Program-made: the position numbers and the translations under genes
The notes under the pieces: generated by a model
What the model was told of the DNA's origin: nothing
Databases searched by the model: none
What the model saw: only the letters and a program-made list of their open reading frames with translations
DNA from: Pseudomonadota bacterium
GTDB taxonomy: Bacteria; Desulfobacterota; Binatia; UBA1149
DNA: 64,000 nt
Direction of reading: 5' to 3'
Assembly: GCA_014382245.1 (NCBI GenBank)
Contig: JACNKC010000057.1
Span: forward strand, 174 to 64,173
Shown: piece by piece, positions 1-64,000 of the stretch
Layout of the letters: each line of letters begins with the position of its first letter
How positions within the stretch are numbered: position 1 is the stretch's first letter

Positions 1-14
1 GCGTTCGGGGGGGG

Positions 15-917
15 TCAAGCCCCGCGGATGAACGAAGAGATCGCTCGCAGCGGCTGCCGAGGGTAGACCTGCCCCTGCTTGGGCGGCATGGAATTGTAAA
101 CGTAATCGAGCTCCAGGTCGGATAGCAGTCGACCCCGGTGCCGCCAGGTACCCCGTACGAGTACGCTCTCCATGTCGAGATTGATGGCAAACACTGACAA
201 TTGCTGACCGGGTCGAGGGGGGCCTGAGCTTGCCCCTGCCGGTGTACCCGACATCAACAGCCGGCCGCTATTGGCGGCGGTGCATGGCAGGGGAAGTGAT
301 AGGCGGGGGTAGCCGTTGTCGGCTATCCAGGATGCGAACTTGAGTGTTCGTGGAGATCGTAGCAGTCGCTGTGCCCAGTTAGACAAGGCCGGGACGCTGC
401 CGGCGTCGCTCACCCGTAGTGTTCGAGCAGCGGCCAGCGCGCCGGCACCAAGCGCCAGGCGCAGCCTGGGCAGCGCGTGGTTCCCGGCGTAGTGAACGAG
501 GTCCAGGTAGTGGACAGTGTGCACGCCGAAGTAGGCGTTGTAGCGAAACATGGGTTTACTGTTGTAAGCGTCGAGGTCGGCGCCCCCGCTTGCCTTCTCC
601 GCCCAGTGCGCCGTACCGCTCCAGCAGCGGCCCCTGCTGTTTACTATCATGAAGGCCGCGCGCGGGTCCGATTGCAGGTGACTCTTGCCCAGCCCCTCGC
701 AGAACTGACCGAACATGAGCCGCGTGGGATCCTTGGCGTTGAGCGAGGTGATGAGCGTCACGTGGGGCAGCCCCTCGGGATCGCGGGTGGCCAGCAGCCC
801 GATTTTGGCGTCGACGCCAAACGCGGCCATGGCGGCTTGGTCCAGGGCGAGAGGGGGAGTAAGCCCGTCGCGGTCGCCGTTACGTGTGGGCACAGTCTTG
901 TTGCTCCTGTTCATCAT
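15..917 (-). CDS. PNPOx-like (pyridoxamine 5'-phosphate oxidase family) FMN-binding split-barrel protein, possibly two tandem halves
   Basis: 300-aa ORF. The N-terminal half reads like a PNPOx-family split barrel (..KIGLLATRDPEGLPHVTLITSL..RAAFMIVN..). Its ATG shares an ATGA junction (914-917) with the activase stop, making it the last gene of the GRE operon. Family call is by eye only. Confidence 0.5.
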   Translation of the reverse strand: MMNRSNKTVPTRNGDRDGLTPPLALDQAAMAAFGVDAKIGLLATRDPEGLPHVTLITSLNAKDPTRLMFGQFCEGLGKSHLQSDPRAAFMIVNSRGRCWSGTAHWAEKASGGADLDAYNSKPMFRYNAYFGVHTVHYLDLVHYAGNHALPRLRLALGAGALAAARTLRVSDAGSVPALSNWAQRLLRSPRTLKFASWIADNGYPRLSLPLPCTAANSGRLLMSGTPAGASSGPPRPGQQLSVFAINLDMESVLVRGTWRHRGRLLSDLELDYVYNSMPPKQGQVYPRQPLRAISSFIRGA

Positions 918-2020
918 CGTGCTGCTGGTGGCCTGGGGGTTCTCGCTCCAGTCTGTTTGCCGCCCGGATCACAGGGTACTTTCACCGGGCCGGTCACAAC
1001 GATCTTGTCGCCGTCCAGGCCGCACGAATGTGCCACCTGCTGCAGGTTTTCGAGCTCCCCGGCTGCCATGGTCTCGACACCTTCGAGCTCCCACCGGTTT
1101 CCCAACCGTCGGTACTTGTCGCCGGCCATGTTGTTGAAAGCGAGCAGCTCCCAGCGAGTGACGACGTCACCCAGCTTGCCGGCGATGAACTCTCCCAGCC
1201 CGCGCAGGTTTTCTTCGTTGGCGGTGAGCCCCGGCACCAGCGGCGTACGAATCCACAGAGAATCCCGCCTTTGCTGCTCCCTGAATCGCTGTGCGAGGGC
1301 CAGCACGTTGCGTAGGATTTCGTGGTTGGAGCGGCCAGTGAAATCCGCGTGGCGCGCAGAATCTATTTCCTTGAGGTCGTAGAGCACCAGGTCGGCGTGT
1401 CGCGTTGACCGCTCCAGTGCCTGCCACGTGCACTGCCCGCAGGTGTCGATCGCGGTGTGAATGCCTCGCTCGCGGCAGAGCCGCAACAGCTCGGAAGTGA
1501 ACGCGGGTCTAAGCGAGGGTTCACCGCCCGAGACGGTAACCCCGCCGCCCGAGCAGCCGTACCAGGCCAGGTCGCGGACGACCTCGTCGAAAACGTCGGC
1601 AGCCGATCTCCGTTGTCCCAGCAGTTCGAGCGCTGCCCAGGGGCAGGCGTCTGTGCACGCGGCGTTGCAGCCGTTGCCAGCGCTGCAAAGGGCGTGATCG
1701 ATGTGGATGGTGCCGCCCGTCGCTGTTAGTGCCCCTTTCAAACAGGCATCCTGGCACGGTGTAAGCGCTGGCCTGGCGTCGCCGTTGCTCCCGGTCGTGT
1801 TCTCCCGGGGTATGCACCCGCTGCACCTGGATTCGTGCCACGCCACGCACGTGGCCGACTCCACGCTCTCGGGGTTATGACACCACGTGCACTCCAGGCT
1901 GCAACCCTTGAGAAACACGGTCGTGCGTATGCCCGGACCGTCCTCGGTGGACATTCGCTGCAGGTTGAGCACCGTGGCCTCCGTGTTGTCACGGGCGGTC
2001 GACTGCCGGGAAACCATCAC
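914..2020 (-). CDS. Glycyl-radical enzyme activating enzyme (radical SAM) with ferredoxin-like Cys-rich insert
   Basis: 368 aa. The N-terminal STEDGPGIRTTVFLKGCSLECTWCHNPE contains the CX3CX2C radical-SAM motif typical of GRE activases. It is followed by extra Cys clusters (CSGC.., CSAGNGCNAACTDACP), as in PFL2-class activases. The gene starts 10 nt after the GRE stop. Confidence 0.9.
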   Translation of the reverse strand: MMVSRQSTARDNTEATVLNLQRMSTEDGPGIRTTVFLKGCSLECTWCHNPESVESATCVAWHESRCSGCIPRENTTGSNGDARPALTPCQDACLKGALTATGGTIHIDHALCSAGNGCNAACTDACPWAALELLGQRRSAADVFDEVVRDLAWYGCSGGGVTVSGGEPSLRPAFTSELLRLCRERGIHTAIDTCGQCTWQALERSTRHADLVLYDLKEIDSARHADFTGRSNHEILRNVLALAQRFREQQRRDSLWIRTPLVPGLTANEENLRGLGEFIAGKLGDVVTRWELLAFNNMAGDKYRRLGNRWELEGVETMAAGELENLQQVAHSCGLDGDKIVVTGPVKVPCDPGGKQTGARTPRPPAAR

Positions 2021-2030
2021 CGGGTCTACG

Positions 2031-4550
2031 CTAGGAATGCGCCTCCCTGGCTATGACTTCGTCCTGCAGTTCGCGGCCTATGCTGGTGAAGTAGGCGTTG
2101 TAGCCGGTGACGCGTACCAGCAGGTGGCGGTACTCGCCGGGGTTGAGCTGGGCGTCGCGCAGGGTGTCGGTGTCGATCACGTTGACCTGCAGGGCAGTGC
2201 CCCCGTTTTCGCAGTAGCCACGAAGAAACCCCTTGAACTTTTCGCGGTGCTCTGCGTCGCGCAGCAGCGATGGACTGAAGCTCATGGTATGGCTGGCGCC
2301 GTTGGGCAACGAGTTGCGGTAGTCCTGCCAATCTCCGTCGCTGCCCCGTCCACCCAGCGCCTGGCCAACCGAGTTGACGTTGGCCGTGGGGCCACTGGTA
2401 TCGGCGCCGTTGGACGGGCAAATGGCGTTGGACAGGAACCTGCCCCGCGGTCTTCCGTCGGCGCTCGCCGCCATGACGTAGCCGCCGTCCACCCAGTAGT
2501 TCCAGCTGAGCATGCCGGGACGAAAGCGCCGGCCGGTGCTGACCGTGCTGTGCTTCCAGGTTTCATCGGTCCACAGGTCCATCACGGCGCAGGCCATGGC
2601 GTCGGCCTCCTGTTGGTCGCGGCCGTACTTGGGCGCGCGCCAGCGGGCCCAGGCCTGCAGGGTCTCGTGCCCGTCCCAGTTGTCGCGCAGGGCCGCGGTC
2701 AGCTCCTCCATCGAGCACAGACCGCGGTCGTAGACCAGGTACTTTATCGCGCACAGCGAGTCCACGGTGGTGGCGAAGGTTACGCCCTCGAGCGTGGTAA
2801 GGTTGATCTCGGCGCCGCCGCGGGTGACGTCGGTGGCCGTTTCGGCGCAGCCGCCCACGAGGCAGGACAAGTAGGGCGTGGGGCTGAAGCGGGCGCGCAG
2901 GCTCTCGGTACGTTCGTAGAGGTCAACGCAACGTTGCACGATGAACTCGTTCTGCCTGCTGTAGGCCGCCCAGAAGTCTTCCCAGCGATCGAACTTCCCG
3001 GCGTCACCCGTGCGCGGGCCGTCTCGGCTGATTTCGCGGGACTCGCCGGTCACGGCGTCCATCGCGGGGGCGAGATCCTCGCCGCCTGTAAGCGCGAGTT
3101 CAACGGCCTTGAGCAGGTTGAGGTTACTGTCAACGGTTCCTGAACGGTCGTTGCCCACCATGGTGTTTTCCAGGCAGCCAACCGGCGCGTACTCGTGGAC
3201 GTTGTCCTCGTTTACGAGGTGCTGGTAGCCGGCCTCGGCGGCTTCGCGCATCATACCGGCCATGGATCTCTCGTCGAAGTTGAGCAGGAAGGGCGATCCG
3301 TGGCTGCGCGAGATCATGTCGACCACGGTGTCGAGCAGGCGGTTGGGAGAACCGCGGTGCAGCCGTACACTCGGCTTGGGCTCCAGTATGGGGCTCATCT
3401 CGTCGATGACCTCGAGGATGGCGTAGGTCAGGTCGTTGGTCGTGTCGACGCCCTCGGCTCCAATGCCCGAAAGCGTTATGAGCTGGCCGAAGCCGGAGGT
3501 GATTCCCTGGTTGCCGCCGATTTTTATCATGGCGTCGTAAGCCGTGTTGGCGTGTACCCAGAAGCAGCGCAGGATTTCTTTGCCGAACTCGCGATCCATT
3601 CCGTTCTCGATCGAGCGGCGCCAGCAGGGGTAGAGGTACTGGTCTACGCGGCCGAAGCTCAGGCCGGGGCCGGGGTAGTTTTCGTCGCTCATCACCAGCA
3701 TGTGGGTGAGCCACAGGGATTGTACTGCCTCCCAGAAGTTACGCGCGGGAAGCCAGGGCACGCGTTCCAGGTTGCGGGCCATGTTCTCGAGCTCCGCCCG
3801 GCGAGCCGGGTCGGCTTCGTCGCGGGCCTCGTCGCGGCAGCACCCGGCGTATTTTCCGGCCAATTCCCCGGGCATGAGAGCAGCAGTCATCATGGCGCGC
3901 AGTTGCGAGCCGGGTTGGCCGTTTTTAGCAGCGTGGTCGAGTGCGTCGTAGCGTTGTTCGAGGTCGCGGTGGATGGCTCCCCAGCCATGCTCGATCACCC
4001 GTGGGTAGTCGGGTAGCAAATGGCCGGAGGTAGCACCCGTGTTGCCGTAGCCGTGCTCGTGGAAATCCTTGATCGCGGCTCTCGTGCCGCGCGGGCCGTT
4101 GACCTCGGCATCGCGTCGACGGGCTTCCTCGCGGTTCCAGCAGCGCGAGGCGAGCAGGTTGAAGCGGGCCCCGGCTATGAGATCACCGGGCAGTATTTCC
4201 CGCGGCAACCTGTTGACCATTATTTCGCGGATCAGCCACGCGCGGCGCTCGGCGAGCCCCCGTTGCCAGAAGTCATCGGGCAGATCGACCCTGCGCGCAG
4301 CCTGCAGGGTGGAAGAGCGGAACGGTTGAAAGAACGCGTAGGTCTCCGGGACGATGTAGTAGGTGGTCTCGTCGTAGACCACGTCCCAGTCGGTACCGGT
4401 TGTCCAGCAACTGAACTCGTTGTTCCACTCGCGGTCTACGCCGCGAAAGTAGTAGTCGCGCAGCCACTGTGCGCGTGGGGACAACGCGCGGGGCGCGGGT
4501 ACAGCGGGTTGCTGTTCGCGGTGATTCGTTGCGTGTGCTGATCCTGCCAT
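2031..4550 (-). CDS. Glycyl-radical enzyme, PFL2 / eliminase-like class, substrate unassigned
   Basis: 839 aa. C-terminal glycyl-radical fingerprint LLVRVTGYNAYF (Gly816, nt 2103-2105). Thiyl loop APVGCLEN (Cys459 nt 3174-3176, Glu461). PFL2-type blocks NYPGPGLSFGRVDQYLYP and GGNQGITSGFGQLITLSG. SD AAGGAAA lies upstream of the ATG at 4550. Confidence 0.92.
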   Translation of the reverse strand: MAGSAHATNHREQQPAVPAPRALSPRAQWLRDYYFRGVDREWNNEFSCWTTGTDWDVVYDETTYYIVPETYAFFQPFRSSTLQAARRVDLPDDFWQRGLAERRAWLIREIMVNRLPREILPGDLIAGARFNLLASRCWNREEARRRDAEVNGPRGTRAAIKDFHEHGYGNTGATSGHLLPDYPRVIEHGWGAIHRDLEQRYDALDHAAKNGQPGSQLRAMMTAALMPGELAGKYAGCCRDEARDEADPARRAELENMARNLERVPWLPARNFWEAVQSLWLTHMLVMSDENYPGPGLSFGRVDQYLYPCWRRSIENGMDREFGKEILRCFWVHANTAYDAMIKIGGNQGITSGFGQLITLSGIGAEGVDTTNDLTYAILEVIDEMSPILEPKPSVRLHRGSPNRLLDTVVDMISRSHGSPFLLNFDERSMAGMMREAAEAGYQHLVNEDNVHEYAPVGCLENTMVGNDRSGTVDSNLNLLKAVELALTGGEDLAPAMDAVTGESREISRDGPRTGDAGKFDRWEDFWAAYSRQNEFIVQRCVDLYERTESLRARFSPTPYLSCLVGGCAETATDVTRGGAEINLTTLEGVTFATTVDSLCAIKYLVYDRGLCSMEELTAALRDNWDGHETLQAWARWRAPKYGRDQQEADAMACAVMDLWTDETWKHSTVSTGRRFRPGMLSWNYWVDGGYVMAASADGRPRGRFLSNAICPSNGADTSGPTANVNSVGQALGGRGSDGDWQDYRNSLPNGASHTMSFSPSLLRDAEHREKFKGFLRGYCENGGTALQVNVIDTDTLRDAQLNPGEYRHLLVRVTGYNAYFTSIGRELQDEVIAREAHS

Positions 4551-4566
4551 CGTCGTTGTTTCCTTG

Positions 4567-7479
4567 TCAGGCCGAGGCCATCTCGATCCGTGTCTCGCGG
4601 TCGCTCTGCCCGGGTTGCAGCGAGGCTGGTACCGGTCTCAAGTGATTGTAGCCGCCGGCCAGCTCCACCGGGTTGAGCGGGCTCGGTAGTACGTTGCGGT
4701 AGCCCTTGCCGCCGGGAAACTGGTAGTCCTCCCAGGCGTGGTAGAGGATCACCATGCCCGGGCGCACCGCGTTCGATAGCCGGGCCTTAACGCGGAACTC
4801 GCCCAGGTCGTTGAAGAGGCGCACCGTGTCGCCGTCCTTGATGCCGCGGCTGCGCGCGTCGGGTGCCGCTACGAAGGCGGCCGCTTCTCCGCGCTGCAGT
4901 TGCAGCAGCAGGTCGAGGTTGCGCCAGCCGGCGTGGATGCTCCAGCGGGTGTGGCCGCCGCTGAGCACCAGCGGGTAGTCTCCCCCCGGTCGGGGTACGG
5001 GCAGGTGGGCAGGCAGTTCCTGTCCGAGTTCGAGGTACAAGGGGTGGTCGATGTAAAACTGCACCCTGCGGGTGAGCGTGGGCCAGGGGCCGGGATTGCT
5101 GCGACGCCAACCGCGGTTGACCACCGGTTGGTCGGGCGTCACGTCCGTGGCATTGCCCAGGTTGAAAGGGTGCGTGCCTATTCCGGTTATTCTTTTGAAG
5201 CCATCGTGCCGGAGTTCTTCGAAACCGCCGTCCACGAAGCCGGTCTGTTTTACTATTTCGTGTGCGACCTGCGATTGGGCATGTTCGTCGAAGCGGCCGT
5301 TGAAGGTAAAGCGATGGCCGAAATCATCGAGTCTCTGCTCGTTGCCGTGGCGGTCGCGAAAAGAGGAGACGCCCCGTTCGCGCGCGCGTCGTTCCACCCA
5401 CCGGGCCAGCTCCGCGTGCATGTTCCACTCGGGCTTGCACTCGCCCAGGGGTTCGACGGCCGCCTGGGTGATGTGCAGGTAAGGTGAAAGCAGCGTGAAC
5501 CAGTTGGGTACGTCGTCTTTTTCGTAAGAAGACGCGCCTGGCAGCAGTATGTCGGACTGCAGGCAGGTGGTCGACATGCGCAGGTCGCAGGTGACTACCA
5601 GTTTTATTTTCGGCCAGGCCGTTTCGAGCAGGCGTTGCGCGCTACGCAGGCGCCTCAGTAAATTGCTGCCCGCGACCACGAGCACCCGCGGGGGATCTGC
5701 CGGCGGGCGCTTCTGCCAGTTGTTGTTGTAGGACTCCTCGACGTACTCGTCGATGGGGCGGGGCAGTCGCCTGCCGTGCTCGCCGTCGGTCACCCGGGAC
5801 AAACCGCCGTGGCGTCGCCAGTAAAGCACCGACGATACCACCGACGAATCGTTCATGTAGTCGCGAAAGGCGTCGTATACATAGCGCTCGGTACTGTCGC
5901 CCGCCAGTCGCCGGCCGAGCAGCGCGGGTAGGTGCTTGAGCTTGGCGGCCAGTCCCTCCCACTGGCTGGCGCCGACGGAATCCATGCCCTGCGTCCACAG
6001 GAACGGAGTTGTGTCGAAGCCGGCGCCCGGCTTTCCCACGTGCCCGCCCAGCATGAAAAGCAGCAGTTGCGCCCGCATGATGATGTCGCCGTTGTAGAGC
6101 TTGGGAATAGACGAACCGGCTACGCCGGCCATGGCGCGTGCCCCGGCCACCATATCGGCGAAACGGTGGATGGTTTCAGCCGAGCAGCCGCACAGCTCTG
6201 CCGCTTTTTTGGGCGTGTAGTCCGCGTCGAGTCGCTGGCGCAGGATTTCGAGTACCGGGCGCACGCGGACCGGTCCGTTGTTGGTGCTTACCGTGTAGTT
6301 GCCCTCGAGCGCGGGCGTAACCCCTGCCCAGTCCAGGTCGAAGGGAGCGGGGGAGGGCAGGCCGAGCGAGGGATCCCAGGCGTAGAACTGTTCCTGGCGG
6401 CCGCCTGTGACGAGATCGCTTTCGCGCAGGTAGTGGCCGTCGTCTTTTACCAGCAGTACGAGGTCGGTCTGCGAGCGTACGAAGTCAGCGTCTATGCTGC
6501 CTCGTTCCAATAGTACCTGGCAGGCGGCCAGGGCCAACGCGGCGTCGGTCCCGGGGCGCACGCCTATGAACAGGTCGCTGTGGATGCTCGAGGCCGAGTA
6601 GTCGGTGGCGATGGTGACCACGCGGGTGCCGTTGTAACGGGCCTCGTTGATGAAGTGGGCATTGGGAATCTGCGTGTAAACGGGGTTCGCACCCCAGACC
6701 AGTATGAGATCGGAGTGGAAGAAGTCGTCGGCCGAGCGTGACGATACCGGTGTGCCCATGGTCACCGCTGCGCCGGCCTGCCCGTCGTCGAGCTCGGTGT
6801 TGGTGTCGAGCTCTATGCCGTCGAGCATGTCGACCAGGCGCTGCACGCCCAGCCTCCACGTGGCCGACGCCAGGCTGCCACCGGGCTCAAGGGCCACCGA
6901 GTCGGGACCGGCGAGGGTCACCGCGTCGATGAGCTGGTCGGCGGTCTCGCGGTAGGCTTCGTCCCAGCTGATGCGCTTCCATTTGCCCGAGCCTCTGGGC
7001 CCGACACGTCGCAGCGGGTAGCGCAGGCGGTCGGGCGCGTACATGAGCGCGGAGTAGCAGGCGCCTTTCTGGCAGCCGCGGGGATTGAAGTCGGGTACCT
7101 CGTCGTTTACCGCGGGGTACTCGCCGGCCTGTTCCTCGCGCACGACCACCCCGTCGCGCACGTAGACGTCCCAGGAGCAGTTGCGCTGGTACCAGCAGTT
7201 GACGACGTGCGTACAGCGCACGCGCTTGTCCCAGGCAAGCCGTTGCAGGTAGACGTCCTTCCAGTCGCCGTAGCCCCTTGCTGGAGCGTGGGGCGCGACC
7301 GTACTCGCGGTTGACGTTTCGTATTGGCCGGCATCGCGGTGGCAAGCCGGGACCAGCCCGCCCAGCACGAGGATTGCTGCGCCGCTGCTGCCGCGCCTTA
7401 CGAATTCACGCCTGCTTATTGTTGTTGCCACGCTCGCATCCGTGCCACGTCGGCGCGGGGTGTCGCACACCCCACGCAT
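4567..7479 (-). CDS. Molybdopterin (bis-MGD) oxidoreductase catalytic subunit, NarG/EbdA-like (type II DMSO-reductase family), Tat signal
   Basis: 970 aa. Twin-arginine motif TISRREFVRRGSSGAAILVLGG. FS0-like site RCTHVVNCWYQRNCSWDVYVRDG..PRGCQKG. Block WGANPVYTQIPNAHFINEARYNGTRVV resembles NarG as I recall it. The stop lies 16 nt before the GRE start. The exact start is uncertain (ATG 7479, or GTG near 7431). Confidence 0.85.
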   Translation of the reverse strand: MRGVCDTPRRRGTDASVATTISRREFVRRGSSGAAILVLGGLVPACHRDAGQYETSTASTVAPHAPARGYGDWKDVYLQRLAWDKRVRCTHVVNCWYQRNCSWDVYVRDGVVVREEQAGEYPAVNDEVPDFNPRGCQKGACYSALMYAPDRLRYPLRRVGPRGSGKWKRISWDEAYRETADQLIDAVTLAGPDSVALEPGGSLASATWRLGVQRLVDMLDGIELDTNTELDDGQAGAAVTMGTPVSSRSADDFFHSDLILVWGANPVYTQIPNAHFINEARYNGTRVVTIATDYSASSIHSDLFIGVRPGTDAALALAACQVLLERGSIDADFVRSQTDLVLLVKDDGHYLRESDLVTGGRQEQFYAWDPSLGLPSPAPFDLDWAGVTPALEGNYTVSTNNGPVRVRPVLEILRQRLDADYTPKKAAELCGCSAETIHRFADMVAGARAMAGVAGSSIPKLYNGDIIMRAQLLLFMLGGHVGKPGAGFDTTPFLWTQGMDSVGASQWEGLAAKLKHLPALLGRRLAGDSTERYVYDAFRDYMNDSSVVSSVLYWRRHGGLSRVTDGEHGRRLPRPIDEYVEESYNNNWQKRPPADPPRVLVVAGSNLLRRLRSAQRLLETAWPKIKLVVTCDLRMSTTCLQSDILLPGASSYEKDDVPNWFTLLSPYLHITQAAVEPLGECKPEWNMHAELARWVERRARERGVSSFRDRHGNEQRLDDFGHRFTFNGRFDEHAQSQVAHEIVKQTGFVDGGFEELRHDGFKRITGIGTHPFNLGNATDVTPDQPVVNRGWRRSNPGPWPTLTRRVQFYIDHPLYLELGQELPAHLPVPRPGGDYPLVLSGGHTRWSIHAGWRNLDLLLQLQRGEAAAFVAAPDARSRGIKDGDTVRLFNDLGEFRVKARLSNAVRPGMVILYHAWEDYQFPGGKGYRNVLPSPLNPVELAGGYNHLRPVPASLQPGQSDRETRIEMASA

Positions 7480-7522
7480 CTACGTGGCGGGCAAGGGCAA
7501 CAAGGGCAGCGGAGCGGAAGCC

Positions 7523-7551
7523 AGTATATTCGACCTGGCCGGCTATGACAA
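7523..7551 (-). promoter_or_regulatory. Sigma70-like promoter candidate for the Mo-enzyme/GRE operon
   Basis: The minus strand reads TTGTCA (7551-7546), a 17-nt spacer, then TATACT (7528-7523). It lies in the 121-nt gap between the CoA-transferase stop (7601) and the Mo-enzyme start (7479). Confidence 0.4.
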
Positions 7552-7600
7552 CGCTGAATGGGTGACAGTCTTCCCCCGCGATATACGGCCCGGCCAGTTG

Positions 7601-8848
7601 TCAGCGCAGGTTGGCCAGGTCGATGCTCTTGGGGAAAATCCCGCGGTTGGCGCGGTCGCGCTCCTCCAATCGCTCAATTTCAGCTTCGGGCAGGCCGGCT
7701 TCGGCCATCAGTTCACGGGCGTGCTCTCCTAGCACTGGAGAGGCTGAGCCCAGCCCGGGCTCCTGCCCGTCGAAGGCCAGCGGCGGTCGCGGCAAGCGGC
7801 AGCTTCCGCCCTCGGGGTGCTCGGCTTCGACCAGGGTGTTGCCGTGTCGGACCTGGGGATCCTCGTGAACGCGGTTCACCGGGTTCACCCGGGCCGAGGG
7901 CACGTCAAGCTCGTCGAGCAAGCGGCACAGCGATTCGGTGTCGCGGTCGGCGAGTACGGCGTCCATCTCCTCGGCCAGCTGCTGCCTGTTGGCCACGCGC
8001 CCCCCGAAATTGGCAAACCTGGGATCGGCGTGCAGCTGGCAGCCAAGCGCCTCGCACAGGGCGGCAAAGTCGCTGTCGACTATCAGTATGGTCGACACGT
8101 GGCCGTCGCTGGTGGCAAACAACGGGAAGTAATCGGCAAGTGCCCCCTGTTCGTTTATCTCGTCGCCCAGCAGGGTGTGCTGCCACATGGCGTCGGGCCA
8201 CAGGAAGTACAGCCCCGCGTCCATCATCGACACGGGCAGGAACTGGCCCCGGCCGGTACGCTCGCGCTGAAGCAGCGCTGCGGTTACGGCCTGGGCGGCC
8301 GTCATGCCCGAAACCTTGTCGAACAGCACTGTGCGCACGTTGGCCGGCCTGTCGCCGCCGCCCTGCGCCCCGGCCATGCCGATGGTGGCCTGTACCAGGG
8401 GATCGTACACGCGGCGGTGGACGTAGGGCCCCGACTGCCCGTAGCCAGTGATAGACCCGTAGACGAGGCGGGGATTGACGGCTGCCAGCGACTCGTAGTC
8501 GACACCCAGCTTTGCCGTGACCCCGGGGCGGTAGTTTTCGATAAGCACGTCGGCGGTTTCTACCAGACGCCGCAGGATGGCCGCGTCGTCTGCCTGCTTG
8601 AGGTCCAGGGCTATCGAGCGCTTGTTGCGGTTGAGCACCGAGAACTGTGCGGCGACCCCGTTCCGGTTGTTGCCCATGAAACGCGCGAGGTCACCGGTAC
8701 CCGGCGGCTCAACCTTGACCACGTCGGCGCCCTGGTCGGCCAGTATCATGCCGGCAAGCGGACCAGACACAGTGGAGGTGAGTTCGATGACGCGGTAGCC
8801 GGCCAGCGGCCCAGCGACGGTACGTTGACCATATCCTTTATTCGCCAT
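7601..8848 (-). CDS. Family III CoA-transferase (CaiB/BaiF family)
   Basis: The recognisable protein begins MANKGYGQRTVAGPLAGYRVIELTSTVSGPLAGMILADQGADVVKVEPPGTGD. The track ORF (to 9412) carries a 188-aa low-complexity extension that overlaps the divergent neighbour, so I trimmed it to the ATG at 8848. Confidence 0.85.
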   Translation of the reverse strand: MANKGYGQRTVAGPLAGYRVIELTSTVSGPLAGMILADQGADVVKVEPPGTGDLARFMGNNRNGVAAQFSVLNRNKRSIALDLKQADDAAILRRLVETADVLIENYRPGVTAKLGVDYESLAAVNPRLVYGSITGYGQSGPYVHRRVYDPLVQATIGMAGAQGGGDRPANVRTVLFDKVSGMTAAQAVTAALLQRERTGRGQFLPVSMMDAGLYFLWPDAMWQHTLLGDEINEQGALADYFPLFATSDGHVSTILIVDSDFAALCEALGCQLHADPRFANFGGRVANRQQLAEEMDAVLADRDTESLCRLLDELDVPSARVNPVNRVHEDPQVRHGNTLVEAEHPEGGSCRLPRPPLAFDGQEPGLGSASPVLGEHARELMAEAGLPEAEIERLEERDRANRGIFPKSIDLANLR

Positions 8849-8933
8849 GGGGGTAATATTTTGACTCGCCCACGCTGTGTCCAATCCCGAAAGTGGGTTA
8901 TCGGACGCTTCCCCCTTTTGATAGGGTTCGCGC

Positions 8934-10700
8934 ATGCTCCACGCGATTCCGGGTTGGCGCCAGCATAAGCTGGCTGTTTCGGTGATCTGCGTGGCTCTTA
9001 CCGCCGCTGCTGCTTGCACGCGGACACCGGCTACCACGGTGTTCGTGGCCCGTAGTGTTGTGACCATGGACCCGGCGAATCCACGGGCCGAGGCCGTGGC
9101 GGTGGCCGAGGGAAAGATCCTCGCGGTGGGCAGTCGCGAGGAGCTCTCGCCGCTGGCCGGCTGCAAGGGCTGCGTGATCGACAAGCGCTTTGCCGACGAT
9201 GTGCTGTTGCCCGGCTTCGTGGAGAACCACCTGCACCCCGACATGGCAGCCATGCTGCTGGCGTTACCGATAACGGCACCGTTTGACTGGGAACTGCCGG
9301 GCGGAACGATCAAGGGCATACGCGGCAGGCAGGCTTTTCTCGACAGGTTGCGCGAACTCGATGCCGCTCTTGGCGACGGCTCTCTTGAAGACGGTGGCCA
9401 GCCGCTGATCACCTGGGGCTACCACGATTTCTTTCACGGTGCGGGACTCGACCGAGACGCGCTCGACGCGGTGTCGACCACGCGCGCAGTGGTGGCCTGG
9501 CACCGTTCGTTTCACGAGGTCATAGCCAATTCGGTCGCGCTCGAGTGGATGGGAGTCACCCGCGAGACGGCGGCGCGGCTGCCCGGTGTCGCTTTGCGCG
9601 CAGACGGCGAGCCCACCGGCCGCCTGTCGGAGCTGGGGCTGCTGGTCGCGCTCGGTACGCTGTCCCCGGTGGTGCTGGGCGAAGAGGCCATGGATCGCGG
9701 TCACTCCATCGTGCGGCAGATGATACACCGCGGCGGCATCACCACGGTTGTCGACATGGCCTACGGCATGTTCAGCGACGAGCGCGAGTGGCCGATTCTC
9801 AAGCGCAACCTCGACCGCGACGACGTGCCTTTTCGCACCCGCCTGGTGCCTCTGCCCTTCGCCCTGGGACGCGAGTGGGGCGAGGATCTGTTCGACAGGG
9901 TAGAGGCCCTGCCGCAACGCAACAGTGAGCGCCTGGCCTTCGTGCGGCAGGTCAAGATGATAGGAGACGGCGCGTTCTTTTCCCTGTTGATGCGAATGCA
10001 ACCGCCGGGATACCTGGAGGGGGGAGTGGGCGAGTGGAACACCGAGCCGGGGCGCATGGTCGAGGGTCTCGCGCCCTGGTGGAAAGCGGGCTACCAGCTG
10101 CACGTGCACAGCAACGGCGACGCGGCCCAGGTGGCGGTGCTCGACGCGCTCGATCAGCTGCAGGCCGAGCACCCGCGAGAGGATCACCGCTTTACCTTTC
10201 ATCACTTTGCGCAGGCGCGCCCGAACGAGCTGGATCGCATGGCCGCGGCCGGTGCGTTGGTGTCAGCCAACGTGTACTACAACTACTTCATGGCCGACAT
10301 TTACGCCGAGCGCGGGCTTGGCCTGCCGCGCGCCGAGAAGATCACGCCGCTGGGGTCGCTGGTCAAGCGCGGGGTGAAGGTGTCGCTGCATTCCGACCTG
10401 CCCATGGGGCCGGCGCGCCCGCTGCTCGCGGCCTGGGCCGCTGCCACTCGGCTGACCCATGAAGGCAAGACCCGTGGCGCCGACGAGGCGCTTACCCCGG
10501 GGCAGGCCCTGCTCGCGATCACCAGCGACGCGGCCTACGCGGTGGGTATGGAAGACGAGGTTGGCAGCATACGAGTGGGCCTCAGGGCCGACTTCGTGGC
10601 GTTGCCCGACGATCCGTTGTCGGTGGAGCTAGACGAGTGGCCCAACATTATCCCGGTGGCCACCGTGCTCTCGGGTAAAGTTTACCCGGTCAGGCAATAG
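8934..10700 (+). CDS. Amidohydrolase family (amidohydrolase-3 / YtcJ-like) lipoprotein
   Basis: 588 aa. Signal with lipobox-like LTAAAAC. VVTMDPANPRAEAVAVAEGKILAVGS and LLPGFVENHLHP are metal-binding motifs typical of this family. Confidence 0.8.
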   Translation: MLHAIPGWRQHKLAVSVICVALTAAAACTRTPATTVFVARSVVTMDPANPRAEAVAVAEGKILAVGSREELSPLAGCKGCVIDKRFADDVLLPGFVENHLHPDMAAMLLALPITAPFDWELPGGTIKGIRGRQAFLDRLRELDAALGDGSLEDGGQPLITWGYHDFFHGAGLDRDALDAVSTTRAVVAWHRSFHEVIANSVALEWMGVTRETAARLPGVALRADGEPTGRLSELGLLVALGTLSPVVLGEEAMDRGHSIVRQMIHRGGITTVVDMAYGMFSDEREWPILKRNLDRDDVPFRTRLVPLPFALGREWGEDLFDRVEALPQRNSERLAFVRQVKMIGDGAFFSLLMRMQPPGYLEGGVGEWNTEPGRMVEGLAPWWKAGYQLHVHSNGDAAQVAVLDALDQLQAEHPREDHRFTFHHFAQARPNELDRMAAAGALVSANVYYNYFMADIYAERGLGLPRAEKITPLGSLVKRGVKVSLHSDLPMGPARPLLAAWAAATRLTHEGKTRGADEALTPGQALLAITSDAAYAVGMEDEVGSIRVGLRADFVALPDDPLSVELDEWPNIIPVATVLSGKVYPVRQ

Positions 10701-11751
10701 CAGCGGCAAGCGCGGCGGCGGCATCGGCCATGGCCTGGCGCGCCCCGCGGCTCACCTGGGTGGTGTTGGCAAAGCCGTGCACTTGGCCTTCGACACGGCA
10801 CAGCGTTACCGGCACTCCGGCCAGTTCGAGTCGCTCGGCGTATGCTTCGCCCTCGTCTCTGAGGGGGTCGAAGCCGGCCGTGGTGACGTAAGCCGGTGGC
10901 AGGCCCGAAAGGTCTTCTGCCAGCAGCGGCGAAGCCGAGGGGTCTTCGACGGCCTGCTGGCGGTCACCCGTGTAGTGGCGGATGTACCACTCCATCTGCG
11001 AGGCGGTCAGAAAAAAACCGTCGGCGAACAAGCGGTACGATTCGCTGCGGGCCGACAGGTCGGTGACCGGGTAGATTGGCAGCTGGAAGGCCGGCGAGGG
11101 TCCGCCGTCGCGCGTGGCGCGCAGCGAAACCGAGGCCGCCAGGTTGCCACCGGCGCTGTCGCCGCCAACCGCCACCCGCGATGCGTTGATGGCCAGGCGC
11201 TCGGCGTTTTCGAGCGCCCAGCGAAACGCCGCCAGGGCGTCGTCGGTCGCCGCCGGAAAGGGATGTTCGGGGGCCAGCCGGTAGTCCACCGATAATACCT
11301 TGACGCCGGCCTTCTCTGCGAGGAATCGGCAGGGCTGGTCATGGCTGTCGATGCTGCCCACCACCCATCCTCCACCGTGGTAGTAGACCAGCAGGCCGCC
11401 GCCATCGGCGCAAGCGTGGGGCACGTAGAGTCGCGCGGCGAGTTCGCCGTCCGCGCCAGCGCAGGAGAGTTCCTCGACGCGTTGCATGGCTATGGGTTCA
11501 CCGCTTGCGACAGCCGCGCCGCTTTCGATGTGCTGCCGTACCTCGGCCACGGTCAGGTCGTCGTATGATGGGTGATCGTCGAACGACATCGCGAGCAGCA
11601 GCAGTTGCACGTCTGCGTCCAGCGTGAGGCCATCCACGCGGGTGGAACTGCCACCGGCGAGCAGGAGCTGCAGGCGTTCGGGCAGAGCCATCATCGATCG
11701 CAGCAACAGGCGTTGGGCTTTTTCAGCGAGGCCGAGCGGGCGTGGTTCCAT
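10690..11751 (-). CDS. Alpha/beta hydrolase fold-3 esterase/lipase (hormone-sensitive-lipase family)
   Basis: HGGG oxyanion motif (VYYHGGGWVVGS) and GDSAGG nucleophile elbow. Start chosen at ATG 11751, 9 nt after a GGAGG SD; the track ORF starts at GTG 11775. The 3' end overlaps the convergent amidohydrolase by 11 nt. Confidence 0.85.
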   Translation of the reverse strand: MEPRPLGLAEKAQRLLLRSMMALPERLQLLLAGGSSTRVDGLTLDADVQLLLLAMSFDDHPSYDDLTVAEVRQHIESGAAVASGEPIAMQRVEELSCAGADGELAARLYVPHACADGGGLLVYYHGGGWVVGSIDSHDQPCRFLAEKAGVKVLSVDYRLAPEHPFPAATDDALAAFRWALENAERLAINASRVAVGGDSAGGNLAASVSLRATRDGGPSPAFQLPIYPVTDLSARSESYRLFADGFFLTASQMEWYIRHYTGDRQQAVEDPSASPLLAEDLSGLPPAYVTTAGFDPLRDEGEAYAERLELAGVPVTLCRVEGQVHGFANTTQVSRGARQAMADAAAALAAAIA

Positions 11752-11852
11752 GGTGGTCATCCTCCGCGGCAACACGATTACGATATCGCGGAGGGCGAGA
11801 CCAGGGCCGGCGGGTAGTTACATATCGGGGACAAGATGATAAAAGGCTTGGG

Positions 11853-12674
11853 GTGGAAGTTCTTCTTACAGGCGCGGCCCTCGGGGCCGAAGTAAGGGGG
11901 CTTGATCTCACCCGCGAATTGACGGGTACAGAGTTAGCAGCGGTGACGGCGGCGCTGGTCGAACACAAGGTGCTGTTTTTTCGCGACCAGCCTCTTGGGC
12001 CGGCCGACCACCACCGCTTTGCGTCATACTTCGGGCCGCTGCAACGCCACCCCGCGTTTCCGCACGTGGACGACTACCCCGAGCTCACCATACTCGAAAG
12101 CGACCGCGCGCGTCCTTCAAAAATAGACAAGTGGCACTGCGACATGACTTACCTCGAGTGCCCACCGCTGGGCAGCGTGCTCAGGGCTACCGTCATTCCT
12201 GACAAGGGCGGCGACACGATGTGGATGAATCTCGAGGCGGCCTGGCAGGCGCTGCCCCTGGACTTGCAGCAAAGGTTGGCCCAAATGCAGGCCGAGCACA
12301 GCTTTGCGCATGGCTACCGAGAGAGCCTGGCCGAACCCGGCGGCAGGGACCGTCTCGCGCGGGCCGTGGCCGACAACCCGCCCGTGCTGCACCCGGTGAT
12401 GCGTCGTCACCCGGTCAGCAAGCGGCCCTGCTTGTTCGTCAACAGCCTGTTCACCACGCGCCTGCTTGGCATGGAAGAACGCGAGAGCGAGCAACTGCTG
12501 GCGCGGCTGTACGCGCACATCGAGAAGCCGGAGTTTCGGTACCGCTTCAGTTGGGAGGTCGACTCGATCGCTTTCTGGGACAACCGAGCCACGCAGCATA
12601 AGCCGGTACAGGATTGGTGGCCGGCGCGGCGTTGTCACCAGCGCATTACCATAGAGGGCGACAGACCGGTGTGA
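11853..12674 (+). CDS. TauD/TfdA-family Fe(II)/2-oxoglutarate dioxygenase
   Basis: HxD facial-triad motif (KWHCDMTY) and a TauD-like N-terminus (GAEVRGLDL..). I chose the start at in-frame GTG 11853 because the track ORF begins at 11742, inside the divergent esterase. The start is uncertain. Confidence 0.75.
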   Translation: MEVLLTGAALGAEVRGLDLTRELTGTELAAVTAALVEHKVLFFRDQPLGPADHHRFASYFGPLQRHPAFPHVDDYPELTILESDRARPSKIDKWHCDMTYLECPPLGSVLRATVIPDKGGDTMWMNLEAAWQALPLDLQQRLAQMQAEHSFAHGYRESLAEPGGRDRLARAVADNPPVLHPVMRRHPVSKRPCLFVNSLFTTRLLGMEERESEQLLARLYAHIEKPEFRYRFSWEVDSIAFWDNRATQHKPVQDWWPARRCHQRITIEGDRPV

Positions 12675-12676
12675 AG

Positions 12677-13414
12677 TCAGTCGCTGTCGGCGGCGCTGCG
12701 AAAAAACTCTAGCGCCCACCGGGCGATGACCCCGCCGTCGGTGTCCTCGGCCAGCGAAGCCAGTGACCGGTTCCACAGATCATCCGCGTACAACCCGCGC
12801 CTGCTTTCGTACAAGCCCAGCGCGTACTCGGGGCTGAACTCGGGATGGCCCTGGCAACTCATCACGTGCTTGCCGATGCGGTACATCGAAACAGGGCAGG
12901 AGTCACTGGAGCCCACGAGGCTGGCACCGTCAGGCAGGCGCGTCACCTGGTCCCGGTGGCTGTGTATGAGCTGCAGCTTGCCGTGCGTGCCGGCAACGGA
13001 ATCTCCGCCGGCAGCGGCCCAGGGAAACGGCGACTCGATGCGCGTGCTGTGCACACCGAGCGTCCACCCCTGCTCGGCCAGCTCAGCGCGGCCGCCCAGT
13101 GCGCGGGCTACCAACTGGTGGCCAAAGCATACGGCGAACAGCGGTCGGCTCGCTTCGGCCAGCCGTACGACGTAGCTCTCGAGCGGAGCAATCCACTCCA
13201 ATTCGTCGTAAACACTGTGCCGGCCGCCGGTCATCAGGTAGCCATCGCAATCATCGATCGAGTCGGGAAACTCGCCGAGCCGCACATCCCAGCAAGCGAA
13301 TTGCAGAGAGGGATCCACGCCACCGAGCAGGCGGGCGAACATGTCGCTATACTGGCCGTGCGTGGCGGCGAGCGCGGGCTGGACTGAGTCGGTGAGAAGT
13401 ATGCCTATCTTCAT
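12677..13414 (-). CDS. Class I glutamine amidotransferase-like protein
   Basis: 245 aa. MKIGILLTDS.. with nucleophile-elbow motif FAVCFGHQLVARALGG, typical of GATase1 domains. Confidence 0.8.
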   Translation of the reverse strand: MKIGILLTDSVQPALAATHGQYSDMFARLLGGVDPSLQFACWDVRLGEFPDSIDDCDGYLMTGGRHSVYDELEWIAPLESYVVRLAEASRPLFAVCFGHQLVARALGGRAELAEQGWTLGVHSTRIESPFPWAAAGGDSVAGTHGKLQLIHSHRDQVTRLPDGASLVGSSDSCPVSMYRIGKHVMSCQGHPEFSPEYALGLYESRRGLYADDLWNRSLASLAEDTDGGVIARWALEFFRSAADSD

Positions 13415-13426
13415 GGGGGGAACAGT

Positions 13427-14848
13427 TTGAACAGCATAGACGCTACGGTCAACGAAGTCCTTGGTCCCCTGGCCGACGCCATGGCCGCGGTAGTTTTCTA
13501 CGCTGTACCCATAGGCGACGCGCAGGTGCCGCTCATCGTGGCCTGGTTGATAGGCGCGGGCCTGTTTTTCACCTTCTACCTGCGCTTCATCAATTTTCGT
13601 GGCATGGCCGAGGGCCTGCGCATAGTTAGCGGCAAGCGCCGCTCTCCGGGTTCGAGCGGGGAGATCAGTCCCTGGGGAGCGCTTTCGACGGCAGTGTCGG
13701 GCACCGTGGGCATTGGCAACATAGGCGGCGTGGCCGTGGCGATTTCAATGGGTGGCCCCGGGGCCACCTTCTGGCTGCTGGTGGCCGGGCTGCTGGGCAT
13801 GGCCAGCAAGTGTGCCGAGTGCGTGCTGGGGGTACGCTACCGCCAGGTCGACGAGAACGGCCAGGTGTCGGGCGGCCCGATGTACTACCTGCGCGAGGGG
13901 TTCGGCGAGCGCGGCTGGCCGCTGGTGGGCCGAGCCCTGGGTGGGTTCTACGCGGTGGCCATCGTGCAGGGCTGCCTGGGCGCGGGCAACATGTTCCAGA
14001 GCAACCAGGTTTTCGAACAACTGCTGGTCGTGACCGGCGGTGCCGACGGCCCCATGGCCGGGCACTCACTGGAGGTGGGCCTGCTGCTGGCCGTGGCCGT
14101 GGGCCTGGTGCTGGTGGGCGGCATACAATCCATAGCCCGTGTCACCACTCGCCTGGTGCCGTTCATGGCCTTGTTCTACTGCCTGGGCGCGCTGTTGGTC
14201 ATCGGCCTTAACTTCGACAAGGTCCCGGGCGCGTTTGCTTCGATATGGCACGGGGCGTTCTCGCCCGAGGGCATAAGCGGCGGCGTGCTGGGCGTGATGA
14301 TGCTCGGGTTTCGCCGCGCGGCTTTCTCAAACGAGGCTGGACTCGGCTCGGCAGCCATCGCCCACTCGGCGGTAAACACCCACCACCCTGCTACCGAGGG
14401 CCTGGTCGGCTTGCTCGAACCGTTTATCGACACTGTCGTGATCTGCACCATGACGGCGCTGGTTATTCTCACCACGGTGTACGAACCATCGCTGGCGGGC
14501 AGCGGCGTGCAGGGCGTGGCGCTTACGTCGCGTGCTTTTGAGAGCACGCTGTCGTGGGCGCCGGCAGCCGTTGGCCTGGCCGCGCTGCTGTTCGCGTACT
14601 CCACGATGATCGCCTGGGGTTACTACGGGCTCAAGGGTTGGACCTACCTGGTGGGCGACTCGCGCGTGGCCGATCTTTCTTTCAAGCTGGTCTACTGCGC
14701 TTTCGTCGTGCTGGGCTGTGTGCTCGATCTTGACGCCGTGCTTACCATGTCCGACGCGCTGTTGTTCGTAGTGGCAGTGCCTAACGTCATAGGACTGTAC
14801 GTGTTGGCGCCGCGCATACGCGAGAGCCTCGACGACTACTTCTCCTGA
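13427..14848 (+). CDS. Alanine/glycine:cation symporter (AGCS) family transporter
   Basis: 473 aa, polytopic. GPGATFWLLVAGLLGMASKCAECVLGVRYR is the AGCS signature region. TTG start lies 6 nt after a GGGGGG SD. Confidence 0.88.
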   Translation: MNSIDATVNEVLGPLADAMAAVVFYAVPIGDAQVPLIVAWLIGAGLFFTFYLRFINFRGMAEGLRIVSGKRRSPGSSGEISPWGALSTAVSGTVGIGNIGGVAVAISMGGPGATFWLLVAGLLGMASKCAECVLGVRYRQVDENGQVSGGPMYYLREGFGERGWPLVGRALGGFYAVAIVQGCLGAGNMFQSNQVFEQLLVVTGGADGPMAGHSLEVGLLLAVAVGLVLVGGIQSIARVTTRLVPFMALFYCLGALLVIGLNFDKVPGAFASIWHGAFSPEGISGGVLGVMMLGFRRAAFSNEAGLGSAAIAHSAVNTHHPATEGLVGLLEPFIDTVVICTMTALVILTTVYEPSLAGSGVQGVALTSRAFESTLSWAPAAVGLAALLFAYSTMIAWGYYGLKGWTYLVGDSRVADLSFKLVYCAFVVLGCVLDLDAVLTMSDALLFVVAVPNVIGLYVLAPRIRESLDDYFS

Positions 14849-14876
14849 GTGTTGCTGGCGGGTTTGCCTGAGGGTC

Positions 14877-14899
14877 GCGGGCGGGCTGTGCCCGTCCGC
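14877..14899. terminator. Candidate bidirectional terminator hairpin
   Basis: GCGGGCGGG-ctgtg-CCCGTCCGC, a 9-bp stem with one G-T wobble, lies in the 56-nt gap between convergent genes. No U-tract. Confidence 0.3.
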
Positions 14900-14904
14900 C
14901 GTGG

Positions 14905-16653
14905 CTACTTTGCCTGCAGCGCGAGGTCCTCGATGTCGTTGGTAGAGGCAGCCGACAAGCGGGCGAGCGCAGCCGTGTCGCCAGCCAGTGCTGCGTCGAA
15001 AAAATTGAGCAGCAGGTAGTTGATGATGTCGTGGCCGTGGCGCCAGGGCAGGTGCAGGGGCGAGCATGCGTCGCCGTCACCGGTGAGCAGGTTACCCAGC
15101 GGCCCCGGTATGTCGCAGGCGTGGCTGAAAGCCAGGTGGCCGCCGTCCAGCAGGGTGCCCAGTGCCGTGAAGGGAGCGTTGGCCGGCAGGTTGTCGAAGG
15201 GGCGCTGCTGGTTGTCGGCCAGGGGCGTAGTCTGGTCGAGCGTACCTGCCATCAACATTGTGGGAACGGTGATTCCCGTGAAGAAGGCGTCGTCAAACAT
15301 GAAAGCCGCCGGCGCCAGTGGGGCTATGGCTTTCACCCGCGTGTCGGTGAAGGTTCCGCCGAAGGGGTCAATTTCAAAGCCAGCCACGATGAGCGGCTCG
15401 TCGTAGAAAAAGGCGCCGCCGGCGATCGCCAGGGTCGTGTATCCGCCGAACGAATGGCCGCTCATGCCTATGCGTGTCGCGTCGATGGCGCCTTCGAGAA
15501 AGTCCCCGGGCGTGGCGTTGGCCGCCAGCAGTTCATCGAGCAGGAAGCTGATGTCCACGGGGCGATTGACGGCCGAATCAAAATCAACGACCCCGTTGAG
15601 CAGGTCGGGCAGGGTGTTGCCGTGGTGGTCGGGGGAAGCCACCACGTAGCCGTGGCTGGCGAGGTGGGTGACGAGGTAGATAGACTGGTTGCGCGTACCC
15701 GCGAAGCCGTGCGAGAACACCAGCAAGGGAAAGCTGCCGGTCGCCATGGCCACGTCGCGGTAGGCGGGAGAGGGTGGCATCTGTCCGCCCATCAGCGTGG
15801 TAGCATCCAGTGGTATACCGGCGGTGGCCGCTGCAGTTGAGGGGTAGAACAGTTCCACGGCGACCGGCCTCGCGGACAGTCCATCGACGTCGAGCCGGGA
15901 GACGTCCGCCATCTGCAAGGTGGTGACTCCCACCGGCCACTGGCCGAGCGCAGCCGTGGCATCGAGATCGTTGGGCGGGTAAGTCGCTTGTGCGTAGTGG
16001 CGCCAGCGCGTCAGCAGCGAGTCGACGAAGGCGGCCGTGCGCTCGCCGATGTCGACTCCCGGCGCGCTCACAACAGCGTCGAGATCGTCGCCACAGGACC
16101 GGGAGGCGCGATCTACGGCCCACTGCCTCCGGTCGGCCACGGCCAGGTCCCGCGCAAGCCTGTCGCAGCCACTCCCCGTGTAGTTCACAAGCAGGCAGTC
16201 GCGACCCGTGGTTTGCACCAGGCGGTCGGCCAGTTTACCGGCCACGCGGGCCAGTCGGTTGCGGCAGCGCAGCTGCTTGCGCGAAAGCAGCGAGTCGTCG
16301 ACTGCGCGGATGGTGTCGTCGAGCTCAGTGGCGTAGGTGGTGCAGGTGCGGGGTACCTGCGAGGCCATGTTGACGAGTCCGGGGTATCCCAGTGCCCAGG
16401 CGTCGTCGTCGTCGCAGTTGTCGGTGACGGCACGGCGAGTGCGCAGCAGGATGTTACCCTCGCTGCTCCCCCGCCGCCGGGATCGATTCGCCCGTTTGAG
16501 GCAGCGCTCGGCTTCCCTGCCCGAGCTGCTGACGCAGGTGGCGGTATCGGCGCCAGCGGGCCCCGGGGGCAGCAACAAGGCCGCCGTCAGCAGGGCCACG
16601 GCAATTGCCGTGGCAGGAACGATCGCCGCCTGTTGGTAGTAAGAGCAGGTCAT
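14905..16653 (-). CDS. Secreted alpha/beta hydrolase (PAF-acetylhydrolase-like) with an N-terminal Cys-containing domain of unknown function
   Basis: C-terminal half has LLVFSHGFAGTRN and GMSGHSFGG (GxSxG). Start placed at ATG 16653, which gives signal peptide MTCSYYQQAAIVPATAIAVALLTAALLL. The track ORF starts at 16716. Confidence 0.7.
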   Translation of the reverse strand: MTCSYYQQAAIVPATAIAVALLTAALLLPPGPAGADTATCVSSSGREAERCLKRANRSRRRGSSEGNILLRTRRAVTDNCDDDDAWALGYPGLVNMASQVPRTCTTYATELDDTIRAVDDSLLSRKQLRCRNRLARVAGKLADRLVQTTGRDCLLVNYTGSGCDRLARDLAVADRRQWAVDRASRSCGDDLDAVVSAPGVDIGERTAAFVDSLLTRWRHYAQATYPPNDLDATAALGQWPVGVTTLQMADVSRLDVDGLSARPVAVELFYPSTAAATAGIPLDATTLMGGQMPPSPAYRDVAMATGSFPLLVFSHGFAGTRNQSIYLVTHLASHGYVVASPDHHGNTLPDLLNGVVDFDSAVNRPVDISFLLDELLAANATPGDFLEGAIDATRIGMSGHSFGGYTTLAIAGGAFFYDEPLIVAGFEIDPFGGTFTDTRVKAIAPLAPAAFMFDDAFFTGITVPTMLMAGTLDQTTPLADNQQRPFDNLPANAPFTALGTLLDGGHLAFSHACDIPGPLGNLLTGDGDACSPLHLPWRHGHDIINYLLLNFFDAALAGDTAALARLSAASTNDIEDLALQAK

Positions 16654-16869
16654 GCTGCAGCCGTTTCGTGCGTGCCAGGGTCGGGCGGTGCGACGCCGGG
16701 CCACGGGCAGGAGCATGACCCACCGGGCGGAGGCTTGTCAAGGTTGTATCGTTAGGTGGTGGGTGGCTTTGTTGCCTTTACCGCCAATGAAGGTGACATT
16801 CTCCTGGCCGGGTATATTCCGGGTACCCGGGTCGCGAGCTCACGTGGCCCGGCGCAACTGGGGGAGCAC

Positions 16870-17865
16870 GTGGAGTATGCAGTAGTAGTCGGGGGAGGGC
16901 AGGTCGAGCAGGAAGGGCACGGCCTGGAGGCCTTTGTTGGGCAGGCCCAGCTGGCCGAGTCGCTGGGTTATACGACCGTCTTCGTGCCCGACCATTATCT
17001 TTTTGAACAGATGGGCGAGCTCAAGACCGAGCAGCCAACCTACGAGTTGTTTGCGCTGCTTGGTGCCATCGCCCAGCGCACGCGCAGCATCAAGCTGGGC
17101 AGCCACGTGGCCTGCACGCTGTTTCGTCACCCGGCCATGCTCGCTCGCCAGTTTGCCCAGCTCGACGAGCTCAGTGGAGGTCGCGTGATTGCCGGCGTGG
17201 GTGCGGGCTGGACGAGGTCCGAGTTCGAGATGTTCGGACTGGACTTTCCGCCGGTGTCCGAGCGCCTGCGTATGATGGACGAGGCGGTGGAGATCATGCA
17301 GGCACTGTGGACCGGCGAGCCCTGCAGTTTTGACGGCGAGCACTATCGCCTGCGCGACGCCGTGGCCAGGCCGACCCCGACGCAACAGCCGCGACCACCG
17401 CTGATGCTGGGCGGCGGTGGCAAGGGCATACTCCGGCGCGCCGGGCGCTGGGCCGACATCCTCCACATGGTGCCCGAGATCGGCAAGGCCGGTACGACCA
17501 CGATGGAGAACGTGTCCGCCTTTCACGACGACGTGGTGGCAGAAAAGCTAGCACTGGTGCGAGAGGAGGCCAAGGATGCCGGCCGGCCGGACGGTGCCGT
17601 GCGCTACGCTACGACGATTTTCGTTTACCAGCCCGCCGACAGTGAGAAGCAGGCCGCCGAGACCGCCGAGGGCGCGGCTGCCATGTTCGGGCTCACGGCC
17701 GAGCAGTTCTGCCGTCACCCGGCCGTGCTCGCGGGAACTACCGATCAGATGGTCGAGGAACTGCAGCGTCGTGAGCGCGTGCACGGATTGTCCATCGTTG
17801 CGCTGGAGGCGACCGGGCTCGACAGTATCCGCAATTTCGCCGAGCGTATAATCGCCAACGGCTAA
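16870..17865 (+). CDS. Luciferase-like (LLM class) flavin/F420-dependent oxidoreductase
   Basis: AESLGYTTVFVPDHYLF.., GAGWTRSEFEMFG and the overall LLM layout. Start set at GTG 16870 after GGGGAG; the track ORF starts at 16756. The start is uncertain. Confidence 0.75.
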   Translation: MEYAVVVGGGQVEQEGHGLEAFVGQAQLAESLGYTTVFVPDHYLFEQMGELKTEQPTYELFALLGAIAQRTRSIKLGSHVACTLFRHPAMLARQFAQLDELSGGRVIAGVGAGWTRSEFEMFGLDFPPVSERLRMMDEAVEIMQALWTGEPCSFDGEHYRLRDAVARPTPTQQPRPPLMLGGGGKGILRRAGRWADILHMVPEIGKAGTTTMENVSAFHDDVVAEKLALVREEAKDAGRPDGAVRYATTIFVYQPADSEKQAAETAEGAAAMFGLTAEQFCRHPAVLAGTTDQMVEELQRRERVHGLSIVALEATGLDSIRNFAERIIANG

Positions 17866-17875
17866 CAGGGTGGAC

Positions 17876-18664
17876 TCAGGCCGCCGGCCAGGCCGTGCCA
17901 CCGTCCACCTTTATTACGGCGCCGGTGGTGTAACTCGAAGCGTCGCTGGCCAGGTACAACGCCGCTCCCACGATCTCGTCGGGTCGGCCGCCGCGCTGCA
18001 ACGGTATGTGGGCGGCGGCGCTCTGTTCGAAGGCATCCATGTCCCAGGCCTTGGCTATGTCGGTGAGAAACGGCCCGGGCATGATGCAGTTGACCCTGAC
18101 CGAGGGAGCGTAGGCTCTGGCTAAGCCCAGGCTGAGCGCGTTGAGCCCGGCCTTGGCCGTGGCGTAGGGTAGCTCGTTGGGCGTGGGCTGCACCGCGGCG
18201 ATGCTGCTCACGTTGATAATAGACCCACCGTCGCCCGCCGCCATGCGCTCGCCCACGAGCGCCGACAGCCTGAAGGGCCCCTTGAGGTTTACTCCTATGA
18301 CCTTGTCGAAGAGTTCTTCGCTGACCTCGGCGAGCGAAGGGTACAGCGGCGACATGCCGGCGTTGTTTACCAGCACGTCCACGCGGCCGAAGTGCTTGTA
18401 GGCCGTGTCGACCAGCTCCTGGCACTGCTGCCAGTGGCCGGCGTGAAAGCCTACCCCCAGCGCGTGTCGACCGGTGAGCTCGGTGAGCTGCGTGGCCAGC
18501 TCCTCGCATGCCTTCTCCTTGCGGCTGGCGACCACCACCTCGGCGCCCGCGCGGGCGAAAGCCATCGCCATCTCCCTGCCCATGCCGCGGCTGCCGCCGG
18601 TGACCAGAGCCACGCGGCCCTCGAGATTGAAGAGATCGTTTGCCTGCGAGTCGTTTCTTTTCAC
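17876..18664 (-). CDS. SDR-family oxidoreductase
   Basis: LEGRVALVTGGSRGMG (TGxxxGxG), NNAG, and Y..K in PYATAKAG. Start at GTG 18664, preceded by AGGA. The track ORF extends to 18766. Confidence 0.85.
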   Translation of the reverse strand: MKRNDSQANDLFNLEGRVALVTGGSRGMGREMAMAFARAGAEVVVASRKEKACEELATQLTELTGRHALGVGFHAGHWQQCQELVDTAYKHFGRVDVLVNNAGMSPLYPSLAEVSEELFDKVIGVNLKGPFRLSALVGERMAAGDGGSIINVSSIAAVQPTPNELPYATAKAGLNALSLGLARAYAPSVRVNCIMPGPFLTDIAKAWDMDAFEQSAAAHIPLQRGGRPDEIVGAALYLASDASSYTTGAVIKVDGGTAWPAA

Positions 18665-18792
18665 GATTTTTCCTGTTTTCACGGGTGGAGTGACTGTCTT
18701 TCTGCCTGATGTGCAAGGCTGATACGAGGCATTTGCCGTTGCCTTTCGGTCGGCAGCGAGCAGCACGGCCGCAGGCGCGCTACAATGGCCCG

Positions 18793-19005
18793 ATGAACAA
18801 TGTCATCAACGGTCGTCGTGCTGCCTGGATGTGGGTCGTCTTGCTGCTCGGCTGTTTCATGAGCTCCGGCTGCCTGCTGACCAAGATCGTTTCGGTGCCA
18901 CTGCGGGTCGTCGGTGCGGTGGTTTCCATAGTCCCGATCGCGGGCAACCAGGCCCACGACGCCATCGACGCCACGGCCGACACCCTCGACGAACTGCCGT
19001 TTTGA
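18793..19005 (+). CDS. Small putative lipoprotein (70 aa)
   Basis: MNNVINGRRAAWMWVVLLLGCFMSSGC.. is a signal with lipobox-like Cys. TACAAT at 18781-18786 ends 6 nt before the ATG, which suggests a leaderless transcript. The stop abuts the next gene's start. Confidence 0.5.
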   Translation: MNNVINGRRAAWMWVVLLLGCFMSSGCLLTKIVSVPLRVVGAVVSIVPIAGNQAHDAIDATADTLDELPF

Positions 19006-20148
19006 TTGCCGCGGGGTACCTGGGTGGCTGATGATTACGAAGCGGTGATGGCGGCCGCGGTGGGCCCGCTGCTTGCCAGTCTTGACGGCTTCGAGCAGCT
19101 GCAGCGCCGGCTGCATCCGCCCGAGCTGCCCGCCCTGCGCGCAGCCATGAAACCGGTGGGACAGCGCCTGGCCTCGGGGCTTGACGGCATTGCGGCTGCC
19201 AGCCCGCCCGAGGCCTTGCGCGGCTTTAATGACCAGCTGTTGGCCGGTGGCCGATCGCTTGCCGAGGCCTTCGATCTTTTCTGCTCAGAGGCGGCGGCCG
19301 AGCAGGCCATCATGCAGGTGCTCGCGTCGATGGGTGCCTTCACCCGTTCGCTCGAACAACTCTACCCACTGCGCACCTTCCCGCCGCTCGGGCGATTCTT
19401 TGTCGAACAGGAGTTTCACGATCGCCTCGACGAGCTTGATCCCGAGTCGCGCGAGGGCGTGGCCACGGGGGTGCACCTGGGCGGTGACGCCAACGATCGC
19501 AAGGCCCGCGGTGGCTTCGCGCTCTACGTTCCCGAGTGGTGGGACGGCAGCGCCGAGATGCCGCTCGTGGTAGCCCTGCACGGAGGCTCGGGCGACGGGC
19601 GCGGTTTCATGTGGAGCTGGCTGAGAGAGGCCCGCGGCCGTGGGTTTTTTCTGCTCGCCCCCACCGCCCAGGGCTCGACCTGGTCGATGATGGGCGAAGA
19701 CATCGACGGCCCGGCCCTGCGGGCCATGGTAGAGCTGGTCGCCGAGCGCTGGCCGGTAAAGCGCTCGAGTATCCTGCTCACCGGCCTGTCCGACGGTGCG
19801 ACTTACTCGCTGCTCACCGGCCTTGCCGAAGACTCACCCTTTACCGCGTTTGCTCCGATGTCGGGGGTACTGCACCCCGGAAATCTCGAGCGAGGCAACA
19901 TGCAGCGCGCCGCGGGCAGGCGTATTTATCTCGTGCATGGCGCCTTGGACTGGATGTTCCCGGTGGAAACAGCGCGCTGGGCGGCCGGGCAGCTGGGCGA
20001 TGCCGGCGCCGAGCTGGTGTACCGCGAAATAGAGGACCTGTCGCATACCTATGCCCGCGACGAAAACGACCGTATACTGGATTGGTTCGATGCTTCGCTG
20101 GCCCTGCCCGGCGACGGCGAGAAGAACAAGGGAGGAAACGAAACATGA
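19006..20148 (+). CDS. Phospholipase/carboxylesterase-type alpha/beta hydrolase with an N-terminal helical extension
   Basis: PLVVALHGGSGDGRGFMWSW, GFFLLAPTAQGSTWS and LTGLSDGATYS (GxSxG-like). Start is ambiguous (TTG 19006 to ATG 19048). Confidence 0.75.
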   Translation: MPRGTWVADDYEAVMAAAVGPLLASLDGFEQLQRRLHPPELPALRAAMKPVGQRLASGLDGIAAASPPEALRGFNDQLLAGGRSLAEAFDLFCSEAAAEQAIMQVLASMGAFTRSLEQLYPLRTFPPLGRFFVEQEFHDRLDELDPESREGVATGVHLGGDANDRKARGGFALYVPEWWDGSAEMPLVVALHGGSGDGRGFMWSWLREARGRGFFLLAPTAQGSTWSMMGEDIDGPALRAMVELVAERWPVKRSSILLTGLSDGATYSLLTGLAEDSPFTAFAPMSGVLHPGNLERGNMQRAAGRRIYLVHGALDWMFPVETARWAAGQLGDAGAELVYREIEDLSHTYARDENDRILDWFDASLALPGDGEKNKGGNET

Positions 20149-20534
20149 CTATCGATCTATGGATGCTGGTTTACTGTTGTACCCTGGCGCTGCTTAGCCC
20201 CGCGTTGTACCTGGTCGGACGTTTCGGAGCGGCCGGTGGCATGGAGTGGCTGCTGGGCAACCGCGACAGCTCGCTCGGTGTGCCAGCGTGGACCGACCGT
20301 GCCGTGCGTGCCCACTACAACCTCATCGAGAGCCTGGTACCGTTTGCCGCTCTCGTGCTGGTGGCCCACACGGCGGGCCTGGCCAACGAGACCACGGCCC
20401 TGGGCGCCACGGTGTTTTTCTGGGCCCGCGTTCTTTACGTGCCAGTGTATACGGCCGGCCTTCGGCCCTGGCGCACGCTGGTCTGGTTCGTGGGCCTGGG
20501 CGGGCAGATCATGATACTGGGCGAGTTGCTCTGA
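20145..20534 (+). CDS. MAPEG-family membrane protein
   Basis: 129 aa, 3-4 TM segments. NRDSSLGVPAWTDRAVRAHYNLIESLVPFAALVLVA is typical of bacterial MAPEG. ATGA overlap with the upstream esterase stop. Confidence 0.8.
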   Translation: MTIDLWMLVYCCTLALLSPALYLVGRFGAAGGMEWLLGNRDSSLGVPAWTDRAVRAHYNLIESLVPFAALVLVAHTAGLANETTALGATVFFWARVLYVPVYTAGLRPWRTLVWFVGLGGQIMILGELL

Positions 20535-20544
20535 AGCGTAGCGA

Positions 20545-20922
20545 TCAGTCGCGCCAGGCCAGCAGTTGCAGCATGGATCTGCCAGTGACGCGCAGGGTGC
20601 CGAAGACATAAACCAGGCCGATCATGCCGTCGAAGACCACCAGCCCGTAGAGCTCCTCGCCCGCCAATCCAGCGGGTACCGCGTAAAGGACCGCGGCGGC
20701 GGCCGACAGTCTGACCAGGCCTTGCCAGACGATGACCGGCGCGCGTCCAGCTATGTCTTTTGACGCCCACACCAGGCATGCCGCAGCCATCATCAAGAAC
20801 ATGCCCAGTGTCAACAGCGGTACGAAGTGCTGGGGCACCGGGTCGGAGACTGCCCCGTACCAGGTACCCAGCCCCACCAGGTAGTCCAGGGCACCGGTGA
20901 TAAGAACAAATTTCTGCAACAT
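20545..20922 (-). CDS. Hypothetical 4-TM membrane protein
   Basis: 125-aa hydrophobic ORF with a strong SD (AAGGAGA) 6-7 nt upstream of the ATG at 20922. No family recognised. Confidence 0.55.
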   Translation of the reverse strand: MLQKFVLITGALDYLVGLGTWYGAVSDPVPQHFVPLLTLGMFLMMAAACLVWASKDIAGRAPVIVWQGLVRLSAAAAVLYAVPAGLAGEELYGLVVFDGMIGLVYVFGTLRVTGRSMLQLLAWRD

Positions 20923-20981
20923 GCTTGTCTCTCCTTTATTTCGGTTCGTGGTCCTTTCCGCCCCTTGCCTCGCGCAGGGGA

Positions 20982-22244
20982 TCAGTCCTCACCCGCGGCC
21001 TCGGCGTCAAATTCAATGTACATCTCTTTTACGCCCGAGATGAAATTGGACACCAGCTGACGGTGCTCGCCCAGCAGGCGGGGGTTGCGCAGGCGCGGTA
21101 TCATTTCTTCGAACATAACGGTCAGCTCCTTGCGCGCCAGGTGTGAGCCCAGGCAGAAGTGCTGGCCTATGCCGAAGGTGCGGTGCTCGCTTTTGAGCTC
21201 GGGCATACGCTGCGCGCGGGTCACGTCGAAGGCTTCCGAATCGGGTCCGAACACCGACTGCTCGTGGTTGGCCGAAGGGTAATACATGCGCAGGATGTCG
21301 CCTTTTTTTACCTGCTTGTCGCCCACGGTGACGTCGCGGGTGGCGGTGCGCTGCATGTAGTTGAAGGACGGATGATAGCGCAGGATTTCTTCTACCGCGC
21401 CTGGTATCAGCGAGGGGTCGTCTACCAGCAGTTGCAGTTGCTCGGGGTGCTCGATGAGCAGGCGCATGCCCTGGCTGGTGGCCGTTCTCGTGGTCTCGAT
21501 TCCGCCGGCGATCAGTATCAGGAAGAAGGCGCAAAACTCGAATTCGTCGAGGGCCTCGCCTTCGACCACGCCGTTGAGCAGGGCGTCGAGCACGGTGCCC
21601 TCCCTGGGATTGGTCTTGTGCTCGGCGGCCAGGCCCATGGCGATTTCGAACAGGCGCGCTGCAGCCAACTGGCCGTCTTCCGAGCTCACGTTGAGCTCGG
21701 GGTCGTCCATGCCGATCATCACGTCCACCAGGTCCGAGAATTCCTTGCGTTTTTCTGAGGGCATTTCCATGAGTGCGCAGATGACGAACAAGGGCATCTC
21801 GGCAGCCACCTCCGAGGCGAACTCGCAGCGTCCCCTCGCCGCGATCTTGTCGATGATCTCGCGGGCGCGTTCTCGCATCATGGGCTCGAGCGCATCGACA
21901 GCGCGCAAGGTGAAGGCGTTGCGTACAACCTTGCGGTACTGGTTGTGGTCGGGGGGATCCATGTTGATGATCAGCCGCCGCATGATTTCCTGCTCTGCCG
22001 GGTCGTCGCCGGCGGGATGCGGGTGCGCCATGTTTATCGACGACGAGAACAGGCCGGGGTTCTTGGAGACAAAATCTATCTCCTCTCGCCTGGTGAGCGC
22101 CCAGAACTCGCCCGAGTGCTCGGTCGCATCCTGCCTTGAGACCGGGCACTGGCTCCTGAGCGTGGCCAGGTCTTCAAACGGTATGCCGTGGCTCATGCGC
22201 TCGGGGTCCATGAGGTTGAACTGGTAGGGGCATTCGTCGTTCAT
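20982..22244 (-). CDS. Cytochrome P450
   Basis: Heme-thiolate motif FGIGQHFCLGSHLA, I-helix AGGIETTRTA, and ExxR (EEILRY). 420 aa. Confidence 0.92.
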   Translation of the reverse strand: MNDECPYQFNLMDPERMSHGIPFEDLATLRSQCPVSRQDATEHSGEFWALTRREEIDFVSKNPGLFSSSINMAHPHPAGDDPAEQEIMRRLIINMDPPDHNQYRKVVRNAFTLRAVDALEPMMRERAREIIDKIAARGRCEFASEVAAEMPLFVICALMEMPSEKRKEFSDLVDVMIGMDDPELNVSSEDGQLAAARLFEIAMGLAAEHKTNPREGTVLDALLNGVVEGEALDEFEFCAFFLILIAGGIETTRTATSQGMRLLIEHPEQLQLLVDDPSLIPGAVEEILRYHPSFNYMQRTATRDVTVGDKQVKKGDILRMYYPSANHEQSVFGPDSEAFDVTRAQRMPELKSEHRTFGIGQHFCLGSHLARKELTVMFEEMIPRLRNPRLLGEHRQLVSNFISGVKEMYIEFDAEAAGED

Positions 22245-22330
22245 GTTATCTCCAGGGGGGTATCAGACGCCTCCCCCTTTTAGCGGGGCGGGGTTGGCTT
22301 GGCCAGCCCCGCGGTGCAGGGTGGTTGGCC

Positions 22331-23569
22331 ATGGCTGACCTGCTTTTCACCAACGCGACCGTGCTCGACCTGGTCGCGGGCGAGCCGCGGCCAGGAATGA
22401 CCGTGCGCTGCGAGGGCGAACGCATAGTCGAGCTGACTGAGAGGGGCGCCCGGGCTGCCGGCGGCGACCTGCGCAGTATCGACTGCCGCGGTCGCACGCT
22501 GATGCCCGGTCTCATCGACGCCCACGTGCACGCGTCCATCACCACGCTCGACCTTTCCTCCATGCAGAACAAGCCGGCCACCCTGGTGGCTCACGAGGCC
22601 GCTGCGGTGTTGGGCGGTATGCTTGACCGTGGTTTTACCACCGTGCGCGACGCCGGCGGCAGCGACTGGGGCCTGGCCCAGGCCGTGGACAAGGGGCTGG
22701 TAAGGGGCCCGAGGATTTTTTACTCGGGCAGGGTGCTCAGCCAGACCGGCGGCCATGGCGATTTCCGTCCACGCACCGATGACGTGCCCGTCTGCGCGTG
22801 CAGCATTTATTCCGGCGGTTTTTCGCACGTGGCAGATGGCGTAACGGCGGTGAGAAAAGCGGCGCGCGAGGAGCTGCGGCGTGGCGCTACGCAGGTCAAG
22901 ATCATGGCCTCTGGCGGTGTGGCTTCGCCTACCGACCCGGTGTGGAACGTCCAGTACTCGCCCGAGGAAATGCGCGCCATAGTCGAGGAGGCCCGGGGCT
23001 GGCGCACTTATGCCATGGCCCACGCCTACACGCCCGAGGCTGTGACCCGGGCCGTTCAAGCCGGCGTGCGCACCATTGAGCACGGCAACCTGATAGACGC
23101 TGACACGGCGAGGTTGATGGCCGAACACGGTGCCTTCCTGGTTCCCACGCTGGTCATCTACCACGCGGCTGCCGAGACGGGTAGGCAGTTCGGTTTTCCC
23201 GAGACGAGTATGCGTAAGCTCGACGACGTGCTGCAAGCCGGTACGCGTTCATTGGAGCTCGCCCGCGAAGCTGGTGTAGAGATGGGCTTTGGCACCGACC
23301 TGCTGGGCGAAGTACACGACCAGCAGCTGCGCGAGTTCAGCTTGCGCGCCGAGGTGCTGCCGCCGATCGAAGTGCTGAGGTCGGCCACCACGGTGAACGC
23401 CCGTATACTCGACCGCGAGGGCGAGCTGGGAGTAGTGGCCGAGGGGGCGCTGGCTGACTTGCTGCTGGTGGACGGCAACCCGCTCGATGACCTGTCGTTG
23501 TTCGCCGACCCGTCCCGCGTACCGCTGGTAGTAAAGGCAGGGCAGGTGGCCGTGGAGAGGGACGCCTGA
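22331..23569 (+). CDS. Amidohydrolase-family metallo-hydrolase
   Basis: MADLLFTNATVLD.., RTLMPGLIDAHVHA (HxH), and the KIMASGG region. ATG 22331 is preferred over the TTG at 22325. Confidence 0.85.
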   Translation: MADLLFTNATVLDLVAGEPRPGMTVRCEGERIVELTERGARAAGGDLRSIDCRGRTLMPGLIDAHVHASITTLDLSSMQNKPATLVAHEAAAVLGGMLDRGFTTVRDAGGSDWGLAQAVDKGLVRGPRIFYSGRVLSQTGGHGDFRPRTDDVPVCACSIYSGGFSHVADGVTAVRKAAREELRRGATQVKIMASGGVASPTDPVWNVQYSPEEMRAIVEEARGWRTYAMAHAYTPEAVTRAVQAGVRTIEHGNLIDADTARLMAEHGAFLVPTLVIYHAAAETGRQFGFPETSMRKLDDVLQAGTRSLELAREAGVEMGFGTDLLGEVHDQQLREFSLRAEVLPPIEVLRSATTVNARILDREGELGVVAEGALADLLLVDGNPLDDLSLFADPSRVPLVVKAGQVAVERDA

Positions 23570-24669
23570 TGGGCACCGCGCCGAGGGGCTGCCGGCTGAC
23601 GACGGAAGGCGGTCTACCACTGCTGGTCGAGCCCGAACTGCCGGGGGCTGGCGAATTGGGCAAAAGCGAAGCCGCCGGTGGCGGCGTAGCTACGGCCGTG
23701 GGTCTGGCCGCTTGGCTCAGCGAGAACAGCGACTGGGTGCAGGCGCGCCTGCTGGAGCACGGCGCGCTGTTATTCCGTGGCTTTCGGGTTACCGCCGCAC
23801 CCGACTTTGAGTCCGTGGCGCGCGCGTTAGAGCCCGAACTTGGCACCGAGTATCTCGGCACTTCGCCACGCGAGCCGCTTCAGGGTAGCCGCTACGTGTT
23901 TTCGGCAAGTGAGCTGCCCTCGCATTATCCCATCGCCCAGCACGCCGAGATGAGCTTCGTGGCCAGGCCACCGCGACGCTTGTTTTTTTGTTGCTTCCAG
24001 GAGCCCGCCGATGGCAGTGGTGAAACCCCGGTCACGGATTTGCGCAGGGTCTGGAGTGAGCTCGACGCTGATCTCAAGCGGCGGCTGCTGGCCGGCGGCC
24101 TGCGCATAGTGCGCAACTACTGCGGCCCGGCGGCGAAATCGCGCAGCCCGTTCCAACTCAAGGGCTGGCACGAGATGTTTGGCACCACCGATCGAGGGGC
24201 GGTGGAGACAAAGTGCCGCCTGGAGGGCTTCGAAGTGAGCTGGCTCGAGGGCGACGCGCTGCGCCTGGTCCACACCCAGTCGCTTGTGCGCGACCATTCC
24301 GACACCGGCGAAACCGCGTGGCACAATCACCTGCAGGTCTTTCATCTATCCTCGGCCGCCGGTGAATACCGACGTATTTTCGCCTTGCGACCCACGTTGC
24401 GTAACTTTGCGGTCTGGCAGTTGGCGCGTTTGCTTACCTTGCTGCAGCGCCTGACACGCAGCAGTGAAGAGCAGGCTATGCACTGCACACGTCTCGATGG
24501 TGGTGAGATTGCGACCGCCGACGTGGAGGCGGTGCGCGACGCCATCTGGCGCAACATGGTGGTGACGCCGTGGCGACTTGGCGACGTCCTGGTGATCGAC
24601 AACCAGTCTACGGCGCACGGTAGGTTGCCTTACCGAGGCCGTCGCGAAATCGCCGTGGCCTGGGCTTGA
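23569..24669 (+). CDS. Clavaminate-synthase-like / TauD-family Fe(II)/2OG dioxygenase
   Basis: HxE motif (AQHAEMSF) and distal His (STAHGRLPY). The start shares one nt with the upstream stop (TGATG), indicating translational coupling. Confidence 0.75.
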   Translation: MGTAPRGCRLTTEGGLPLLVEPELPGAGELGKSEAAGGGVATAVGLAAWLSENSDWVQARLLEHGALLFRGFRVTAAPDFESVARALEPELGTEYLGTSPREPLQGSRYVFSASELPSHYPIAQHAEMSFVARPPRRLFFCCFQEPADGSGETPVTDLRRVWSELDADLKRRLLAGGLRIVRNYCGPAAKSRSPFQLKGWHEMFGTTDRGAVETKCRLEGFEVSWLEGDALRLVHTQSLVRDHSDTGETAWHNHLQVFHLSSAAGEYRRIFALRPTLRNFAVWQLARLLTLLQRLTRSSEEQAMHCTRLDGGEIATADVEAVRDAIWRNMVVTPWRLGDVLVIDNQSTAHGRLPYRGRREIAVAWA

Positions 24670-24675
24670 CAGCAG

Positions 24676-25872
24676 TCAGGCGCCCTGGGCCGGCAGGGGC
24701 GTGTAACCGGCCTCGCGTATCGCTTCGCGGACCGTTTGCTCGTTGACATCACCCCATACGCTGGCACCGCCCGGCTCGAGCACGACGACCGCCGATTTGA
24801 CGCCCGGTGTCGCCAGCAGCGCTGTCTCCAGCCGCGTGCGGCAGTTGTTGCAGGTCATGCCTTCGACGGCCAGCTCGAGGTCGGCCGTCCTGCGCGAGGT
24901 CATGGCCCGGGTAAGCGCCGTGCGCAGTTCGCCCAGGGCAAAGCACGCGAGCGTGGCCGTGAGCAACAACGCTGAGCCCAGCTCCCACCAGGCCGGTCCG
25001 TTGCCGTGGTGGGGCAAGGCGCCGGTTCCCACGGGAAGCAGCGAGTCGAACAGCAGGCCGGCTGCAATGGATCCGACAACGATGGTACTCAGGTACACGC
25101 CCAGCGTGCGCCCACCCAGTGCGCGGTAGACGGCACCGATGGTGGCCACGTTGGTAGCCGGGCCAGCCATGAGAAACACCAGCGCGCTACCGGCCGGCAG
25201 GCCACCGGCAACCAGGGCCGCGGCTATGGGCACCGAGCCGGTCGCGCACACGTACAGCGGAACCGACACGGCCAGCACCGCCAGCATAGAGGCCATGCTG
25301 CCCAGCCCGGCCAGTGAGCCCGGCGGTACCCAGGTCGAGATTGCGGCCGACGCCAGCACGCCCACCGCGATCCAGCGCCATATGGTGCGAAGGATACTGA
25401 TCGAGTGTGACGCCATTCCCCGCAGGCTGCGCTCGACCTGTTCGTCGGGCGACTGTTGTTCGTCGCCTTGTACGGCTCCCGGCGAAACCGAGCCCGCCAG
25501 GTAACCGCCGGCTATGCCCGTGACCGCGGCCGCCGCTATTTTGAACAGGGCAAAGGGCCAGCCGAGGAACGACGCGCTCACCAGGGCCGAGTCAACACCG
25601 GTCTGCGGCGTGCTTATCAGGAATCCAACCGTGGCACCGCGATCGGCGCCGTCGCGACGTAAGCCCAGCGCGGCGGGGATGACCCCGCAGGAACAAAGCG
25701 GCAGCGGCACGCCCAGCGCGACGGCCTTGAGAACGCCCAGCCGCCCGCCCAGCTCGCGGTGTACGAAGCCGGCCGGGAGCGCGACGTGCAGCAGGCCGGC
25801 CACGACGGCGCCCAGCAGCAGCCAGGGTGCCAGCGAGAGCATCACGCCCCAGGCCTCGACCAGGAAAACCAT
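24676..25872 (-). CDS. Permease (ArsP-like / SO_0444-type predicted Cu/Zn efflux) fused to a C-terminal HMA metal-binding domain
   Basis: Polytopic, with LPLCSCGVIPAAL and VCATGSVPIAAAL motifs. The C-terminus carries LAVEGMTCNNCRTRLE (GMTCxxC). The start overlaps the csoR stop by 1 nt. Confidence 0.78.
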   Translation of the reverse strand: MVFLVEAWGVMLSLAPWLLLGAVVAGLLHVALPAGFVHRELGGRLGVLKAVALGVPLPLCSCGVIPAALGLRRDGADRGATVGFLISTPQTGVDSALVSASFLGWPFALFKIAAAAVTGIAGGYLAGSVSPGAVQGDEQQSPDEQVERSLRGMASHSISILRTIWRWIAVGVLASAAISTWVPPGSLAGLGSMASMLAVLAVSVPLYVCATGSVPIAAALVAGGLPAGSALVFLMAGPATNVATIGAVYRALGGRTLGVYLSTIVVGSIAAGLLFDSLLPVGTGALPHHGNGPAWWELGSALLLTATLACFALGELRTALTRAMTSRRTADLELAVEGMTCNNCRTRLETALLATPGVKSAVVVLEPGGASVWGDVNEQTVREAIREAGYTPLPAQGA

Positions 25873-26159
25873 CAGCGCGCCCCTATGCGGCTGTAGCGCG
25901 AAAACACTTCCATCAGCTCGTCGACCTTGGCCGCGCGGTCGTCGGAACTGCCGCTTTCAAACGCGTGGCTGACGCAGGTCTCGATGTGGTTCGACAGTAT
26001 CATCTCGCCTGCGCGCCCGAGCGCGCCCTGGGCGGCCGCGACCTGGGTGAGCACGTCCACGCAGTAGGTGTCCTGCTCCACCATGCGCCGCAGGGCCGCC
26101 ACCTGCCCCTCGGCCCGGTTGAGCCGGGTCAGAACCTTCTTACGGGTCTCATCGTCCAT
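25872..26159 (-). CDS. csoR: CsoR/RcnR-family metal-sensing repressor (C-H-C ligand pattern, copper-type)
   Basis: MDDETRKKVLTRLNRAEGQVAALRRMVEQDTYCVDVLTQV..LSNHIETC. Start at ATG 26159, supported by the promoter and operator geometry. The track ORF extends to 26222. Confidence 0.85.
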   Translation of the reverse strand: MDDETRKKVLTRLNRAEGQVAALRRMVEQDTYCVDVLTQVAAAQGALGRAGEMILSNHIETCVSHAFESGSSDDRAAKVDELMEVFSRYSRIGAR

Positions 26160-26165
26160 GCCGTG

Positions 26166-26194
26166 AATATACCCCCAGGGGGTATATAGGTCAA
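26166..26194 (-). promoter_or_regulatory. csoR promoter with overlapping CsoR-type operator; leaderless transcript predicted
   Basis: The minus strand reads TTGACC (26194-26189), 17 nt, then TATATT (26171-26166). The A of ATG 26159 is 7 nt after the -10. The perfect 10-1-10 palindrome ATATACCCCC-N-GGGGGTATAT (26167-26187) fills the spacer and -10, and resembles known CsoR TACCC..GGGTA operators. Confidence 0.65.
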
Positions 26195-26251
26195 GGGCTT
26201 GTTTCAGTGCTCGCATTGGCACGTGTCTCCCCTTTAGGTAACTAAGACCCC

Positions 26252-27829
26252 GTGGGCTGGGACAAGGAAACCGAGGGGATACGCGCGCGCCGCGAGGCCG
26301 CGCTGGCCATGGGTGGCGCCGAGGCCGTTGACCGTCAGCACGGCAAGGGCCGCCTGACGGTGCGCGAGCGTATTGACGTGCTGGTCGACGAGGGGAGCTT
26401 TGCCGAGCAGGGCCCGATGGCCGGTCACTCCGAGATCGACGACGAGGGACGCCTGGTCGAATTCACGCCGGGCAACTACGTGCTGGGCATGGCGCGCCTG
26501 GACGGTCGGCCCTGCGTGGTAGGGGGTGAGGATTTCACGCTCAAGGGCGGATCGCCCACGCCGGCCGGCCTGCGCAAGAGCGTCTACGCCGAGCAACTGG
26601 CCGTGCAGTACCGGGTGCCCCTGGTGCGCCTGCTCGAGGGTGGCGGCGGCAGCGTGGCCGGAACACGTGGCGGCAAGAACGCGGGCAAGGGTGGCGGCGG
26701 AGCCCACGCCGGCGATCCGGTTTACGTTACGCCCAGGTTCATGTCCTTTGCCGAGGCCATGGCGGCGGTGCCCGTGGTGTCGGTGGCACTGGGGCCGGTG
26801 GCGGGTTTCCCGGCTGCGCGCCTGGTGTCATCTCATTTCTCGATAATGGTGCGCGACACCTCGCAGGTGCTCATCGCCGGGCCGGCCGTCGTGGAGCGCG
26901 CGCTGGGCGAGAAGAAAACCAAGGAAGAACTCGGCGGCGCGGCCGTGCACATGCACAGCGGCGTGGTGGACAACCGGGCCGACGACGAAGCGGGTGCGCT
27001 GGCGCAGGTAAGGCGCTTTCTTTCCTACCTGCCCACCAACGTCTGGGAGCCGGCGCCCCGGGTGGCCCGCGACGACGATCCCGCCCGCGCCGAAAGCGAA
27101 CTCAACTCGATCATCCCGCGCGACCGTCGCAAGGCCTTCGACATCAGGCGGGTGTTGGAACTGGTATTTGACGCGGGCAGTTTCTTCGAGATGTCGGCCG
27201 GCTACGGGCCTTCGCAGGTCACCGGCCTGGCGCGGCTGGACGGACAGGCGGTGGGCGTGTGGGCCAACGACTGCCGCTTCTGGGCCGGCGCGATGGACGC
27301 CGACGGGGCGCAGAAGGCCAGGCGTTTCATTGACCTCTGTGACAGCTTTCACCTGCCTATTATCAGCCTGGTCGACGAACCCGGTTTCATGATTGGTACC
27401 GGGTCAGAGGCGGCCGGCACCATACGCTACGGCGCGCAGACCATATTTGCGGCCAACCAGTCATCGGTACCCTGGGCGGCGGTTCACCTGCGCAAGGCCT
27501 TCGGCGTGGCGGCCGCGGCCCATTTCGGCCCGGAGTCGTACGTGCTGACGTGGCCCTCGGCCGAAAGCGGTGCGCTGCCCGTCGAGGGTGGCGTGGCGGT
27601 GGCCTTCGGACGCGAGATAGCCGCCGCTGATGATCCCGACGCCCTTCGCAGCGAGCTGGAGGAACAGTTCGCCGCCTCGCGCACGCCGTTTCCCCGCGCC
27701 GAGTCTTTCGGAGTACACGATCTCATCGAGCCCGCCGAAACCCGCAGTCGCCTGTGCCGCTGGGTGGAGTGGATACAGCCACGCCTGGCCACGCTGGTGG
27801 GGCCCACCAGCCATTCGGTTCGACCCTAG
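26252..27829 (+). CDS. Acyl-CoA carboxylase carboxyltransferase (beta) subunit
   Basis: 525 aa. QHGKGRLTVRERIDVLVDEGSF.., PLVRLLEGGGGS and HLPIISLVDEPGFMIG are typical of PccB/AccD5-type carboxyltransferases. Confidence 0.88.
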   Translation: MGWDKETEGIRARREAALAMGGAEAVDRQHGKGRLTVRERIDVLVDEGSFAEQGPMAGHSEIDDEGRLVEFTPGNYVLGMARLDGRPCVVGGEDFTLKGGSPTPAGLRKSVYAEQLAVQYRVPLVRLLEGGGGSVAGTRGGKNAGKGGGGAHAGDPVYVTPRFMSFAEAMAAVPVVSVALGPVAGFPAARLVSSHFSIMVRDTSQVLIAGPAVVERALGEKKTKEELGGAAVHMHSGVVDNRADDEAGALAQVRRFLSYLPTNVWEPAPRVARDDDPARAESELNSIIPRDRRKAFDIRRVLELVFDAGSFFEMSAGYGPSQVTGLARLDGQAVGVWANDCRFWAGAMDADGAQKARRFIDLCDSFHLPIISLVDEPGFMIGTGSEAAGTIRYGAQTIFAANQSSVPWAAVHLRKAFGVAAAAHFGPESYVLTWPSAESGALPVEGGVAVAFGREIAAADDPDALRSELEEQFAASRTPFPRAESFGVHDLIEPAETRSRLCRWVEWIQPRLATLVGPTSHSVRP

Positions 27830-28854
27830 GGAATCAGCGCCAGGCGGATGGGCGAGTTTCGGCGAGAGTCGAGGTCGGCGAAGGCCGAGGCGGCGTCCTC
27901 GAGCGGGTAGCGTTCGGTTATCGATCGCGAAAGATCCAGCGTGCCCGCCGCCGCCATCTCTACCACGCGGTCAAGTTCGGTACGGGTGTAGCCCATCGAG
28001 CCGGTGATCGAGATCTCCTTGCCTATGAACGAGACCAGCGGTGGCAGGCGAGGGCGGTCGATGCCCACGCCGCCGAGCACCACGCGGCCGCTTCTTGCCA
28101 CGCAACGCAAGGCCAGCGAAACGGTGGCTTCGCCGCCTACGAATTCGATCACGCAGGCCGGTCCCTCGCCGCCCGCTGCCCTGCGAACCTGCCGATGGGC
28201 GTCGTCGGCGCGACCGTCCACGCAGACATTGGCACCGGCAGCGCGCGCTTTTTCCAGCGCGCCTTCGCTGGCGTCGATCGCTACCACGGTGCCTGCTCCC
28301 AGTATGCGAGCGAGCAACAAAACGTGGTAGCCAACGCCGCCGCAGCCTATTACGGCCAGGCTCTCGCCAGGCTGCAAGGCGCCGCGCGTAGCAACGGCGT
28401 GGTAGGCAGTGGCCACCGCGTCGGCCAGTATGGCCCCGTGTTCAAAGGGGAGGGTGTCGGGCAGCGGCAGCGTGCAGGAGGCCGAAGCGACTACGCGCTG
28501 AGCAAAAGTACCGTCGCGTGCCATGCCGAAAATCTGCGCGCTCGCGCACAGGCCCAGGTGCCCGTCAAGGCAGGGACCGCACTCGCCGCAGGTCTCGCTG
28601 GGCAACAACAACACGCGGTCGCCCACCGTGCGGTCGGTAACCCCGTCGCCGACCGCGGACACGACGCCGGCACCCTCGTGTCCCATGACTACCGGAAGGC
28701 CAGGCAGCGGTAAACGGCCGTGCACGGCGTGCAGGTCGGTGCCACACACGCCGGCGGCTTTTATATCTACGAGCACTTCGCCCGGGCCAGCGACGGGCTC
28801 GTCTACTTCTTCTACTTCGACCCTGTTTTCCGGGTGCAGTCTTACCGCTTTCAT
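27826..28854 (-). CDS. Zn-dependent alcohol dehydrogenase (MDR family)
   Basis: GVCGTDLH, GHEGAG, structural-Zn Cys cluster (CGECGPCLDGHLGLC) and GCGGVG Rossmann motif. Confidence 0.88.
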   Translation of the reverse strand: MKAVRLHPENRVEVEEVDEPVAGPGEVLVDIKAAGVCGTDLHAVHGRLPLPGLPVVMGHEGAGVVSAVGDGVTDRTVGDRVLLLPSETCGECGPCLDGHLGLCASAQIFGMARDGTFAQRVVASASCTLPLPDTLPFEHGAILADAVATAYHAVATRGALQPGESLAVIGCGGVGYHVLLLARILGAGTVVAIDASEGALEKARAAGANVCVDGRADDAHRQVRRAAGGEGPACVIEFVGGEATVSLALRCVARSGRVVLGGVGIDRPRLPPLVSFIGKEISITGSMGYTRTELDRVVEMAAAGTLDLSRSITERYPLEDAASAFADLDSRRNSPIRLALIP

Positions 28855-28877
28855 GTTCCTGTCTCCGCTGCCTGTTT

Positions 28878-30455
28878 TTACTCGGCGCCGTGTACGCCGC
28901 CTTCGGCGTTCTTCCAGTGGGGCTCGCGCAGGGCACGGCGCATGATCTTGCCGACCGGTGTCCTGGGAAGTTCGTCCATGATGTCGATTGCCTTGGGTAC
29001 CTTGAATCGCGCGAGACGCTCCTTGCAGAAGGCCAGAAGCTCTGCCTCGCTGGCGCTGGCCCCGGGCCTCAGCGAAACGGCAGCACGTATGGCCTCACCC
29101 CACTTGGGGTCCGGTATCGCGAAGACCGCGCAGTCGGCTACCGCGGGGTGCTCGGCGAGCTCACTCTCTACTTCGGCGGGGTATACGTTGAAGCCACCGG
29201 TTATGATCTTGTCTTCCTTGCGGTCGTCCAGGTAAAGGTAGCCACGTTGGTCGGTGTGTCCGAGGTCACCGGTGTAAAGCCAGCCGTTGCGGAGGCGGGC
29301 CTCGTCGAGTTCCGGGCGTTTCCAGAAACCCGGTGTCGTCCACGGCGCACTTACGCAGATCTCGCCGGTTTCGCCCACTTCCGCTTCCGCACCCGACTCG
29401 TCAACCACGCGCACCTGCGCGAAGGCCGGCCGCTCGCGTCCCACCGACCTGAGCCACTCGCCTTCCTGTTCGAGTGCCGCCGCGTGCTCGTCGGGGCCCA
29501 TGAAGGTGTTGAGTGCGTAGGCTTCGGTTTGTCCGAAGCCGGTGTAGAGCACGGGCCCCACGCGTTCGAAGGCGCGCTTGACCAGCGCCGGTGCCGCCGG
29601 CGCAGCGGCGTATACTATCGCCCGCAGGCTCGAAAGGTCGGCCTGCTCGGCGCCCGGGTGGTCGAGCAGCATGCGCAGCAGGGTGGGAATGATGAGCACC
29701 ATCGTTACCCGGTGTTTCTCGATGGCGGCTATCATCTCTTCGAGGTCGGGGGTGGGCAGGATGACCAGGGTAGCGCCACCCATCCAGCAGGTGTCCATGG
29801 CGCGGCCGCCGAAGTGGCTCAGGGCCAGCTGTCCGAGCAAGCGGTCGTCGGGGTTGACGTCGAAGCTGGTCTGCCAGGAACTCATGGCCGCGGCCACGCT
29901 TCCGTAACTGTGGGTCACTCCCTTGGGGTGGCCGGTGGTGCCCGAGGTATACAGTATCTGCGCGAGCGACGTTGCCGGGCGGTCCAGCGAGGGACGTTCG
30001 AAGGTTTCCTTGTTGGCCAGGGCCGACAGGTCGTGATCGGCCGCAGTGCTGGCGCCCGCGGTCGCATCGCCGGCCACCGATAGAACCGACGCTCCCCCGG
30101 CGGCCGCCCGTGCCCGCTCCACCCCCCTGGCCGACAGGCCGACCACGAAACTGGCCTCGGAGTCGTTGACCATGAAAGAGTGCTCGCTTTCGGTGAGCGC
30201 GCCCAGCAGCGGGACGATAGCTCCACCTGCGCGCGCGATGGCGATCACCGTCCGCACGTACTCTATCGTGTTCTCCTGCACCAGTGCCACGCGCTGGCCG
30301 GGTTCGAGCCCCAGGCCGATCAGTGCGCGCGAAAGTTGGGTGGCGCGTTCGTCGAGCTCGCGGTAGTCCACGCGGCGGTCGCCGTCGATGACGGCGGTTT
30401 GCTCGGGCCAGCTTCGCGCGGCGCGGGCTGGGTAATGGGAGTAGGGCGCTATCAC
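28878..30455 (-). CDS. AMP-dependent acyl-CoA synthetase/ligase
   Basis: AMP-binding motif LYTSGTTGHPKGV, TGD, and the C-terminal PRTPVGKI region. GTGA overlap with the upstream gene's stop. Confidence 0.9.
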   Translation of the reverse strand: MIAPYSHYPARAARSWPEQTAVIDGDRRVDYRELDERATQLSRALIGLGLEPGQRVALVQENTIEYVRTVIAIARAGGAIVPLLGALTESEHSFMVNDSEASFVVGLSARGVERARAAAGGASVLSVAGDATAGASTAADHDLSALANKETFERPSLDRPATSLAQILYTSGTTGHPKGVTHSYGSVAAAMSSWQTSFDVNPDDRLLGQLALSHFGGRAMDTCWMGGATLVILPTPDLEEMIAAIEKHRVTMVLIIPTLLRMLLDHPGAEQADLSSLRAIVYAAAPAAPALVKRAFERVGPVLYTGFGQTEAYALNTFMGPDEHAAALEQEGEWLRSVGRERPAFAQVRVVDESGAEAEVGETGEICVSAPWTTPGFWKRPELDEARLRNGWLYTGDLGHTDQRGYLYLDDRKEDKIITGGFNVYPAEVESELAEHPAVADCAVFAIPDPKWGEAIRAAVSLRPGASASEAELLAFCKERLARFKVPKAIDIMDELPRTPVGKIMRRALREPHWKNAEGGVHGAE

Positions 30456-31336
30456 TTGTTCCTGCCGCCTCCCTTGCCGCGGCCCGTAGGAGCAGCGCCA
30501 CCGGGCAGCTCCCTGTCGGCCGGGCCCGTGTAACTCGCGCCCAGTTCGGGCGTGATGATGCGCAGTGGCACGCCGTCGCGTATTTCTTCGACCACGTGGG
30601 CGAGCAGCGCCATGCCGTAACTGAGTGCGCCCAGGCCACCGGTCATCAGCGGATCAAAGCCGAGGTCTGACAGTACGGCGCCCAGCGCACCGGCAAGGTT
30701 TATGGGGATGAGCCTGCCCTTGCGCCGTGCCATTTCTTCTTCCACCGCGTCGAGCAGTTGCCCGTGCTCGTTCCAACCACCCAGCTCGCCCGCCAGCCGC
30801 CTGAGGGCCAGGACCCTGGGCTCGCCTTGCTTGTGCACGGGATGGCCCAGTCCGGGTACAGCGCCTCGGCGTTCGATCCAGGTGTCGATCAACTGCGCCG
30901 CGGCAGCCGCCGGTTCGAGCTCCAGGGCTACGCCTTCGATGAGCATCTCGGCGGGTTCCTGGGGTGAGCCGGTGACTGATCCACTGGCCAGCATGCCGCT
31001 CGCCAGCGCCGGTACGGGCGAATCGGGGGTGGCCGAGGCCGTGTAGCGAGCCGCGCAGGCCGCCGAGTTTATGAACTGCTGGTCCATGCCGCTGCGCAGC
31101 ACGAGGTCGAACAGGGCGGTTTCGCGTTCGTCGGCCAGCTCACCCCTGAGCAGCAGCCACGCGCTCTCGGTGTAAGACAGCCGCTCGATGAGTTCTTCTA
31201 TGCGGTAACCCCTCACTCGTATGTTGCCCTGCTCGGCACGGCTGATCGAAGTGCTCCAGTAGTCGCTCCAGTCGCCCGATGCCACGTACTGGCCGACGTG
31301 TCGTTTTGGTTTTTTGCCGCTTTTACCGTTGCCCAT
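30452..31336 (-). CDS. Citrate-synthase-fold protein (citryl-CoA-lyase-like, short form)
   Basis: 294 aa. IRVRGYRIEELIERLSYTESAWLLLRGEL.. and VPGLGHPVHKQGEPR resemble the citrate synthase / citryl-CoA lyase family. Call is by eye. Confidence 0.6.
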   Translation of the reverse strand: MGNGKSGKKPKRHVGQYVASGDWSDYWSTSISRAEQGNIRVRGYRIEELIERLSYTESAWLLLRGELADERETALFDLVLRSGMDQQFINSAACAARYTASATPDSPVPALASGMLASGSVTGSPQEPAEMLIEGVALELEPAAAAAQLIDTWIERRGAVPGLGHPVHKQGEPRVLALRRLAGELGGWNEHGQLLDAVEEEMARRKGRLIPINLAGALGAVLSDLGFDPLMTGGLGALSYGMALLAHVVEEIRDGVPLRIITPELGASYTGPADRELPGGAAPTGRGKGGGRNK

Positions 31337-31357
31337 GTTGGTCTCTCCCGCTGCCGG

Positions 31358-32149
31358 TTATCTGCCCTTGAAAACGGGTTTACGTTTATCGAGAAAAGCC
31401 CGCGGTCCTTCCTGCGCGTCTTCGCTCTGCCGCACGGGTTCGGCCAGCAGTTGCTCCAGGCGCAGGCCTTCTTCCAGGGGAAGGTCGAGCCCACGCAACA
31501 CCGCCGCCCGCGCGGCCTGTACGGCCAACGGCGCGTTGGCGGCTACGAGTCCGGCCAGCTCGGTGGCCTGTTCGAGCAGGTCGGCGGCATCCACCACGCG
31601 GCTCACCAGTCCTACCCGCAGCGCTTCTTCGGCGTCCAGGCGTCGCCCGCTCATGATCATGTCCAGGGCGACCGACGGTCCTACCAGCCGCGGCAGGCGC
31701 TGGGTGCCGCCGGCGCCTGGTATGAGCCCGTGCGTGACCTCGGGCAGGCCGAAGCTGGCCGTGTCGGCGGCCAGGCGAATGTCGCAGGACAACGCGAGCT
31801 CGAGCCCACCGGCCAGGCAGGCCCCGTTTATCGCGGCGATGATGGGTTTCTCGATTCGCATGTTACGCGTCAGTCCGCCCAAGCCGGGCTGTTGCTCTGA
31901 GCGGCGCAGTCGTTCGGTCGGGCCCAGGTTCCGGTAGAACTCGCCCACGCCCCTCATGTCGGCGCCCGAGCAGAAGGCCTTGTCGCCGGCCCCCGTGAGC
32001 ACGGCTACGCGCAGGTCCGGGTCGTCGTTGAAGCGTCGCCAGGTAGCCACCAGCTCGTCGCTGGCATCGAAGTCGAGCGCGTTGCGCACTTCGGGGCGGT
32101 CGATCGTGACAAGCGCCACGCCGCCTGTTGTTTCAAAGAGTATGCTCAT
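31358..32149 (-). CDS. Enoyl-CoA hydratase/isomerase (crotonase) family
   Basis: VALVTIDRPEVRNAL, FCSGADM, and AAINGACLAGGLELALSCD. Confidence 0.9.
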   Translation of the reverse strand: MSILFETTGGVALVTIDRPEVRNALDFDASDELVATWRRFNDDPDLRVAVLTGAGDKAFCSGADMRGVGEFYRNLGPTERLRRSEQQPGLGGLTRNMRIEKPIIAAINGACLAGGLELALSCDIRLAADTASFGLPEVTHGLIPGAGGTQRLPRLVGPSVALDMIMSGRRLDAEEALRVGLVSRVVDAADLLEQATELAGLVAANAPLAVQAARAAVLRGLDLPLEEGLRLEQLLAEPVRQSEDAQEGPRAFLDKRKPVFKGR

Positions 32150-32607
32150 GTCTTTTTCCCCGTGCTGGCCTCGCTTGTGCCGGTGGTTCCTCCGCTGGTC
32201 GGTTCGAAGCGGGGAATTTTCCGGTCGCCCGCCTGTTCAAACACCAGCTGCACTCTCATGCCGGTGCGCACTGCGTCGGAATCGAGCCCCGTTACGTTCG
32301 ATACCATGCGCGGGCCCTCGTCCAACTCTATGACCGCCACGACGTAGGGCGGTGGTATCGCGGGGTGGTAGCCGTGGCGGTAGACGGTGTACGTCACGAC
32401 CTGTCCGCGGCCGCTCGCCGCGTGCTGGTCGATATAGCTTGACCAGCAGCGCGGACAGCAGGGGCCGGGGGGCAGGAAGTAGTGCCCGCAGTCGCGGCAG
32501 TGCGTCATCATCAGCGATCCGTGTTGGCAGGCTTCCCAGAACGACGCCGTCAGTTGGTCATCTGCGGGCGCGGGGTGCGCGGTTTTCGTGGCTGCCTTTT
32601 CCTCCAT
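32146..32607 (-). CDS. DUF35 Zn-ribbon/OB-fold protein (BbsA / ChsH2-C-terminal type thiolase partner)
   Basis: 153 aa. Four-Cys ribbon CRDCGHYFLPPGPCCPRC followed by an OB-fold region. ATGA and TGATG overlaps with both neighbours. Confidence 0.85.
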   Translation of the reverse strand: MEEKAATKTAHPAPADDQLTASFWEACQHGSLMMTHCRDCGHYFLPPGPCCPRCWSSYIDQHAASGRGQVVTYTVYRHGYHPAIPPPYVVAVIELDEGPRMVSNVTGLDSDAVRTGMRVQLVFEQAGDRKIPRFEPTSGGTTGTSEASTGKKT

Positions 32608-33746
32608 CAGCGATCTGCTCCCAGCAGAAGTCCGGTGTGTGTGTTCATGCCGAGTCCGTGGCCCGAAACCAGGGCCACGCTCGCGTCAGCTACCTGTCGC
32701 TCACCGGCCTCGCCTCGCAACTGCCGCACGGCCTCGATTACGTGCATCATGCCGCCGCCGTAGCACTCGGCCAGCAGGCCGCCGCTGGTATTCACCGGCA
32801 GGCGGCCGCCGGGAGCGATGCCGCCGTTTTCTACGAACGAACCTGCCTCGCCGCGTGCGCAGAACCCGTAGTCTTCCAACTGCATGAGCAGAACTATGCT
32901 GAAGCAGTCGTACAACAGCGCGAGGTCGACGTCCGACGGCTCGAGGCCCGCCCGCTCGAACAAGCGTGGCGCAGAGCGCGCGGCGGGCAGTTGGTCAAAG
33001 TGCGTGCCATTGCCCATGGTCTGAAGGCTGTGGGCCTGGGCCTGCGAAAGCACGCGCACGGTACTTCGTTCGAGTCGCGCGGCGCGTTCGGCCGACAGCA
33101 CGAGCACGGCGGCCGCACCGTCAGACACCATGCAACAGTCCAACGCCCGCAGCGGTTCGGCCACCGGCTTGCTAGCCAGGTAATCGTCCATGCTGAGCAA
33201 CTCCCTCTTCAGGGCATGGGGCGTGAGCGCTGCGTGGGCGCGTGCGGCCAGCACCACTTCGCCCAGCTGTTCGGGCCGGGTACCGTAGTTATGCGCGTGG
33301 CGGCGCGCGGCCAACGCGTGCATTCCCACTGCACCGAAAAACCCGAAAACCGCGTCGTCGCCGCGGCCGTAGCCGAAGGCGGCGGGCTGCGACAGTGGGC
33401 TGTCTCCATACACGCACAGGCAGGCCGAGCACAGGCCGGCCTCAACGGCCAGCACCGCGCGGCCCACTATGCCCACGCTACCGGCTCCGCCCAGGATCTC
33501 GGAGCCGGCGTAGTCCGGGTCCAGCCCGAGCTGGGCCCCGAGGCGCAAAAAATGCGGAGTTATCCCGTCCAGTATTCCCTGCGCGGGCCCCGGATCGGTA
33601 AGCAGGCCGTCAACGTCGCCGGGCTCCAGCCCGGCATCGGCCACCGCCGCCCTCGCCGCGGTGGTTTCGAGCTGCCACGGTGTGAGGCCGGGCAGGCGGC
33701 CGAATTCGCTGTGCCCCACGCCTGCTATGACCGCGCCTCTGCTCAA
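32607..33746 (-). CDS. SCPx-type thiolase-like protein (lipid-transfer-protein / BbsB type)
   Basis: AVIAGVGHSEFGR.., LDCCMVSDGAAAVLVLS, and C-terminal NTSGGLL..GHGLG. Start assigned to TTG 33746, which forms a TTGA overlap with the ACAD stop. The track ORF extension to 33896 lies inside the ACAD gene. Confidence 0.82.
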   Translation of the reverse strand: MSRGAVIAGVGHSEFGRLPGLTPWQLETTAARAAVADAGLEPGDVDGLLTDPGPAQGILDGITPHFLRLGAQLGLDPDYAGSEILGGAGSVGIVGRAVLAVEAGLCSACLCVYGDSPLSQPAAFGYGRGDDAVFGFFGAVGMHALAARRHAHNYGTRPEQLGEVVLAARAHAALTPHALKRELLSMDDYLASKPVAEPLRALDCCMVSDGAAAVLVLSAERAARLERSTVRVLSQAQAHSLQTMGNGTHFDQLPAARSAPRLFERAGLEPSDVDLALLYDCFSIVLLMQLEDYGFCARGEAGSFVENGGIAPGGRLPVNTSGGLLAECYGGGMMHVIEAVRQLRGEAGERQVADASVALVSGHGLGMNTHTGLLLGADR

Positions 33747-34900
33747 GCGACCCCCGCCGGCATGCGTCGCTTGGCAATTATTTCGCGCATGATCTCGCTC
33801 GTGCCCGCTCCCACTCCCCAGTTCTGAACGCCGCGGGCGCAGCGGGCCACGTAGTTTTCTTTCATGAAGCCGTAGCCACCGTGGGCCTGGGCGCATTCGA
33901 GCACGAGGTCGCGCGTGAGTTCAGCGCCGTAAAGCTTGGCCATGCTCACGGTGGTTTCTCCCTGCGGATCTCCCTCGCAGAGTTCTTCGGCGGCGCGGTA
34001 ACTGAGCAGCTCGGAGGCTTCGAGTCGGGTCATGAGATCGGCCATGCGGTGGCGCCACACCTGCATCGAGGCCAGCGGACGACCGAAGGCCTTGCGCTGG
34101 GCCATGTAGTCAAGCGTTTCTTCGAGTACGTCACGGCACAGCGAGTTCATCATTGCCGACAGCACCAGGCGTTCCCCCTGGAAGGCCTGCATGATGTAGC
34201 CGAAGCCCGCGCCTTCTTCGCCCACGAGGTAGCGCCGCGGAACGCGCACGTTGTCGAAGAACAGCTCGGCGGTGTCGCCCGAGTGCAGGTCCACTTTTTC
34301 CAGCGGGCTGCCGACCTGGTAGCCCGGCGAGTCGGTGGGGCACACCAGTATGCTCACTCCGCGCGGGCCCGGGCCGCCGGTGCGCACGGCGAGGGTAACG
34401 AAGTCGGCGCGTACGCCGTTGGATATGAAGATCTTCGATCCGTTTATGATGTAGTCGTCGCCGTCGGCGACCGCAGAGGTAGTGAGGGCCGCCACGTCAG
34501 AGCCGCCGCCGGGCTCGGAAACGCCCAGCGCAGCTATTTTTTCGCCCTTGATGGCGGGCAGGAGCCACTGGTCGCGCAGCTGGTCGCTGCCGTGCGCGTG
34601 GATTATCCCCGTGGCCATTTCGCACTGCACGAGCAGGCCCACCACGCTACCCATGTCGCGGCCACGGGCCAGTTCTTCGACCAGGATCACCGTGTACCAG
34701 TAGTCCAGTTCGCTGCCGCCCCAGCGCGCGGAGTAGCGCACTCCGAGCAATCCCAGGTCGCCGGCCTTGCGAATCAGCTCGTCTGGAAAACGGCCTTGCT
34801 GTTGCCACTGCTCGGCGTTGGGCAGGATCTCGTCGCGCGTGAATCGTCGCACCGTTTGCCTGAATGCCTCGTGTTCTTCGGTCCACCGGGGAAAACTCAT
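33743..34900 (-). CDS. Acyl-CoA dehydrogenase
   Basis: 385 aa. ALGVSEPGGGSDVAAL, catalytic-base region YEGTSEI-like (GAGTSEIMREII). SD AAGAGGAA lies upstream. Confidence 0.92.
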   Translation of the reverse strand: MSFPRWTEEHEAFRQTVRRFTRDEILPNAEQWQQQGRFPDELIRKAGDLGLLGVRYSARWGGSELDYWYTVILVEELARGRDMGSVVGLLVQCEMATGIIHAHGSDQLRDQWLLPAIKGEKIAALGVSEPGGGSDVAALTTSAVADGDDYIINGSKIFISNGVRADFVTLAVRTGGPGPRGVSILVCPTDSPGYQVGSPLEKVDLHSGDTAELFFDNVRVPRRYLVGEEGAGFGYIMQAFQGERLVLSAMMNSLCRDVLEETLDYMAQRKAFGRPLASMQVWRHRMADLMTRLEASELLSYRAAEELCEGDPQGETTVSMAKLYGAELTRDLVLECAQAHGGYGFMKENYVARCARGVQNWGVGAGTSEIMREIIAKRRMPAGVA

Positions 34901-34930
34901 CGTTTGTTCCTCTTGTCCGGGTTGGCTCGC

Positions 34931-35569
34931 CTAGCGCGCTGCCTTGCCGGGTAGCAATATGCCGCGGGCGAAAACGTCGTCCATGAGTGGCAGCATTTCA
35001 TCGAGATCGTAGTCGTGGGTGTCGAGCATCTCGCGTTCAACCAGCACACGGCCGAGGTGGAACATCAGGTAGGCCACCCGCTCGGGGTCAACGCGACGCA
35101 GAACCTTCTGCCTGATGCCTTCTTCGATCACTCGCTGCAACAGGCCGATGATGCGCGATTCCTGGTCACGGGTAAACGCGTGTGCCGCGGTTTCGAGGGT
35201 CATCTCGGGGTCGCCGGCCAGTGCGTGACCGAGTACGTTGTCGCGGCGGTAGTTCTGCCTGGTGAGTTCTACTACGGTGCGCATTTTTTTGCGTGCGCTG
35301 TTTCCGCCGGCGTTGCCGCTCACAATTTTCTCGGCCTTCGCGATGAAGAACTCGGCGTCGCGCTCAAGCAGGCTGATGTAAAGGTCTTCCTTGTTGCGGA
35401 AGTGTGCGTAGAGGGTAGTGCGCGAGCAGCCGGCCTCGCGGGCGATCTCGTCCATGGTGGTCTTGCGCGGCCCGAAGCGCAGAAACCGCCGGTTAGCCGC
35501 TTCGAGTATCGCTTGGCGTGCGCCGGCGGTGTCCGCGCCGGTCCTGCTGCCCGTTCCTGTCGTCGCCAT
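34931..35569 (-). CDS. TetR-family transcriptional regulator
   Basis: N-terminal HTH FGPRKTTMDEIAREAGCSRTTLYAHFRNKEDLY. It is the first gene of the minus-strand CoA operon and lies 30 nt upstream of the ACAD gene. Confidence 0.88.
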   Translation of the reverse strand: MATTGTGSRTGADTAGARQAILEAANRRFLRFGPRKTTMDEIAREAGCSRTTLYAHFRNKEDLYISLLERDAEFFIAKAEKIVSGNAGGNSARKKMRTVVELTRQNYRRDNVLGHALAGDPEMTLETAAHAFTRDQESRIIGLLQRVIEEGIRQKVLRRVDPERVAYLMFHLGRVLVEREMLDTHDYDLDEMLPLMDDVFARGILLPGKAAR

Positions 35570-35574
35570 GCCAG

Positions 35575-35607
35575 CAACTTAACATTTGACGTTTGTTTGT
35601 CAAGTTG
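35575..35607. promoter_or_regulatory. Candidate TetR operator in the divergent intergenic region
   Basis: Inverted repeat TTGAC-N8-GTCAA (35586-35603), flanked by CAACTT / AAGTTG. It starts 6 nt beyond the tetR start codon. The left arm is imperfect, interrupted by 5 nt. Confidence 0.35.
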
Positions 35608-35678
35608 TTAGGGTAGCGTCCGGCTGGAGGCGGTTGGCCACAAGCACCGCCGCAGTGAACGGGGAGAAGAACAACGAC

Positions 35679-36533
35679 ATGGCAGAAAAAGCAGGAGCAA
35701 TTGACGCGTGGGCAACACTGATGCTGCCGGGCAGGTTTGACCGCTGGCCCGAGGAGTTCAAGCACATCTTCCGCCGTTACAGCAGCATAGACCTGTTCGA
35801 AAAGGGTATGACCCCCGAGCAGATGATAGAGCACATGGACGCTGCCGGTGTCGATAAGGTTATGTTCTCGGCCTTTGGCTACGGCGACCTCGAGTTGTTG
35901 AGCAACCAGGAGGTGGCCGAGATATGCGCGAAGTATCCGGATCGCTTCGTAGGCGTGGGCACGGTGGACCCGCGCGGTAAGCCGATGGACGTGGCCCGCG
36001 AAGTTGAAAAACTTGGACGCGAGTACGGCATGAAGGGTGTTCGCCTGGAACCCTACGCCTACGGTGACGGTATGACCGGCGCGCCGCCGAACGGCAAGAT
36101 GTACTGGCCCGTGTACATGAAGTGCGTGGAGCTGGACATGGCCGTGTGCATGCAGGTAGGCCACACCGGCCCGCTGCTGCCATCGGAGGCCGGGCGTCCG
36201 ATCTACATCGACGAGATCGCGCTGTCGTTTCCCGAATTGACCATCGTTGGCTGTCACCTGGGCCAACCGTGGCACGAGGAGATGATGATACTGGCGTGGA
36301 AGCACCCCAACGTTTATGTCGAGACCAGCGCGCGCACGCCCAAGCACTGGCCGCCGTCTTTCGTTGACTTCGTCAAGGGCTGGGGCCGCGACAAGGTGTT
36401 GTGGGCCACCGATTACCCGCTGCTGACCTTTGAGCGCACGCTCAAGGAACTACGCGATCTTGGAATCGACGACGAGATCTACAACAAGGTGGTGCGCGAA
36501 AACTGCGTGCGCGCTTTCAAGCTGGACAAGTGA
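35679..36533 (+). CDS. Amidohydrolase-2 family protein (ACMSD/LigW-like TIM-barrel hydrolase/decarboxylase)
   Basis: MAEKAGAIDAWATLM.., DAAGVDKVMFSAFGY, RFVGVGTVDP and KVLWATDYPL match the Amidohydro_2 layout. ATG 35679. Confidence 0.8.
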   Translation: MAEKAGAIDAWATLMLPGRFDRWPEEFKHIFRRYSSIDLFEKGMTPEQMIEHMDAAGVDKVMFSAFGYGDLELLSNQEVAEICAKYPDRFVGVGTVDPRGKPMDVAREVEKLGREYGMKGVRLEPYAYGDGMTGAPPNGKMYWPVYMKCVELDMAVCMQVGHTGPLLPSEAGRPIYIDEIALSFPELTIVGCHLGQPWHEEMMILAWKHPNVYVETSARTPKHWPPSFVDFVKGWGRDKVLWATDYPLLTFERTLKELRDLGIDDEIYNKVVRENCVRAFKLDK

Positions 36534-36564
36534 GCAGGGCCCCGCGGAAGAAGAGAGCTTGAGC

Positions 36565-37014
36565 GTGGACGCGGCGGCGATGGGAGCCAACCTGGAGCGT
36601 ATTCCCTTTACGCTGGAGATGGGCCTGGTCATAGAGCGACTGCAGGACGGCGAAACGCACATGCTGCTGCCGGCTGGACGGGGCAATCACAACCTGGTGG
36701 GCACGGTACACGCCGGGGCGGTGTTCACCTTTGCAGAAACCGTGGCCGGCGTAGCTGCCGGTGCCGACACGCTCGAGCACGGGTTTCCCTTCGTGCGCAG
36801 CGCCCGGGTGCGCTACCTGAGACCGGGTGACGGCGAGTTGCACGGGCACGCGAGCGTGGAGGCCGAAGACGTAGCGCGGGTGCTGGCCGAGTTGAGCGAG
36901 TACGGTCGTTCGAGACTCAGCGTGTCAGTCAAGATCGAAGACACCGAAGGGCGGCTGGTGGCCGAGCTCGACGTCGACTACGCCTTCAGACCGATAGCGG
37001 GGGAGAAAAAATGA
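36565..37014 (+). CDS. PaaI/hotdog-fold thioesterase-like protein
   Basis: NLVGTVHAGAVFTFAETVAG is a hotdog motif. Start is GTG 36565 (after GGAAGAAGAGAG) or ATG 36580. ATGA overlap with the next gene. Confidence 0.7.
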   Translation: MDAAAMGANLERIPFTLEMGLVIERLQDGETHMLLPAGRGNHNLVGTVHAGAVFTFAETVAGVAAGADTLEHGFPFVRSARVRYLRPGDGELHGHASVEAEDVARVLAELSEYGRSRLSVSVKIEDTEGRLVAELDVDYAFRPIAGEKK

Positions 37015-37793
37015 ACGAACTACTGAGAAGCGAAATCAACGACGGCGTGGTGACCATAACGCTGACGCAACCCGGCAACATGAACGCGCTCAGCCTGGGC
37101 ATGCTCGACGTCCTGATGGAGGCCCTCGACCGGGCCGCCGCCGATGACAGCGTGAGAGTGGTCGTGCTTGCCGCCGAGGGCAAGGTGTTTTGTGCGGGTG
37201 CCGATCGGGCCGAGATGATAGAGCGCGAACCCGCCGAGTGGGAACCCATCGTGGATCGTTATCTCGATCCCGTGCGCGCGATAGCGGGCATGGACAAGCC
37301 GGTGGTGGCGCGCCTGCACGGCGACACGGTCGGGGGCGGATTCGGACTGGCGATGGCCTGCGACTTCAGGGTGGCCGTGGAGGGCATACGGCTGGGCGCG
37401 CCGTTTGTTCGCATTGGACTGGCCGGTTGTGACATGTCGGCCGGGTATTTTCTTCCACGCTTGATCGGCCTGGGCGCGGCCACCGAGATGATGATGACCG
37501 GCCGCCTGGTCAAGGCCGAAGAGGCCCTGGCCATGGGCCTGGTTCACCGCGCGGTCGCGGTTGACCAGCTGGACGATGAACTGGCCGAGCTCGTGGGGCG
37601 GCTGAGGAACGGGCCGCCGATAGCGTTGGCGTTTACCAAGCGCGCGATCAGGCGTTCGCTGGATCGCGACATGAATTCGGAGTTCGACTACGAGGTATTT
37701 GCCCAGGTGCAGTGCATACAGACCGAGGATCATCGCGAGGGGGTGAAGGCGTTTTTCGACGAGAAGCGCGCGCCGATTTTTCGTGGAAAGTAG
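37011..37793 (+). CDS. Enoyl-CoA hydratase/isomerase family
   Basis: VVTITLTQPGNMNAL, FCAGADR, and ARLHGDTVGGGFGLAMACD. Confidence 0.9.
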   Translation: MNELLRSEINDGVVTITLTQPGNMNALSLGMLDVLMEALDRAAADDSVRVVVLAAEGKVFCAGADRAEMIEREPAEWEPIVDRYLDPVRAIAGMDKPVVARLHGDTVGGGFGLAMACDFRVAVEGIRLGAPFVRIGLAGCDMSAGYFLPRLIGLGAATEMMMTGRLVKAEEALAMGLVHRAVAVDQLDDELAELVGRLRNGPPIALAFTKRAIRRSLDRDMNSEFDYEVFAQVQCIQTEDHREGVKAFFDEKRAPIFRGK

Positions 37794-37816
37794 CAGGCAG
37801 GACGGGAGCAGGGTTC

Positions 37817-38965
37817 ATGGCTGAAGCAGATTTTTACTTGAGCGAGGAGCAACGGTCGTTGCAGTCGACCTTGCGCGACTTTGTCGCTGCCGAGGTGGAG
37901 CCGCTCGCCCAGGGGGCCGACGATGACGAGCGCTTTCCGGTGCAGGTGTTGCGCAAACTGGGTGGGCTTGGCTATCTCGGACTGCGTTTCCCCGTTGAGG
38001 TGGGCGGGGCGGGGGGTAGCAACCTCGACTACGCGGTCATGTGCGAGGAGATGGCGCGCGGCTCGGCCGGTATAGCGCTGGGAGTGTACGTCCACACGGC
38101 GCTGGCCTGTTCGGCCTTGACGGAGTTCGCGTCCGATGATTTGCGCGAACGCTGGCTCGCCCCGGCACTGCGCGGCGAGGCCATCGGCGGCTGGGCTTTT
38201 GCCGAGGCCGGGGCCGGGTCTGACGCCGCGTCGATTACTACCAGCGCCGCCGTCGATGGCGATGACTACGTTCTCAACGGCGCCAAGATGTACATCACCA
38301 ATGGCACCATAGCCGACTTCCTGGTGGTGGTCGCCTCCACGACGCCGGGGCAGGGGCTCAAGGGTCTGTCGTTGTTTCTCGTGGAGGCCGACCGTCCCGG
38401 TTTCAAGGTCGCTCGCCCCTTGTCCAAGCTTGGGGTTCGGGCTTCGGAGATGGCCGAGCTTGTTTTCGAAGACTGCCGGGTGCCGCGTGAAAACCTGCTG
38501 GGAAGAGAGGACAAGGGTTTCCTCGACGCGCTCAGGGTGCTGGTGTTCGGTCGCATAGCGTCGGCGGCTTTCGCCGTAGGGATCTCTCGTGCGGCGTTGG
38601 AGGCCACGGTCGAGCATGTGCGCGAGCGGCGGCAGTTCGGTGTGTCGGTCGGTAGCTTCCAGGCGGTGCGCTTCGGGGTCGCCGACATGGCCATGCAGAT
38701 AGAGGCGGCCCGCCTGCTTTGTCACCGGGCAGCCATCGCTGCCGACCGGGGTTTGCCTCACGGCCGTGAAGCGTCGATGGCCAAGCTTTTTGCCACCGAG
38801 ACATGCACGCGCGTGGTCGAGCGAGCGTTGCATTACCACGGGGCAACGGGATTCATGTCGGACTCCCCGGTGCAGCGTTACTACCGCGACTGCAAAGTGT
38901 TCGAATTCGGCGAAGGCTCAAGCGAACTGCAGCGCGAGATGATCGCGCGCGAGCTGGGTCTCTGA
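37817..38965 (+). CDS. Acyl-CoA dehydrogenase
   Basis: MAEADFYLSEEQRSLQ.., GWAFAEAGAGSDAASI and FEFGEGSSELQREMIAREL. ATG 37817; the track ORF starts at 37712. Confidence 0.92.
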   Translation: MAEADFYLSEEQRSLQSTLRDFVAAEVEPLAQGADDDERFPVQVLRKLGGLGYLGLRFPVEVGGAGGSNLDYAVMCEEMARGSAGIALGVYVHTALACSALTEFASDDLRERWLAPALRGEAIGGWAFAEAGAGSDAASITTSAAVDGDDYVLNGAKMYITNGTIADFLVVVASTTPGQGLKGLSLFLVEADRPGFKVARPLSKLGVRASEMAELVFEDCRVPRENLLGREDKGFLDALRVLVFGRIASAAFAVGISRAALEATVEHVRERRQFGVSVGSFQAVRFGVADMAMQIEAARLLCHRAAIAADRGLPHGREASMAKLFATETCTRVVERALHYHGATGFMSDSPVQRYYRDCKVFEFGEGSSELQREMIARELGL

Positions 38966-39014
38966 GCCGAGGGGGAGTATCCCCCTCGGGCTTTCTTTCT
39001 GATAGAGGGGAAGC

Positions 39015-39992
39015 ATGAACGTGGAATACGGAACCTTCGTACCGCAGGGCTGGCGCATGGAGATGCAGCATCTCCAGGGCGGCCAATCCCAGTGGAATGT
39101 CTTGACCGCGAGCGCGCGCGCGCTTGAAGACGCTGGCTACGACTCGTTGTGGTTGTACGACCACTTTCACACCGTGCCGCGTCCGGCCATGGAGCCGACC
39201 TTCGAGTGCTGGAGTACGATGGCCGCTCTGTCGCAGGTGACAAGCCGAGTGCGCCTGGGCCAGCTGGTGACCTGCAGCGCCTATCGCAACCCGGCTTACC
39301 TCGCCAAGCTGGCCAGCTGCGTTGACGTGATGAGCGGCGGCAGGGTCGACCTTGGAATAGGCGCCGGCTGGAAGACCGAGGAGTTCGAAGCCTACCAGTA
39401 CCCGTTTGCCGGCATACGCGAGCGCCTCGACCGCATGGCCGACACGGCGCGTATCTGCCGCGCGATGTTCACGGACGAGAAAGCCACCGTAGAGGGAGTG
39501 TACCACCGGGTGACCGACGCCATCAACGAGCCAAAGCCCGTGCAGGCCGGGGGGCCCCCGATCTGGATAGGCACGCAGGGCGAAAAAGTCGGCCTGCGCA
39601 TGGTGGCCGAAGTGGCCGACGGCTGGAACCATAACCGTGGGCCCGACGAGTACGAGCGCAAGCGCGAGATCCTTGCAGGGCATTGTCGCGACCGCGGCCG
39701 CGACCCCGACAGCGTGCGCATATCAGTGGAGAACACCTGCGTGATCTACGAGAGCGAAGCCGAGCTACGTGATTTTGCCGCTCGCTGGTGGCCGCACTAC
39801 AACGAGAAACAACTCACCAGGTTCCTGGCCAACTGCTGGACCGGGAGGGCCGAGGATATCGCGGCCGAGATAAGGTTTTTTACCGAGCGGGGAGCGTCGC
39901 TGGTGATCTGCTGGTTCCAGGACCTCTGTGACGCCGGCAATGAGGATTCGCAGGCGCAGCGATTTATGCGCGAGGTCGTGCCGCTGGTCTGA
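39015..39992 (+). CDS. Luciferase-like (LLM class) flavin/F420-dependent oxidoreductase
   Basis: AGYDSLWLYDHF, LGIGAGWKTEEFEAYQYPF, and SD GAGGGGAAG upstream. Confidence 0.85.
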   Translation: MNVEYGTFVPQGWRMEMQHLQGGQSQWNVLTASARALEDAGYDSLWLYDHFHTVPRPAMEPTFECWSTMAALSQVTSRVRLGQLVTCSAYRNPAYLAKLASCVDVMSGGRVDLGIGAGWKTEEFEAYQYPFAGIRERLDRMADTARICRAMFTDEKATVEGVYHRVTDAINEPKPVQAGGPPIWIGTQGEKVGLRMVAEVADGWNHNRGPDEYERKREILAGHCRDRGRDPDSVRISVENTCVIYESEAELRDFAARWWPHYNEKQLTRFLANCWTGRAEDIAAEIRFFTERGASLVICWFQDLCDAGNEDSQAQRFMREVVPLV

Positions 39993-40040
39993 GCGACAGG
40001 GCTGGCCATACGAGTTTGCCGTGCCTGCACCTGGGGTACA

Positions 40041-40078
40041 GCCCGCCACCCGTCACGGTCAAATGAAGGGTGGCGGGC
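40041..40078. terminator. Bidirectional terminator hairpin
   Basis: Perfect 11-bp stem GCCCGCCACCC / GGGTGGCGGGC with a 16-nt loop. It is centred in the 102-nt gap between convergent genes (ends at 39992 and 40095). No clear U-tract. Confidence 0.55.
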
Positions 40079-40094
40079 CTGCGGTTTGCATGCT

Positions 40095-43000
40095 TCAGCT
40101 CCCGGCCGGCTCGCACACGAACTTCAGTGAATCGGAATCCCGTGTGCCTCGTCCGTTCGTGCCTGGGGTTGAGATCGCCTGCACTTTCAGCTTACCCTTG
40201 CCGGCCCGCGTACCGTCGTTCCTCAGCGGAACCTGAAATTCTACCAGGTCACTGCAGTCACCCTCGACAGTGACCGGCGAGGAGTAGGTTATTTCAGATC
40301 CTGCTCTTCCGCCCAGCGTTGCCTGTCCAGCTGGATCCAGGGACGCTATGGCGTCACGGAGCGCGGTGCCGTTGGCTGCGTCGTGGGGCTTGCGACTGTC
40401 AGGCCTGGGCTTTTTAACCCGTAGCGAATCCACGCCGCTCACCGAGCATGCTAGATCGCCGGTCTTGGGGTCTACGAGGCGAGAGTCATCAAGATTCAGG
40501 CAGGCCGCAAGGCGGAAGACACATACTCCGTTGGCCTGGCCATCTCCGTCGCACACCGGATCACCGTCGCGGCAGGTCTGTTCCGGGTTTATGTAACCTC
40601 TTCTATCGAAGAAGGGGCGGTTGAGGGGGTTGCGTATAGACCACTCCAGCACGCAGTTCTTTTTTGCTGATCCCTTGCCGGGCACGAGGTCACCCGCGGT
40701 TTCGCCCATGTACATGTCGCTGAACTTGCATGTCTCGAACGGCCACACTCCTGTCCCCGATACGGAGGCTGGATCAACGGGGTCAGCATTGTTGTCGTCG
40801 CAGCAGAGCGGCACCGGCGTATCCGGGTCGGCTACACAATCGGCCGTTCTCAGTGAGCAACCGCTTCCAGTGTAGTTGTGTTTACACTTCTTGGTCGCAG
40901 CGGGGAGCATGGGAGTGCTGTTCCGCTTGAGCACCAGGTTCTGCTCCTGCAGGCTCGAGCTGCTCGAGCAGGTACCACCGGCGGGGCAGTTGTCTGGGTT
41001 TTTCTTGCTGCACGGTAGGCCGTCCATGGTGCCGCCCGAGCAGGTGCCCTTGTCTACGAAGCCGTCGTTGATACGATCATCCCAGCACATGCTAACGGTT
41101 ATCGCCGACGCGAACTGGGTGACGCCGGGGGCGGTCGTGTCTTCGGGGGTCAGAATTGCCCGCATGCCAACACCCGCTCCCGCCTCTACCTTGAACTTGT
41201 CACTGCCCGAGCTGTGATCGAAGCCGGTAATGGAAAAACTGGTGTCGGTGGCAATGGCACCAGCTGGTACATCAATGGTAACGCAGCCGTCAGTCGTGGT
41301 GAGCGTGCCTCCGGCAACACCGATGTTCACGCCACCGGACCTAGCCACGGTGCAGTTCTGGTCAGAAAAAGCAGGGCAGTCGTCGCATACATCGCCACCG
41401 TCGCAGCAGCCCTCCTTGCCGACGGGGACCACGCCCGAGCAGCCACCCGAAACCCAGAAAGCGGGGTCGGTACAGTCGTAGTCAGCCTGGTCCGGGTTGT
41501 ACTCGGCGGCGCAGTTGTCATCGGGGTCGCACACGCCGTCGGCGTCTGGATCGGTGCTGTCGCAGGTGTCGGTGGCTTCTTCGCAGTTGTAACAGGTACC
41601 CAGGGCCAGGCAGGGGTCGCCGCCGCTGGTGCAGGCCGCGGCCTGGCAGGTCTCAATGCCCGTGCAGTAAAGCCCGTCGTCCGAGCAGGCCGTTCCGTTG
41701 GCCAGGGCCGGATGCGCGCAGGCGCCCGCGCCATCGCACTGGTCGTCGGTGCATTCGTTGCCGTCGTTCGTGCAGGCTGTTCCCGCACTCACGTCGCAGC
41801 TGTTGGCCGCCTCGTCGCAACTGTCGGCGCACTCGGCGCCACCGACGCAGGGGTCGCCGCCGCTGGTGCAGGCCGCGGCCTGGCAGGTCTCAGCGCCCGT
41901 GCAGTAAAGCCCGTCGTCGGTGCAGGCAGTGTCGTTGGCCACGGCCGGATGCGCGCAGGCGCCCGTGCCGTCGCACACGTCGTCGGTGCATTCGTTGCCG
42001 TCGCTCGTGCAGGCTGTATTCGCCGCCACCGCGCAGCTGTTAGCCGCTTCGTTGCAACTGTCGTCGCATTCGGCGCCACCCACGCAGGGGTCGCCGCCGC
42101 TGGTGCAGGCTCCAGCCTGGCAGGATTCTGAACCAGTACAGTAAAGTCCGTCGTCGGTGCAGACAGTGTCGTTGGCCACCGGCGTGAACACGCAGGCGCC
42201 CAGCGCGCAGGAGTCCGAGGTGCACTCGTTGCCGTCATTGCACACCAGGGTCAGGCAGGGGTCGGGGGCAGGTTCTTTTATTACGTGAGTGGTGCCGTTG
42301 GGGTCGCCTATTCCCGAGCCGCCAACCGATAGATCCAGGGTGCCGTCGCCATCGAGGTCGCCGAGGTCTACGCCCCAGCCGAGATTGCCGTCGTTGACCT
42401 TGCCGTACCAGACCGCCGGTGCGGTGTTTATCGAGGTGTTCAGTCCACTGTAAGTGCCGCCCGAGAGTACAAATACGCCGCCGTTCTGGGCCATTCCGCC
42501 TCCGGAATACAAGGGCGCCCCGATGTAGAGTTCGAGCTTGCCGTCGGCGTCGTAGTCGGCGGCAGCCAGGTCGGTGCCCAGGCGGTCAAACACCGCGTCG
42601 CCGTCTCCTATGCAGCTGTCGGCGCTGGTGTAGGGCGAGGGGTAGTCCACCGGGTAGACCGCGGGCGAAGCCCCTATGGGTCCGTACTTGATGTACACGC
42701 GCGATTCCACCGCCACCCCGTCGCTGGGAGACCCGACCACGAGGTCGTCGATGCCATCGGTGTTGACGTCGGCCACGTCAAGGCCCTGGCCGAACCAGGC
42801 GTCGTCTTTCTTCATGTCGATGCAGGCCGAAGCGACGCAGGAACAGGAGCCGCCACAGGCCGGCGCGCCGTCCATGATGCTCAAGGGCTGGGAGACTGGA
42901 TTGTTGATGGGGCCGTTGGCGCAGAAATTGAACTCGACCACGGCCGCGGTTCCAAGCAGGTATACGCGTCCCGCCCGGGCGAACCCGTGGCGGTGTATGG

Positions 43001-43733
43001 GTGCGCCGACCACGAGATCGACCAGTCCGTCGTTGTCTATGTCGCCGGCTGCCGGGTAGCCGAACATTTCGAGTTGCGCGCCACCGCTCATTATCGAGTA
43101 GCCGTTGCCCCCGGTGTACAGGCGCCAGTTGTCGGCAAATATTTCCTGTCCCCACACGAGTCCCGCCGACTTGTGCAGCACGTGGATGGCACCGCCATCA
43201 ACCTTTACTCCACCCGCTAGGCCGGCCACCGGATCGGCCAGTGGGTCACCGATGATGAGGTCGTTCTGCCCGTCGCAGTCGATGTCGGCAATCTCAAGGC
43301 CCAGGCCGAAACCGCCGCTGCCCGTCAAGGCCGTGGGTGCGTTGATGCGGAAGGCGTTGGGGGCGACGGCGCCGGCTTTGCAAAGCACGCTCACGTCTTC
43401 GGGCGCTGCTCCCATGGCGATGGCCCCGCGTACAAGGCACACGTGGTCGCTGCCGGGCACGCCTATGGCGATGTCGTCAATGCCGTCAGCGTCAAGATCG
43501 CCCACGGCCACGCCGCGGCCCGAATCGGTGGCCAGCGCAGCACCGCCGAGGTAATCGTGGCCGCTCACGGCCTGGGCCGAGACCTCGGCCGGTACCGCCC
43601 AGGCCTGCTGGGCTGTAAGCGTGATGGTGAGCACTGCCAGCGCGAGCAAGGAAAAACCTCGCACTGCGACGCAAGCGCTGCCTGTGCACCCGGGAGCGCT
43701 GCGGTGAATCGACGAATGGTATTCAGTGGTCAT
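40095..43733 (-). CDS. Large secreted FG-GAP (integrin-alpha-like beta-propeller) protein with Cys-rich repeats and a TSP3-like Ca-binding motif
   Basis: 1212 aa with a signal peptide. At least six DxDxDG..D..xG(A/S)P repeats (e.g. DLDADGIDDIAIGVPG, GDIDNDGLVDLVVGAP). Three roughly 79-aa Cys-rich repeats (CTDDGLYCTG..CTSGGDPC..). DPDADGVCDPDDNCAAEYNPDQAD. Cys-rich C-terminal region of unknown fold. Confidence 0.8.
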   Translation of the reverse strand: MTTEYHSSIHRSAPGCTGSACVAVRGFSLLALAVLTITLTAQQAWAVPAEVSAQAVSGHDYLGGAALATDSGRGVAVGDLDADGIDDIAIGVPGSDHVCLVRGAIAMGAAPEDVSVLCKAGAVAPNAFRINAPTALTGSGGFGLGLEIADIDCDGQNDLIIGDPLADPVAGLAGGVKVDGGAIHVLHKSAGLVWGQEIFADNWRLYTGGNGYSIMSGGAQLEMFGYPAAGDIDNDGLVDLVVGAPIHRHGFARAGRVYLLGTAAVVEFNFCANGPINNPVSQPLSIMDGAPACGGSCSCVASACIDMKKDDAWFGQGLDVADVNTDGIDDLVVGSPSDGVAVESRVYIKYGPIGASPAVYPVDYPSPYTSADSCIGDGDAVFDRLGTDLAAADYDADGKLELYIGAPLYSGGGMAQNGGVFVLSGGTYSGLNTSINTAPAVWYGKVNDGNLGWGVDLGDLDGDGTLDLSVGGSGIGDPNGTTHVIKEPAPDPCLTLVCNDGNECTSDSCALGACVFTPVANDTVCTDDGLYCTGSESCQAGACTSGGDPCVGGAECDDSCNEAANSCAVAANTACTSDGNECTDDVCDGTGACAHPAVANDTACTDDGLYCTGAETCQAAACTSGGDPCVGGAECADSCDEAANSCDVSAGTACTNDGNECTDDQCDGAGACAHPALANGTACSDDGLYCTGIETCQAAACTSGGDPCLALGTCYNCEEATDTCDSTDPDADGVCDPDDNCAAEYNPDQADYDCTDPAFWVSGGCSGVVPVGKEGCCDGGDVCDDCPAFSDQNCTVARSGGVNIGVAGGTLTTTDGCVTIDVPAGAIATDTSFSITGFDHSSGSDKFKVEAGAGVGMRAILTPEDTTAPGVTQFASAITVSMCWDDRINDGFVDKGTCSGGTMDGLPCSKKNPDNCPAGGTCSSSSSLQEQNLVLKRNSTPMLPAATKKCKHNYTGSGCSLRTADCVADPDTPVPLCCDDNNADPVDPASVSGTGVWPFETCKFSDMYMGETAGDLVPGKGSAKKNCVLEWSIRNPLNRPFFDRRGYINPEQTCRDGDPVCDGDGQANGVCVFRLAACLNLDDSRLVDPKTGDLACSVSGVDSLRVKKPRPDSRKPHDAANGTALRDAIASLDPAGQATLGGRAGSEITYSSPVTVEGDCSDLVEFQVPLRNDGTRAGKGKLKVQAISTPGTNGRGTRDSDSLKFVCEPAGS
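41600..42245 (-). repeat. 237-bp (79-codon) in-frame tandem repeat, about 2.7 copies, inside the FG-GAP gene
   Basis: The string CAGGGGTCGCCGCCGCTGGTGCAGGC recurs at 41611, 41848 and 42085, an exact 237-nt period. By manual alignment, copies 1 and 2 are roughly 85-90 percent identical. Confidence 0.85.
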
Positions 43734-43920
43734 GTTATCTGTCCCCCCGGCAGGATCCCCTGTAAGGCTCCGGCCGCCGTAATCCTTATTCCTTCAACGA
43801 TGCAATCCCTGTGCCGCATCCGACACAAGCGCTGCGAGGCGCTATTACCCGCTGCGCGTCCTTGCTCCGGCGCTGCAGCCGCTAAGCTGGGTTTTCACCT
43901 GCCGTAGCATCCGGCTGCTT

Positions 43921-44073
43921 GCTGCCAAGCCTGGTTTGCAGTGGGCGTGGGAGGGCCGGCTGGAGATTCTCCCGCTTCGGCCCTCGTAGACCCCGCTCAT
44001 TGTCCAACTGAGCGGCAGCAACCGGCACTTGTCAACGGGCGCCGGTTCGTGGAGGGCGAATGAGATGGGCAGC
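43921..44073. other. Hairpin-rich element in a 519-bp intergenic region (candidate structured RNA or regulatory region)
   Basis: Three adjacent hairpins: GAGGGCCG..CGGCCCTC (43951-43985, with an inner GGAG/CTCC stem), CCGCTCA-N9-TGAGCGG (43993-44015) and AACCGGC-N14-GCCGGTT (44020-44047). They are bracketed by GCTGCC (43921-26) / GGCAGC (44068-73). Strand and function unknown. Confidence 0.25.
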
Positions 44074-44171
44074 GGGTGGCAAAGGGGAGTCTTTTTCGAT
44101 GACCACAAGGCGTTGGCTGTGTATCAGCCGCATAGTCTCGACCCCTGCACAAGGGGGTGAAAGTGGCGCGG

Positions 44172-44198
44172 TTGACGGGCAACGGCTGAGCGTATAAC
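44172..44198 (+). promoter_or_regulatory. Promoter candidate for the SDR/O-methyltransferase operon
   Basis: TTGACG (44172-77), a short 15-nt spacer, then TATAAC (44193-98). It lies about 55 nt upstream of ATG 44253. Confidence 0.3.
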
Positions 44199-44252
44199 CA
44201 CTTGGCGGACGGTTGCGGCTCAACGGCTGCGGCGGGCAGAGAGCCTGAGAAG

Positions 44253-45104
44253 ATGAACTACAGGGGAAAGGTGGCGGTGGTTACGGGCGCTTCGTCGGGA
44301 ATAGGCTACCAGGCGGCCCTGGCACTGGCCGAGCGTGGTTGCACCGTGGTGGGTGTCGCGCGCCGGCAGGCCGAACTCGAGGAACTCACCAGCCGCTGCC
44401 GGCGGCACGCGTCGGATTCCACCTTCATGGTCGGCGATCTCGGTGAGCGCGCCTTCGCCGAGCACGTGGTAAACGACAGCGCTCGGCGCTTCGGTCGCCT
44501 CGACATCCTGGTCAACAACGCGGGCATTCCCATTCACAAGCATATCTACGACGTGACTCCCGACGACGTGGAGAGAGTGATGCGTGTTAACTTCATGTCG
44601 AGCGTGTGGACCACGCTGGCGGCGATTCCCCACATGCTGCTGCTGGGCGAGGCGTGGATAGTAAACGTGTCTTCGTTTGCCGCCCAGGTCGCGCCGCCGC
44701 GCGAGACTGCCTACACGGCTTCGAAGGCGGCAATGGATGGTTTTACCGAGGGGCTATGGACCGACCTCGCGGGGTCGGGCATACACGCGGGCCTGGTCAT
44801 CCCGGGGCCCATCGACACCGAGATCTGGGACAAGGACGACAGTCCCAGTGCCTACAGCGGCAACCTGCACCCGCCGTCGATAGTGGTGGACGCCATCCTC
44901 GAGTGCATAGAGAACAAGCTGCGCGAGGTGGTCGCTCCGCGCTACAGTCCGCAGTTGCTCGCCGCCCGCTGGATGAGGTTTCTCACCCCGTCGCTCATGC
45001 TCAAGGGCATGAGCTGGATGGAGCCGGTACCCGAAGAGGTCGTGTCGCGCGCCCGCGCCGCGGCCCGGCGAAAGCGCGACGGTGAAGGGGGGGGCATGGG
45101 ATGA
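44253..45104 (+). CDS. SDR-family oxidoreductase
   Basis: MNYRGKVAVVTGASSGIGY, NNAG, and YTASKAA (YxxxK). The track ORF starts at 44202. Confidence 0.88.
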   Translation: MNYRGKVAVVTGASSGIGYQAALALAERGCTVVGVARRQAELEELTSRCRRHASDSTFMVGDLGERAFAEHVVNDSARRFGRLDILVNNAGIPIHKHIYDVTPDDVERVMRVNFMSSVWTTLAAIPHMLLLGEAWIVNVSSFAAQVAPPRETAYTASKAAMDGFTEGLWTDLAGSGIHAGLVIPGPIDTEIWDKDDSPSAYSGNLHPPSIVVDAILECIENKLREVVAPRYSPQLLAARWMRFLTPSLMLKGMSWMEPVPEEVVSRARAAARRKRDGEGGGMG

Positions 45105-45769
45105 GCCTTCTGCCGACGCCGCTCAGCGAGGGACTGTACGAATACCTGTGCGCACATCGCAGCGGGCACGACACCGGGCACCGCTCGCTGCTCGAAGAGC
45201 TCGCCGAGGAGACCCTGGGCATGGGCGACATCTCGATGATGCAGATAGCGCCCGACCAGGGAGCCCTGTTGACCATGCTCGTGAGCTTGATGGGTGCCCG
45301 CAAGGCGGTCGAGGTGGGTACCTTTACCGGCTACAGCGCGATTTGTATTGCCAGCGGGCTCGCGCCGGGGGGCAGCCTGCTGTGCTGCGACGTCAGCGAG
45401 GAGTGGACCTCGATGGCGCGACGCTATTTCACGCGCGCCGGGTTGGACGACACCATAGAGCTGTGCATCGCCCCTGCCGCCGAAACCCTGCGCGCGCTGT
45501 CCGAGCATGACGACATCGACTTTGCCTTCATCGATGCCGACAAGACCGGCTACCGCGACTACTACGAGCAGTTGCTCCCGCGCATGCGCGCGGGAGGGTT
45601 GATCGTGTTCGACAACGTGTTGTGGCTGGGGCAGGTGGTGCGCGAAGATGATCAATCCGAGAGCACGGTGGCCATGCGTCGTCTCAACGACGCCGTGGTC
45701 GCCGACCCGCGCGTTGAAGCAGTGATGATAAGCGTGGGCGACGGCCTGCTGCTGGCGCGCAAGCTCTGA
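45101..45769 (+). CDS. Class I SAM-dependent O-methyltransferase (caffeoyl-CoA OMT-like, family 3)
   Basis: KAVEVGTFTGYSAICIA, FIDADKTGYRDYYE and GGLIVFDNVLWLGQV. ATGA overlap with the SDR stop. Confidence 0.88.
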   Translation: MSLLPTPLSEGLYEYLCAHRSGHDTGHRSLLEELAEETLGMGDISMMQIAPDQGALLTMLVSLMGARKAVEVGTFTGYSAICIASGLAPGGSLLCCDVSEEWTSMARRYFTRAGLDDTIELCIAPAAETLRALSEHDDIDFAFIDADKTGYRDYYEQLLPRMRAGGLIVFDNVLWLGQVVREDDQSESTVAMRRLNDAVVADPRVEAVMISVGDGLLLARKL

Positions 45770-45774
45770 CCGGC

Positions 45775-48000
45775 TCAGCCGCCCGCCGGCGTAAGGAATA
45801 TCGGCGATGACCAGGCGCGGTGGGCGGCCGGCTCCAGGCAGTCGTCGTCGTAGTCGCTGCGGTAGTCGCCGTAGCAGGGGTCGGGCTTGCAGTCGCCCTG
45901 CTCGTCGAATTCGCAACGCGATCCGCCGGCGTTCACCGTGGGCGTGGGCTCTTCGATGGCGCGCGCGTAGTAGAGCGCCTCTCGTTCGCTGCCCAGGAAC
46001 TCGGGGTCGTCGAACTCCACCGTGCAGCCGTCGGCGTCGGCCGGGCAGTCAAAACTGCGCCAGGGGTCGTCGATGAGGTCAGCCACGTCTTCGTCCGGCG
46101 ATTCCTGCGGCCTGATGCGCACCACGTCTATGCGGGTTATCTGCCGGCGTTTTTCGCCCGGGTTGTAGCACTCGCCGCGGCAGAGGTAGGCCAGTCGCTC
46201 GGGTGACAGGCCCGACAGCGATTCTTCGGGGCAGCCCTCGGTCTGCTCAAAGCTGCCGGCCGCGCGTACGCGCAGGCGCGGGTTGTTGGCCAGCTCAAGC
46301 TCACTGCCCATGGGCAGCACCTCGCCGTCGGGGCCGTTGAGGAGGTCAAACCAGAGCAGTATGCGCGGGCCGCTGGTGCCGTAGATTTCGCGGCGTGCCA
46401 TCGAGTCCCAGATCGCTCCGCGATCACGCGCCGGGGAGTGCACCGCCACCAGTCCACCGGTCATGAAGAACGACGCCTGTCGCTCGAAGTCGACTATCTG
46501 TGTGCGCATGGCGGCGGGGTCGCCCGGTGTGACCTGTCGGGACCGGTTTCCCTGCGGCTCGAGGTAGCTGGGCATCAAGCGCTCGGCCCAGGTCTCGTCG
46601 CGGGCACCGGCGGCCTCGGTGTTGGCCTGCCGGTCAAATTCCTTGAAGCCGGTACCGGGGCGGGCGGTGTGGTTGTCGCTCGACGCCATGAAGCCGAAGC
46701 GAAATCGTCGTGGGTCCTTGTCTTCTTCCTCGAAGTTCGAGATCGCCAAGATGTACTGCACCGAGTTGCCCGGCCGGTACGCCATCGAGGGCAGGAAACA
46801 GTCGCTGCATTCGTCGCAGTTGCCCCACTCGACCAGCGGCGCCCACGGGATTGTCAGTCGCCCCGACGGGCTCGCGGCCAGGTAGTTGGCGCGGGCCTCG
46901 ACTATCTTCTCGCGGCACTCATCTGAATCCCGGTCATCGCAGAGATTGCCGATGATCTCACCCGCGCGCCAGCAGCAGGCCTCGAAGCCGGGTTCGGGCG
47001 CTGGGCAGGCATCGGCTCCCTGCTGTTCGAGATCCACGGCCCGCCAGCTGCGGTACTCTTCGCTGTTGCCGTGGCCCGAGAACACCTCGACCAGGGTCTG
47101 TCGTTCGGGATCGTGCATGGCGCCGGCCAGCTGCTTGTCCCAGGTTCCGCCCGGTGGCGAGTAGAGGCCCCAGGTGGTTCCGTGCGGTATGACGATCGAC
47201 TCGTGGCCCCACTGGGCGAGCTTTTCGTAGAGCACGTCGGGTGAGGCCGCTTCTTCCGAGCAGTCCAGGGGTAACTCGCGGGTGTCAACGCCGTCAGCGC
47301 AGATGGGAGTCTCGCCGATTTCTTCCTGGAAGGTGTTGGCGTTGAGGTAGCGCTGGGCGTTCTGCCAGTCGGCCACCACGGGGAACCAGCGCTGGAGGAA
47401 GGTCTGGCGGGTGCGCATGCCCTGTCCGGCCATGCCGCCGGCGTGTATGGGCCGCGCGGGGATCTTGTCGTCGTCGAGGTCGCGCAGGATGACGTTCTTG
47501 TGCCCGTAGTGGCTGTCGGGGGTCATTCCGATCTGCGTCCACTCCCAGCCGAGGTAGGCTACCACGTCGGGGTTGTCGGGGTCACCGGCCAGCTCGTTGC
47601 ACTGGCGAATGGTGTCGGTGGTTTCCTTCCAACGCAGGGGAGTTATGGCCTCTGCGTGGTCGTTGATGCTCCAGAAGTCGAGGTTGGAGCAGTAGCGCGC
47701 AAAGTCGCAGGCGTCGGCCACCGGGTGTGCGCCTTCGCCCTGGAGGATGGGCAGGCTCATCATGAAAGCGTCGGCCGAAAAGGTGGAGTGTACGTGCAGG
47801 TCGCCGAACAGGATCTGCTTGTCTGTTGCACCGGCTTTCGCACGGTTGGCCAGGACATCGGCGGTCGCCGCCTGGCGGGCCGTCTTGTCGGCTGCCATGG
47901 AGTCGGGCTGGCCCGCGCCTTCTATGTTGCCCGGGCCCTCGTGTTGCCCGCAGGCGGCAAGCAACAGGGCGCAGGCAATGGCTGTGTAGAATTTGTTCAT
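45775..48000 (-). CDS. DUF3604-family (PHP-like metal-dependent) lipoprotein, function unknown
   Basis: MNKFYTAIACALLLAACG lipoprotein signal and FGDLHVHSTFSADAF, the DUF3604/PHP HxH motif. About 741 aa. The track ORF extension to 48339 overlaps the ferredoxin gene and was trimmed. Confidence 0.75.
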   Translation of the reverse strand: MNKFYTAIACALLLAACGQHEGPGNIEGAGQPDSMAADKTARQAATADVLANRAKAGATDKQILFGDLHVHSTFSADAFMMSLPILQGEGAHPVADACDFARYCSNLDFWSINDHAEAITPLRWKETTDTIRQCNELAGDPDNPDVVAYLGWEWTQIGMTPDSHYGHKNVILRDLDDDKIPARPIHAGGMAGQGMRTRQTFLQRWFPVVADWQNAQRYLNANTFQEEIGETPICADGVDTRELPLDCSEEAASPDVLYEKLAQWGHESIVIPHGTTWGLYSPPGGTWDKQLAGAMHDPERQTLVEVFSGHGNSEEYRSWRAVDLEQQGADACPAPEPGFEACCWRAGEIIGNLCDDRDSDECREKIVEARANYLAASPSGRLTIPWAPLVEWGNCDECSDCFLPSMAYRPGNSVQYILAISNFEEEDKDPRRFRFGFMASSDNHTARPGTGFKEFDRQANTEAAGARDETWAERLMPSYLEPQGNRSRQVTPGDPAAMRTQIVDFERQASFFMTGGLVAVHSPARDRGAIWDSMARREIYGTSGPRILLWFDLLNGPDGEVLPMGSELELANNPRLRVRAAGSFEQTEGCPEESLSGLSPERLAYLCRGECYNPGEKRRQITRIDVVRIRPQESPDEDVADLIDDPWRSFDCPADADGCTVEFDDPEFLGSEREALYYARAIEEPTPTVNAGGSRCEFDEQGDCKPDPCYGDYRSDYDDDCLEPAAHRAWSSPIFLTPAGG

Positions 48001-48095
48001 CGGCAAGGTAACCCCCTGTGGTTTCGCGGAGCGTGATTTCGCGCAGCGTGAGCCTGCGGAATCTAGCCGTGGCGCCGCGCTGAAAAAAGCGCGCG

Positions 48096-48386
48096 TTACA
48101 GCGCCTGGGGACGGGCTTGCGCCCAGGACTGGAGTTTCTTGATCTGCTCGAGGTCGCCATCCTTGCTGGCTATGCCCTCGTTGCGGGCGTCGTGTATGCA
48201 GTCGACCGGGCACAGCGGCACGCAGAGGTCGCAGTCTATGCACTCCTCCGCGACGATGGCGAAACGGCCCAGGAAATCGCCTGCTACTTCGTAGACCGCG
48301 TCCACCTTGCCGGGGCAGGCGTGATCGCAAGCCCCGCAACCAATGCAGGTGTCGTCTACGTAATAGTGTCCGTGTCGGCGGGCCAT
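48096..48386 (-). CDS. 2x[4Fe-4S] ferredoxin
   Basis: Two canonical CxxCxxCxxxCP motifs (CIGCGACDHACP, CIDCDLCVPLCP). 96 aa from ATG 48386. Confidence 0.9.
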   Translation of the reverse strand: MARRHGHYYVDDTCIGCGACDHACPGKVDAVYEVAGDFLGRFAIVAEECIDCDLCVPLCPVDCIHDARNEGIASKDGDLEQIKKLQSWAQARPQAL

Positions 48387-48396
48387 GCCAGGCGGC

Positions 48397-48900
48397 TCAG
48401 GAGGTGGGAAAGCTGGTCGTGAAGGCCGCCGAGGCGTTGAAGAATTCCTGCAGGCTCTGGTTGAAACGAAAGTACATGTCGCGACGCAGCGGATCATCCG
48501 AGAGCAGGTGCAGGGGAGTGCCCATGTGGCTCAGCCGGTTGAGCGTCTGGTCCAGTGCCGGGCGACCGTTGCCCGCCGCGATGCTTTCTATCATTGCCTG
48601 CCAGGTCTCGAGCTCAGCCTCCAGCGTGAAGTCGGCGCGGTTGGAGTCTGTTTCGCCGGTAACGCGTACGTCGGTGGCCTCGAACTCGTCGAAGGTCACC
48701 TGCACGGCCAGCGCTCGGGTGCCGGTCACCGAGAAGCCGGCCACGCAATCCACGTAGCCGAGTTTTTCCTGCCGCGCGCGGTTGTCGTTCATCAGCGCAG
48801 CCAGGCGCTCGAACCACGCGAGCGAGGGGAACTCCAGGGGCTCGGCGTTCTTTCCTTGTACCGCGCTTTCTTCCTGCGCGTCGGCCACTACTGTAACCAC
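48397..48900 (-). CDS. SCP2-like (sterol-carrier-protein-2 fold) small protein
   Basis: 167 aa. The pattern ..FSVTG..VQVTFDEFE..ADFTLEAELETWQAMI..G..LNRL..G.PL.L..DDP.. resembles SCP2 domains by eye. It overlaps the diiron gene's stop (start GTG 48900 or 48888). Confidence 0.5.
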   Translation of the reverse strand: MVTVVADAQEESAVQGKNAEPLEFPSLAWFERLAALMNDNRARQEKLGYVDCVAGFSVTGTRALAVQVTFDEFEATDVRVTGETDSNRADFTLEAELETWQAMIESIAAGNGRPALDQTLNRLSHMGTPLHLLSDDPLRRDMYFRFNQSLQEFFNASAAFTTSFPTS

Positions 48901-50078
48901 GGGGCCTGCGTGGGGATACCGCAGCGTTCACTGCGATCAAAGCCGGCACGCCGGCAGCGGCCCAGGTACTCCTCTATGAAATTGCCCCACAGGGCTCCCG
49001 CCTGCTCCAGCCCCTGCTCTATGCGGTTGACTCCCCCTCCCAGTAGTATGGCCAGGGGCTCTATCAGTGCAGCCTCGGTAAACGCCGTCAGTATCACCAT
49101 CTCGCCAACGTCGGCAAAACGGTGCATGTCTTCGAGCGCCGCGTCGCGATCGGGCACGTTGTCGAGGTGGTTCTTGAGCTCCATGACGCCATAGCTCACG
49201 TGGCGGGCTTCGTCCTGCAGGCAGAGGCGAAAGATTTCCTTGTCCACGTGTGTCTTGGCTATCATTTCGCCCGAGCGGAAGATTGACAGTACCAGGCCTT
49301 CGCCGAGCAGGTTCAGCAGGAAGGTGCCCATGGTGTGCGACGGCGCTTCCATGATGGCCTTCAAGGCCCACTCGAAGCCCGGCGACGCGTGCAGCAGGCC
49401 GCCGCCGGCGATGGCGCGCTTGCGAAACACCTCCTGGTGACGGGCCTCGTCCATCAACTGGGTGGCGAGAAAACTCTTCACCTCGAGAAAGTCCTGGGGG
49501 ATGCGGTACAACCACTTGGCCGGAAAGTCACCGGCCACGAACTCGACCTCGGTAAGAAAGGTACACAACTGGCAGGTGGCCTTCTCGAGGTCCTCGGGCA
49601 GGGATTTGAGTTCATCCCAGGGTATGTCGCGGGTAGCGTTCCACTGCCTGGCCTTGGCTTCTTCGTAAAGCGTGATGACGTTCTCGGCCCATAGTTCGTT
49701 GCGATCAACGACGTCGTAGGCTGACAGTACCGGCATACGTTGGGCGTAGGGGTCGCGCACCGAACCACGCGGGGCGAAGTTGAGCCACTCGGCTTTCTCG
49801 GGCATCTGCCCGTAGGGCTCCACCCGGTTTGTGTCGGCGTAGGTCATGCCGCGCGACGACGGCTTGGCGCGTCGTCCCCAGTTGGCCTTGTCGGTCTCCA
49901 TCCAGTGCAGCGAGAACCTGCCGGCCTGCAGGCGCTCACCGTTGTCATTCAGTATCTCGGCCCAGGTGGTCATCTGCTGCCCGAAGGCCAGCTCGTAAGA
50001 TTCCAGGCTTTCTTCGGGCACGGCGTGTTCGGGGGGCAGGGGGCTGAGGTCAGTGGGACTGGCGGCTGGCTTGCTCAT
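48888..50078 (-). CDS. Ferritin/R2-like diiron-carboxylate protein (putative oxygenase/desaturase)
   Basis: Ligand pattern E177 .. E211-A-R-H214 .. E260 (LLGEGLV) .. E290-A-R-H293, with 30-34 residue spacings as in R2/desaturase four-helix bundles. Start at ATG 50078; the track TTG at 50117 lies inside the operator. Confidence 0.65.
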   Translation of the reverse strand: MSKPAASPTDLSPLPPEHAVPEESLESYELAFGQQMTTWAEILNDNGERLQAGRFSLHWMETDKANWGRRAKPSSRGMTYADTNRVEPYGQMPEKAEWLNFAPRGSVRDPYAQRMPVLSAYDVVDRNELWAENVITLYEEAKARQWNATRDIPWDELKSLPEDLEKATCQLCTFLTEVEFVAGDFPAKWLYRIPQDFLEVKSFLATQLMDEARHQEVFRKRAIAGGGLLHASPGFEWALKAIMEAPSHTMGTFLLNLLGEGLVLSIFRSGEMIAKTHVDKEIFRLCLQDEARHVSYGVMELKNHLDNVPDRDAALEDMHRFADVGEMVILTAFTEAALIEPLAILLGGGVNRIEQGLEQAGALWGNFIEEYLGRCRRAGFDRSERCGIPTQAPWLQ

Positions 50079-50098
50079 GGCGGCTTCGCTTACAACAA

Positions 50099-50120
50099 CT
50101 ATTGACAAATCACTCAATAG
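50099..50120. promoter_or_regulatory. Candidate TetR operator overlapping divergent promoters
   Basis: Perfect 7-8-7 inverted repeat CTATTGA-caaatcac-TCAATAG. It contains TTGACA (50102-07; N16-17 to TAAGAG/AAGAGT) for the plus-strand tetR gene. On the minus strand it contains TTGAGT-N17-TGTAAG for the diiron operon. Confidence 0.5.
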
Positions 50121-50150
50121 CGCTAAGAGTGTAGCTCACTGGAAGCTGTC

Positions 50151-50768
50151 GTGTCAAGGAACACAACTAGCAATAAAAAAAAACGCCGCCGGCTTTCGCC
50201 CGAACAGCGCAGTGAAGAGCTCATAGAGGCGGCCGTGGCGGTGTTCGCCCGCCTGGGATTGGGGCGGGCGGGCCACGCCCAGGTGGCCGAAGAGGCGGGT
50301 TGCGCGGTGTCGACGGTGTTCGTGTACTTTCCGAGCCGCGAAAGCCTGGTCGACGCGGTGATCGCCGAGGTGGCCGGCTTTCTCCTGGAGATGGCCGAGA
50401 GCGTCCACGGCTCCGGTGGCCCGGCGCCGGAGGTCGTGCGCCGTCATGCTCGCGCGTTCGTAGAAGGCGTCAATCGCCGTCCCGACGTGGCGCGGGTGTG
50501 GCTCGACTACAGCACGGCCGTGGGCGAGGACACCTGGCCGCGCTACCTCGAGCTGCAGGAAAAGATCGTGGCCATCATGCGTGACACCATTGAGCGCGGG
50601 CAGGGCGAGGGCAGCGTCGCAGCCGACGTTGACGCTGACGACGACGCCAGGCTGGTGGTAGGCTCGGCCCACATGCTCGCGCAGATGAAGTTCGCCGGCC
50701 GGCCGGACGACCAGGTTGAACATTTTCTCAACACGCTGGTGGGCCTGACCATGCGACCGCCGGCGTAG
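50151..50768 (+). CDS. TetR-family transcriptional regulator
   Basis: HTH region RSEELIEAAVAVFARLGLGRAGHAQVAEEAGCAVSTVFVYFPSRESL. GTG start. Confidence 0.88.
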   Translation: MSRNTTSNKKKRRRLSPEQRSEELIEAAVAVFARLGLGRAGHAQVAEEAGCAVSTVFVYFPSRESLVDAVIAEVAGFLLEMAESVHGSGGPAPEVVRRHARAFVEGVNRRPDVARVWLDYSTAVGEDTWPRYLELQEKIVAIMRDTIERGQGEGSVAADVDADDDARLVVGSAHMLAQMKFAGRPDDQVEHFLNTLVGLTMRPPA

Positions 50769-50834
50769 CTTGACCGATGGCCCCCACGGGAGTGCAGGTG
50801 TCATCGGCGCTTGCACTGGGCGCGGGGGGACAGG

Positions 50835-51614
50835 ATGCTGGCCGCCATGCTGGCTCAGGGTAGTGCTGCCGCTGAACTTGCCGGCCGCGTGGCGGTCGTC
50901 ACCGGGGCCTCGCGCGGAATTGGCGAAGCCGTTGCCCGTTGTCTTGTTGATGCCGGCGCCAGGGTAGCCTTGCTGGCCCGAGGACGTGAGCGACTCGAGC
51001 GCGTCGCCGCCGGGCTGGGCGCGCAGGCGCTGGCCGTACCGACCGATGTTGCCGATGCGGACAGCGTGCGCGCTGCTTTTGTTACCGTAGCGCGTGAGTT
51101 CGGCCGGCTGGACCTGCTGGTCAACAACGCTGCCATCGGCCGCCTGCACTCTATCGAAGAGGCCTCCGACGCGGATCTGCGTGAGACCGTCTACACCAAC
51201 CTCGGCGGCCCGCTGTTGTGCAGCCGCGAGGCCGTGCCTCTCATGAAGAAATCGGGTGGAGGGCAGATCGTCAACATAGGCTCGGAGGCGGTGCTCAATC
51301 CTTTTCCGTTGTTGTCGACCTACACCGCCACCAAGGCCGGCCTGGAGTTGTTTAACCGTGGGCTGCGGGCCGAGTTACGCGGCGACAACATCCGGGTGAC
51401 CCTGCTAAGGTCGGGGGCGACCAGCGGCGGCTTCATGGAAGACTGGGATCCCGACGAAGCCGCGCGCGCGATCGGGCTGTGGGACGAGCAAGGCTACCTC
51501 GCCTTCGCGGGCGCGCCCATGCAGCCCTCGACCGTGGCCGAGTCGCTGTTGCACGCCGTCACCCGCCCGGCAGGCGCGAGCGTGGATACCCTCGAACTCA
51601 GGTCGGCTGGCTGA
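50835..51614 (+). CDS. SDR-family oxidoreductase
   Basis: LAGRVAVVTGASRGIG, NNAA, and YTATKAG. ATG 50835 follows a G-rich SD; the track ORF starts at TTG 50811. Confidence 0.85.
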   Translation: MLAAMLAQGSAAAELAGRVAVVTGASRGIGEAVARCLVDAGARVALLARGRERLERVAAGLGAQALAVPTDVADADSVRAAFVTVAREFGRLDLLVNNAAIGRLHSIEEASDADLRETVYTNLGGPLLCSREAVPLMKKSGGGQIVNIGSEAVLNPFPLLSTYTATKAGLELFNRGLRAELRGDNIRVTLLRSGATSGGFMEDWDPDEAARAIGLWDEQGYLAFAGAPMQPSTVAESLLHAVTRPAGASVDTLELRSAG

Positions 51615-51617
51615 CGG

Positions 51618-52250
51618 TCAGTGGGTGGCCTTGAGGCCGCCGAGCAGCAGGTCAAGCCAGCGGTCGAGCAGGGGGCCGTCCAGGGGCTCCTTGAACACGC
51701 CCTTGTTGGTGGCCATCTGTATGACACCGTTCAGGCCCGCCCAGAACAGCGCCGTAGTTTCCCTGATGTCGAGGTCGCGAAGCAGTCCCTGGTCGACGCC
51801 GTCGGCGATCACCCTGGCAACAGTGCCCATGGCGTGCCTCGTTCCGGTGTAGGCTCGCTCAACCAGTGCCTGCTCTTCTTCGTTCGCAGGCGCGAGCGTC
51901 TGGCTCTGAAGGCAGTGGATGATGGCCTGGGCCTCCGGGTGCGCCTCGATGAAACGGCAGTAGGTGAGCGAGATGCGCTGCAGTCTCTGCAGCGGGTCTC
52001 CGTTGCCTGACGATACGCTCTCGAGTTCGGGCAGGATCAACTCTATCGCGCGCACCAGTACCGCCAGGTAGAGGATCTCCTTGCTGGAGAAGTAGTAGTA
52101 GAGCGTGGCTATGTTGAGCTCGCTGCGATCGGCGATGTCCTGCATGGAGGTGGTGTTGTAGTCCCTGTCGGTGAACAGCTCGGTGGCGGCGCTGACGATG
52201 GCGTATTTTCGCGCTTCGCGCTCGCGACTCCTTCTTTCCTGTATTCCCAT
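51618..52250 (-). CDS. TetR-family transcriptional regulator
   Basis: HTH YAIVSAATELFTDRDYNTTSMQDIADRSELNIATLYYYFSSKEILY. Confidence 0.88.
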   Translation of the reverse strand: MGIQERRSREREARKYAIVSAATELFTDRDYNTTSMQDIADRSELNIATLYYYFSSKEILYLAVLVRAIELILPELESVSSGNGDPLQRLQRISLTYCRFIEAHPEAQAIIHCLQSQTLAPANEEEQALVERAYTGTRHAMGTVARVIADGVDQGLLRDLDIRETTALFWAGLNGVIQMATNKGVFKEPLDGPLLDRWLDLLLGGLKATH

Positions 52251-52310
52251 TGCTGCTGTTCCCCCGGGTGGGGGTGGCCGTCACCGTGGCGATAGACCTC
52301 CCACCGGGGC

Positions 52311-52395
52311 CAAGTCTATCAAGTGTCAATTGAAGTGCAAGTCTGACTTGACAAAGGGGGTAGGGAGGGGTTATTTATGATTCAAGTGAGACTTG
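52311..52395 (+). promoter_or_regulatory. Operator cluster and promoter between tetR and the acylase gene
   Basis: Palindromes CAAGTC-T-GACTTG (52338-52350) and CAAGT-GAG-ACTTG (52383-52395), plus further CAAGT/GAAGT half-sites at 52311, 52320 and 52332. TTGACA (52348-53), 18 nt, then TATTTA (52372-77). Confidence 0.45.
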
Positions 52396-52494
52396 AGAAG
52401 CCGTGGCGGTGCCCGTGGGGCCGTCACCGACCGGCACCGCGACGCGCCGGCCGAAATTGGCTATGCTACTGAAAACACTGGAGGAAAGGGCATC

Positions 52495-54705
52495 ATGGCG
52501 AGAACAGGTAAACAAGGAGTGGTGGCTCTGCTGTCGGAATTGCTGCTTGCCGGAAGCGCGCAGGCCTGGCAGGCCGAAATCGCCAGGGATCGCTACGGGG
52601 TGCCCTACATTATCGCCGATACCATGGCCGATGCCGCCTTCGGCGACGGCTACGCCCAGGCGGCCGACCGGGGCAAGGAGGCCTTCGAGCTCATACTGGC
52701 GGCTACCGGCACCAGCGCGGCCAGCCTGGGCGCTGGAAACACCTCCAGTGCGTGCCCCGAGGGCAAGAACGTCTGCAACGACATGCAGGCACGGCTGACC
52801 GGGGTCTATCGCACGGCCTACGCCCAGTGGACCGCCATACCCGCCGAGGTTCAGGAGATCGCGTCGGCCTTTGCGGCAGGTGCCAATCTCTGGGGTCTCG
52901 AGAACGCCGGTGAGCTTCCACCCGGCGCCCGTCCGCTGACCGGCCAGGACATAATAGCCTACGCCCAGTACACCGGCGTGGCCCGCCAGTTGCTGCAGGC
53001 CACAAAAGAGAAAGCCCAGGAAGGCCAGGACACCGAGTGCGGTGAGGGCTCAAACGGCGTCGTGCTGGCCAACTCGCTCACGGGCAACAAGGGCGTGATC
53101 CTGCAGGTGGATCCGCACACGCCCTGGTCGGGCTTCAACCGCTGGTACGAGAAGGCCTACGTTACACCGGACACCGTTATTCACGGGGGAGGCCCCACTG
53201 GCCTGCCCTTGTTCCTGTTTGCCACCTCGGATCGCGTGGGATGGGCGCTGACCCGTAACTCGGGTGACCGGGGCGACTGTTTCTATGTAACCCCGGACCC
53301 CGCCGACCCCTTGCGTTACATGTACGATGGCGCGTCGCTGCCGCTTTCGAGCGTAACTGAAACCATCGAGGTAAAGGATTCGTCGTCGGTTCAGTTCGAG
53401 GTGCTGTCAACGCAGCACGGACCGATATTCGCCAAGGAGGGGGGGCTCTACTACGCGGCCGCCATGAGCATGGAAAACCGCACGGGAGTGTTGGGGCAGA
53501 TGCTGGCCATGGCCGGGGCCGACAGCGCAACGGAACTGGATGCCGCGTTTTCGATGATGGAGATCGATGGCGCCCAGGCAATGTACGGTGACGTCGATGG
53601 CAACATCGGCTACGCCTGGCTCAATCGCTTGCGCGATCGCGACGACTCTTACTACTGGGAGTACTGCGTGGATGGCAGCATATCGGCCACTGCCCTGGGT
53701 GCCGTGCTCGACTTCGCCAGCCTTCCCGGTTCCACCAACGACCCGGGCGGTTACTACCAGGCGTGCAACCAGCCCGACTGGCTGGTCAACGGCGGAGCCT
53801 GGGGGATAGACCCATGGAGCTATCCCGGTTGGCTGCGCGGCAGGGATTTTGTCCGCGACTATCTCGGCGCGAGAGCGCAGCGCGTGGTGGACCTCATACA
53901 GTCCAGGCAGCGGCACTCGCATGGCCGCGCGCGCAAGAGTTCGCTGGACACCGCGCTGCTGGGCGCGGTGTGGATGATTCCGGTGCTGGAACGGGCAATG
54001 GCACAGTACGGTGACGGCGGAGATCCGCTGGTGCAGAACGCATTTTCGGAGCTATTGCGCTTCAAGCGCAAACCGCGGGCCACGGCCAGGTCACGTGGCT
54101 ATGCCCTGTGGCACGAATGGAACGGCTACTGGGTGCAGGACGCGGTGCTCGGCAGCGCACCACCCGCCTCGCCCGAGGTTTCGCGCATACGCGAATTCTA
54201 CGACCTGCCCGATCATCCCGAAACCGTGAGCGATCTCGACCTGCAGCGAGCCCACCAGGCCTTTCTCGACGCTGTCGCCCACCTGAACAGTTACTACCTG
54301 GCCGGGCACTACGATTCGCCGCTGCCGCGCTGGGGAGACATTAACTTCATACAGTTGGCCGACGGGTCGAAGTACGGCTTCGGCGGCTCCGACGGCGAGT
54401 TGCAGGGTATATGGCAGGGTAGCCACGGCGGTGGTTCCTGCGGGGCCTTTCCTAATCCCTCTGCCGATGGCACCTGGACCATTAACGCCGGGTCGGACTT
54501 CATGATGTCGTCGCAACTGCGCACCCTGCCCAGGCTGCCGAAGGTCTACACGCTTGTCCCCTACGGAGTGAGCAACGACCCGGCCTCGCCTCATTTTGCC
54601 GACCAGACGCGGCGCTACGTGAAGGGCAAGTACAAGAAGGTGCCTTTCGGCGAGAAAGATGTCCGTCGCAAGGCCAAGTCGATAGTGACCGTGAGCGGCA
54701 GCTGA
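52495..54705 (+). CDS. Penicillin-acylase-family Ntn hydrolase (possible acyl-homoserine-lactone / beta-lactam acylase)
   Basis: Signal peptide, then IARDRYGVPYI. Candidate autoproteolytic site GEG-SNGVVLA (Ser nucleophile). About 736 aa. Strong SD GGAGGAAAGGG precedes ATG 52495. Confidence 0.88.
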   Translation: MARTGKQGVVALLSELLLAGSAQAWQAEIARDRYGVPYIIADTMADAAFGDGYAQAADRGKEAFELILAATGTSAASLGAGNTSSACPEGKNVCNDMQARLTGVYRTAYAQWTAIPAEVQEIASAFAAGANLWGLENAGELPPGARPLTGQDIIAYAQYTGVARQLLQATKEKAQEGQDTECGEGSNGVVLANSLTGNKGVILQVDPHTPWSGFNRWYEKAYVTPDTVIHGGGPTGLPLFLFATSDRVGWALTRNSGDRGDCFYVTPDPADPLRYMYDGASLPLSSVTETIEVKDSSSVQFEVLSTQHGPIFAKEGGLYYAAAMSMENRTGVLGQMLAMAGADSATELDAAFSMMEIDGAQAMYGDVDGNIGYAWLNRLRDRDDSYYWEYCVDGSISATALGAVLDFASLPGSTNDPGGYYQACNQPDWLVNGGAWGIDPWSYPGWLRGRDFVRDYLGARAQRVVDLIQSRQRHSHGRARKSSLDTALLGAVWMIPVLERAMAQYGDGGDPLVQNAFSELLRFKRKPRATARSRGYALWHEWNGYWVQDAVLGSAPPASPEVSRIREFYDLPDHPETVSDLDLQRAHQAFLDAVAHLNSYYLAGHYDSPLPRWGDINFIQLADGSKYGFGGSDGELQGIWQGSHGGGSCGAFPNPSADGTWTINAGSDFMMSSQLRTLPRLPKVYTLVPYGVSNDPASPHFADQTRRYVKGKYKKVPFGEKDVRRKAKSIVTVSGS

Positions 54706-54775
54706 ACCCGGCGTTGTTGCTGCATCGTTTCTGCCGTACGACTGTCGGCATGAATGGTGGCATGGAGCAGCGGCG

Positions 54776-55270
54776 ATGAAGCGTAGCCAGCAGGAAGTAG
54801 ACGCCCTACTCGCCGAGCTGGAGCAGGCCCACGGGTTGGGCGGCATTAATCCTGACCGGGGCCAGCTGCTCGAACTGTTGTCAGACGACAGCGACAGGGC
54901 AGACGGGACGAGACCGCTGCTGTACGTCAACCTGCTTCGCTTCTACGACCACGCTCGCTATCCCGCCGGCCATGAACTGGCCGAGGCGGGCATGAGCGGT
55001 GAGCAGGCCTACACCCTGTATGGCATCGCCGCCCTGGCCGAGGTCGAGAAACGCGGAGGCTGTCTTCCCCTATGGGGCACTGCCGAGCAGCTCGTCATCG
55101 GCGAGACCGACCACTGGGACCAGGTGGCTGTCATGCAGTACCCCGACCGCGAGGCTTTCATCGACATGATACGCGACCCCGACTACCAGGCATCGCTGGT
55201 ACATCGCAGGGCCGGACTGGAAAAGACCGTGGTCATCATCACCCGTTCCCTGTTACACGGCGCCGCCTGA
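54776..55270 (+). CDS. DUF1330-domain protein
   Basis: VAVMQYPDREAFIDMIRDPDYQASLVHRRAGLEKTVVI matches the DUF1330 C-terminal pattern. GGAG lies 8 nt upstream of the ATG. Confidence 0.62.
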   Translation: MKRSQQEVDALLAELEQAHGLGGINPDRGQLLELLSDDSDRADGTRPLLYVNLLRFYDHARYPAGHELAEAGMSGEQAYTLYGIAALAEVEKRGGCLPLWGTAEQLVIGETDHWDQVAVMQYPDREAFIDMIRDPDYQASLVHRRAGLEKTVVIITRSLLHGAA

Positions 55271-55418
55271 CCGCGGAGGGCGCCCGCTTGCTGCGTTCCG
55301 GATACGGGAACGTCACCCCTGCTTGTCGATGTTGCGAACCGCTGTGCTGCTTTCCCGGTTCTGCTCACAAACCTTGTTATTCTGGAGGCCTGGGTAACGG
55401 CAAGCGCACAGAAAGCTA

Positions 55419-55448
55419 TTGACAGCAGTACTCCTGCGGGCTTAGCTT
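55419..55448 (+). promoter_or_regulatory. Promoter candidate upstream of the alpha/beta hydrolase gene
   Basis: Perfect TTGACA (55419-24), 18 nt, then TAGCTT (55443-48), in a 184-nt intergenic region. Confidence 0.35.
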
Positions 55449-55454
55449 AAGCCG

Positions 55455-56636
55455 TTGGGAAACTACCTGGACAACCTTGCCCTGTCGGCCCGGTCTGCCG
55501 CCAACACCCTCAGCGACACCTGGAAGGGTTACCGCGAAAGCGACCTGCGCCTGCGGGTCCCGCGGCCCGGCCCGTCGTTGGGCGCGATGGCGGAAGCCGC
55601 CCTCGACAGGGGATTTGCGCTGGCCGCCAACCTGGCGGCGGGGCGTAACCTTGAAGAACGAATCTCCAAGGGCTTCGCCCAGCTGGCAGACGCCGAGCAG
55701 TTGTTTGAGCAACGAGGTTGGCTGGCCGACCCGTCCGGCTACCATCGCGACCCGCCGCCGGTCGAAGAAGTATCACTGGGACGCGCCGTGTCTCAGCAGG
55801 GGCTCCGGCGGTTGCAGTACCAGCAGCTGAGTTACCCCAGCCTCTACGAGCCCTGGCCGAGCGAGCCGGGCCGCGAGCGCTGGCAGGCGCTGGAGCCCAA
55901 CCGTCGCTTTCACGCTTACGTGCTTCGCTACCCGGGCCCGCCGCGCCCGTGGCTGGTGTGTGTTCACGGCTTCGGCATGGGAGGACCGGCCACCGCGTTC
56001 ACCGGTTTCAACGCGCGCAAACTTCACAGCGAGCTCGGCTTGAATCTCGCGTTTCCCGTTTTGCCGCTGCACGGTCCACGCGCACCCGGCAGGGCCAGCG
56101 GTCGTGAACTGCTGGCCGCCGATTTCATGTCGATGGTCTACTGCTTCGCGCAGGCTGCCTGGGATCTGCGGCGACTGGTCGGTTGGCTCAAGAGCGAAGA
56201 CGGCCAGCCGGTGGGCTTGTACGGACTGTCGCTCGGCTCGCTCACTGCTTCACTCAGCAGCGGGCTGGAGTCGGCCGACTGCGTGATTGCCGGCATACCC
56301 GCCGTCGATTTTGCCGGCCTCGTGCGTGACAACGAGATCCCTATACCTGGCCGCAAGCCGCTCGCCAGCGAGCAGGGCTACCAGCGACTCGCGCGGGTGA
56401 CGAGCGTGGTCAACCCGCTGAGTTTCGCTCCGCAGGTGGCCAGGGACAAGCGTTTTATTTTTGCCGGCCTGGCCGACCGCCTGGCCCGGCCTTACCAGGC
56501 CGACGCGCTGTGGCGGCACTGGGGACGACCGCCGGTGCACTGGTTCGACGGTGCCCACGTTACCTACCTCATGAAGTCCAGCGTTCAACGCTTCGTGGAG
56601 TCGTCGCTGGCCACTGCCGGCCTGACCTGGCACTGA
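55455..56636 (+). CDS. Alpha/beta hydrolase (family unassigned)
   Basis: WLVCVHGFGMGG and GLSLGS (GxSxG). Start uncertain: TTG 55455 from the track, or ATG 55587. Confidence 0.7.
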   Translation: MGNYLDNLALSARSAANTLSDTWKGYRESDLRLRVPRPGPSLGAMAEAALDRGFALAANLAAGRNLEERISKGFAQLADAEQLFEQRGWLADPSGYHRDPPPVEEVSLGRAVSQQGLRRLQYQQLSYPSLYEPWPSEPGRERWQALEPNRRFHAYVLRYPGPPRPWLVCVHGFGMGGPATAFTGFNARKLHSELGLNLAFPVLPLHGPRAPGRASGRELLAADFMSMVYCFAQAAWDLRRLVGWLKSEDGQPVGLYGLSLGSLTASLSSGLESADCVIAGIPAVDFAGLVRDNEIPIPGRKPLASEQGYQRLARVTSVVNPLSFAPQVARDKRFIFAGLADRLARPYQADALWRHWGRPPVHWFDGAHVTYLMKSSVQRFVESSLATAGLTWH

Positions 56637-56735
56637 CACTCCCGCTTTCTCCCCAGCTTTTGTTTCTTCTCGCCGACGCGTGTAGCGACGGTCACTGGCG
56701 CGTTGATTTTTCGTGGCGTGCCGCGGGGACCTGCT

Positions 56736-57602
56736 ATGAATTATAAAACCGAAACCCTGGTGTCGGGCCTGGCCTTTGCCGAAGGCCCACGGTGGAAGGA
56801 CGGCCGCCTCTACTATTCTGACATGCACCGTTGCGTGGTGGAGTCGGTGGACGAAAGCGGTTCTGTCGAACTGGTGTGCCGGGTGGAGCAGTCGCCCTCG
56901 GGCTTAGGCTGGTTGCCCGACGACGGTGCGGCCGACGCGGGTCGCATGCTGGTGGTTTCCATGCGCGACCGGCGCTTGCTGCGCCTGGACCCCGACGGCC
57001 TGGTCGAGGTGGCCGACCTGTCGGGCCTGGCCACCTGGCACTGCAACGACATGGTGGTCGATGAGCAGGGGCGCGCCTACGTGGGCAACTTCGGCTCGGA
57101 CATCTACGGTGACGATCCCACGCCCAGCGATGCGCTCCTGCTCATGGTAGAACGAGACGGCGCCGTCAGTGTAGCCGCCGACAAGATGAAATTTCCCAAC
57201 GGTGCCGTGATCACGCCCGACGGTAGTACCTTGATCATCTGCGAAACCTTTGCCGGCTGCTTGACGGCCTTCGACATAGCCGCCGATGGGTCGCTGTCGG
57301 GCCGCCGCAGCTGGGCCGAACTGGAGGGCGTGGCCCCCGACGGGTGTTGCCTGGACGCCGAGGGCGCCATCTGGGTGGCCACGGTATTCGGAAACCAGCT
57401 GTTGCGCGTGCACGAAGGGGGCCGCATCAGCGACCGCGTGGAGCTGGCCAGCGAATCGTTTGCCTGCATGCTGGGCGGTGAAGACGGGCGCACGTTGTTT
57501 ATCTGCGCGGCCCCGACCTCGGAACCCGAAGAAGCGCTTGAGCAGCTGGGTGGCAGCATTGAGCTGGTGCGCGTTGAGGTGCCCCGCGCGGGACGGCCGT
57601 AA
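56736..57602 (+). CDS. SMP-30/gluconolactonase/LRE-family beta-propeller hydrolase
   Basis: MNYKTETLVSGLAFAEGPRW.., CNDMVVDEQGRAYVGNFG, FPNGAVITPDGSTLI and PDGCCLDAEGAIWVA. Confidence 0.85.
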   Translation: MNYKTETLVSGLAFAEGPRWKDGRLYYSDMHRCVVESVDESGSVELVCRVEQSPSGLGWLPDDGAADAGRMLVVSMRDRRLLRLDPDGLVEVADLSGLATWHCNDMVVDEQGRAYVGNFGSDIYGDDPTPSDALLLMVERDGAVSVAADKMKFPNGAVITPDGSTLIICETFAGCLTAFDIAADGSLSGRRSWAELEGVAPDGCCLDAEGAIWVATVFGNQLLRVHEGGRISDRVELASESFACMLGGEDGRTLFICAAPTSEPEEALEQLGGSIELVRVEVPRAGRP

Positions 57603-57609
57603 AACCACG

Positions 57610-58569
57610 GTGGCATTGTTGTTGAAAGAGACGGTCGCGGTTGCCCTTTGCCTGCTGTTGGCGGGTTGCAGCCTGGGCACGGGCTGGCGCAGTGCCCACC
57701 ACCGCGATCATCCACTGGTGGGCAGTTGCTGGTCGGTGGACGCTGCCAAGGTGGTTGACTGCGGAGAGGTGAAGGAGGCTGCGCGAGGCGCACGGCTCGT
57801 GTTGCTCGGCGAGCAACACGATAACCCCGATCACCATCGCCTGCAGGCCGCGGTGCTTCGCGGGTTGGTGGACGCCGGTCGCCACCCGGCGCTGCTGCTC
57901 GAGATGCTCGGCCCCGCAGTGGCCGAGCAGGCCTGGGCCGCCTGTCGAGACCGAGGGCGGCGAGGCTGCACGGCGGCGGGGCTGAGGCGGGCGTTGGACT
58001 GGGACTCGAGTGGCTGGCCGGACTGGCAACTGTATCGCCCGATTTTTAACGTGGCGCTGGAGCGAGACCTGCAACTGGTCGGCGTAGGGATAAGCCGGGG
58101 CGAGGCCCGCGGGCTTTCGGCGCCGGTGGATACTCCGCTCGATGACAAGGCCGTTGCCGAACTCAGGCGCGAGATTATCGAATCGCACTGCGGCTACGCC
58201 AGTGGCCACATGGTCGACGCCATGCTCAATGTTCAGCAGTCGCGTGACTCGCGCATGGCCGGCGCGCTGGCCGACGCGCTGGCCGACGAAAACGGAGCTG
58301 GAGAAGACGGCGCGGTGTTGATCGCGGGCCTGGGGCACACCCGGCTCGACCGCGGCGTGGCCTGGCATCTTCCCGCGGGTACCCGCGAAGGGCTGTTCTC
58401 GGTCGCTTTCGTAGAGGTGACCATAGGCGAGCAGCACCCGGCCGACTACGCTGAGCACTTTGACGGCCGCCTGCCCTTTGACTACCTGTGGTTTACCCCC
58501 CGAGCCGATGATCTCGATCCCTGCGAGCGCTTCGAGCAGCAGTTGAAGGCCATGGGTAAACAGCCTTGA
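57610..58569 (+). CDS. ChaN-family (haem-binding/Tiki-like) lipoprotein
   Basis: Lipobox LLLAGC. VLLGEQHDNPDHHRLQA is the ChaN motif. GTG 57610 lies 7 nt after the upstream stop. The track ORF 5' extension lies inside the SMP-30 gene. Confidence 0.68.
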   Translation: MALLLKETVAVALCLLLAGCSLGTGWRSAHHRDHPLVGSCWSVDAAKVVDCGEVKEAARGARLVLLGEQHDNPDHHRLQAAVLRGLVDAGRHPALLLEMLGPAVAEQAWAACRDRGRRGCTAAGLRRALDWDSSGWPDWQLYRPIFNVALERDLQLVGVGISRGEARGLSAPVDTPLDDKAVAELRREIIESHCGYASGHMVDAMLNVQQSRDSRMAGALADALADENGAGEDGAVLIAGLGHTRLDRGVAWHLPAGTREGLFSVAFVEVTIGEQHPADYAEHFDGRLPFDYLWFTPRADDLDPCERFEQQLKAMGKQP

Positions 58570-59459
58570 GCGATTCTCCCGGCGCGGTGCTGGTGGCCGG
58601 CTGTGGGCGCGTGGGGTCGCGCGTAGCAGGGCTGCTGGCCGACGGCGGGCGACAGGTGTACGCGCTCAGCCGCAAGCCCGCTGTCATGCCCGATAACGTA
58701 AGGCCGCTTATCGCTGATCTCACGGATGCGGCCTCGCTGTCGGGCTTGTTGGAGAGCGCGATACCGGTCGGCGTCGACCTCGTTGTTTTTACGGCCTCGC
58801 CTGATCGCGGCGACGAGCAGGCCTACCGCGCGGTGTATCTCGACGGGCTGGCCACGCTGCTGGCGACCCCGGCCTGCTCGGACTTGCGCCGCCTGGTTTT
58901 GGCTTCGAGTACCGCTGTATACGCGCAGGATGATGGCGGCTGGGTAGACGAACACGACGATACCAGGCCGCTGCGTTTCAACGGCGCGGTCATACTCGAA
59001 GCCGAGCAACTGGCCCGCACCCGAACGCGGGCCGAAGTGGTGGTGGCCAGGCTGGGGGGCATCTACGGCCCCGGCCCGGGCGCGTTCCTGCGCTCGGTCG
59101 CCGCGGGCGAGCTGCGTCTGCCTGACCGCCCGGCGTTTACCAACCGCGTGCAGGTAGGTGATGCCGCTCGCGCGCTGGTACACCTGGTTGGCCTCGCCCA
59201 ACCCGCGCCCGTGTACAACGTGGTCGACGACACACCGGCTACTCGCCACGAGGTCGCCGCGTGGGCGGCGGTGGAGCTGGGCCACGAGCTGGACGCGGCA
59301 GCTGTTTTATCGGCGGTGAGCGCGGGCACCGGCGGCAAGCGTTGCAGCAACGCGCTGCTGCGCGCCAGCGGATTCGACTTCCTATACCCCGGTTACCGTG
59401 AGGGCTACGTAAGGCGGTTGGCCGAACTGGCGGTGGGTGGAAAGGGCAACGGCGGTTGA
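58566..59459 (+). CDS. NAD(P)-binding Rossmann protein (epimerase/dehydratase-like atypical SDR)
   Basis: VLVAGCGRVGSRVAGLL dinucleotide motif and 297 aa length. 4-nt overlap with the upstream gene. Confidence 0.72.
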   Translation: MSDSPGAVLVAGCGRVGSRVAGLLADGGRQVYALSRKPAVMPDNVRPLIADLTDAASLSGLLESAIPVGVDLVVFTASPDRGDEQAYRAVYLDGLATLLATPACSDLRRLVLASSTAVYAQDDGGWVDEHDDTRPLRFNGAVILEAEQLARTRTRAEVVVARLGGIYGPGPGAFLRSVAAGELRLPDRPAFTNRVQVGDAARALVHLVGLAQPAPVYNVVDDTPATRHEVAAWAAVELGHELDAAAVLSAVSAGTGGKRCSNALLRASGFDFLYPGYREGYVRRLAELAVGGKGNGG

Positions 59460-59473
59460 CGATTCGGCAAGGG

Positions 59474-59493
59474 CCGGGGGCCTGCCCCCCCGG
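59474..59493 (+). terminator. Candidate terminator hairpin after the Rossmann-protein gene
   Basis: CCGGGGG-cctgcc-CCCCCGG, an all-GC 7-bp stem, begins 15 nt after the stop. No U-tract. Confidence 0.35.
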
Positions 59494-59509
59494 TCAGGGC
59501 CCCCCCCCC
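59485..59509 (+). repeat. Homopolymeric C7 and C10 tracts (G-runs on the minus strand)
   Basis: C7 at 59485-59491 and C10 at 59500-59509, separated by GGTCAGGG, in the intergenic region. Confidence 0.9.
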
Positions 59510-59634
59510 GAACGGGTATAAATCATTCATGTTACCCGGTAGATGCAGTGCTATCCCTTGACGGGGACGGGAGCGCAGTGGTTTACTTGAGCCTGCTGCC
59601 CGCCGCTGAGCGTGGCCGCAAGGGGGACTTTATC

Positions 59635-59700
59635 ATGAATCATTTCTGCGGGCCGGCCTGGCCCTTCCTGTGCTGTACTTGTTTTCCGTGTGCGCGCTGA
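59635..59700 (+). CDS. Doubtful 21-codon Cys-rich small ORF (MNHFCGPAWPFLCCTCFPCAR), or a displaced true start of the next gene
   Basis: ATG 59635 lies 7 nt after the strong SD AAGGGGGA (59620-59627). It is out of frame with the beta-helix ORF and overlaps it by 31 nt. Confidence 0.25.
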   Translation: MNHFCGPAWPFLCCTCFPCAR

Positions 59701-60704
59701 TCCTGCCGTCGTCGGCCGGTGCCAACCCCGCTTGTGGCGATACGCTGACAAGCGGGGTCACGACGATGGATGCCGCCCTTGTCTGCACCGACACCGGCGA
59801 TGGAACCGCGGCGCTTACACTTACCGGCTCGGCAACGCTTGATATGAACGGCTTCTATATCGTCTGCGGTGACCATGCAGACGACCTTACCGCGGTCCTG
59901 ATGGACGGCGTGTTTTTGAACGGAACCAAGAACACGCTGGCCAACGGCGCGATACGCAACTGCCAGGACGGCGTTGAGCTGGGCGGCGGGGGCGGCCACA
60001 CGGTCAGCATGGTGCACGCCACCGAGGGCTGGGACGACGGTTTTGACGTCAAGTCCGACGGCAACAAGCTCAGCCAGGTCACGTCCTGGGGCAACGACGA
60101 TGCCGGGGTTGTGCTGGTCGGGAACAAGAACCAGGTCACTAATTCTGTCGCTCGTTCAAACGATATCGATGGATTCGATATCGAGGGCGACGGAAACAAG
60201 CTGAAGTTCGTGACCTCCTACGGCAACCTCGACGATGGCTTCTGGATAGATGGTAACAAGAACTCGCTTTCTAATATTTCGGCTGCCGACAACGGCGACG
60301 AAGGTATTGATATCTCCAACACCGCTGACGGTAACAAGATCAAGTCAGCCCACACGGTCTCCAGCGGCGACAACGGCATCGAGCTCGAGGGCAACAAGAA
60401 CAAGTTGTCGGGCGTGGTGATCCTCGGACCCCCCGATGACGGTGTCGATCTGTGGGGCACTGCAACCGGCAATAAGCTATCGAAGGTGTTTGTCGCGGAG
60501 CCCTCCGGTGAAGGGATTGAGCTGGACACGGCGGGCAACTCTGTGCAGAAGTCGACCTCGGTCATGAGTCCCTCCACCGATGCCTACGACGAGGCGTCCG
60601 ATATCGCAGGTTCCTGTGTGAACAGCTGGAAGGGAAACCACTTCGCGAATGGGTGGCCCGCGGAGTGCGTGGGCAGCGTGTTGAACACGCCGCCGCTACC
60701 CTGA
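59670..60704 (+). CDS. Secreted right-handed parallel beta-helix repeat protein
   Basis: About eight 20-26 aa repeats beginning GNK(L/N) with ..DG(F/I/V)D/E.. (aa 131-296). N-terminal hydrophobic signal. Start unclear: GTG 59670, CTG 59646, or a frame-shifted ATG 59635. Confidence 0.7.
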   Translation: MLYLFSVCALILPSSAGANPACGDTLTSGVTTMDAALVCTDTGDGTAALTLTGSATLDMNGFYIVCGDHADDLTAVLMDGVFLNGTKNTLANGAIRNCQDGVELGGGGGHTVSMVHATEGWDDGFDVKSDGNKLSQVTSWGNDDAGVVLVGNKNQVTNSVARSNDIDGFDIEGDGNKLKFVTSYGNLDDGFWIDGNKNSLSNISAADNGDEGIDISNTADGNKIKSAHTVSSGDNGIELEGNKNKLSGVVILGPPDDGVDLWGTATGNKLSKVFVAEPSGEGIELDTAGNSVQKSTSVMSPSTDAYDEASDIAGSCVNSWKGNHFANGWPAECVGSVLNTPPLP

Positions 60705-60730
60705 GGGCCGAGCGTTTCGCCACTGAAGCG

Positions 60731-60762
60731 GGTCCGGTCGCGCAAGCAAGCGCGTCCGGACC
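60731..60762 (+). terminator. Candidate terminator hairpin after the beta-helix gene
   Basis: GGTCCGGTCGCGC-aagcaa-GCGCGTCCGGACC, a 13-bp stem with one T-T mismatch, lies 27 nt after the stop. Confidence 0.45.
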
Positions 60763-60865
60763 TGTCTACAGGAAGGGAAAGCGGTTACTGATCCGGATGG
60801 ACGAATTGGTATCGTCGTTCGGCTGAGTTTTTGCTGGGCGGTTGCTTTCGGCTACCCTGTGGCGC

Positions 60866-61837
60866 ATGAAAATCGGCAGGGGGTCGAGATGTCTGTGCCT
60901 GGTGGCAGCGTTTTTGTTTTCGCTGTTGGTACTGCTGCCTGCGCAGGCTGTTGCCGGTGAAACCGTTCCGCTCGACGCGGCCGAGCGCGAGCGCCTGGGC
61001 GGCAGCTTTCTTGAGCTGCCTGACGGCTGGGTGCACTACCAGGTCAGCGGAGAAGAGAACGCTGACACGGTAATCCTCGTGCACGGGTTTTCTGTACCGT
61101 CTTTCGTCTGGCGCGGCGTCCTGCCTTACCTGCTCGATGCCGGCCTCCGGGTGGTCGTCTATGACAACTACGGCCGAGGCTTTTCTGATCGCCCCGGGCC
61201 GCCGTATAACATTGAGCTTTTCGATCGGCAGCTCGATGGCGTCATCAATGGACTCACGGCCGAGAGTGCGCGCGTGGCCCTGGTGGGCTATTCGATGGGT
61301 GGCGCCATCGTCACCGAGTATGCCGCGCGCAGGCCCGAGCGCGTGGCGGCCCTGGCGCTTATCGCTCCGGCTGGCTACCCGGTGGGCTTGCCGCTGGCGG
61401 CCAGGTTGACGCGCCTGCCGCTGGTGGGGGAGTGGTTGTTTTCGGTTTTCGCTCCGAGGGTGCTCAGTTCAAGGGTAGAGCAGATGGCGGCCCTGCCGGG
61501 TGCGCCCCGCGATTTCGTAGAGCGTTACAACGAGCAGCTCCGCTACCCGGGATACGTTGAGGCGCTGGCTTCCACGCTGGTCGAGTACCCGTTGAGCGAC
61601 CTGCGCGACAGCTACCGAGCGCTGGGCGCGAGCGGGCTGCCGGTTATGGCGCTGTGGGGCGACTCCGACAAGGTGGTGCCCTATTCGAGCTCAAAACTCC
61701 TGGCCGAAGACCTGCCGGGTCTCGAACTCAACACCATCGAGGGTGGTGCCCACGCCATAACCTTTACCCGCCCGCACGTGGTCGGCCCCCACCTTGTCTC
61801 GTTCTTTCGCAAGGGCGAGTGGCCCCTTTTGCGTTAA
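60866..61837 (+). CDS. Secreted alpha/beta hydrolase
   Basis: Signal MKIGRGSRCLCLVAAFLFSLLVLLPAQAVA. VILVHGFSVPSFVW and GYSMGG (GxSxG). Confidence 0.85.
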   Translation: MKIGRGSRCLCLVAAFLFSLLVLLPAQAVAGETVPLDAAERERLGGSFLELPDGWVHYQVSGEENADTVILVHGFSVPSFVWRGVLPYLLDAGLRVVVYDNYGRGFSDRPGPPYNIELFDRQLDGVINGLTAESARVALVGYSMGGAIVTEYAARRPERVAALALIAPAGYPVGLPLAARLTRLPLVGEWLFSVFAPRVLSSRVEQMAALPGAPRDFVERYNEQLRYPGYVEALASTLVEYPLSDLRDSYRALGASGLPVMALWGDSDKVVPYSSSKLLAEDLPGLELNTIEGGAHAITFTRPHVVGPHLVSFFRKGEWPLLR

Positions 61838-61870
61838 AGGTAGCAGGGCTGCCTCTTGCTGCTTAGAGTA

Positions 61871-61917
61871 GGCAACAATGTTGCCTATTGACAACGATAT
61901 GGCTCATCGGCTATAAG
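61871..61917 (+). promoter_or_regulatory. Promoter with adjacent palindromic operator for the XRE-cupin regulator gene
   Basis: Perfect palindrome GGCAACA-A-TGTTGCC (61871-61885), 2 nt before a perfect TTGACA (61888-93). Then 18 nt and TATAAG (61912-17). ATG is at 61952. Confidence 0.5.
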
Positions 61918-61951
61918 CAACTCCGGTAGCCGGCGGGGTCGGGGGCGAGCG

Positions 61952-62566
61952 ATGGCCGTAGCAGAAAAGTCCAATGAAAAAACCGGTAGCGGGCACGAGA
62001 TTTCGGTGCGCCGGGCTGCCGACAAGTTCAGGCGCACCCGCGAGCAGGCGGGCCTGTCGGTGCGGCAACTGGCCGACAAGGCCGGCCTGTCACCGAGTAC
62101 GGTGCTCAAGCTGGAGCGCCACGAGCTCACCCCGTCCATAGCCGTGTGCATGCGCCTGGCCGGCGCTCTCAATCGTAAAATTTCGTACTTCGTAGAGGAC
62201 GAAGATCCCCGCGACGAAGTGCGTTATATCCCCGCCGGTTCGGGGCGTTGCAGCGGAGTGGGGATGCCGGTGGTCACCACGGTGCTGGCCGAGCCCCTGG
62301 TCAACCCGCGCATGGAATCGTTCCTGCTTGTCATAGAGGTGGGTGGCGATAGCGGGTCCGAGGGGCACATCACCTACCGTGGCGAAGAAATTGTCTACTG
62401 CTTGAAAGGGCGCGTGAGTTTCAGCATACGCGGTGAAGACTACGTGGTTGCCCCGGGCGACACGCTGCACTTCAAAGGCGACATACCTCACCGCTGGGCC
62501 AACGTGGGTCGTGGGCGCGCCGAGCTGCTGATGACCTGTGCCTTTGGCGACCAGGGCGGGGAGTAG
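61952..62566 (+). CDS. XRE-family HTH regulator with a C-terminal cupin domain
   Basis: HTH LSVRQLADKAGLSPSTVLKLERHE. Cupin motifs GEEIVYCLKG.. and GDTLHFKGDIPHRWAN. Confidence 0.88.
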   Translation: MAVAEKSNEKTGSGHEISVRRAADKFRRTREQAGLSVRQLADKAGLSPSTVLKLERHELTPSIAVCMRLAGALNRKISYFVEDEDPRDEVRYIPAGSGRCSGVGMPVVTTVLAEPLVNPRMESFLLVIEVGGDSGSEGHITYRGEEIVYCLKGRVSFSIRGEDYVVAPGDTLHFKGDIPHRWANVGRGRAELLMTCAFGDQGGE

Positions 62567-62577
62567 CGGGTAGGGTG

Positions 62578-64000
62578 ATGGTCGGAGATTCGAAAACAGA
62601 TTACCAGGCCGCGCTCGCCGCCACCGCGCGACCGGATCGCGATTGGCGCATGCTGCTTGGCGGGCAGCTGCGGGCAGCGTCCGGCGGTGCGACGATAGCC
62701 ACGATCAACCCTGCCACCGAGATGCAGCTGGCGGAGATACCCAGCGCCACTGCCGGCGACGTCGACGCGGCGGTCAAGGCGGCGCGCACCGCGTTCGACG
62801 AGACCGATTGGTCGTGCAATGCGGTGGCACGAAAGCTTGTCCTGCTCGAGCTGTCACGACTTGCCGGGCGTGACCGGGAGATTTTTGCTGCGCTCGACAC
62901 GCTCGACACCGGGCTCGCCACCCTGGTCTCGACTGGCGTGACATCCAAGGCCCTGCTGCGCAACCTCGAGTATTACTCGGGCTGGGCAGACAAGGTCTAC
63001 GGCGAGGTCGTTCCCGTGCCTTCGCAGCACACGCTGGACTACGCCCTGCGCGAACCGCTGGGAGTGGTGGCGGGTATCTACGCGTGGAACACGGCGTCGC
63101 TTTTTCTCGGCAGCAAGATCGGTCCGGCACTCGCGGCCGGCAACACGGTCGTGATCAAGCCGTCTGAGCTGGGCTCGCTGTCGGCCCTGCACCTGGCCAC
63201 CCTCTGCGAGGAGGCCGGCGTGCCACCCGGAGTGATCAATATCGTGAGCGGTGGCCCGGAGGCGGGGCGCGCGCTGGTGTCCCACCCCGGAGTGGACAAG
63301 ATCAGTTTTACCGGCGGCAGTGCCACCGGCGCCGCCGTGCAGGCCGCGGCCGCCGCCAACATAACCCCGTTGCATCTCGAGCTCGGTGGCAAGTCACCCC
63401 ACGTTGTTTTTGCAGACGCCGACCTCGGTCGTGCCATCGGTGGGCTGGTGAGCGGAGCGTTCATGCTTTCGGGGCAGGCCTGTGCGGCGGGCACACGCGT
63501 GCTGGCGGAGGCTTCGGTCTACGAGCAGGTGGTCGACGGCCTGGCGGCGGCGGTGGAAGGCATGCATACCGGTGACCCCGCCGACCCGGCTACCTTTCTC
63601 GGTCCGCTCATCAGTGCCGAACAGCGGCAGCGTGCCAATTCGTTTGTTGCCGACGCGGCCTCGCAGGGAGCGCGCCTGGTGGCCAGCGGTCACTCGGAAC
63701 ACGAACGCGGTTACTACGTGGCCCCCGTCGTGTTCGCCGACGTTGAGCCAGGTTCCAGCCTGTGGCGTGAAGAAGTGTTCGGGCCGGTGCTCGCGGTGAC
63801 CCGCTTTGAAGGCGAGCGCGAGGCGCTGTGCCTGGCCAACGACAGCGACTACGGCCTGGCCGCCGGCGCCTGGACGGCCGACCTTGGCCGCGCGCACCGC
63901 TTTGCCGCTGGCGTGAGAGCGGGCACGGTGTGGATCAACAGCTACGGCAGCATTCCGCACACCGCTCCCTTCGGCGGCCGGGGTCGTTCCGGTTACGGGC
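62578..64000 (+). CDS. NAD(P)-dependent aldehyde dehydrogenase (3' end beyond the window)
   Basis: Translated by hand from ATG 62578. ..INPATE.., ELGGKSP (63379-), catalytic Cys in GQACAAGTR, and EEVFGPV. The frame is open to nt 64000, so it is absent from the ORF track. Confidence 0.9.
   Translation, partial: MVGDSKTDYQAALAATARPDRDWRMLLGGQLRAASGGATIATINPATEMQLAEIPSATAGDVDAAVKAARTAFDETDWSCNAVARKLVLLELSRLAGRDREIFAALDTLDTGLATLVSTGVTSKALLRNLEYYSGWADKVYGEVVPVPSQHTLDYALREPLGVVAGIYAWNTASLFLGSKIGPALAAGNTVVIKPSELGSLSALHLATLCEEAGVPPGVINIVSGGPEAGRALVSHPGVDKISFTGGSATGAAVQAAAAANITPLHLELGGKSPHVVFADADLGRAIGGLVSGAFMLSGQACAAGTRVLAEASVYEQVVDGLAAAVEGMHTGDPADPATFLGPLISAEQRQRANSFVADAASQGARLVASGHSEHERGYYVAPVVFADVEPGSSLWREEVFGPVLAVTRFEGEREALCLANDSDYGLAAGAWTADLGRAHRFAAGVRAGTVWINSYGSIPHTAPFGGRGRSGYG

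Follow-up and report, generated by a model that had tools for sequence, protein, structure and literature searches.

Retro-aldol enzymes that pair a thiolase-fold protein with a DUF35 partner are represented by the steroid Ltp2-ChsH2 system. Published work assigns roles to the motif residues of the Sal/Ltp2 aldolases and states that thiolysis is precluded where the nucleophile position holds a Gly (PMC12329534). In anaerobic steroid breakdown, the 2,3-seco ring-A route joins an amidohydrolase-2 C-C hydrolase to a ligase, an acyl-CoA dehydrogenase (ACAD), a hydrolase, an enoyl-CoA hydratase (ECH) and an aldolase (PMC11780191), and the thn operon holds a candidate ring hydrolase of the amidohydrolase superfamily and a lyase whose target is a tertiary alcohol (PMC12016498). 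By analogy, these two may serve as functional precedents for the enzyme combination in the gene cluster described here, which lies in a window of 64,000 nucleotides (the whole stretch of DNA that was analyzed). The cluster is a conserved 12-gene unit of 11 enzymes or enzyme partners and a TetR regulator. Domain content and residue patterns suggest that it is probably a TetR-repressed catabolic unit, in which a carboxylic acid would be degraded as its CoA thioester through a beta-oxidation-like route that ends in a retro-aldol cleavage. A sequence-only reading of this DNA had proposed that a bulky, branched or cyclic acid is broken down by a modified form of beta-oxidation, and from the gene set it looks so. 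We agree that the sequence does not reveal the exact substrate; for its class, our best reading is a branched or alicyclic acid. Several of the enzymes lack the catalytic residues usual for their families. None of the 12 proteins passes an NCBIfam cut-off (the adjacent LLM oxidoreductase alone does). The sequence-only reading had named an orthologous cluster with a known pathway as the finding that would count against it; searching NCBIfam equivalogs and the literature, we found none.

The proposed cleavage step falls to an SCP2-thiolase-fold protein (32607-33746, minus strand; Pfam Thiolase_C_1, TTG start), a putative retro-aldolase of the Sal/Ltp2/SLP type, and a stand-alone DUF35 protein with a Zn ribbon and an OB fold (32146-32607, minus strand; Pfam zf-ChsH2 and OB_ChsH2_C). 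The two genes are always neighbors, and the DUF35 motif C37-x2-C40-x10-C51-x2-C54 is invariant in 45 orthologues. The thiolase-fold protein matches PDB entries 4U4E and 6OK1 (TcLtp2, E = 2e-56), and both Tyr294 and Tyr344 of TcLtp2 are aligned in it: Y279-D-C-F is invariant in 58 orthologues, and Tyr329, at the position of Ltp2 Tyr344, is present in 54/58. At the nucleophile site the sequence is GG(A)(S/G)S, and Cys is present in 0/58. Because the nucleophilic Cys is missing, thiolysis by this protein is excluded, and its previous description as a thiolytic SCPx-type thiolase gives way to the YDCF and Tyr residues of the Sal/Ltp2 aldolases. From these patterns we predict a Sal/Ltp2-type retro-aldolase, the nearest solved homologue, 4U4E, being itself uncharacterised. 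Two precedents had been offered for the pair. Ltp2-ChsH2 fits, its counterpart here being DUF35 with a Cys-less thiolase-fold protein that has the Ltp2 Tyr residues; BbsAB does not, with NCBIfam scores of 31 bits for BbsA (cut-off 250) and 97 bits for BbsB (cut-off 750). The same data bear on ordinary thiolytic beta-oxidation of fatty, dicarboxylic or aromatic-side-chain acids by a BbsAB-like pair. A ligase, two ACADs, two crotonases, a dehydrogenase and a thiolase-fold protein are suitable generic content for such a route, which would also draw on the weak BbsA and BbsB matches and on the Liv-type ABC transporters and second ligase that stand beside many proteobacterial versions of the cluster. 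Yet with sub-cut-off scores, no nucleophilic Cys in any orthologue, one "hydratase" (ECH_B, below) unable to hydrate, and a generic Zn alcohol dehydrogenase (Zn-ADH) rather than a 3-hydroxyacyl-CoA dehydrogenase, we consider it quite improbable.

Homology to TcLtp2, the YDC motif in common with Sal/SLP and the DUF35 partner would also suit a steroid or bile-acid module, either with a genuine Sal/Ltp2-type side-chain aldolase system or as a counterpart of the 2,3-seco ring-A route, which has the same enzyme classes, amidohydrolase-2 among them. The window also contains a P450 gene some 6 kb from the cluster, and FA_hydroxylase (sterol-desaturase-type) genes stand beside 10 related loci; both observations are compatible with such a module. 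However, the hydratase here is a crotonase, whereas steroid aldolases have a MaoC/ChsH- or Shy-type partner; the DUF35 protein stands alone; and Rieske, KstD, Hsa and 1-TDH (molybdoenzyme) genes are absent next to the cluster. SRAH is a 40-kDa band, whereas the amidohydrolase here has 284 aa and lacks HxH. A genome scan seeded with the citryl-CoA-lyase-like (CCL-like) protein gave no Sterolibacterium, Denitratisoma, Thauera, Comamonas, actinobacteria or other known steroid degrader, and we regard a steroid substrate as unlikely.

In the retro-aldol route that we favor, an AMP-forming acyl-CoA synthetase (28878-30455, minus strand; Pfam AMP-binding and AMP-binding_C) would convert the acid to its acyl-CoA. 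This ligase falls under every NCBIfam equivalog cut-off, and its closest PDB entries are FadD8, feruloyl-CoA synthetase and FadD13. The acyl-CoA dehydrogenase ACAD_A (33743-34900, minus strand; Pfam ACAD N/M/C domains) would introduce a 2-enoyl bond. Its E243 (QGERLVL) is invariant in 58/58 orthologues and the position of MCAD Glu376 is Ala in 58/58, which puts the catalytic Glu at the isovaleryl-/long-chain-type position, one that suits bulky or branched acyl groups. Water would be added to the 2-enoyl bond by ECH_A (31358-32149, minus strand; Pfam ECH_1), a canonical enoyl-CoA hydratase of the crotonase type whose catalytic Glu pair, E117 and E137, is invariant in 62 orthologues. The thiolase-fold protein and DUF35 would then cleave the 3-hydroxyacyl-CoA, with Tyr279 as base and Cys281 or Tyr329 as acid, yielding acetyl- or propionyl-CoA and an aldehyde or ketone. 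A substrate whose beta-carbon turns into a tertiary or hindered alcohol, such as a beta-branched, isoprenoid-like or alicyclic acid, would fit this chemistry. The NAD-dependent Zn-ADH of the MDR family, encoded by the final gene of the minus arm (27826-28854, minus strand; Pfam ADH_N and ADH_zinc_N), could interconvert alcohol and carbonyl on the retro-aldol product or on the entry substrate. In the PDB it is closest to the generic ADH 1RJW, its catalytic Zn ligands C37/H59/D145, structural-Zn Cys89/92/95/103 and Asp194 (NAD preference) are all invariant in 58 orthologues, and the gene is kept in every cluster type. As the pathway is drawn, the ADH alone is there to process the non-CoA carbonyl product.

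A second module, encoded by the plus arm, may dehydrogenate once more, shift a double bond and carry out a hydrolysis, which could be the opening of a ring, lactone or beta-dicarbonyl or the cleavage of a thioester. ACAD_B (37817-38965, plus strand; Pfam ACAD domains) has an MCAD-type catalytic Glu, E352 (FGEGSSE), in 45/46 orthologues. We moved its start to the best candidate, ATG 37817, which gives the N-terminus MAEADFYLSEEQ and a 23-nt gap; its orthologues are 380-382 aa long. Its gene is always paired with that of ECH_B (37011-37793, plus strand; Pfam ECH), a crotonase-fold protein whose top PDB matches are the T. thermophilus crotonases 6SLB/6SL9/3HRX (E = 5e-48), which we take to be PaaG isomerase. 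The two hydratase Glu positions are occupied by G/C and F, and Asp141, which presumably aligns with the PaaG catalytic Asp, is invariant in 54 orthologues. Matches and residue states thus point to a PaaG-like enoyl-CoA isomerase and not to the enoyl-CoA hydratase previously assigned. Upstream lies the gene of a TIM-barrel amidohydrolase-2 (35679-36533, plus strand, best start ATG 35679; Pfam Amidohydro_2), which has no NCBIfam match and whose nearest structure is 3IRS (BB4693, uncharacterised; TM 0.79). In this uncharacterised subfamily D9-A-W11-x-T/S takes the place of HxH in beta-strand 1, and H162, H193 and D245 are invariant among orthologues; without HxH, the analogy once drawn to metal-dependent aromatic decarboxylases is weak. 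The module is completed by a DUF4442 hotdog-fold protein (36559-37014, plus strand; Pfam DUF4442, YiiD_C and 4HBT), a putative thioesterase that is variable, occurring in about half of related clusters, and closest to PDB entry 1SH8 (PA5026, hypothetical). The role assignments for amidohydrolase-2, hotdog protein and CCL-like protein are speculative.

The CCL-like protein (30452-31336, minus strand; Pfam Citrate_synt) had been called citrate-synthase-like. The fold family stands, with the citrate synthase C-terminal fold; a closer description is a short homologue of citryl-CoA lyase in which two of three catalytic residues are missing. Its top PDB match is the H. thermophilus citryl-CoA lyase 6HXP (E = 9e-37), and in alignments to this lyase and to citrate synthases the catalytic His is replaced by Gln86 and the catalytic Asp by Ala215, with His165 retained. 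This Q/A state is found in 74/78 CCL-like sequences (window copy counted); the four outliers retain H/D and the cluster is absent from their loci, so the residue state appears to co-vary with genomic context. The gene adjoins the ligase gene in nearly all related loci, the most conserved gene pair of all. Coupled in this way to the ligase and without an enolising His/Asp pair, the protein may have been repurposed, probably in or just after activation. Another reading starts from a beta-hydroxy or beta-keto acid: the Zn-ADH would make the beta-keto acid, the ligase and CCL-fold protein would take the BKACE role (CoA activation and C2/C4 removal), and the remaining enzymes would degrade the shortened acyl-CoA. 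BKACE enzymes act on free beta-keto acids from dehydrogenases, as with carnitine dehydrogenase and BKACE, which fits, as does the tight ligase pairing. Sister clusters in Nanopelagicales and Nitrospirota bins, moreover, carry a BKACE gene and lack the CCL-like protein and ligase, sharing orthologous amidohydrolase-2 (63-66% identity), ECH_A (58%), ACAD_A (44-48%), ECH_B (60-61%) and ACAD_B (50-52%), with an ADH (42%) in the Nanopelagicales locus only. But the swap is seen in two sister loci, whose thiolase-like genes differ too, so that it is no one-for-one exchange; the CCL-fold protein has lost the His/Asp pair that enolising or protonating acetyl-CoA requires, and retro-Claisen cleavage by this fold has no known chemistry. 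We therefore find a BKACE-like role doubtful. Condensation is the normal activity of citrate-synthase-fold enzymes, and condensing systems also contain DUF35 complexes (PMC12329534). A biosynthetic cluster, in which aldolase/DUF35 and CCL-like protein condense to make a branched metabolite (compare the archaeal thiolase/HMG-CoA-synthase/DUF35 complex and PhlABC), is nevertheless very improbable: PKS, NRPS, HMG-CoA synthase and tailoring genes are absent, and two ACADs, a TetR with a divergent operator, and the uptake transporters and extra ligases of relatives are catabolic hallmarks.

Our comparison covered about 80 related loci, all from metagenome bins, with no named cultured species. About 50 loci keep the gene set, with identities of 40-77%, and their carriers are labelled Myxococcota, Binatia, Hyphomonadaceae/Parvularculaceae, Rhodobacteraceae, Burkholderiaceae/Rubrivivax/Ideonella and marine Gammaproteobacteria. 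There are three gene orders, one with all genes on a single strand; proteobacterial versions have genes swapped between the two strands, and other bins have them on one. Chloroflexota versions keep only the ADH, CCL-like protein, ECH_B and ACAD_B, along with extra crotonases; with aldolase and amidohydrolase both missing there, the aldolase may not belong to the pathway core. A convergent carboxyltransferase near the cluster is not conserved in related loci.

Pfam domain calls agree with the coordinates of every gene in the cluster, and domains on both strands uphold the TetR-centred divergon of CoA-pathway genes that had been described, with its 13 ORFs, junctions, inverted repeat and 11-bp hairpin all where they were placed. 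The overlaps also read exactly as given: TTGA joins ACAD_A and the thiolase-like gene, TGATG the latter and DUF35, ATGA both DUF35/ECH_A and hotdog/ECH_B, and GTGA the CCL-like gene and the ligase, the remaining intergenic gaps being 21-30 nt. The count of 13 becomes 12, the F420-type LLM oxidoreductase (39015-39992, plus strand; passing the cut-off of NCBIfam TIGR03560) being a neighbor that is probably outside the unit. Only two weak matches (29-32%) lie beside the cluster in related loci, and between ACAD_B and LLM sits an intrinsic-terminator-like hairpin (38967-38989, plus strand) with a 10-bp stem, 8 GC pairs and a 3-nt loop, followed by the T-rich GCTTTCTTTC. The 60-nt segment 38955-39014, in which this stem is joined by another stem-loop, has a folding energy of -32.3 kcal/mol (z = -2.95). 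The end of the plus-arm operon is most likely at 38967-38989 and not, as first thought, at the perfect 11-bp hairpin GCCCGCCACCC...GGGTGGCGGGC (40041-40078) between the convergent LLM and 1212-aa FG-GAP genes, the weaker terminator candidate (dG = -32.3 kcal/mol, z = -2.15, U-tract absent).

The minus arm begins with the TetR-family regulator (34931-35569, minus strand; Pfam TetR_N), which matches characterised TetRs only weakly and has orthologues (57-65% identity) at the equivalent position in loci sharing the arrangement. Upstream of it, TTGAC-N8-GTCAA (35586-35603) occurs once in the window against 0.03 expected and forms the core of a 31-bp palindrome, TAACAnnTTGAC-N8-GTCAAnTGTTA (35580-35610), a putative TetR operator over two putative divergent promoters. 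In 14 fetched loci (12 once the duplicates L001 and L056 are set aside) the complete pattern is matched exactly ahead of tetR. Each arm of the palindrome can be taken as the -35 box of one promoter: on the minus strand TTGACA (35603-35598), 16 nt and TAAGTT (35581-35576) ahead of the ATG at 35569, and on the plus strand TTGACG (35586-35591), 17 nt and TAGGGT (35609-35614). A consensus promoter scan called neither, since each -10 hexamer is weak, matching at 3/6 positions. With TetR on the palindrome, one repressor could close both back-to-back promoters until a pathway ligand releases it. Such an operator-like palindrome in a shared promoter region, together with synteny across phyla despite the swapping of genes between arms, bears out the view that the two arms are one unit. 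In the proteobacterial version, another conserved palindrome, TGAGT-N3-ACTCA within TTGA...TCAA, lies at the equivalent divergent region.

The gene set lies on a metagenome contig of 65% GC, and an identical locus is also present on ENA ERZ24794647 NODE_3074. The sequence-only reading had described it as a TetR-centred divergon of 13 CoA-pathway genes (27826-39992), and all 13 of its domain assignments are borne out by Pfam. The minus arm (27826-35569) encodes a Zn-dependent alcohol dehydrogenase (ADH), an AMP-forming ligase, a citryl-CoA-lyase (CCL)-like protein, a crotonase (ECH_A), a DUF35 protein, a thiolase-like protein, an acyl-CoA dehydrogenase (ACAD_A) and TetR; the plus arm encodes an amidohydrolase-2 (AH2, 35679-36533), a hotdog protein, a second crotonase (ECH_B, 37011-37793) and a second dehydrogenase (ACAD_B, 37817-38965), after which comes an LLM oxidoreductase gene (39015-39992). 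The TTGA, TGATG, ATGA and GTGA overlaps read earlier are exact in the sequence, and the other gaps measure 21-30 nt. We re-set two starts: AH2 most likely begins at ATG 35679, because the N-termini of 284-aa homologues match there, and ACAD_B at ATG 37817 (N-terminus MAEADFYLSEEQ), since the resulting 382-aa product is the same as in its orthologues.

The unit proved smaller than had been claimed, with 12 genes and not 13. The 11-bp hairpin at 40041-40078, previously taken as the end of the plus arm, is real (-32.3 kcal/mol, z = -2.15), and a second, terminator-like hairpin at 38967-38989 (10-bp stem with 8 GC pairs, T-rich tail, z = -2.95) lies directly 3' of the ACAD_B stop and 5' of the LLM start. 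Because this hairpin separates the two genes and the LLM gene is not syntenic in related loci by tblastn, we treat LLM as a neighbour. Beyond it, a gene for a 1212-aa protein with FG-GAP repeats and a Dictyostelium-type repeat (40095-43733, minus strand) converges on the LLM gene. At the other end, an AccD/MmdA-like carboxyltransferase of 525 aa (26252-27829, plus strand) converges on the ADH gene, with gene ends overlapping by 4 nt, and has no biotin-carrier or biotin-carboxylase partner nearby. It too lacks synteny in related loci by tblastn and was rejected as a member, and with it a reading of the cluster as geranyl-CoA-carboxylase/Atu-like was dropped.

Homologues of the CCL-like protein with 68-78% identity occur in many metagenome bins. 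A genome scan, taking one genome per GTDB species, returned 80 loci, among which, going by record titles, there was no named cultured species. The bins are labelled Myxococcota/'Deltaproteobacteria', Binatia, Chloroflexota, Rokubacteria, Hyphomonadaceae, Parvularculaceae, Rhodobacteraceae, Burkholderiaceae (Rubrivivax, Ideonella, Lautropia) and marine Gammaproteobacteria, with a few Spirochaetaceae or Acidimicrobium, and they come from marine, sediment, groundwater and wastewater settings and from lineages without cultured representatives. By tblastn of the window proteins, the gene set is kept in about 50 of the 80 loci; the conserved set comprises ACAD_A, thiolase-like protein, DUF35, ECH_A, CCL-like protein, ligase, ADH, AH2, ECH_B and ACAD_B, joined in roughly half of these loci by the hotdog gene. 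Three gene orders were found. The window order with divergent tetR occurs in Myxococcota and Binatia bins; a proteobacterial order runs ADH-ACAD_B-ECH_B-(hotdog)-AH2-ECH_A-ACAD_A divergent from thiolase-like-DUF35-CCL-ligase; and in two related loci (L070, L078) all genes are co-linear on one strand. As genes of both arms are freely mixed between strands across these orders, the arms form one functional unit, in agreement with the original view that they belong together, and this answers, to the extent possible from sequence, the objection that the arms might not be co-regulated. Judged by its encoded enzymes, the gene set is a modified beta-oxidation cluster, broadly conserved yet seen only in uncultured bacteria. 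The outline of the sequence-only reading thus stands; its extent and several of its enzyme labels do not.

Several families recur beside the cluster in other loci, namely a second ligase, a third Glu-less crotonase, a third ACAD, a family III CoA-transferase, an FA_hydroxylase and a Liv-type ABC transporter. None is near the cluster in the window, where the sole CoA-transferase is 27 kb away, and we do not count them as part of it. The FA_hydroxylase gene, encoding a membrane di-iron protein of the sterol-desaturase type, is absent from the window and sits directly beside the cluster in 10 loci of different lineages (L007/L056, L029, L030, L031, L033, L034, L036, L046 and L064; for example 12429-13112 in L034).

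The TTGAC-N8-GTCAA repeat noticed earlier between the arms occurs once in the window, against 0.03 expected by chance. When the region upstream of tetR was aligned in all loci with the window arrangement, this repeat emerged as the core of a longer, 31-bp palindrome, TAACAnnTTGAC-N8-(G/A)TCAAnTGTTA (35580-35610), present once and at the same position in 14 fetched loci, of which 12 remain when the window contig and one duplicate record are set aside. TetR has an N-terminal helix-turn-helix domain (Pfam TetR_N, 55 bits), and its PDB neighbours are only generic or uncharacterised; by this domain and the palindrome in its own promoter region it is assigned as a TetR-family repressor, with the palindrome as putative operator. 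Each inner arm of the palindrome could act as the -35 hexamer of one of two promoters placed back to back, TTGACA (minus strand) and TTGACG (plus strand), with spacers of 16 and 17 nt to candidate -10 boxes, TAAGTT and TAGGGT, that start with the 'TA' of the outer arms. By eye, a TAnnnT hexamer stands at the plus-side -10 position in 9/10 loci. The tetR ATG lies 6 nt past its candidate -10 box, so that its transcript would be nearly leaderless. Neither candidate promoter was picked up by a consensus scan, since each -10 box matches only 3/6 positions. We infer these promoters purely from comparative conservation; the conservation of the palindrome is itself observed.

Loci of the proteobacterial arrangement encode a different TetR, after ACAD_B, and have their own conserved element, a palindrome TTGAgTAnnACTCA...ATCAA with the core TGAGT-N3-ACTCA within TTGA...TCAA, located in the divergent intergenic region between ACAD_A and the thiolase-like gene (L008, L010, L017, L030 and others). 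The putative operator/repressor pair of the window cluster is ready for ligand screening, which could reveal the substrate. Elsewhere in the window, two further TetR genes (50151-50768, plus strand; 51618-52250, minus strand) flank an SDR gene and precede a gene for a 770-aa penicillin-amidase-family protein (52393-54705); the TetR encoded at 51618-52250 is 33-36% identical to that of the proteobacterial clusters over about 110 N-terminal residues.

Residue by residue, four cluster proteins depart from the canonical catalytic residues of their families. The citrate-synthase-like protein (Pfam Citrate_synt, 93 bits) is a short citryl-CoA-lyase homologue (6HXP, E = 9e-37) that scores 182 bits against the NCBIfam citryl-CoA lyase subfamily, under its cut-off of 212. 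It has the same short citrate-synthase C-terminal fold as the Hydrogenobacter thermophilus citryl-CoA lyase (6HXP), the CCL module of ATP-citrate lyase and citrate synthase. In an alignment to the 6HXP lyase and several citrate synthases, with pig citrate synthase numbering, the His320 equivalent is kept (H165, in the motif GHPxHK), as is the Arg329 equivalent (in EPR). In 74/78 CCL-like sequences, however, the equivalent of catalytic His274 is Gln86 and that of Asp375 is Ala215, and in the window protein the substrate-binding GPLHGGA of citryl-CoA lyase and citrate synthase has become GSVTGSPQE. The Gln/Ala state is found in all 74 sequences of the cluster-linked clade. The remaining four, the most distant members (42-44% identity), come from Anaerolineae bins (L085, L086, L088, L090) and keep His and Asp (PDHQF, NIDGM); the match lies at about 10001-10850 in L085 and L086, and tblastn found no other cluster genes in these four loci except a weak ADH-like match. 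In the wider short-CCL group, too, most 50%-identity representatives keep DH and NxDG. Because the Gln/Ala state tracks genomic context and the distant and wider members retain the canonical residues, the cluster-linked clade is best described as a neofunctionalised branch. Its gene is paired with one for a CoA-thioester-forming enzyme, as in the CCL of ATP-citrate lyase and citryl-CoA lyase, although here the partner is an AMP-forming ligase and not a citryl-CoA synthetase of the succinyl-CoA-synthetase type. We set aside an apparent ligase-CCL fusion (P0291, 275 aa), which seems to be either a fragment or a wrong gene call. A citrate-synthase fold in which the loss of catalytic residues tracks exactly with genomic context makes this protein a target for enzymology.

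The thiolase-like protein had been labelled an SCPx-type thiolase, and its placement in that thiolytic group, BbsB included, does not hold. Its closest PDB entries are the uncharacterised 4U4E and TcLtp2 (6OK1, E = 2e-56), and the BbsB model gives 97.5 bits (cut-off 750) and the BbsA model 31 (cut-off 250). The nucleophile site reads GG(A)(S/G)S, without Cys, in 58/58 orthologues. TcLtp2 Tyr294 and Tyr344 align with Tyr279 and Tyr329; Y279-D-C-F, including Cys281, is invariant among the 58 orthologues, and Tyr329 is found in 54/58, the other 4 having Phe. It has been reported that the Ltp2 aldolase has YDHF and Tyr344, Sal has YDCY with a catalytic Cys, trypanosomal SLP has YDCF and true SCP2 thiolases have HDCF, and that thiolysis is precluded without the nucleophilic Cys (PMC12329534, the 2025 Sal paper). 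Given these definitions, the missing Cys and the presence of Sal/Ltp2 residues, the protein is predicted to be a retro-aldolase. Like Ltp2-ChsH2 (Thermomonospora curvata, M. tuberculosis) and Sal-Shy (Comamonas testosteroni), it combines an SCP2-thiolase fold lacking the nucleophilic Cys with the catalytic Tyr of a YD(H/C)(F/Y) motif, here YDCF, and it has both a Cys at the Sal acid position and a Tyr at the Ltp2 Tyr344 position. As in those systems, a DUF35 Zn-ribbon/OB partner is encoded next door, with a 1-nt gene overlap, and an ACAD and a hydratase precede it in the operon. Unlike in those systems, DUF35 is a stand-alone protein of 153 aa not fused to a MaoC hydratase and has a canonical C4 finger (C-x2-C-x10-C-x2-C, invariant in orthologues), a crotonase serves as the hydratase, steroid genes are missing from the context, and identity to TcLtp2 is only moderate. 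If this reading is right, the protein is a non-steroid member of the thiolase-fold aldolases and worth enzymological study.

Both Glu residues of a hydratase are present in ECH_A and do not vary among 62 orthologues. In ECH_B the corresponding positions are G/C and F in 54/54 sequences, and the enoyl-CoA hydratase label first given to this plus-arm protein is not sustained. Its best PDB matches are Thermus thermophilus crotonases (E = 5e-48), which, including 6SLB, we take to be the PaaG isomerase; ECH_B Asp141 is invariant and aligns with an Asp of the 6SLB chain that is presumably the PaaG catalytic residue. By this Asp and its closest homology ECH_B is a PaaG-type enoyl-CoA isomerase, its activity being predicted. 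Like PaaG, the 1,2-epoxyphenylacetyl-CoA / delta3,delta2-enoyl-CoA isomerase, it lacks both hydratase Glu and keeps the Asp; unlike in the PaaG context, the window has no other paa genes and ECH_B is invariably paired with an ACAD. ACAD_B is of the MCAD type; in ACAD_A the Glu sits at the isovaleryl/long-chain-type position, and the MCAD position is occupied by Ala. ADH is a generic NAD-dependent Zn-ADH in which the catalytic and the structural Zn site are both complete, and PDB searches with ligase, hotdog protein and ADH gave only generic or uncharacterised neighbours.

For AH2, the amidohydrolase-2 domain stands, and a place among the metal-dependent ACMSD/LigW-type enzymes does not: no HxH is present at the end of beta-strand 1, where all family members have D9-A-W11-x-T/S, equated with HxH by strand position only. 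The later residues H162, H193 and D245 are retained. AH2 has no match in NCBIfam. Its AlphaFold model (pLDDT 85.7) has as best Foldseek match the uncharacterised 3IRS, followed at similar scores by decarboxylases, LigJ hydratase and LigI-like lactonases, so that no single reaction type is favoured. On these features AH2 is placed in an uncharacterised subfamily, and, lacking the metal-binding HxH, it offers a further target for enzymology. Among NCBIfam equivalogs searched with 14 proteins, LLM alone passes a cut-off (TIGR03560), and all pathway-specific models, among them those for BbsA/B, cyclohexanecarboxyl-CoA dehydrogenases, Had, FadD3, CasG, EchA19, PaaG and AcuR fall far below threshold. 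Neither in NCBIfam nor in the literature did we find an orthologous cluster already assigned to a pathway, and no paper with this gene set turned up in the literature on its enzyme families and on alicyclic/naphthenic compounds.

These assignments can be arranged into a candidate route. The ligase would activate the acid, and ACAD_A and ECH_A would convert it to a 3-hydroxyacyl-CoA, which the aldolase/DUF35 pair would cleave by a retro-aldol reaction, not by thiolysis. ADH would act on an alcohol/carbonyl pair, ACAD_B and the ECH_B isomerase would shift unsaturation, AH2 and the hotdog protein may perform hydrolytic steps, and the CCL-fold protein may have a new role tied to activation. Pathways use chemistry of this type where the beta-carbon is tertiary or in a ring.

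Related clusters indicate which parts may travel together. Close homologues of AH2 (63-66%) occur in a Nanopelagicales bin (L092, 3473-14879) and a Nitrospirota bin (L093, 308-12615), where orthologues of AH2, ECH_A, ACAD_A, ECH_B and ACAD_B are shared with the window and ADH is found in the former only. Unlike the window, both loci have a gene for a beta-keto acid cleavage enzyme (BKACE, PF05853) in place of the CCL-like protein and ligase, and they encode a different pair of divergent thiolase-like paralogues, one without any Pfam match. Chloroflexota versions are reduced to ADH, CCL-like protein, ECH_B and ACAD_B with extra crotonases, often with a family III CoA-transferase. Together, these sister and reduced versions suggest three modules: ADH with ECH_B and ACAD_B; AH2 with ECH_A, ACAD_A and the thiolase-like/DUF35 pair; and an exchangeable CoA-activation module, which may consist of ligase and CCL-like protein, of BKACE, or of transferase and CCL-like protein.

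Two published systems follow a similar logic. In the anaerobic steroid 2,3-seco ring-A route, an amidohydrolase-2 beta-diketone hydrolase (SRAH), which performs C-C hydrolysis, is followed by a ligase, ACAD, acetate-releasing hydrolase, ECH and aldolase (PMC11780191). The likeness of the window cluster to the route of Sterolibacterium denitrificans is one of enzyme class, the same classes acting on a CoA ester up to an aldolytic release of acetyl-CoA from a hindered 3-hydroxyacyl-CoA (PMC11780191). The window cluster differs in lacking the 1-TDH molybdoenzyme, no molybdoenzyme being adjacent (a molybdopterin oxidoreductase at 4567-7479 is 20 kb away, in another unit), and its amidohydrolase is from a different, shorter, HxH-less subfamily than SRAH. 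None of the organisms known for the 2,3-seco route came up in the scan of one genome per GTDB species. The thn operon of the anaerobic naphthalene degraders N47 and NaphS2 likewise effects a beta-oxidation-like breakdown of alicyclic CoA esters with ACADs and several crotonase-fold enzymes, and encodes ThnN, a candidate ring hydrolase of the amidohydrolase superfamily, as well as a lyase whose target is a tertiary hydroxylated carbon (PMC12016498). Unlike the window, it has an AtuA-like lyase (ThnQS), true thiolases and aryl-CoA reductases, and lacks both a CCL-like protein and the DUF35/aldolase pair. We see no support for membership in either system, as neither 1-TDH nor aryl-CoA reductase genes form part of the context, the subfamilies are different ones and the known degraders are absent from the scan.

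A more specific reading, which we put forward as a long shot taken as a whole, is that the AMP-ligase and CCL-fold protein constitute a new activation/C-C-cleavage step, the counterpart of BKACE, after which the aldolase, the metal-site-less AH2 and the PaaG-like isomerase would dismantle a beta-oxygenated alicyclic or isoprenoid-derived acid, for example from the carboxyl-rich alicyclic or terpenoid fraction of dissolved organic matter, in an undescribed catabolic pathway so far restricted to uncultured bacteria of many lineages. If the candidate route set out above is right, the cluster would represent a widespread, unstudied route for acids that ordinary beta-oxidation cannot finish, and, given its spread, the compound degraded may be a branched or alicyclic one that is abundant in the environment.

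The remaining genes of the window form a versatile, catabolic repertoire, in which no marker of a particular pathway points to the substrate. TauD dioxygenases, a P450, a second LLM, several SDRs and the penicillin amidase belong to it. Four successive minus-strand genes at 914-9412 encode a radical-SAM activase (914-2020), a glycyl-radical enzyme of 839 aa whose domains are PFL-like and Gly_radical (2031-4550), the 970-aa molybdopterin oxidoreductase and a family III CoA-transferase (about 7661-8809). This row could be an anaerobic glycyl-radical catabolic unit.
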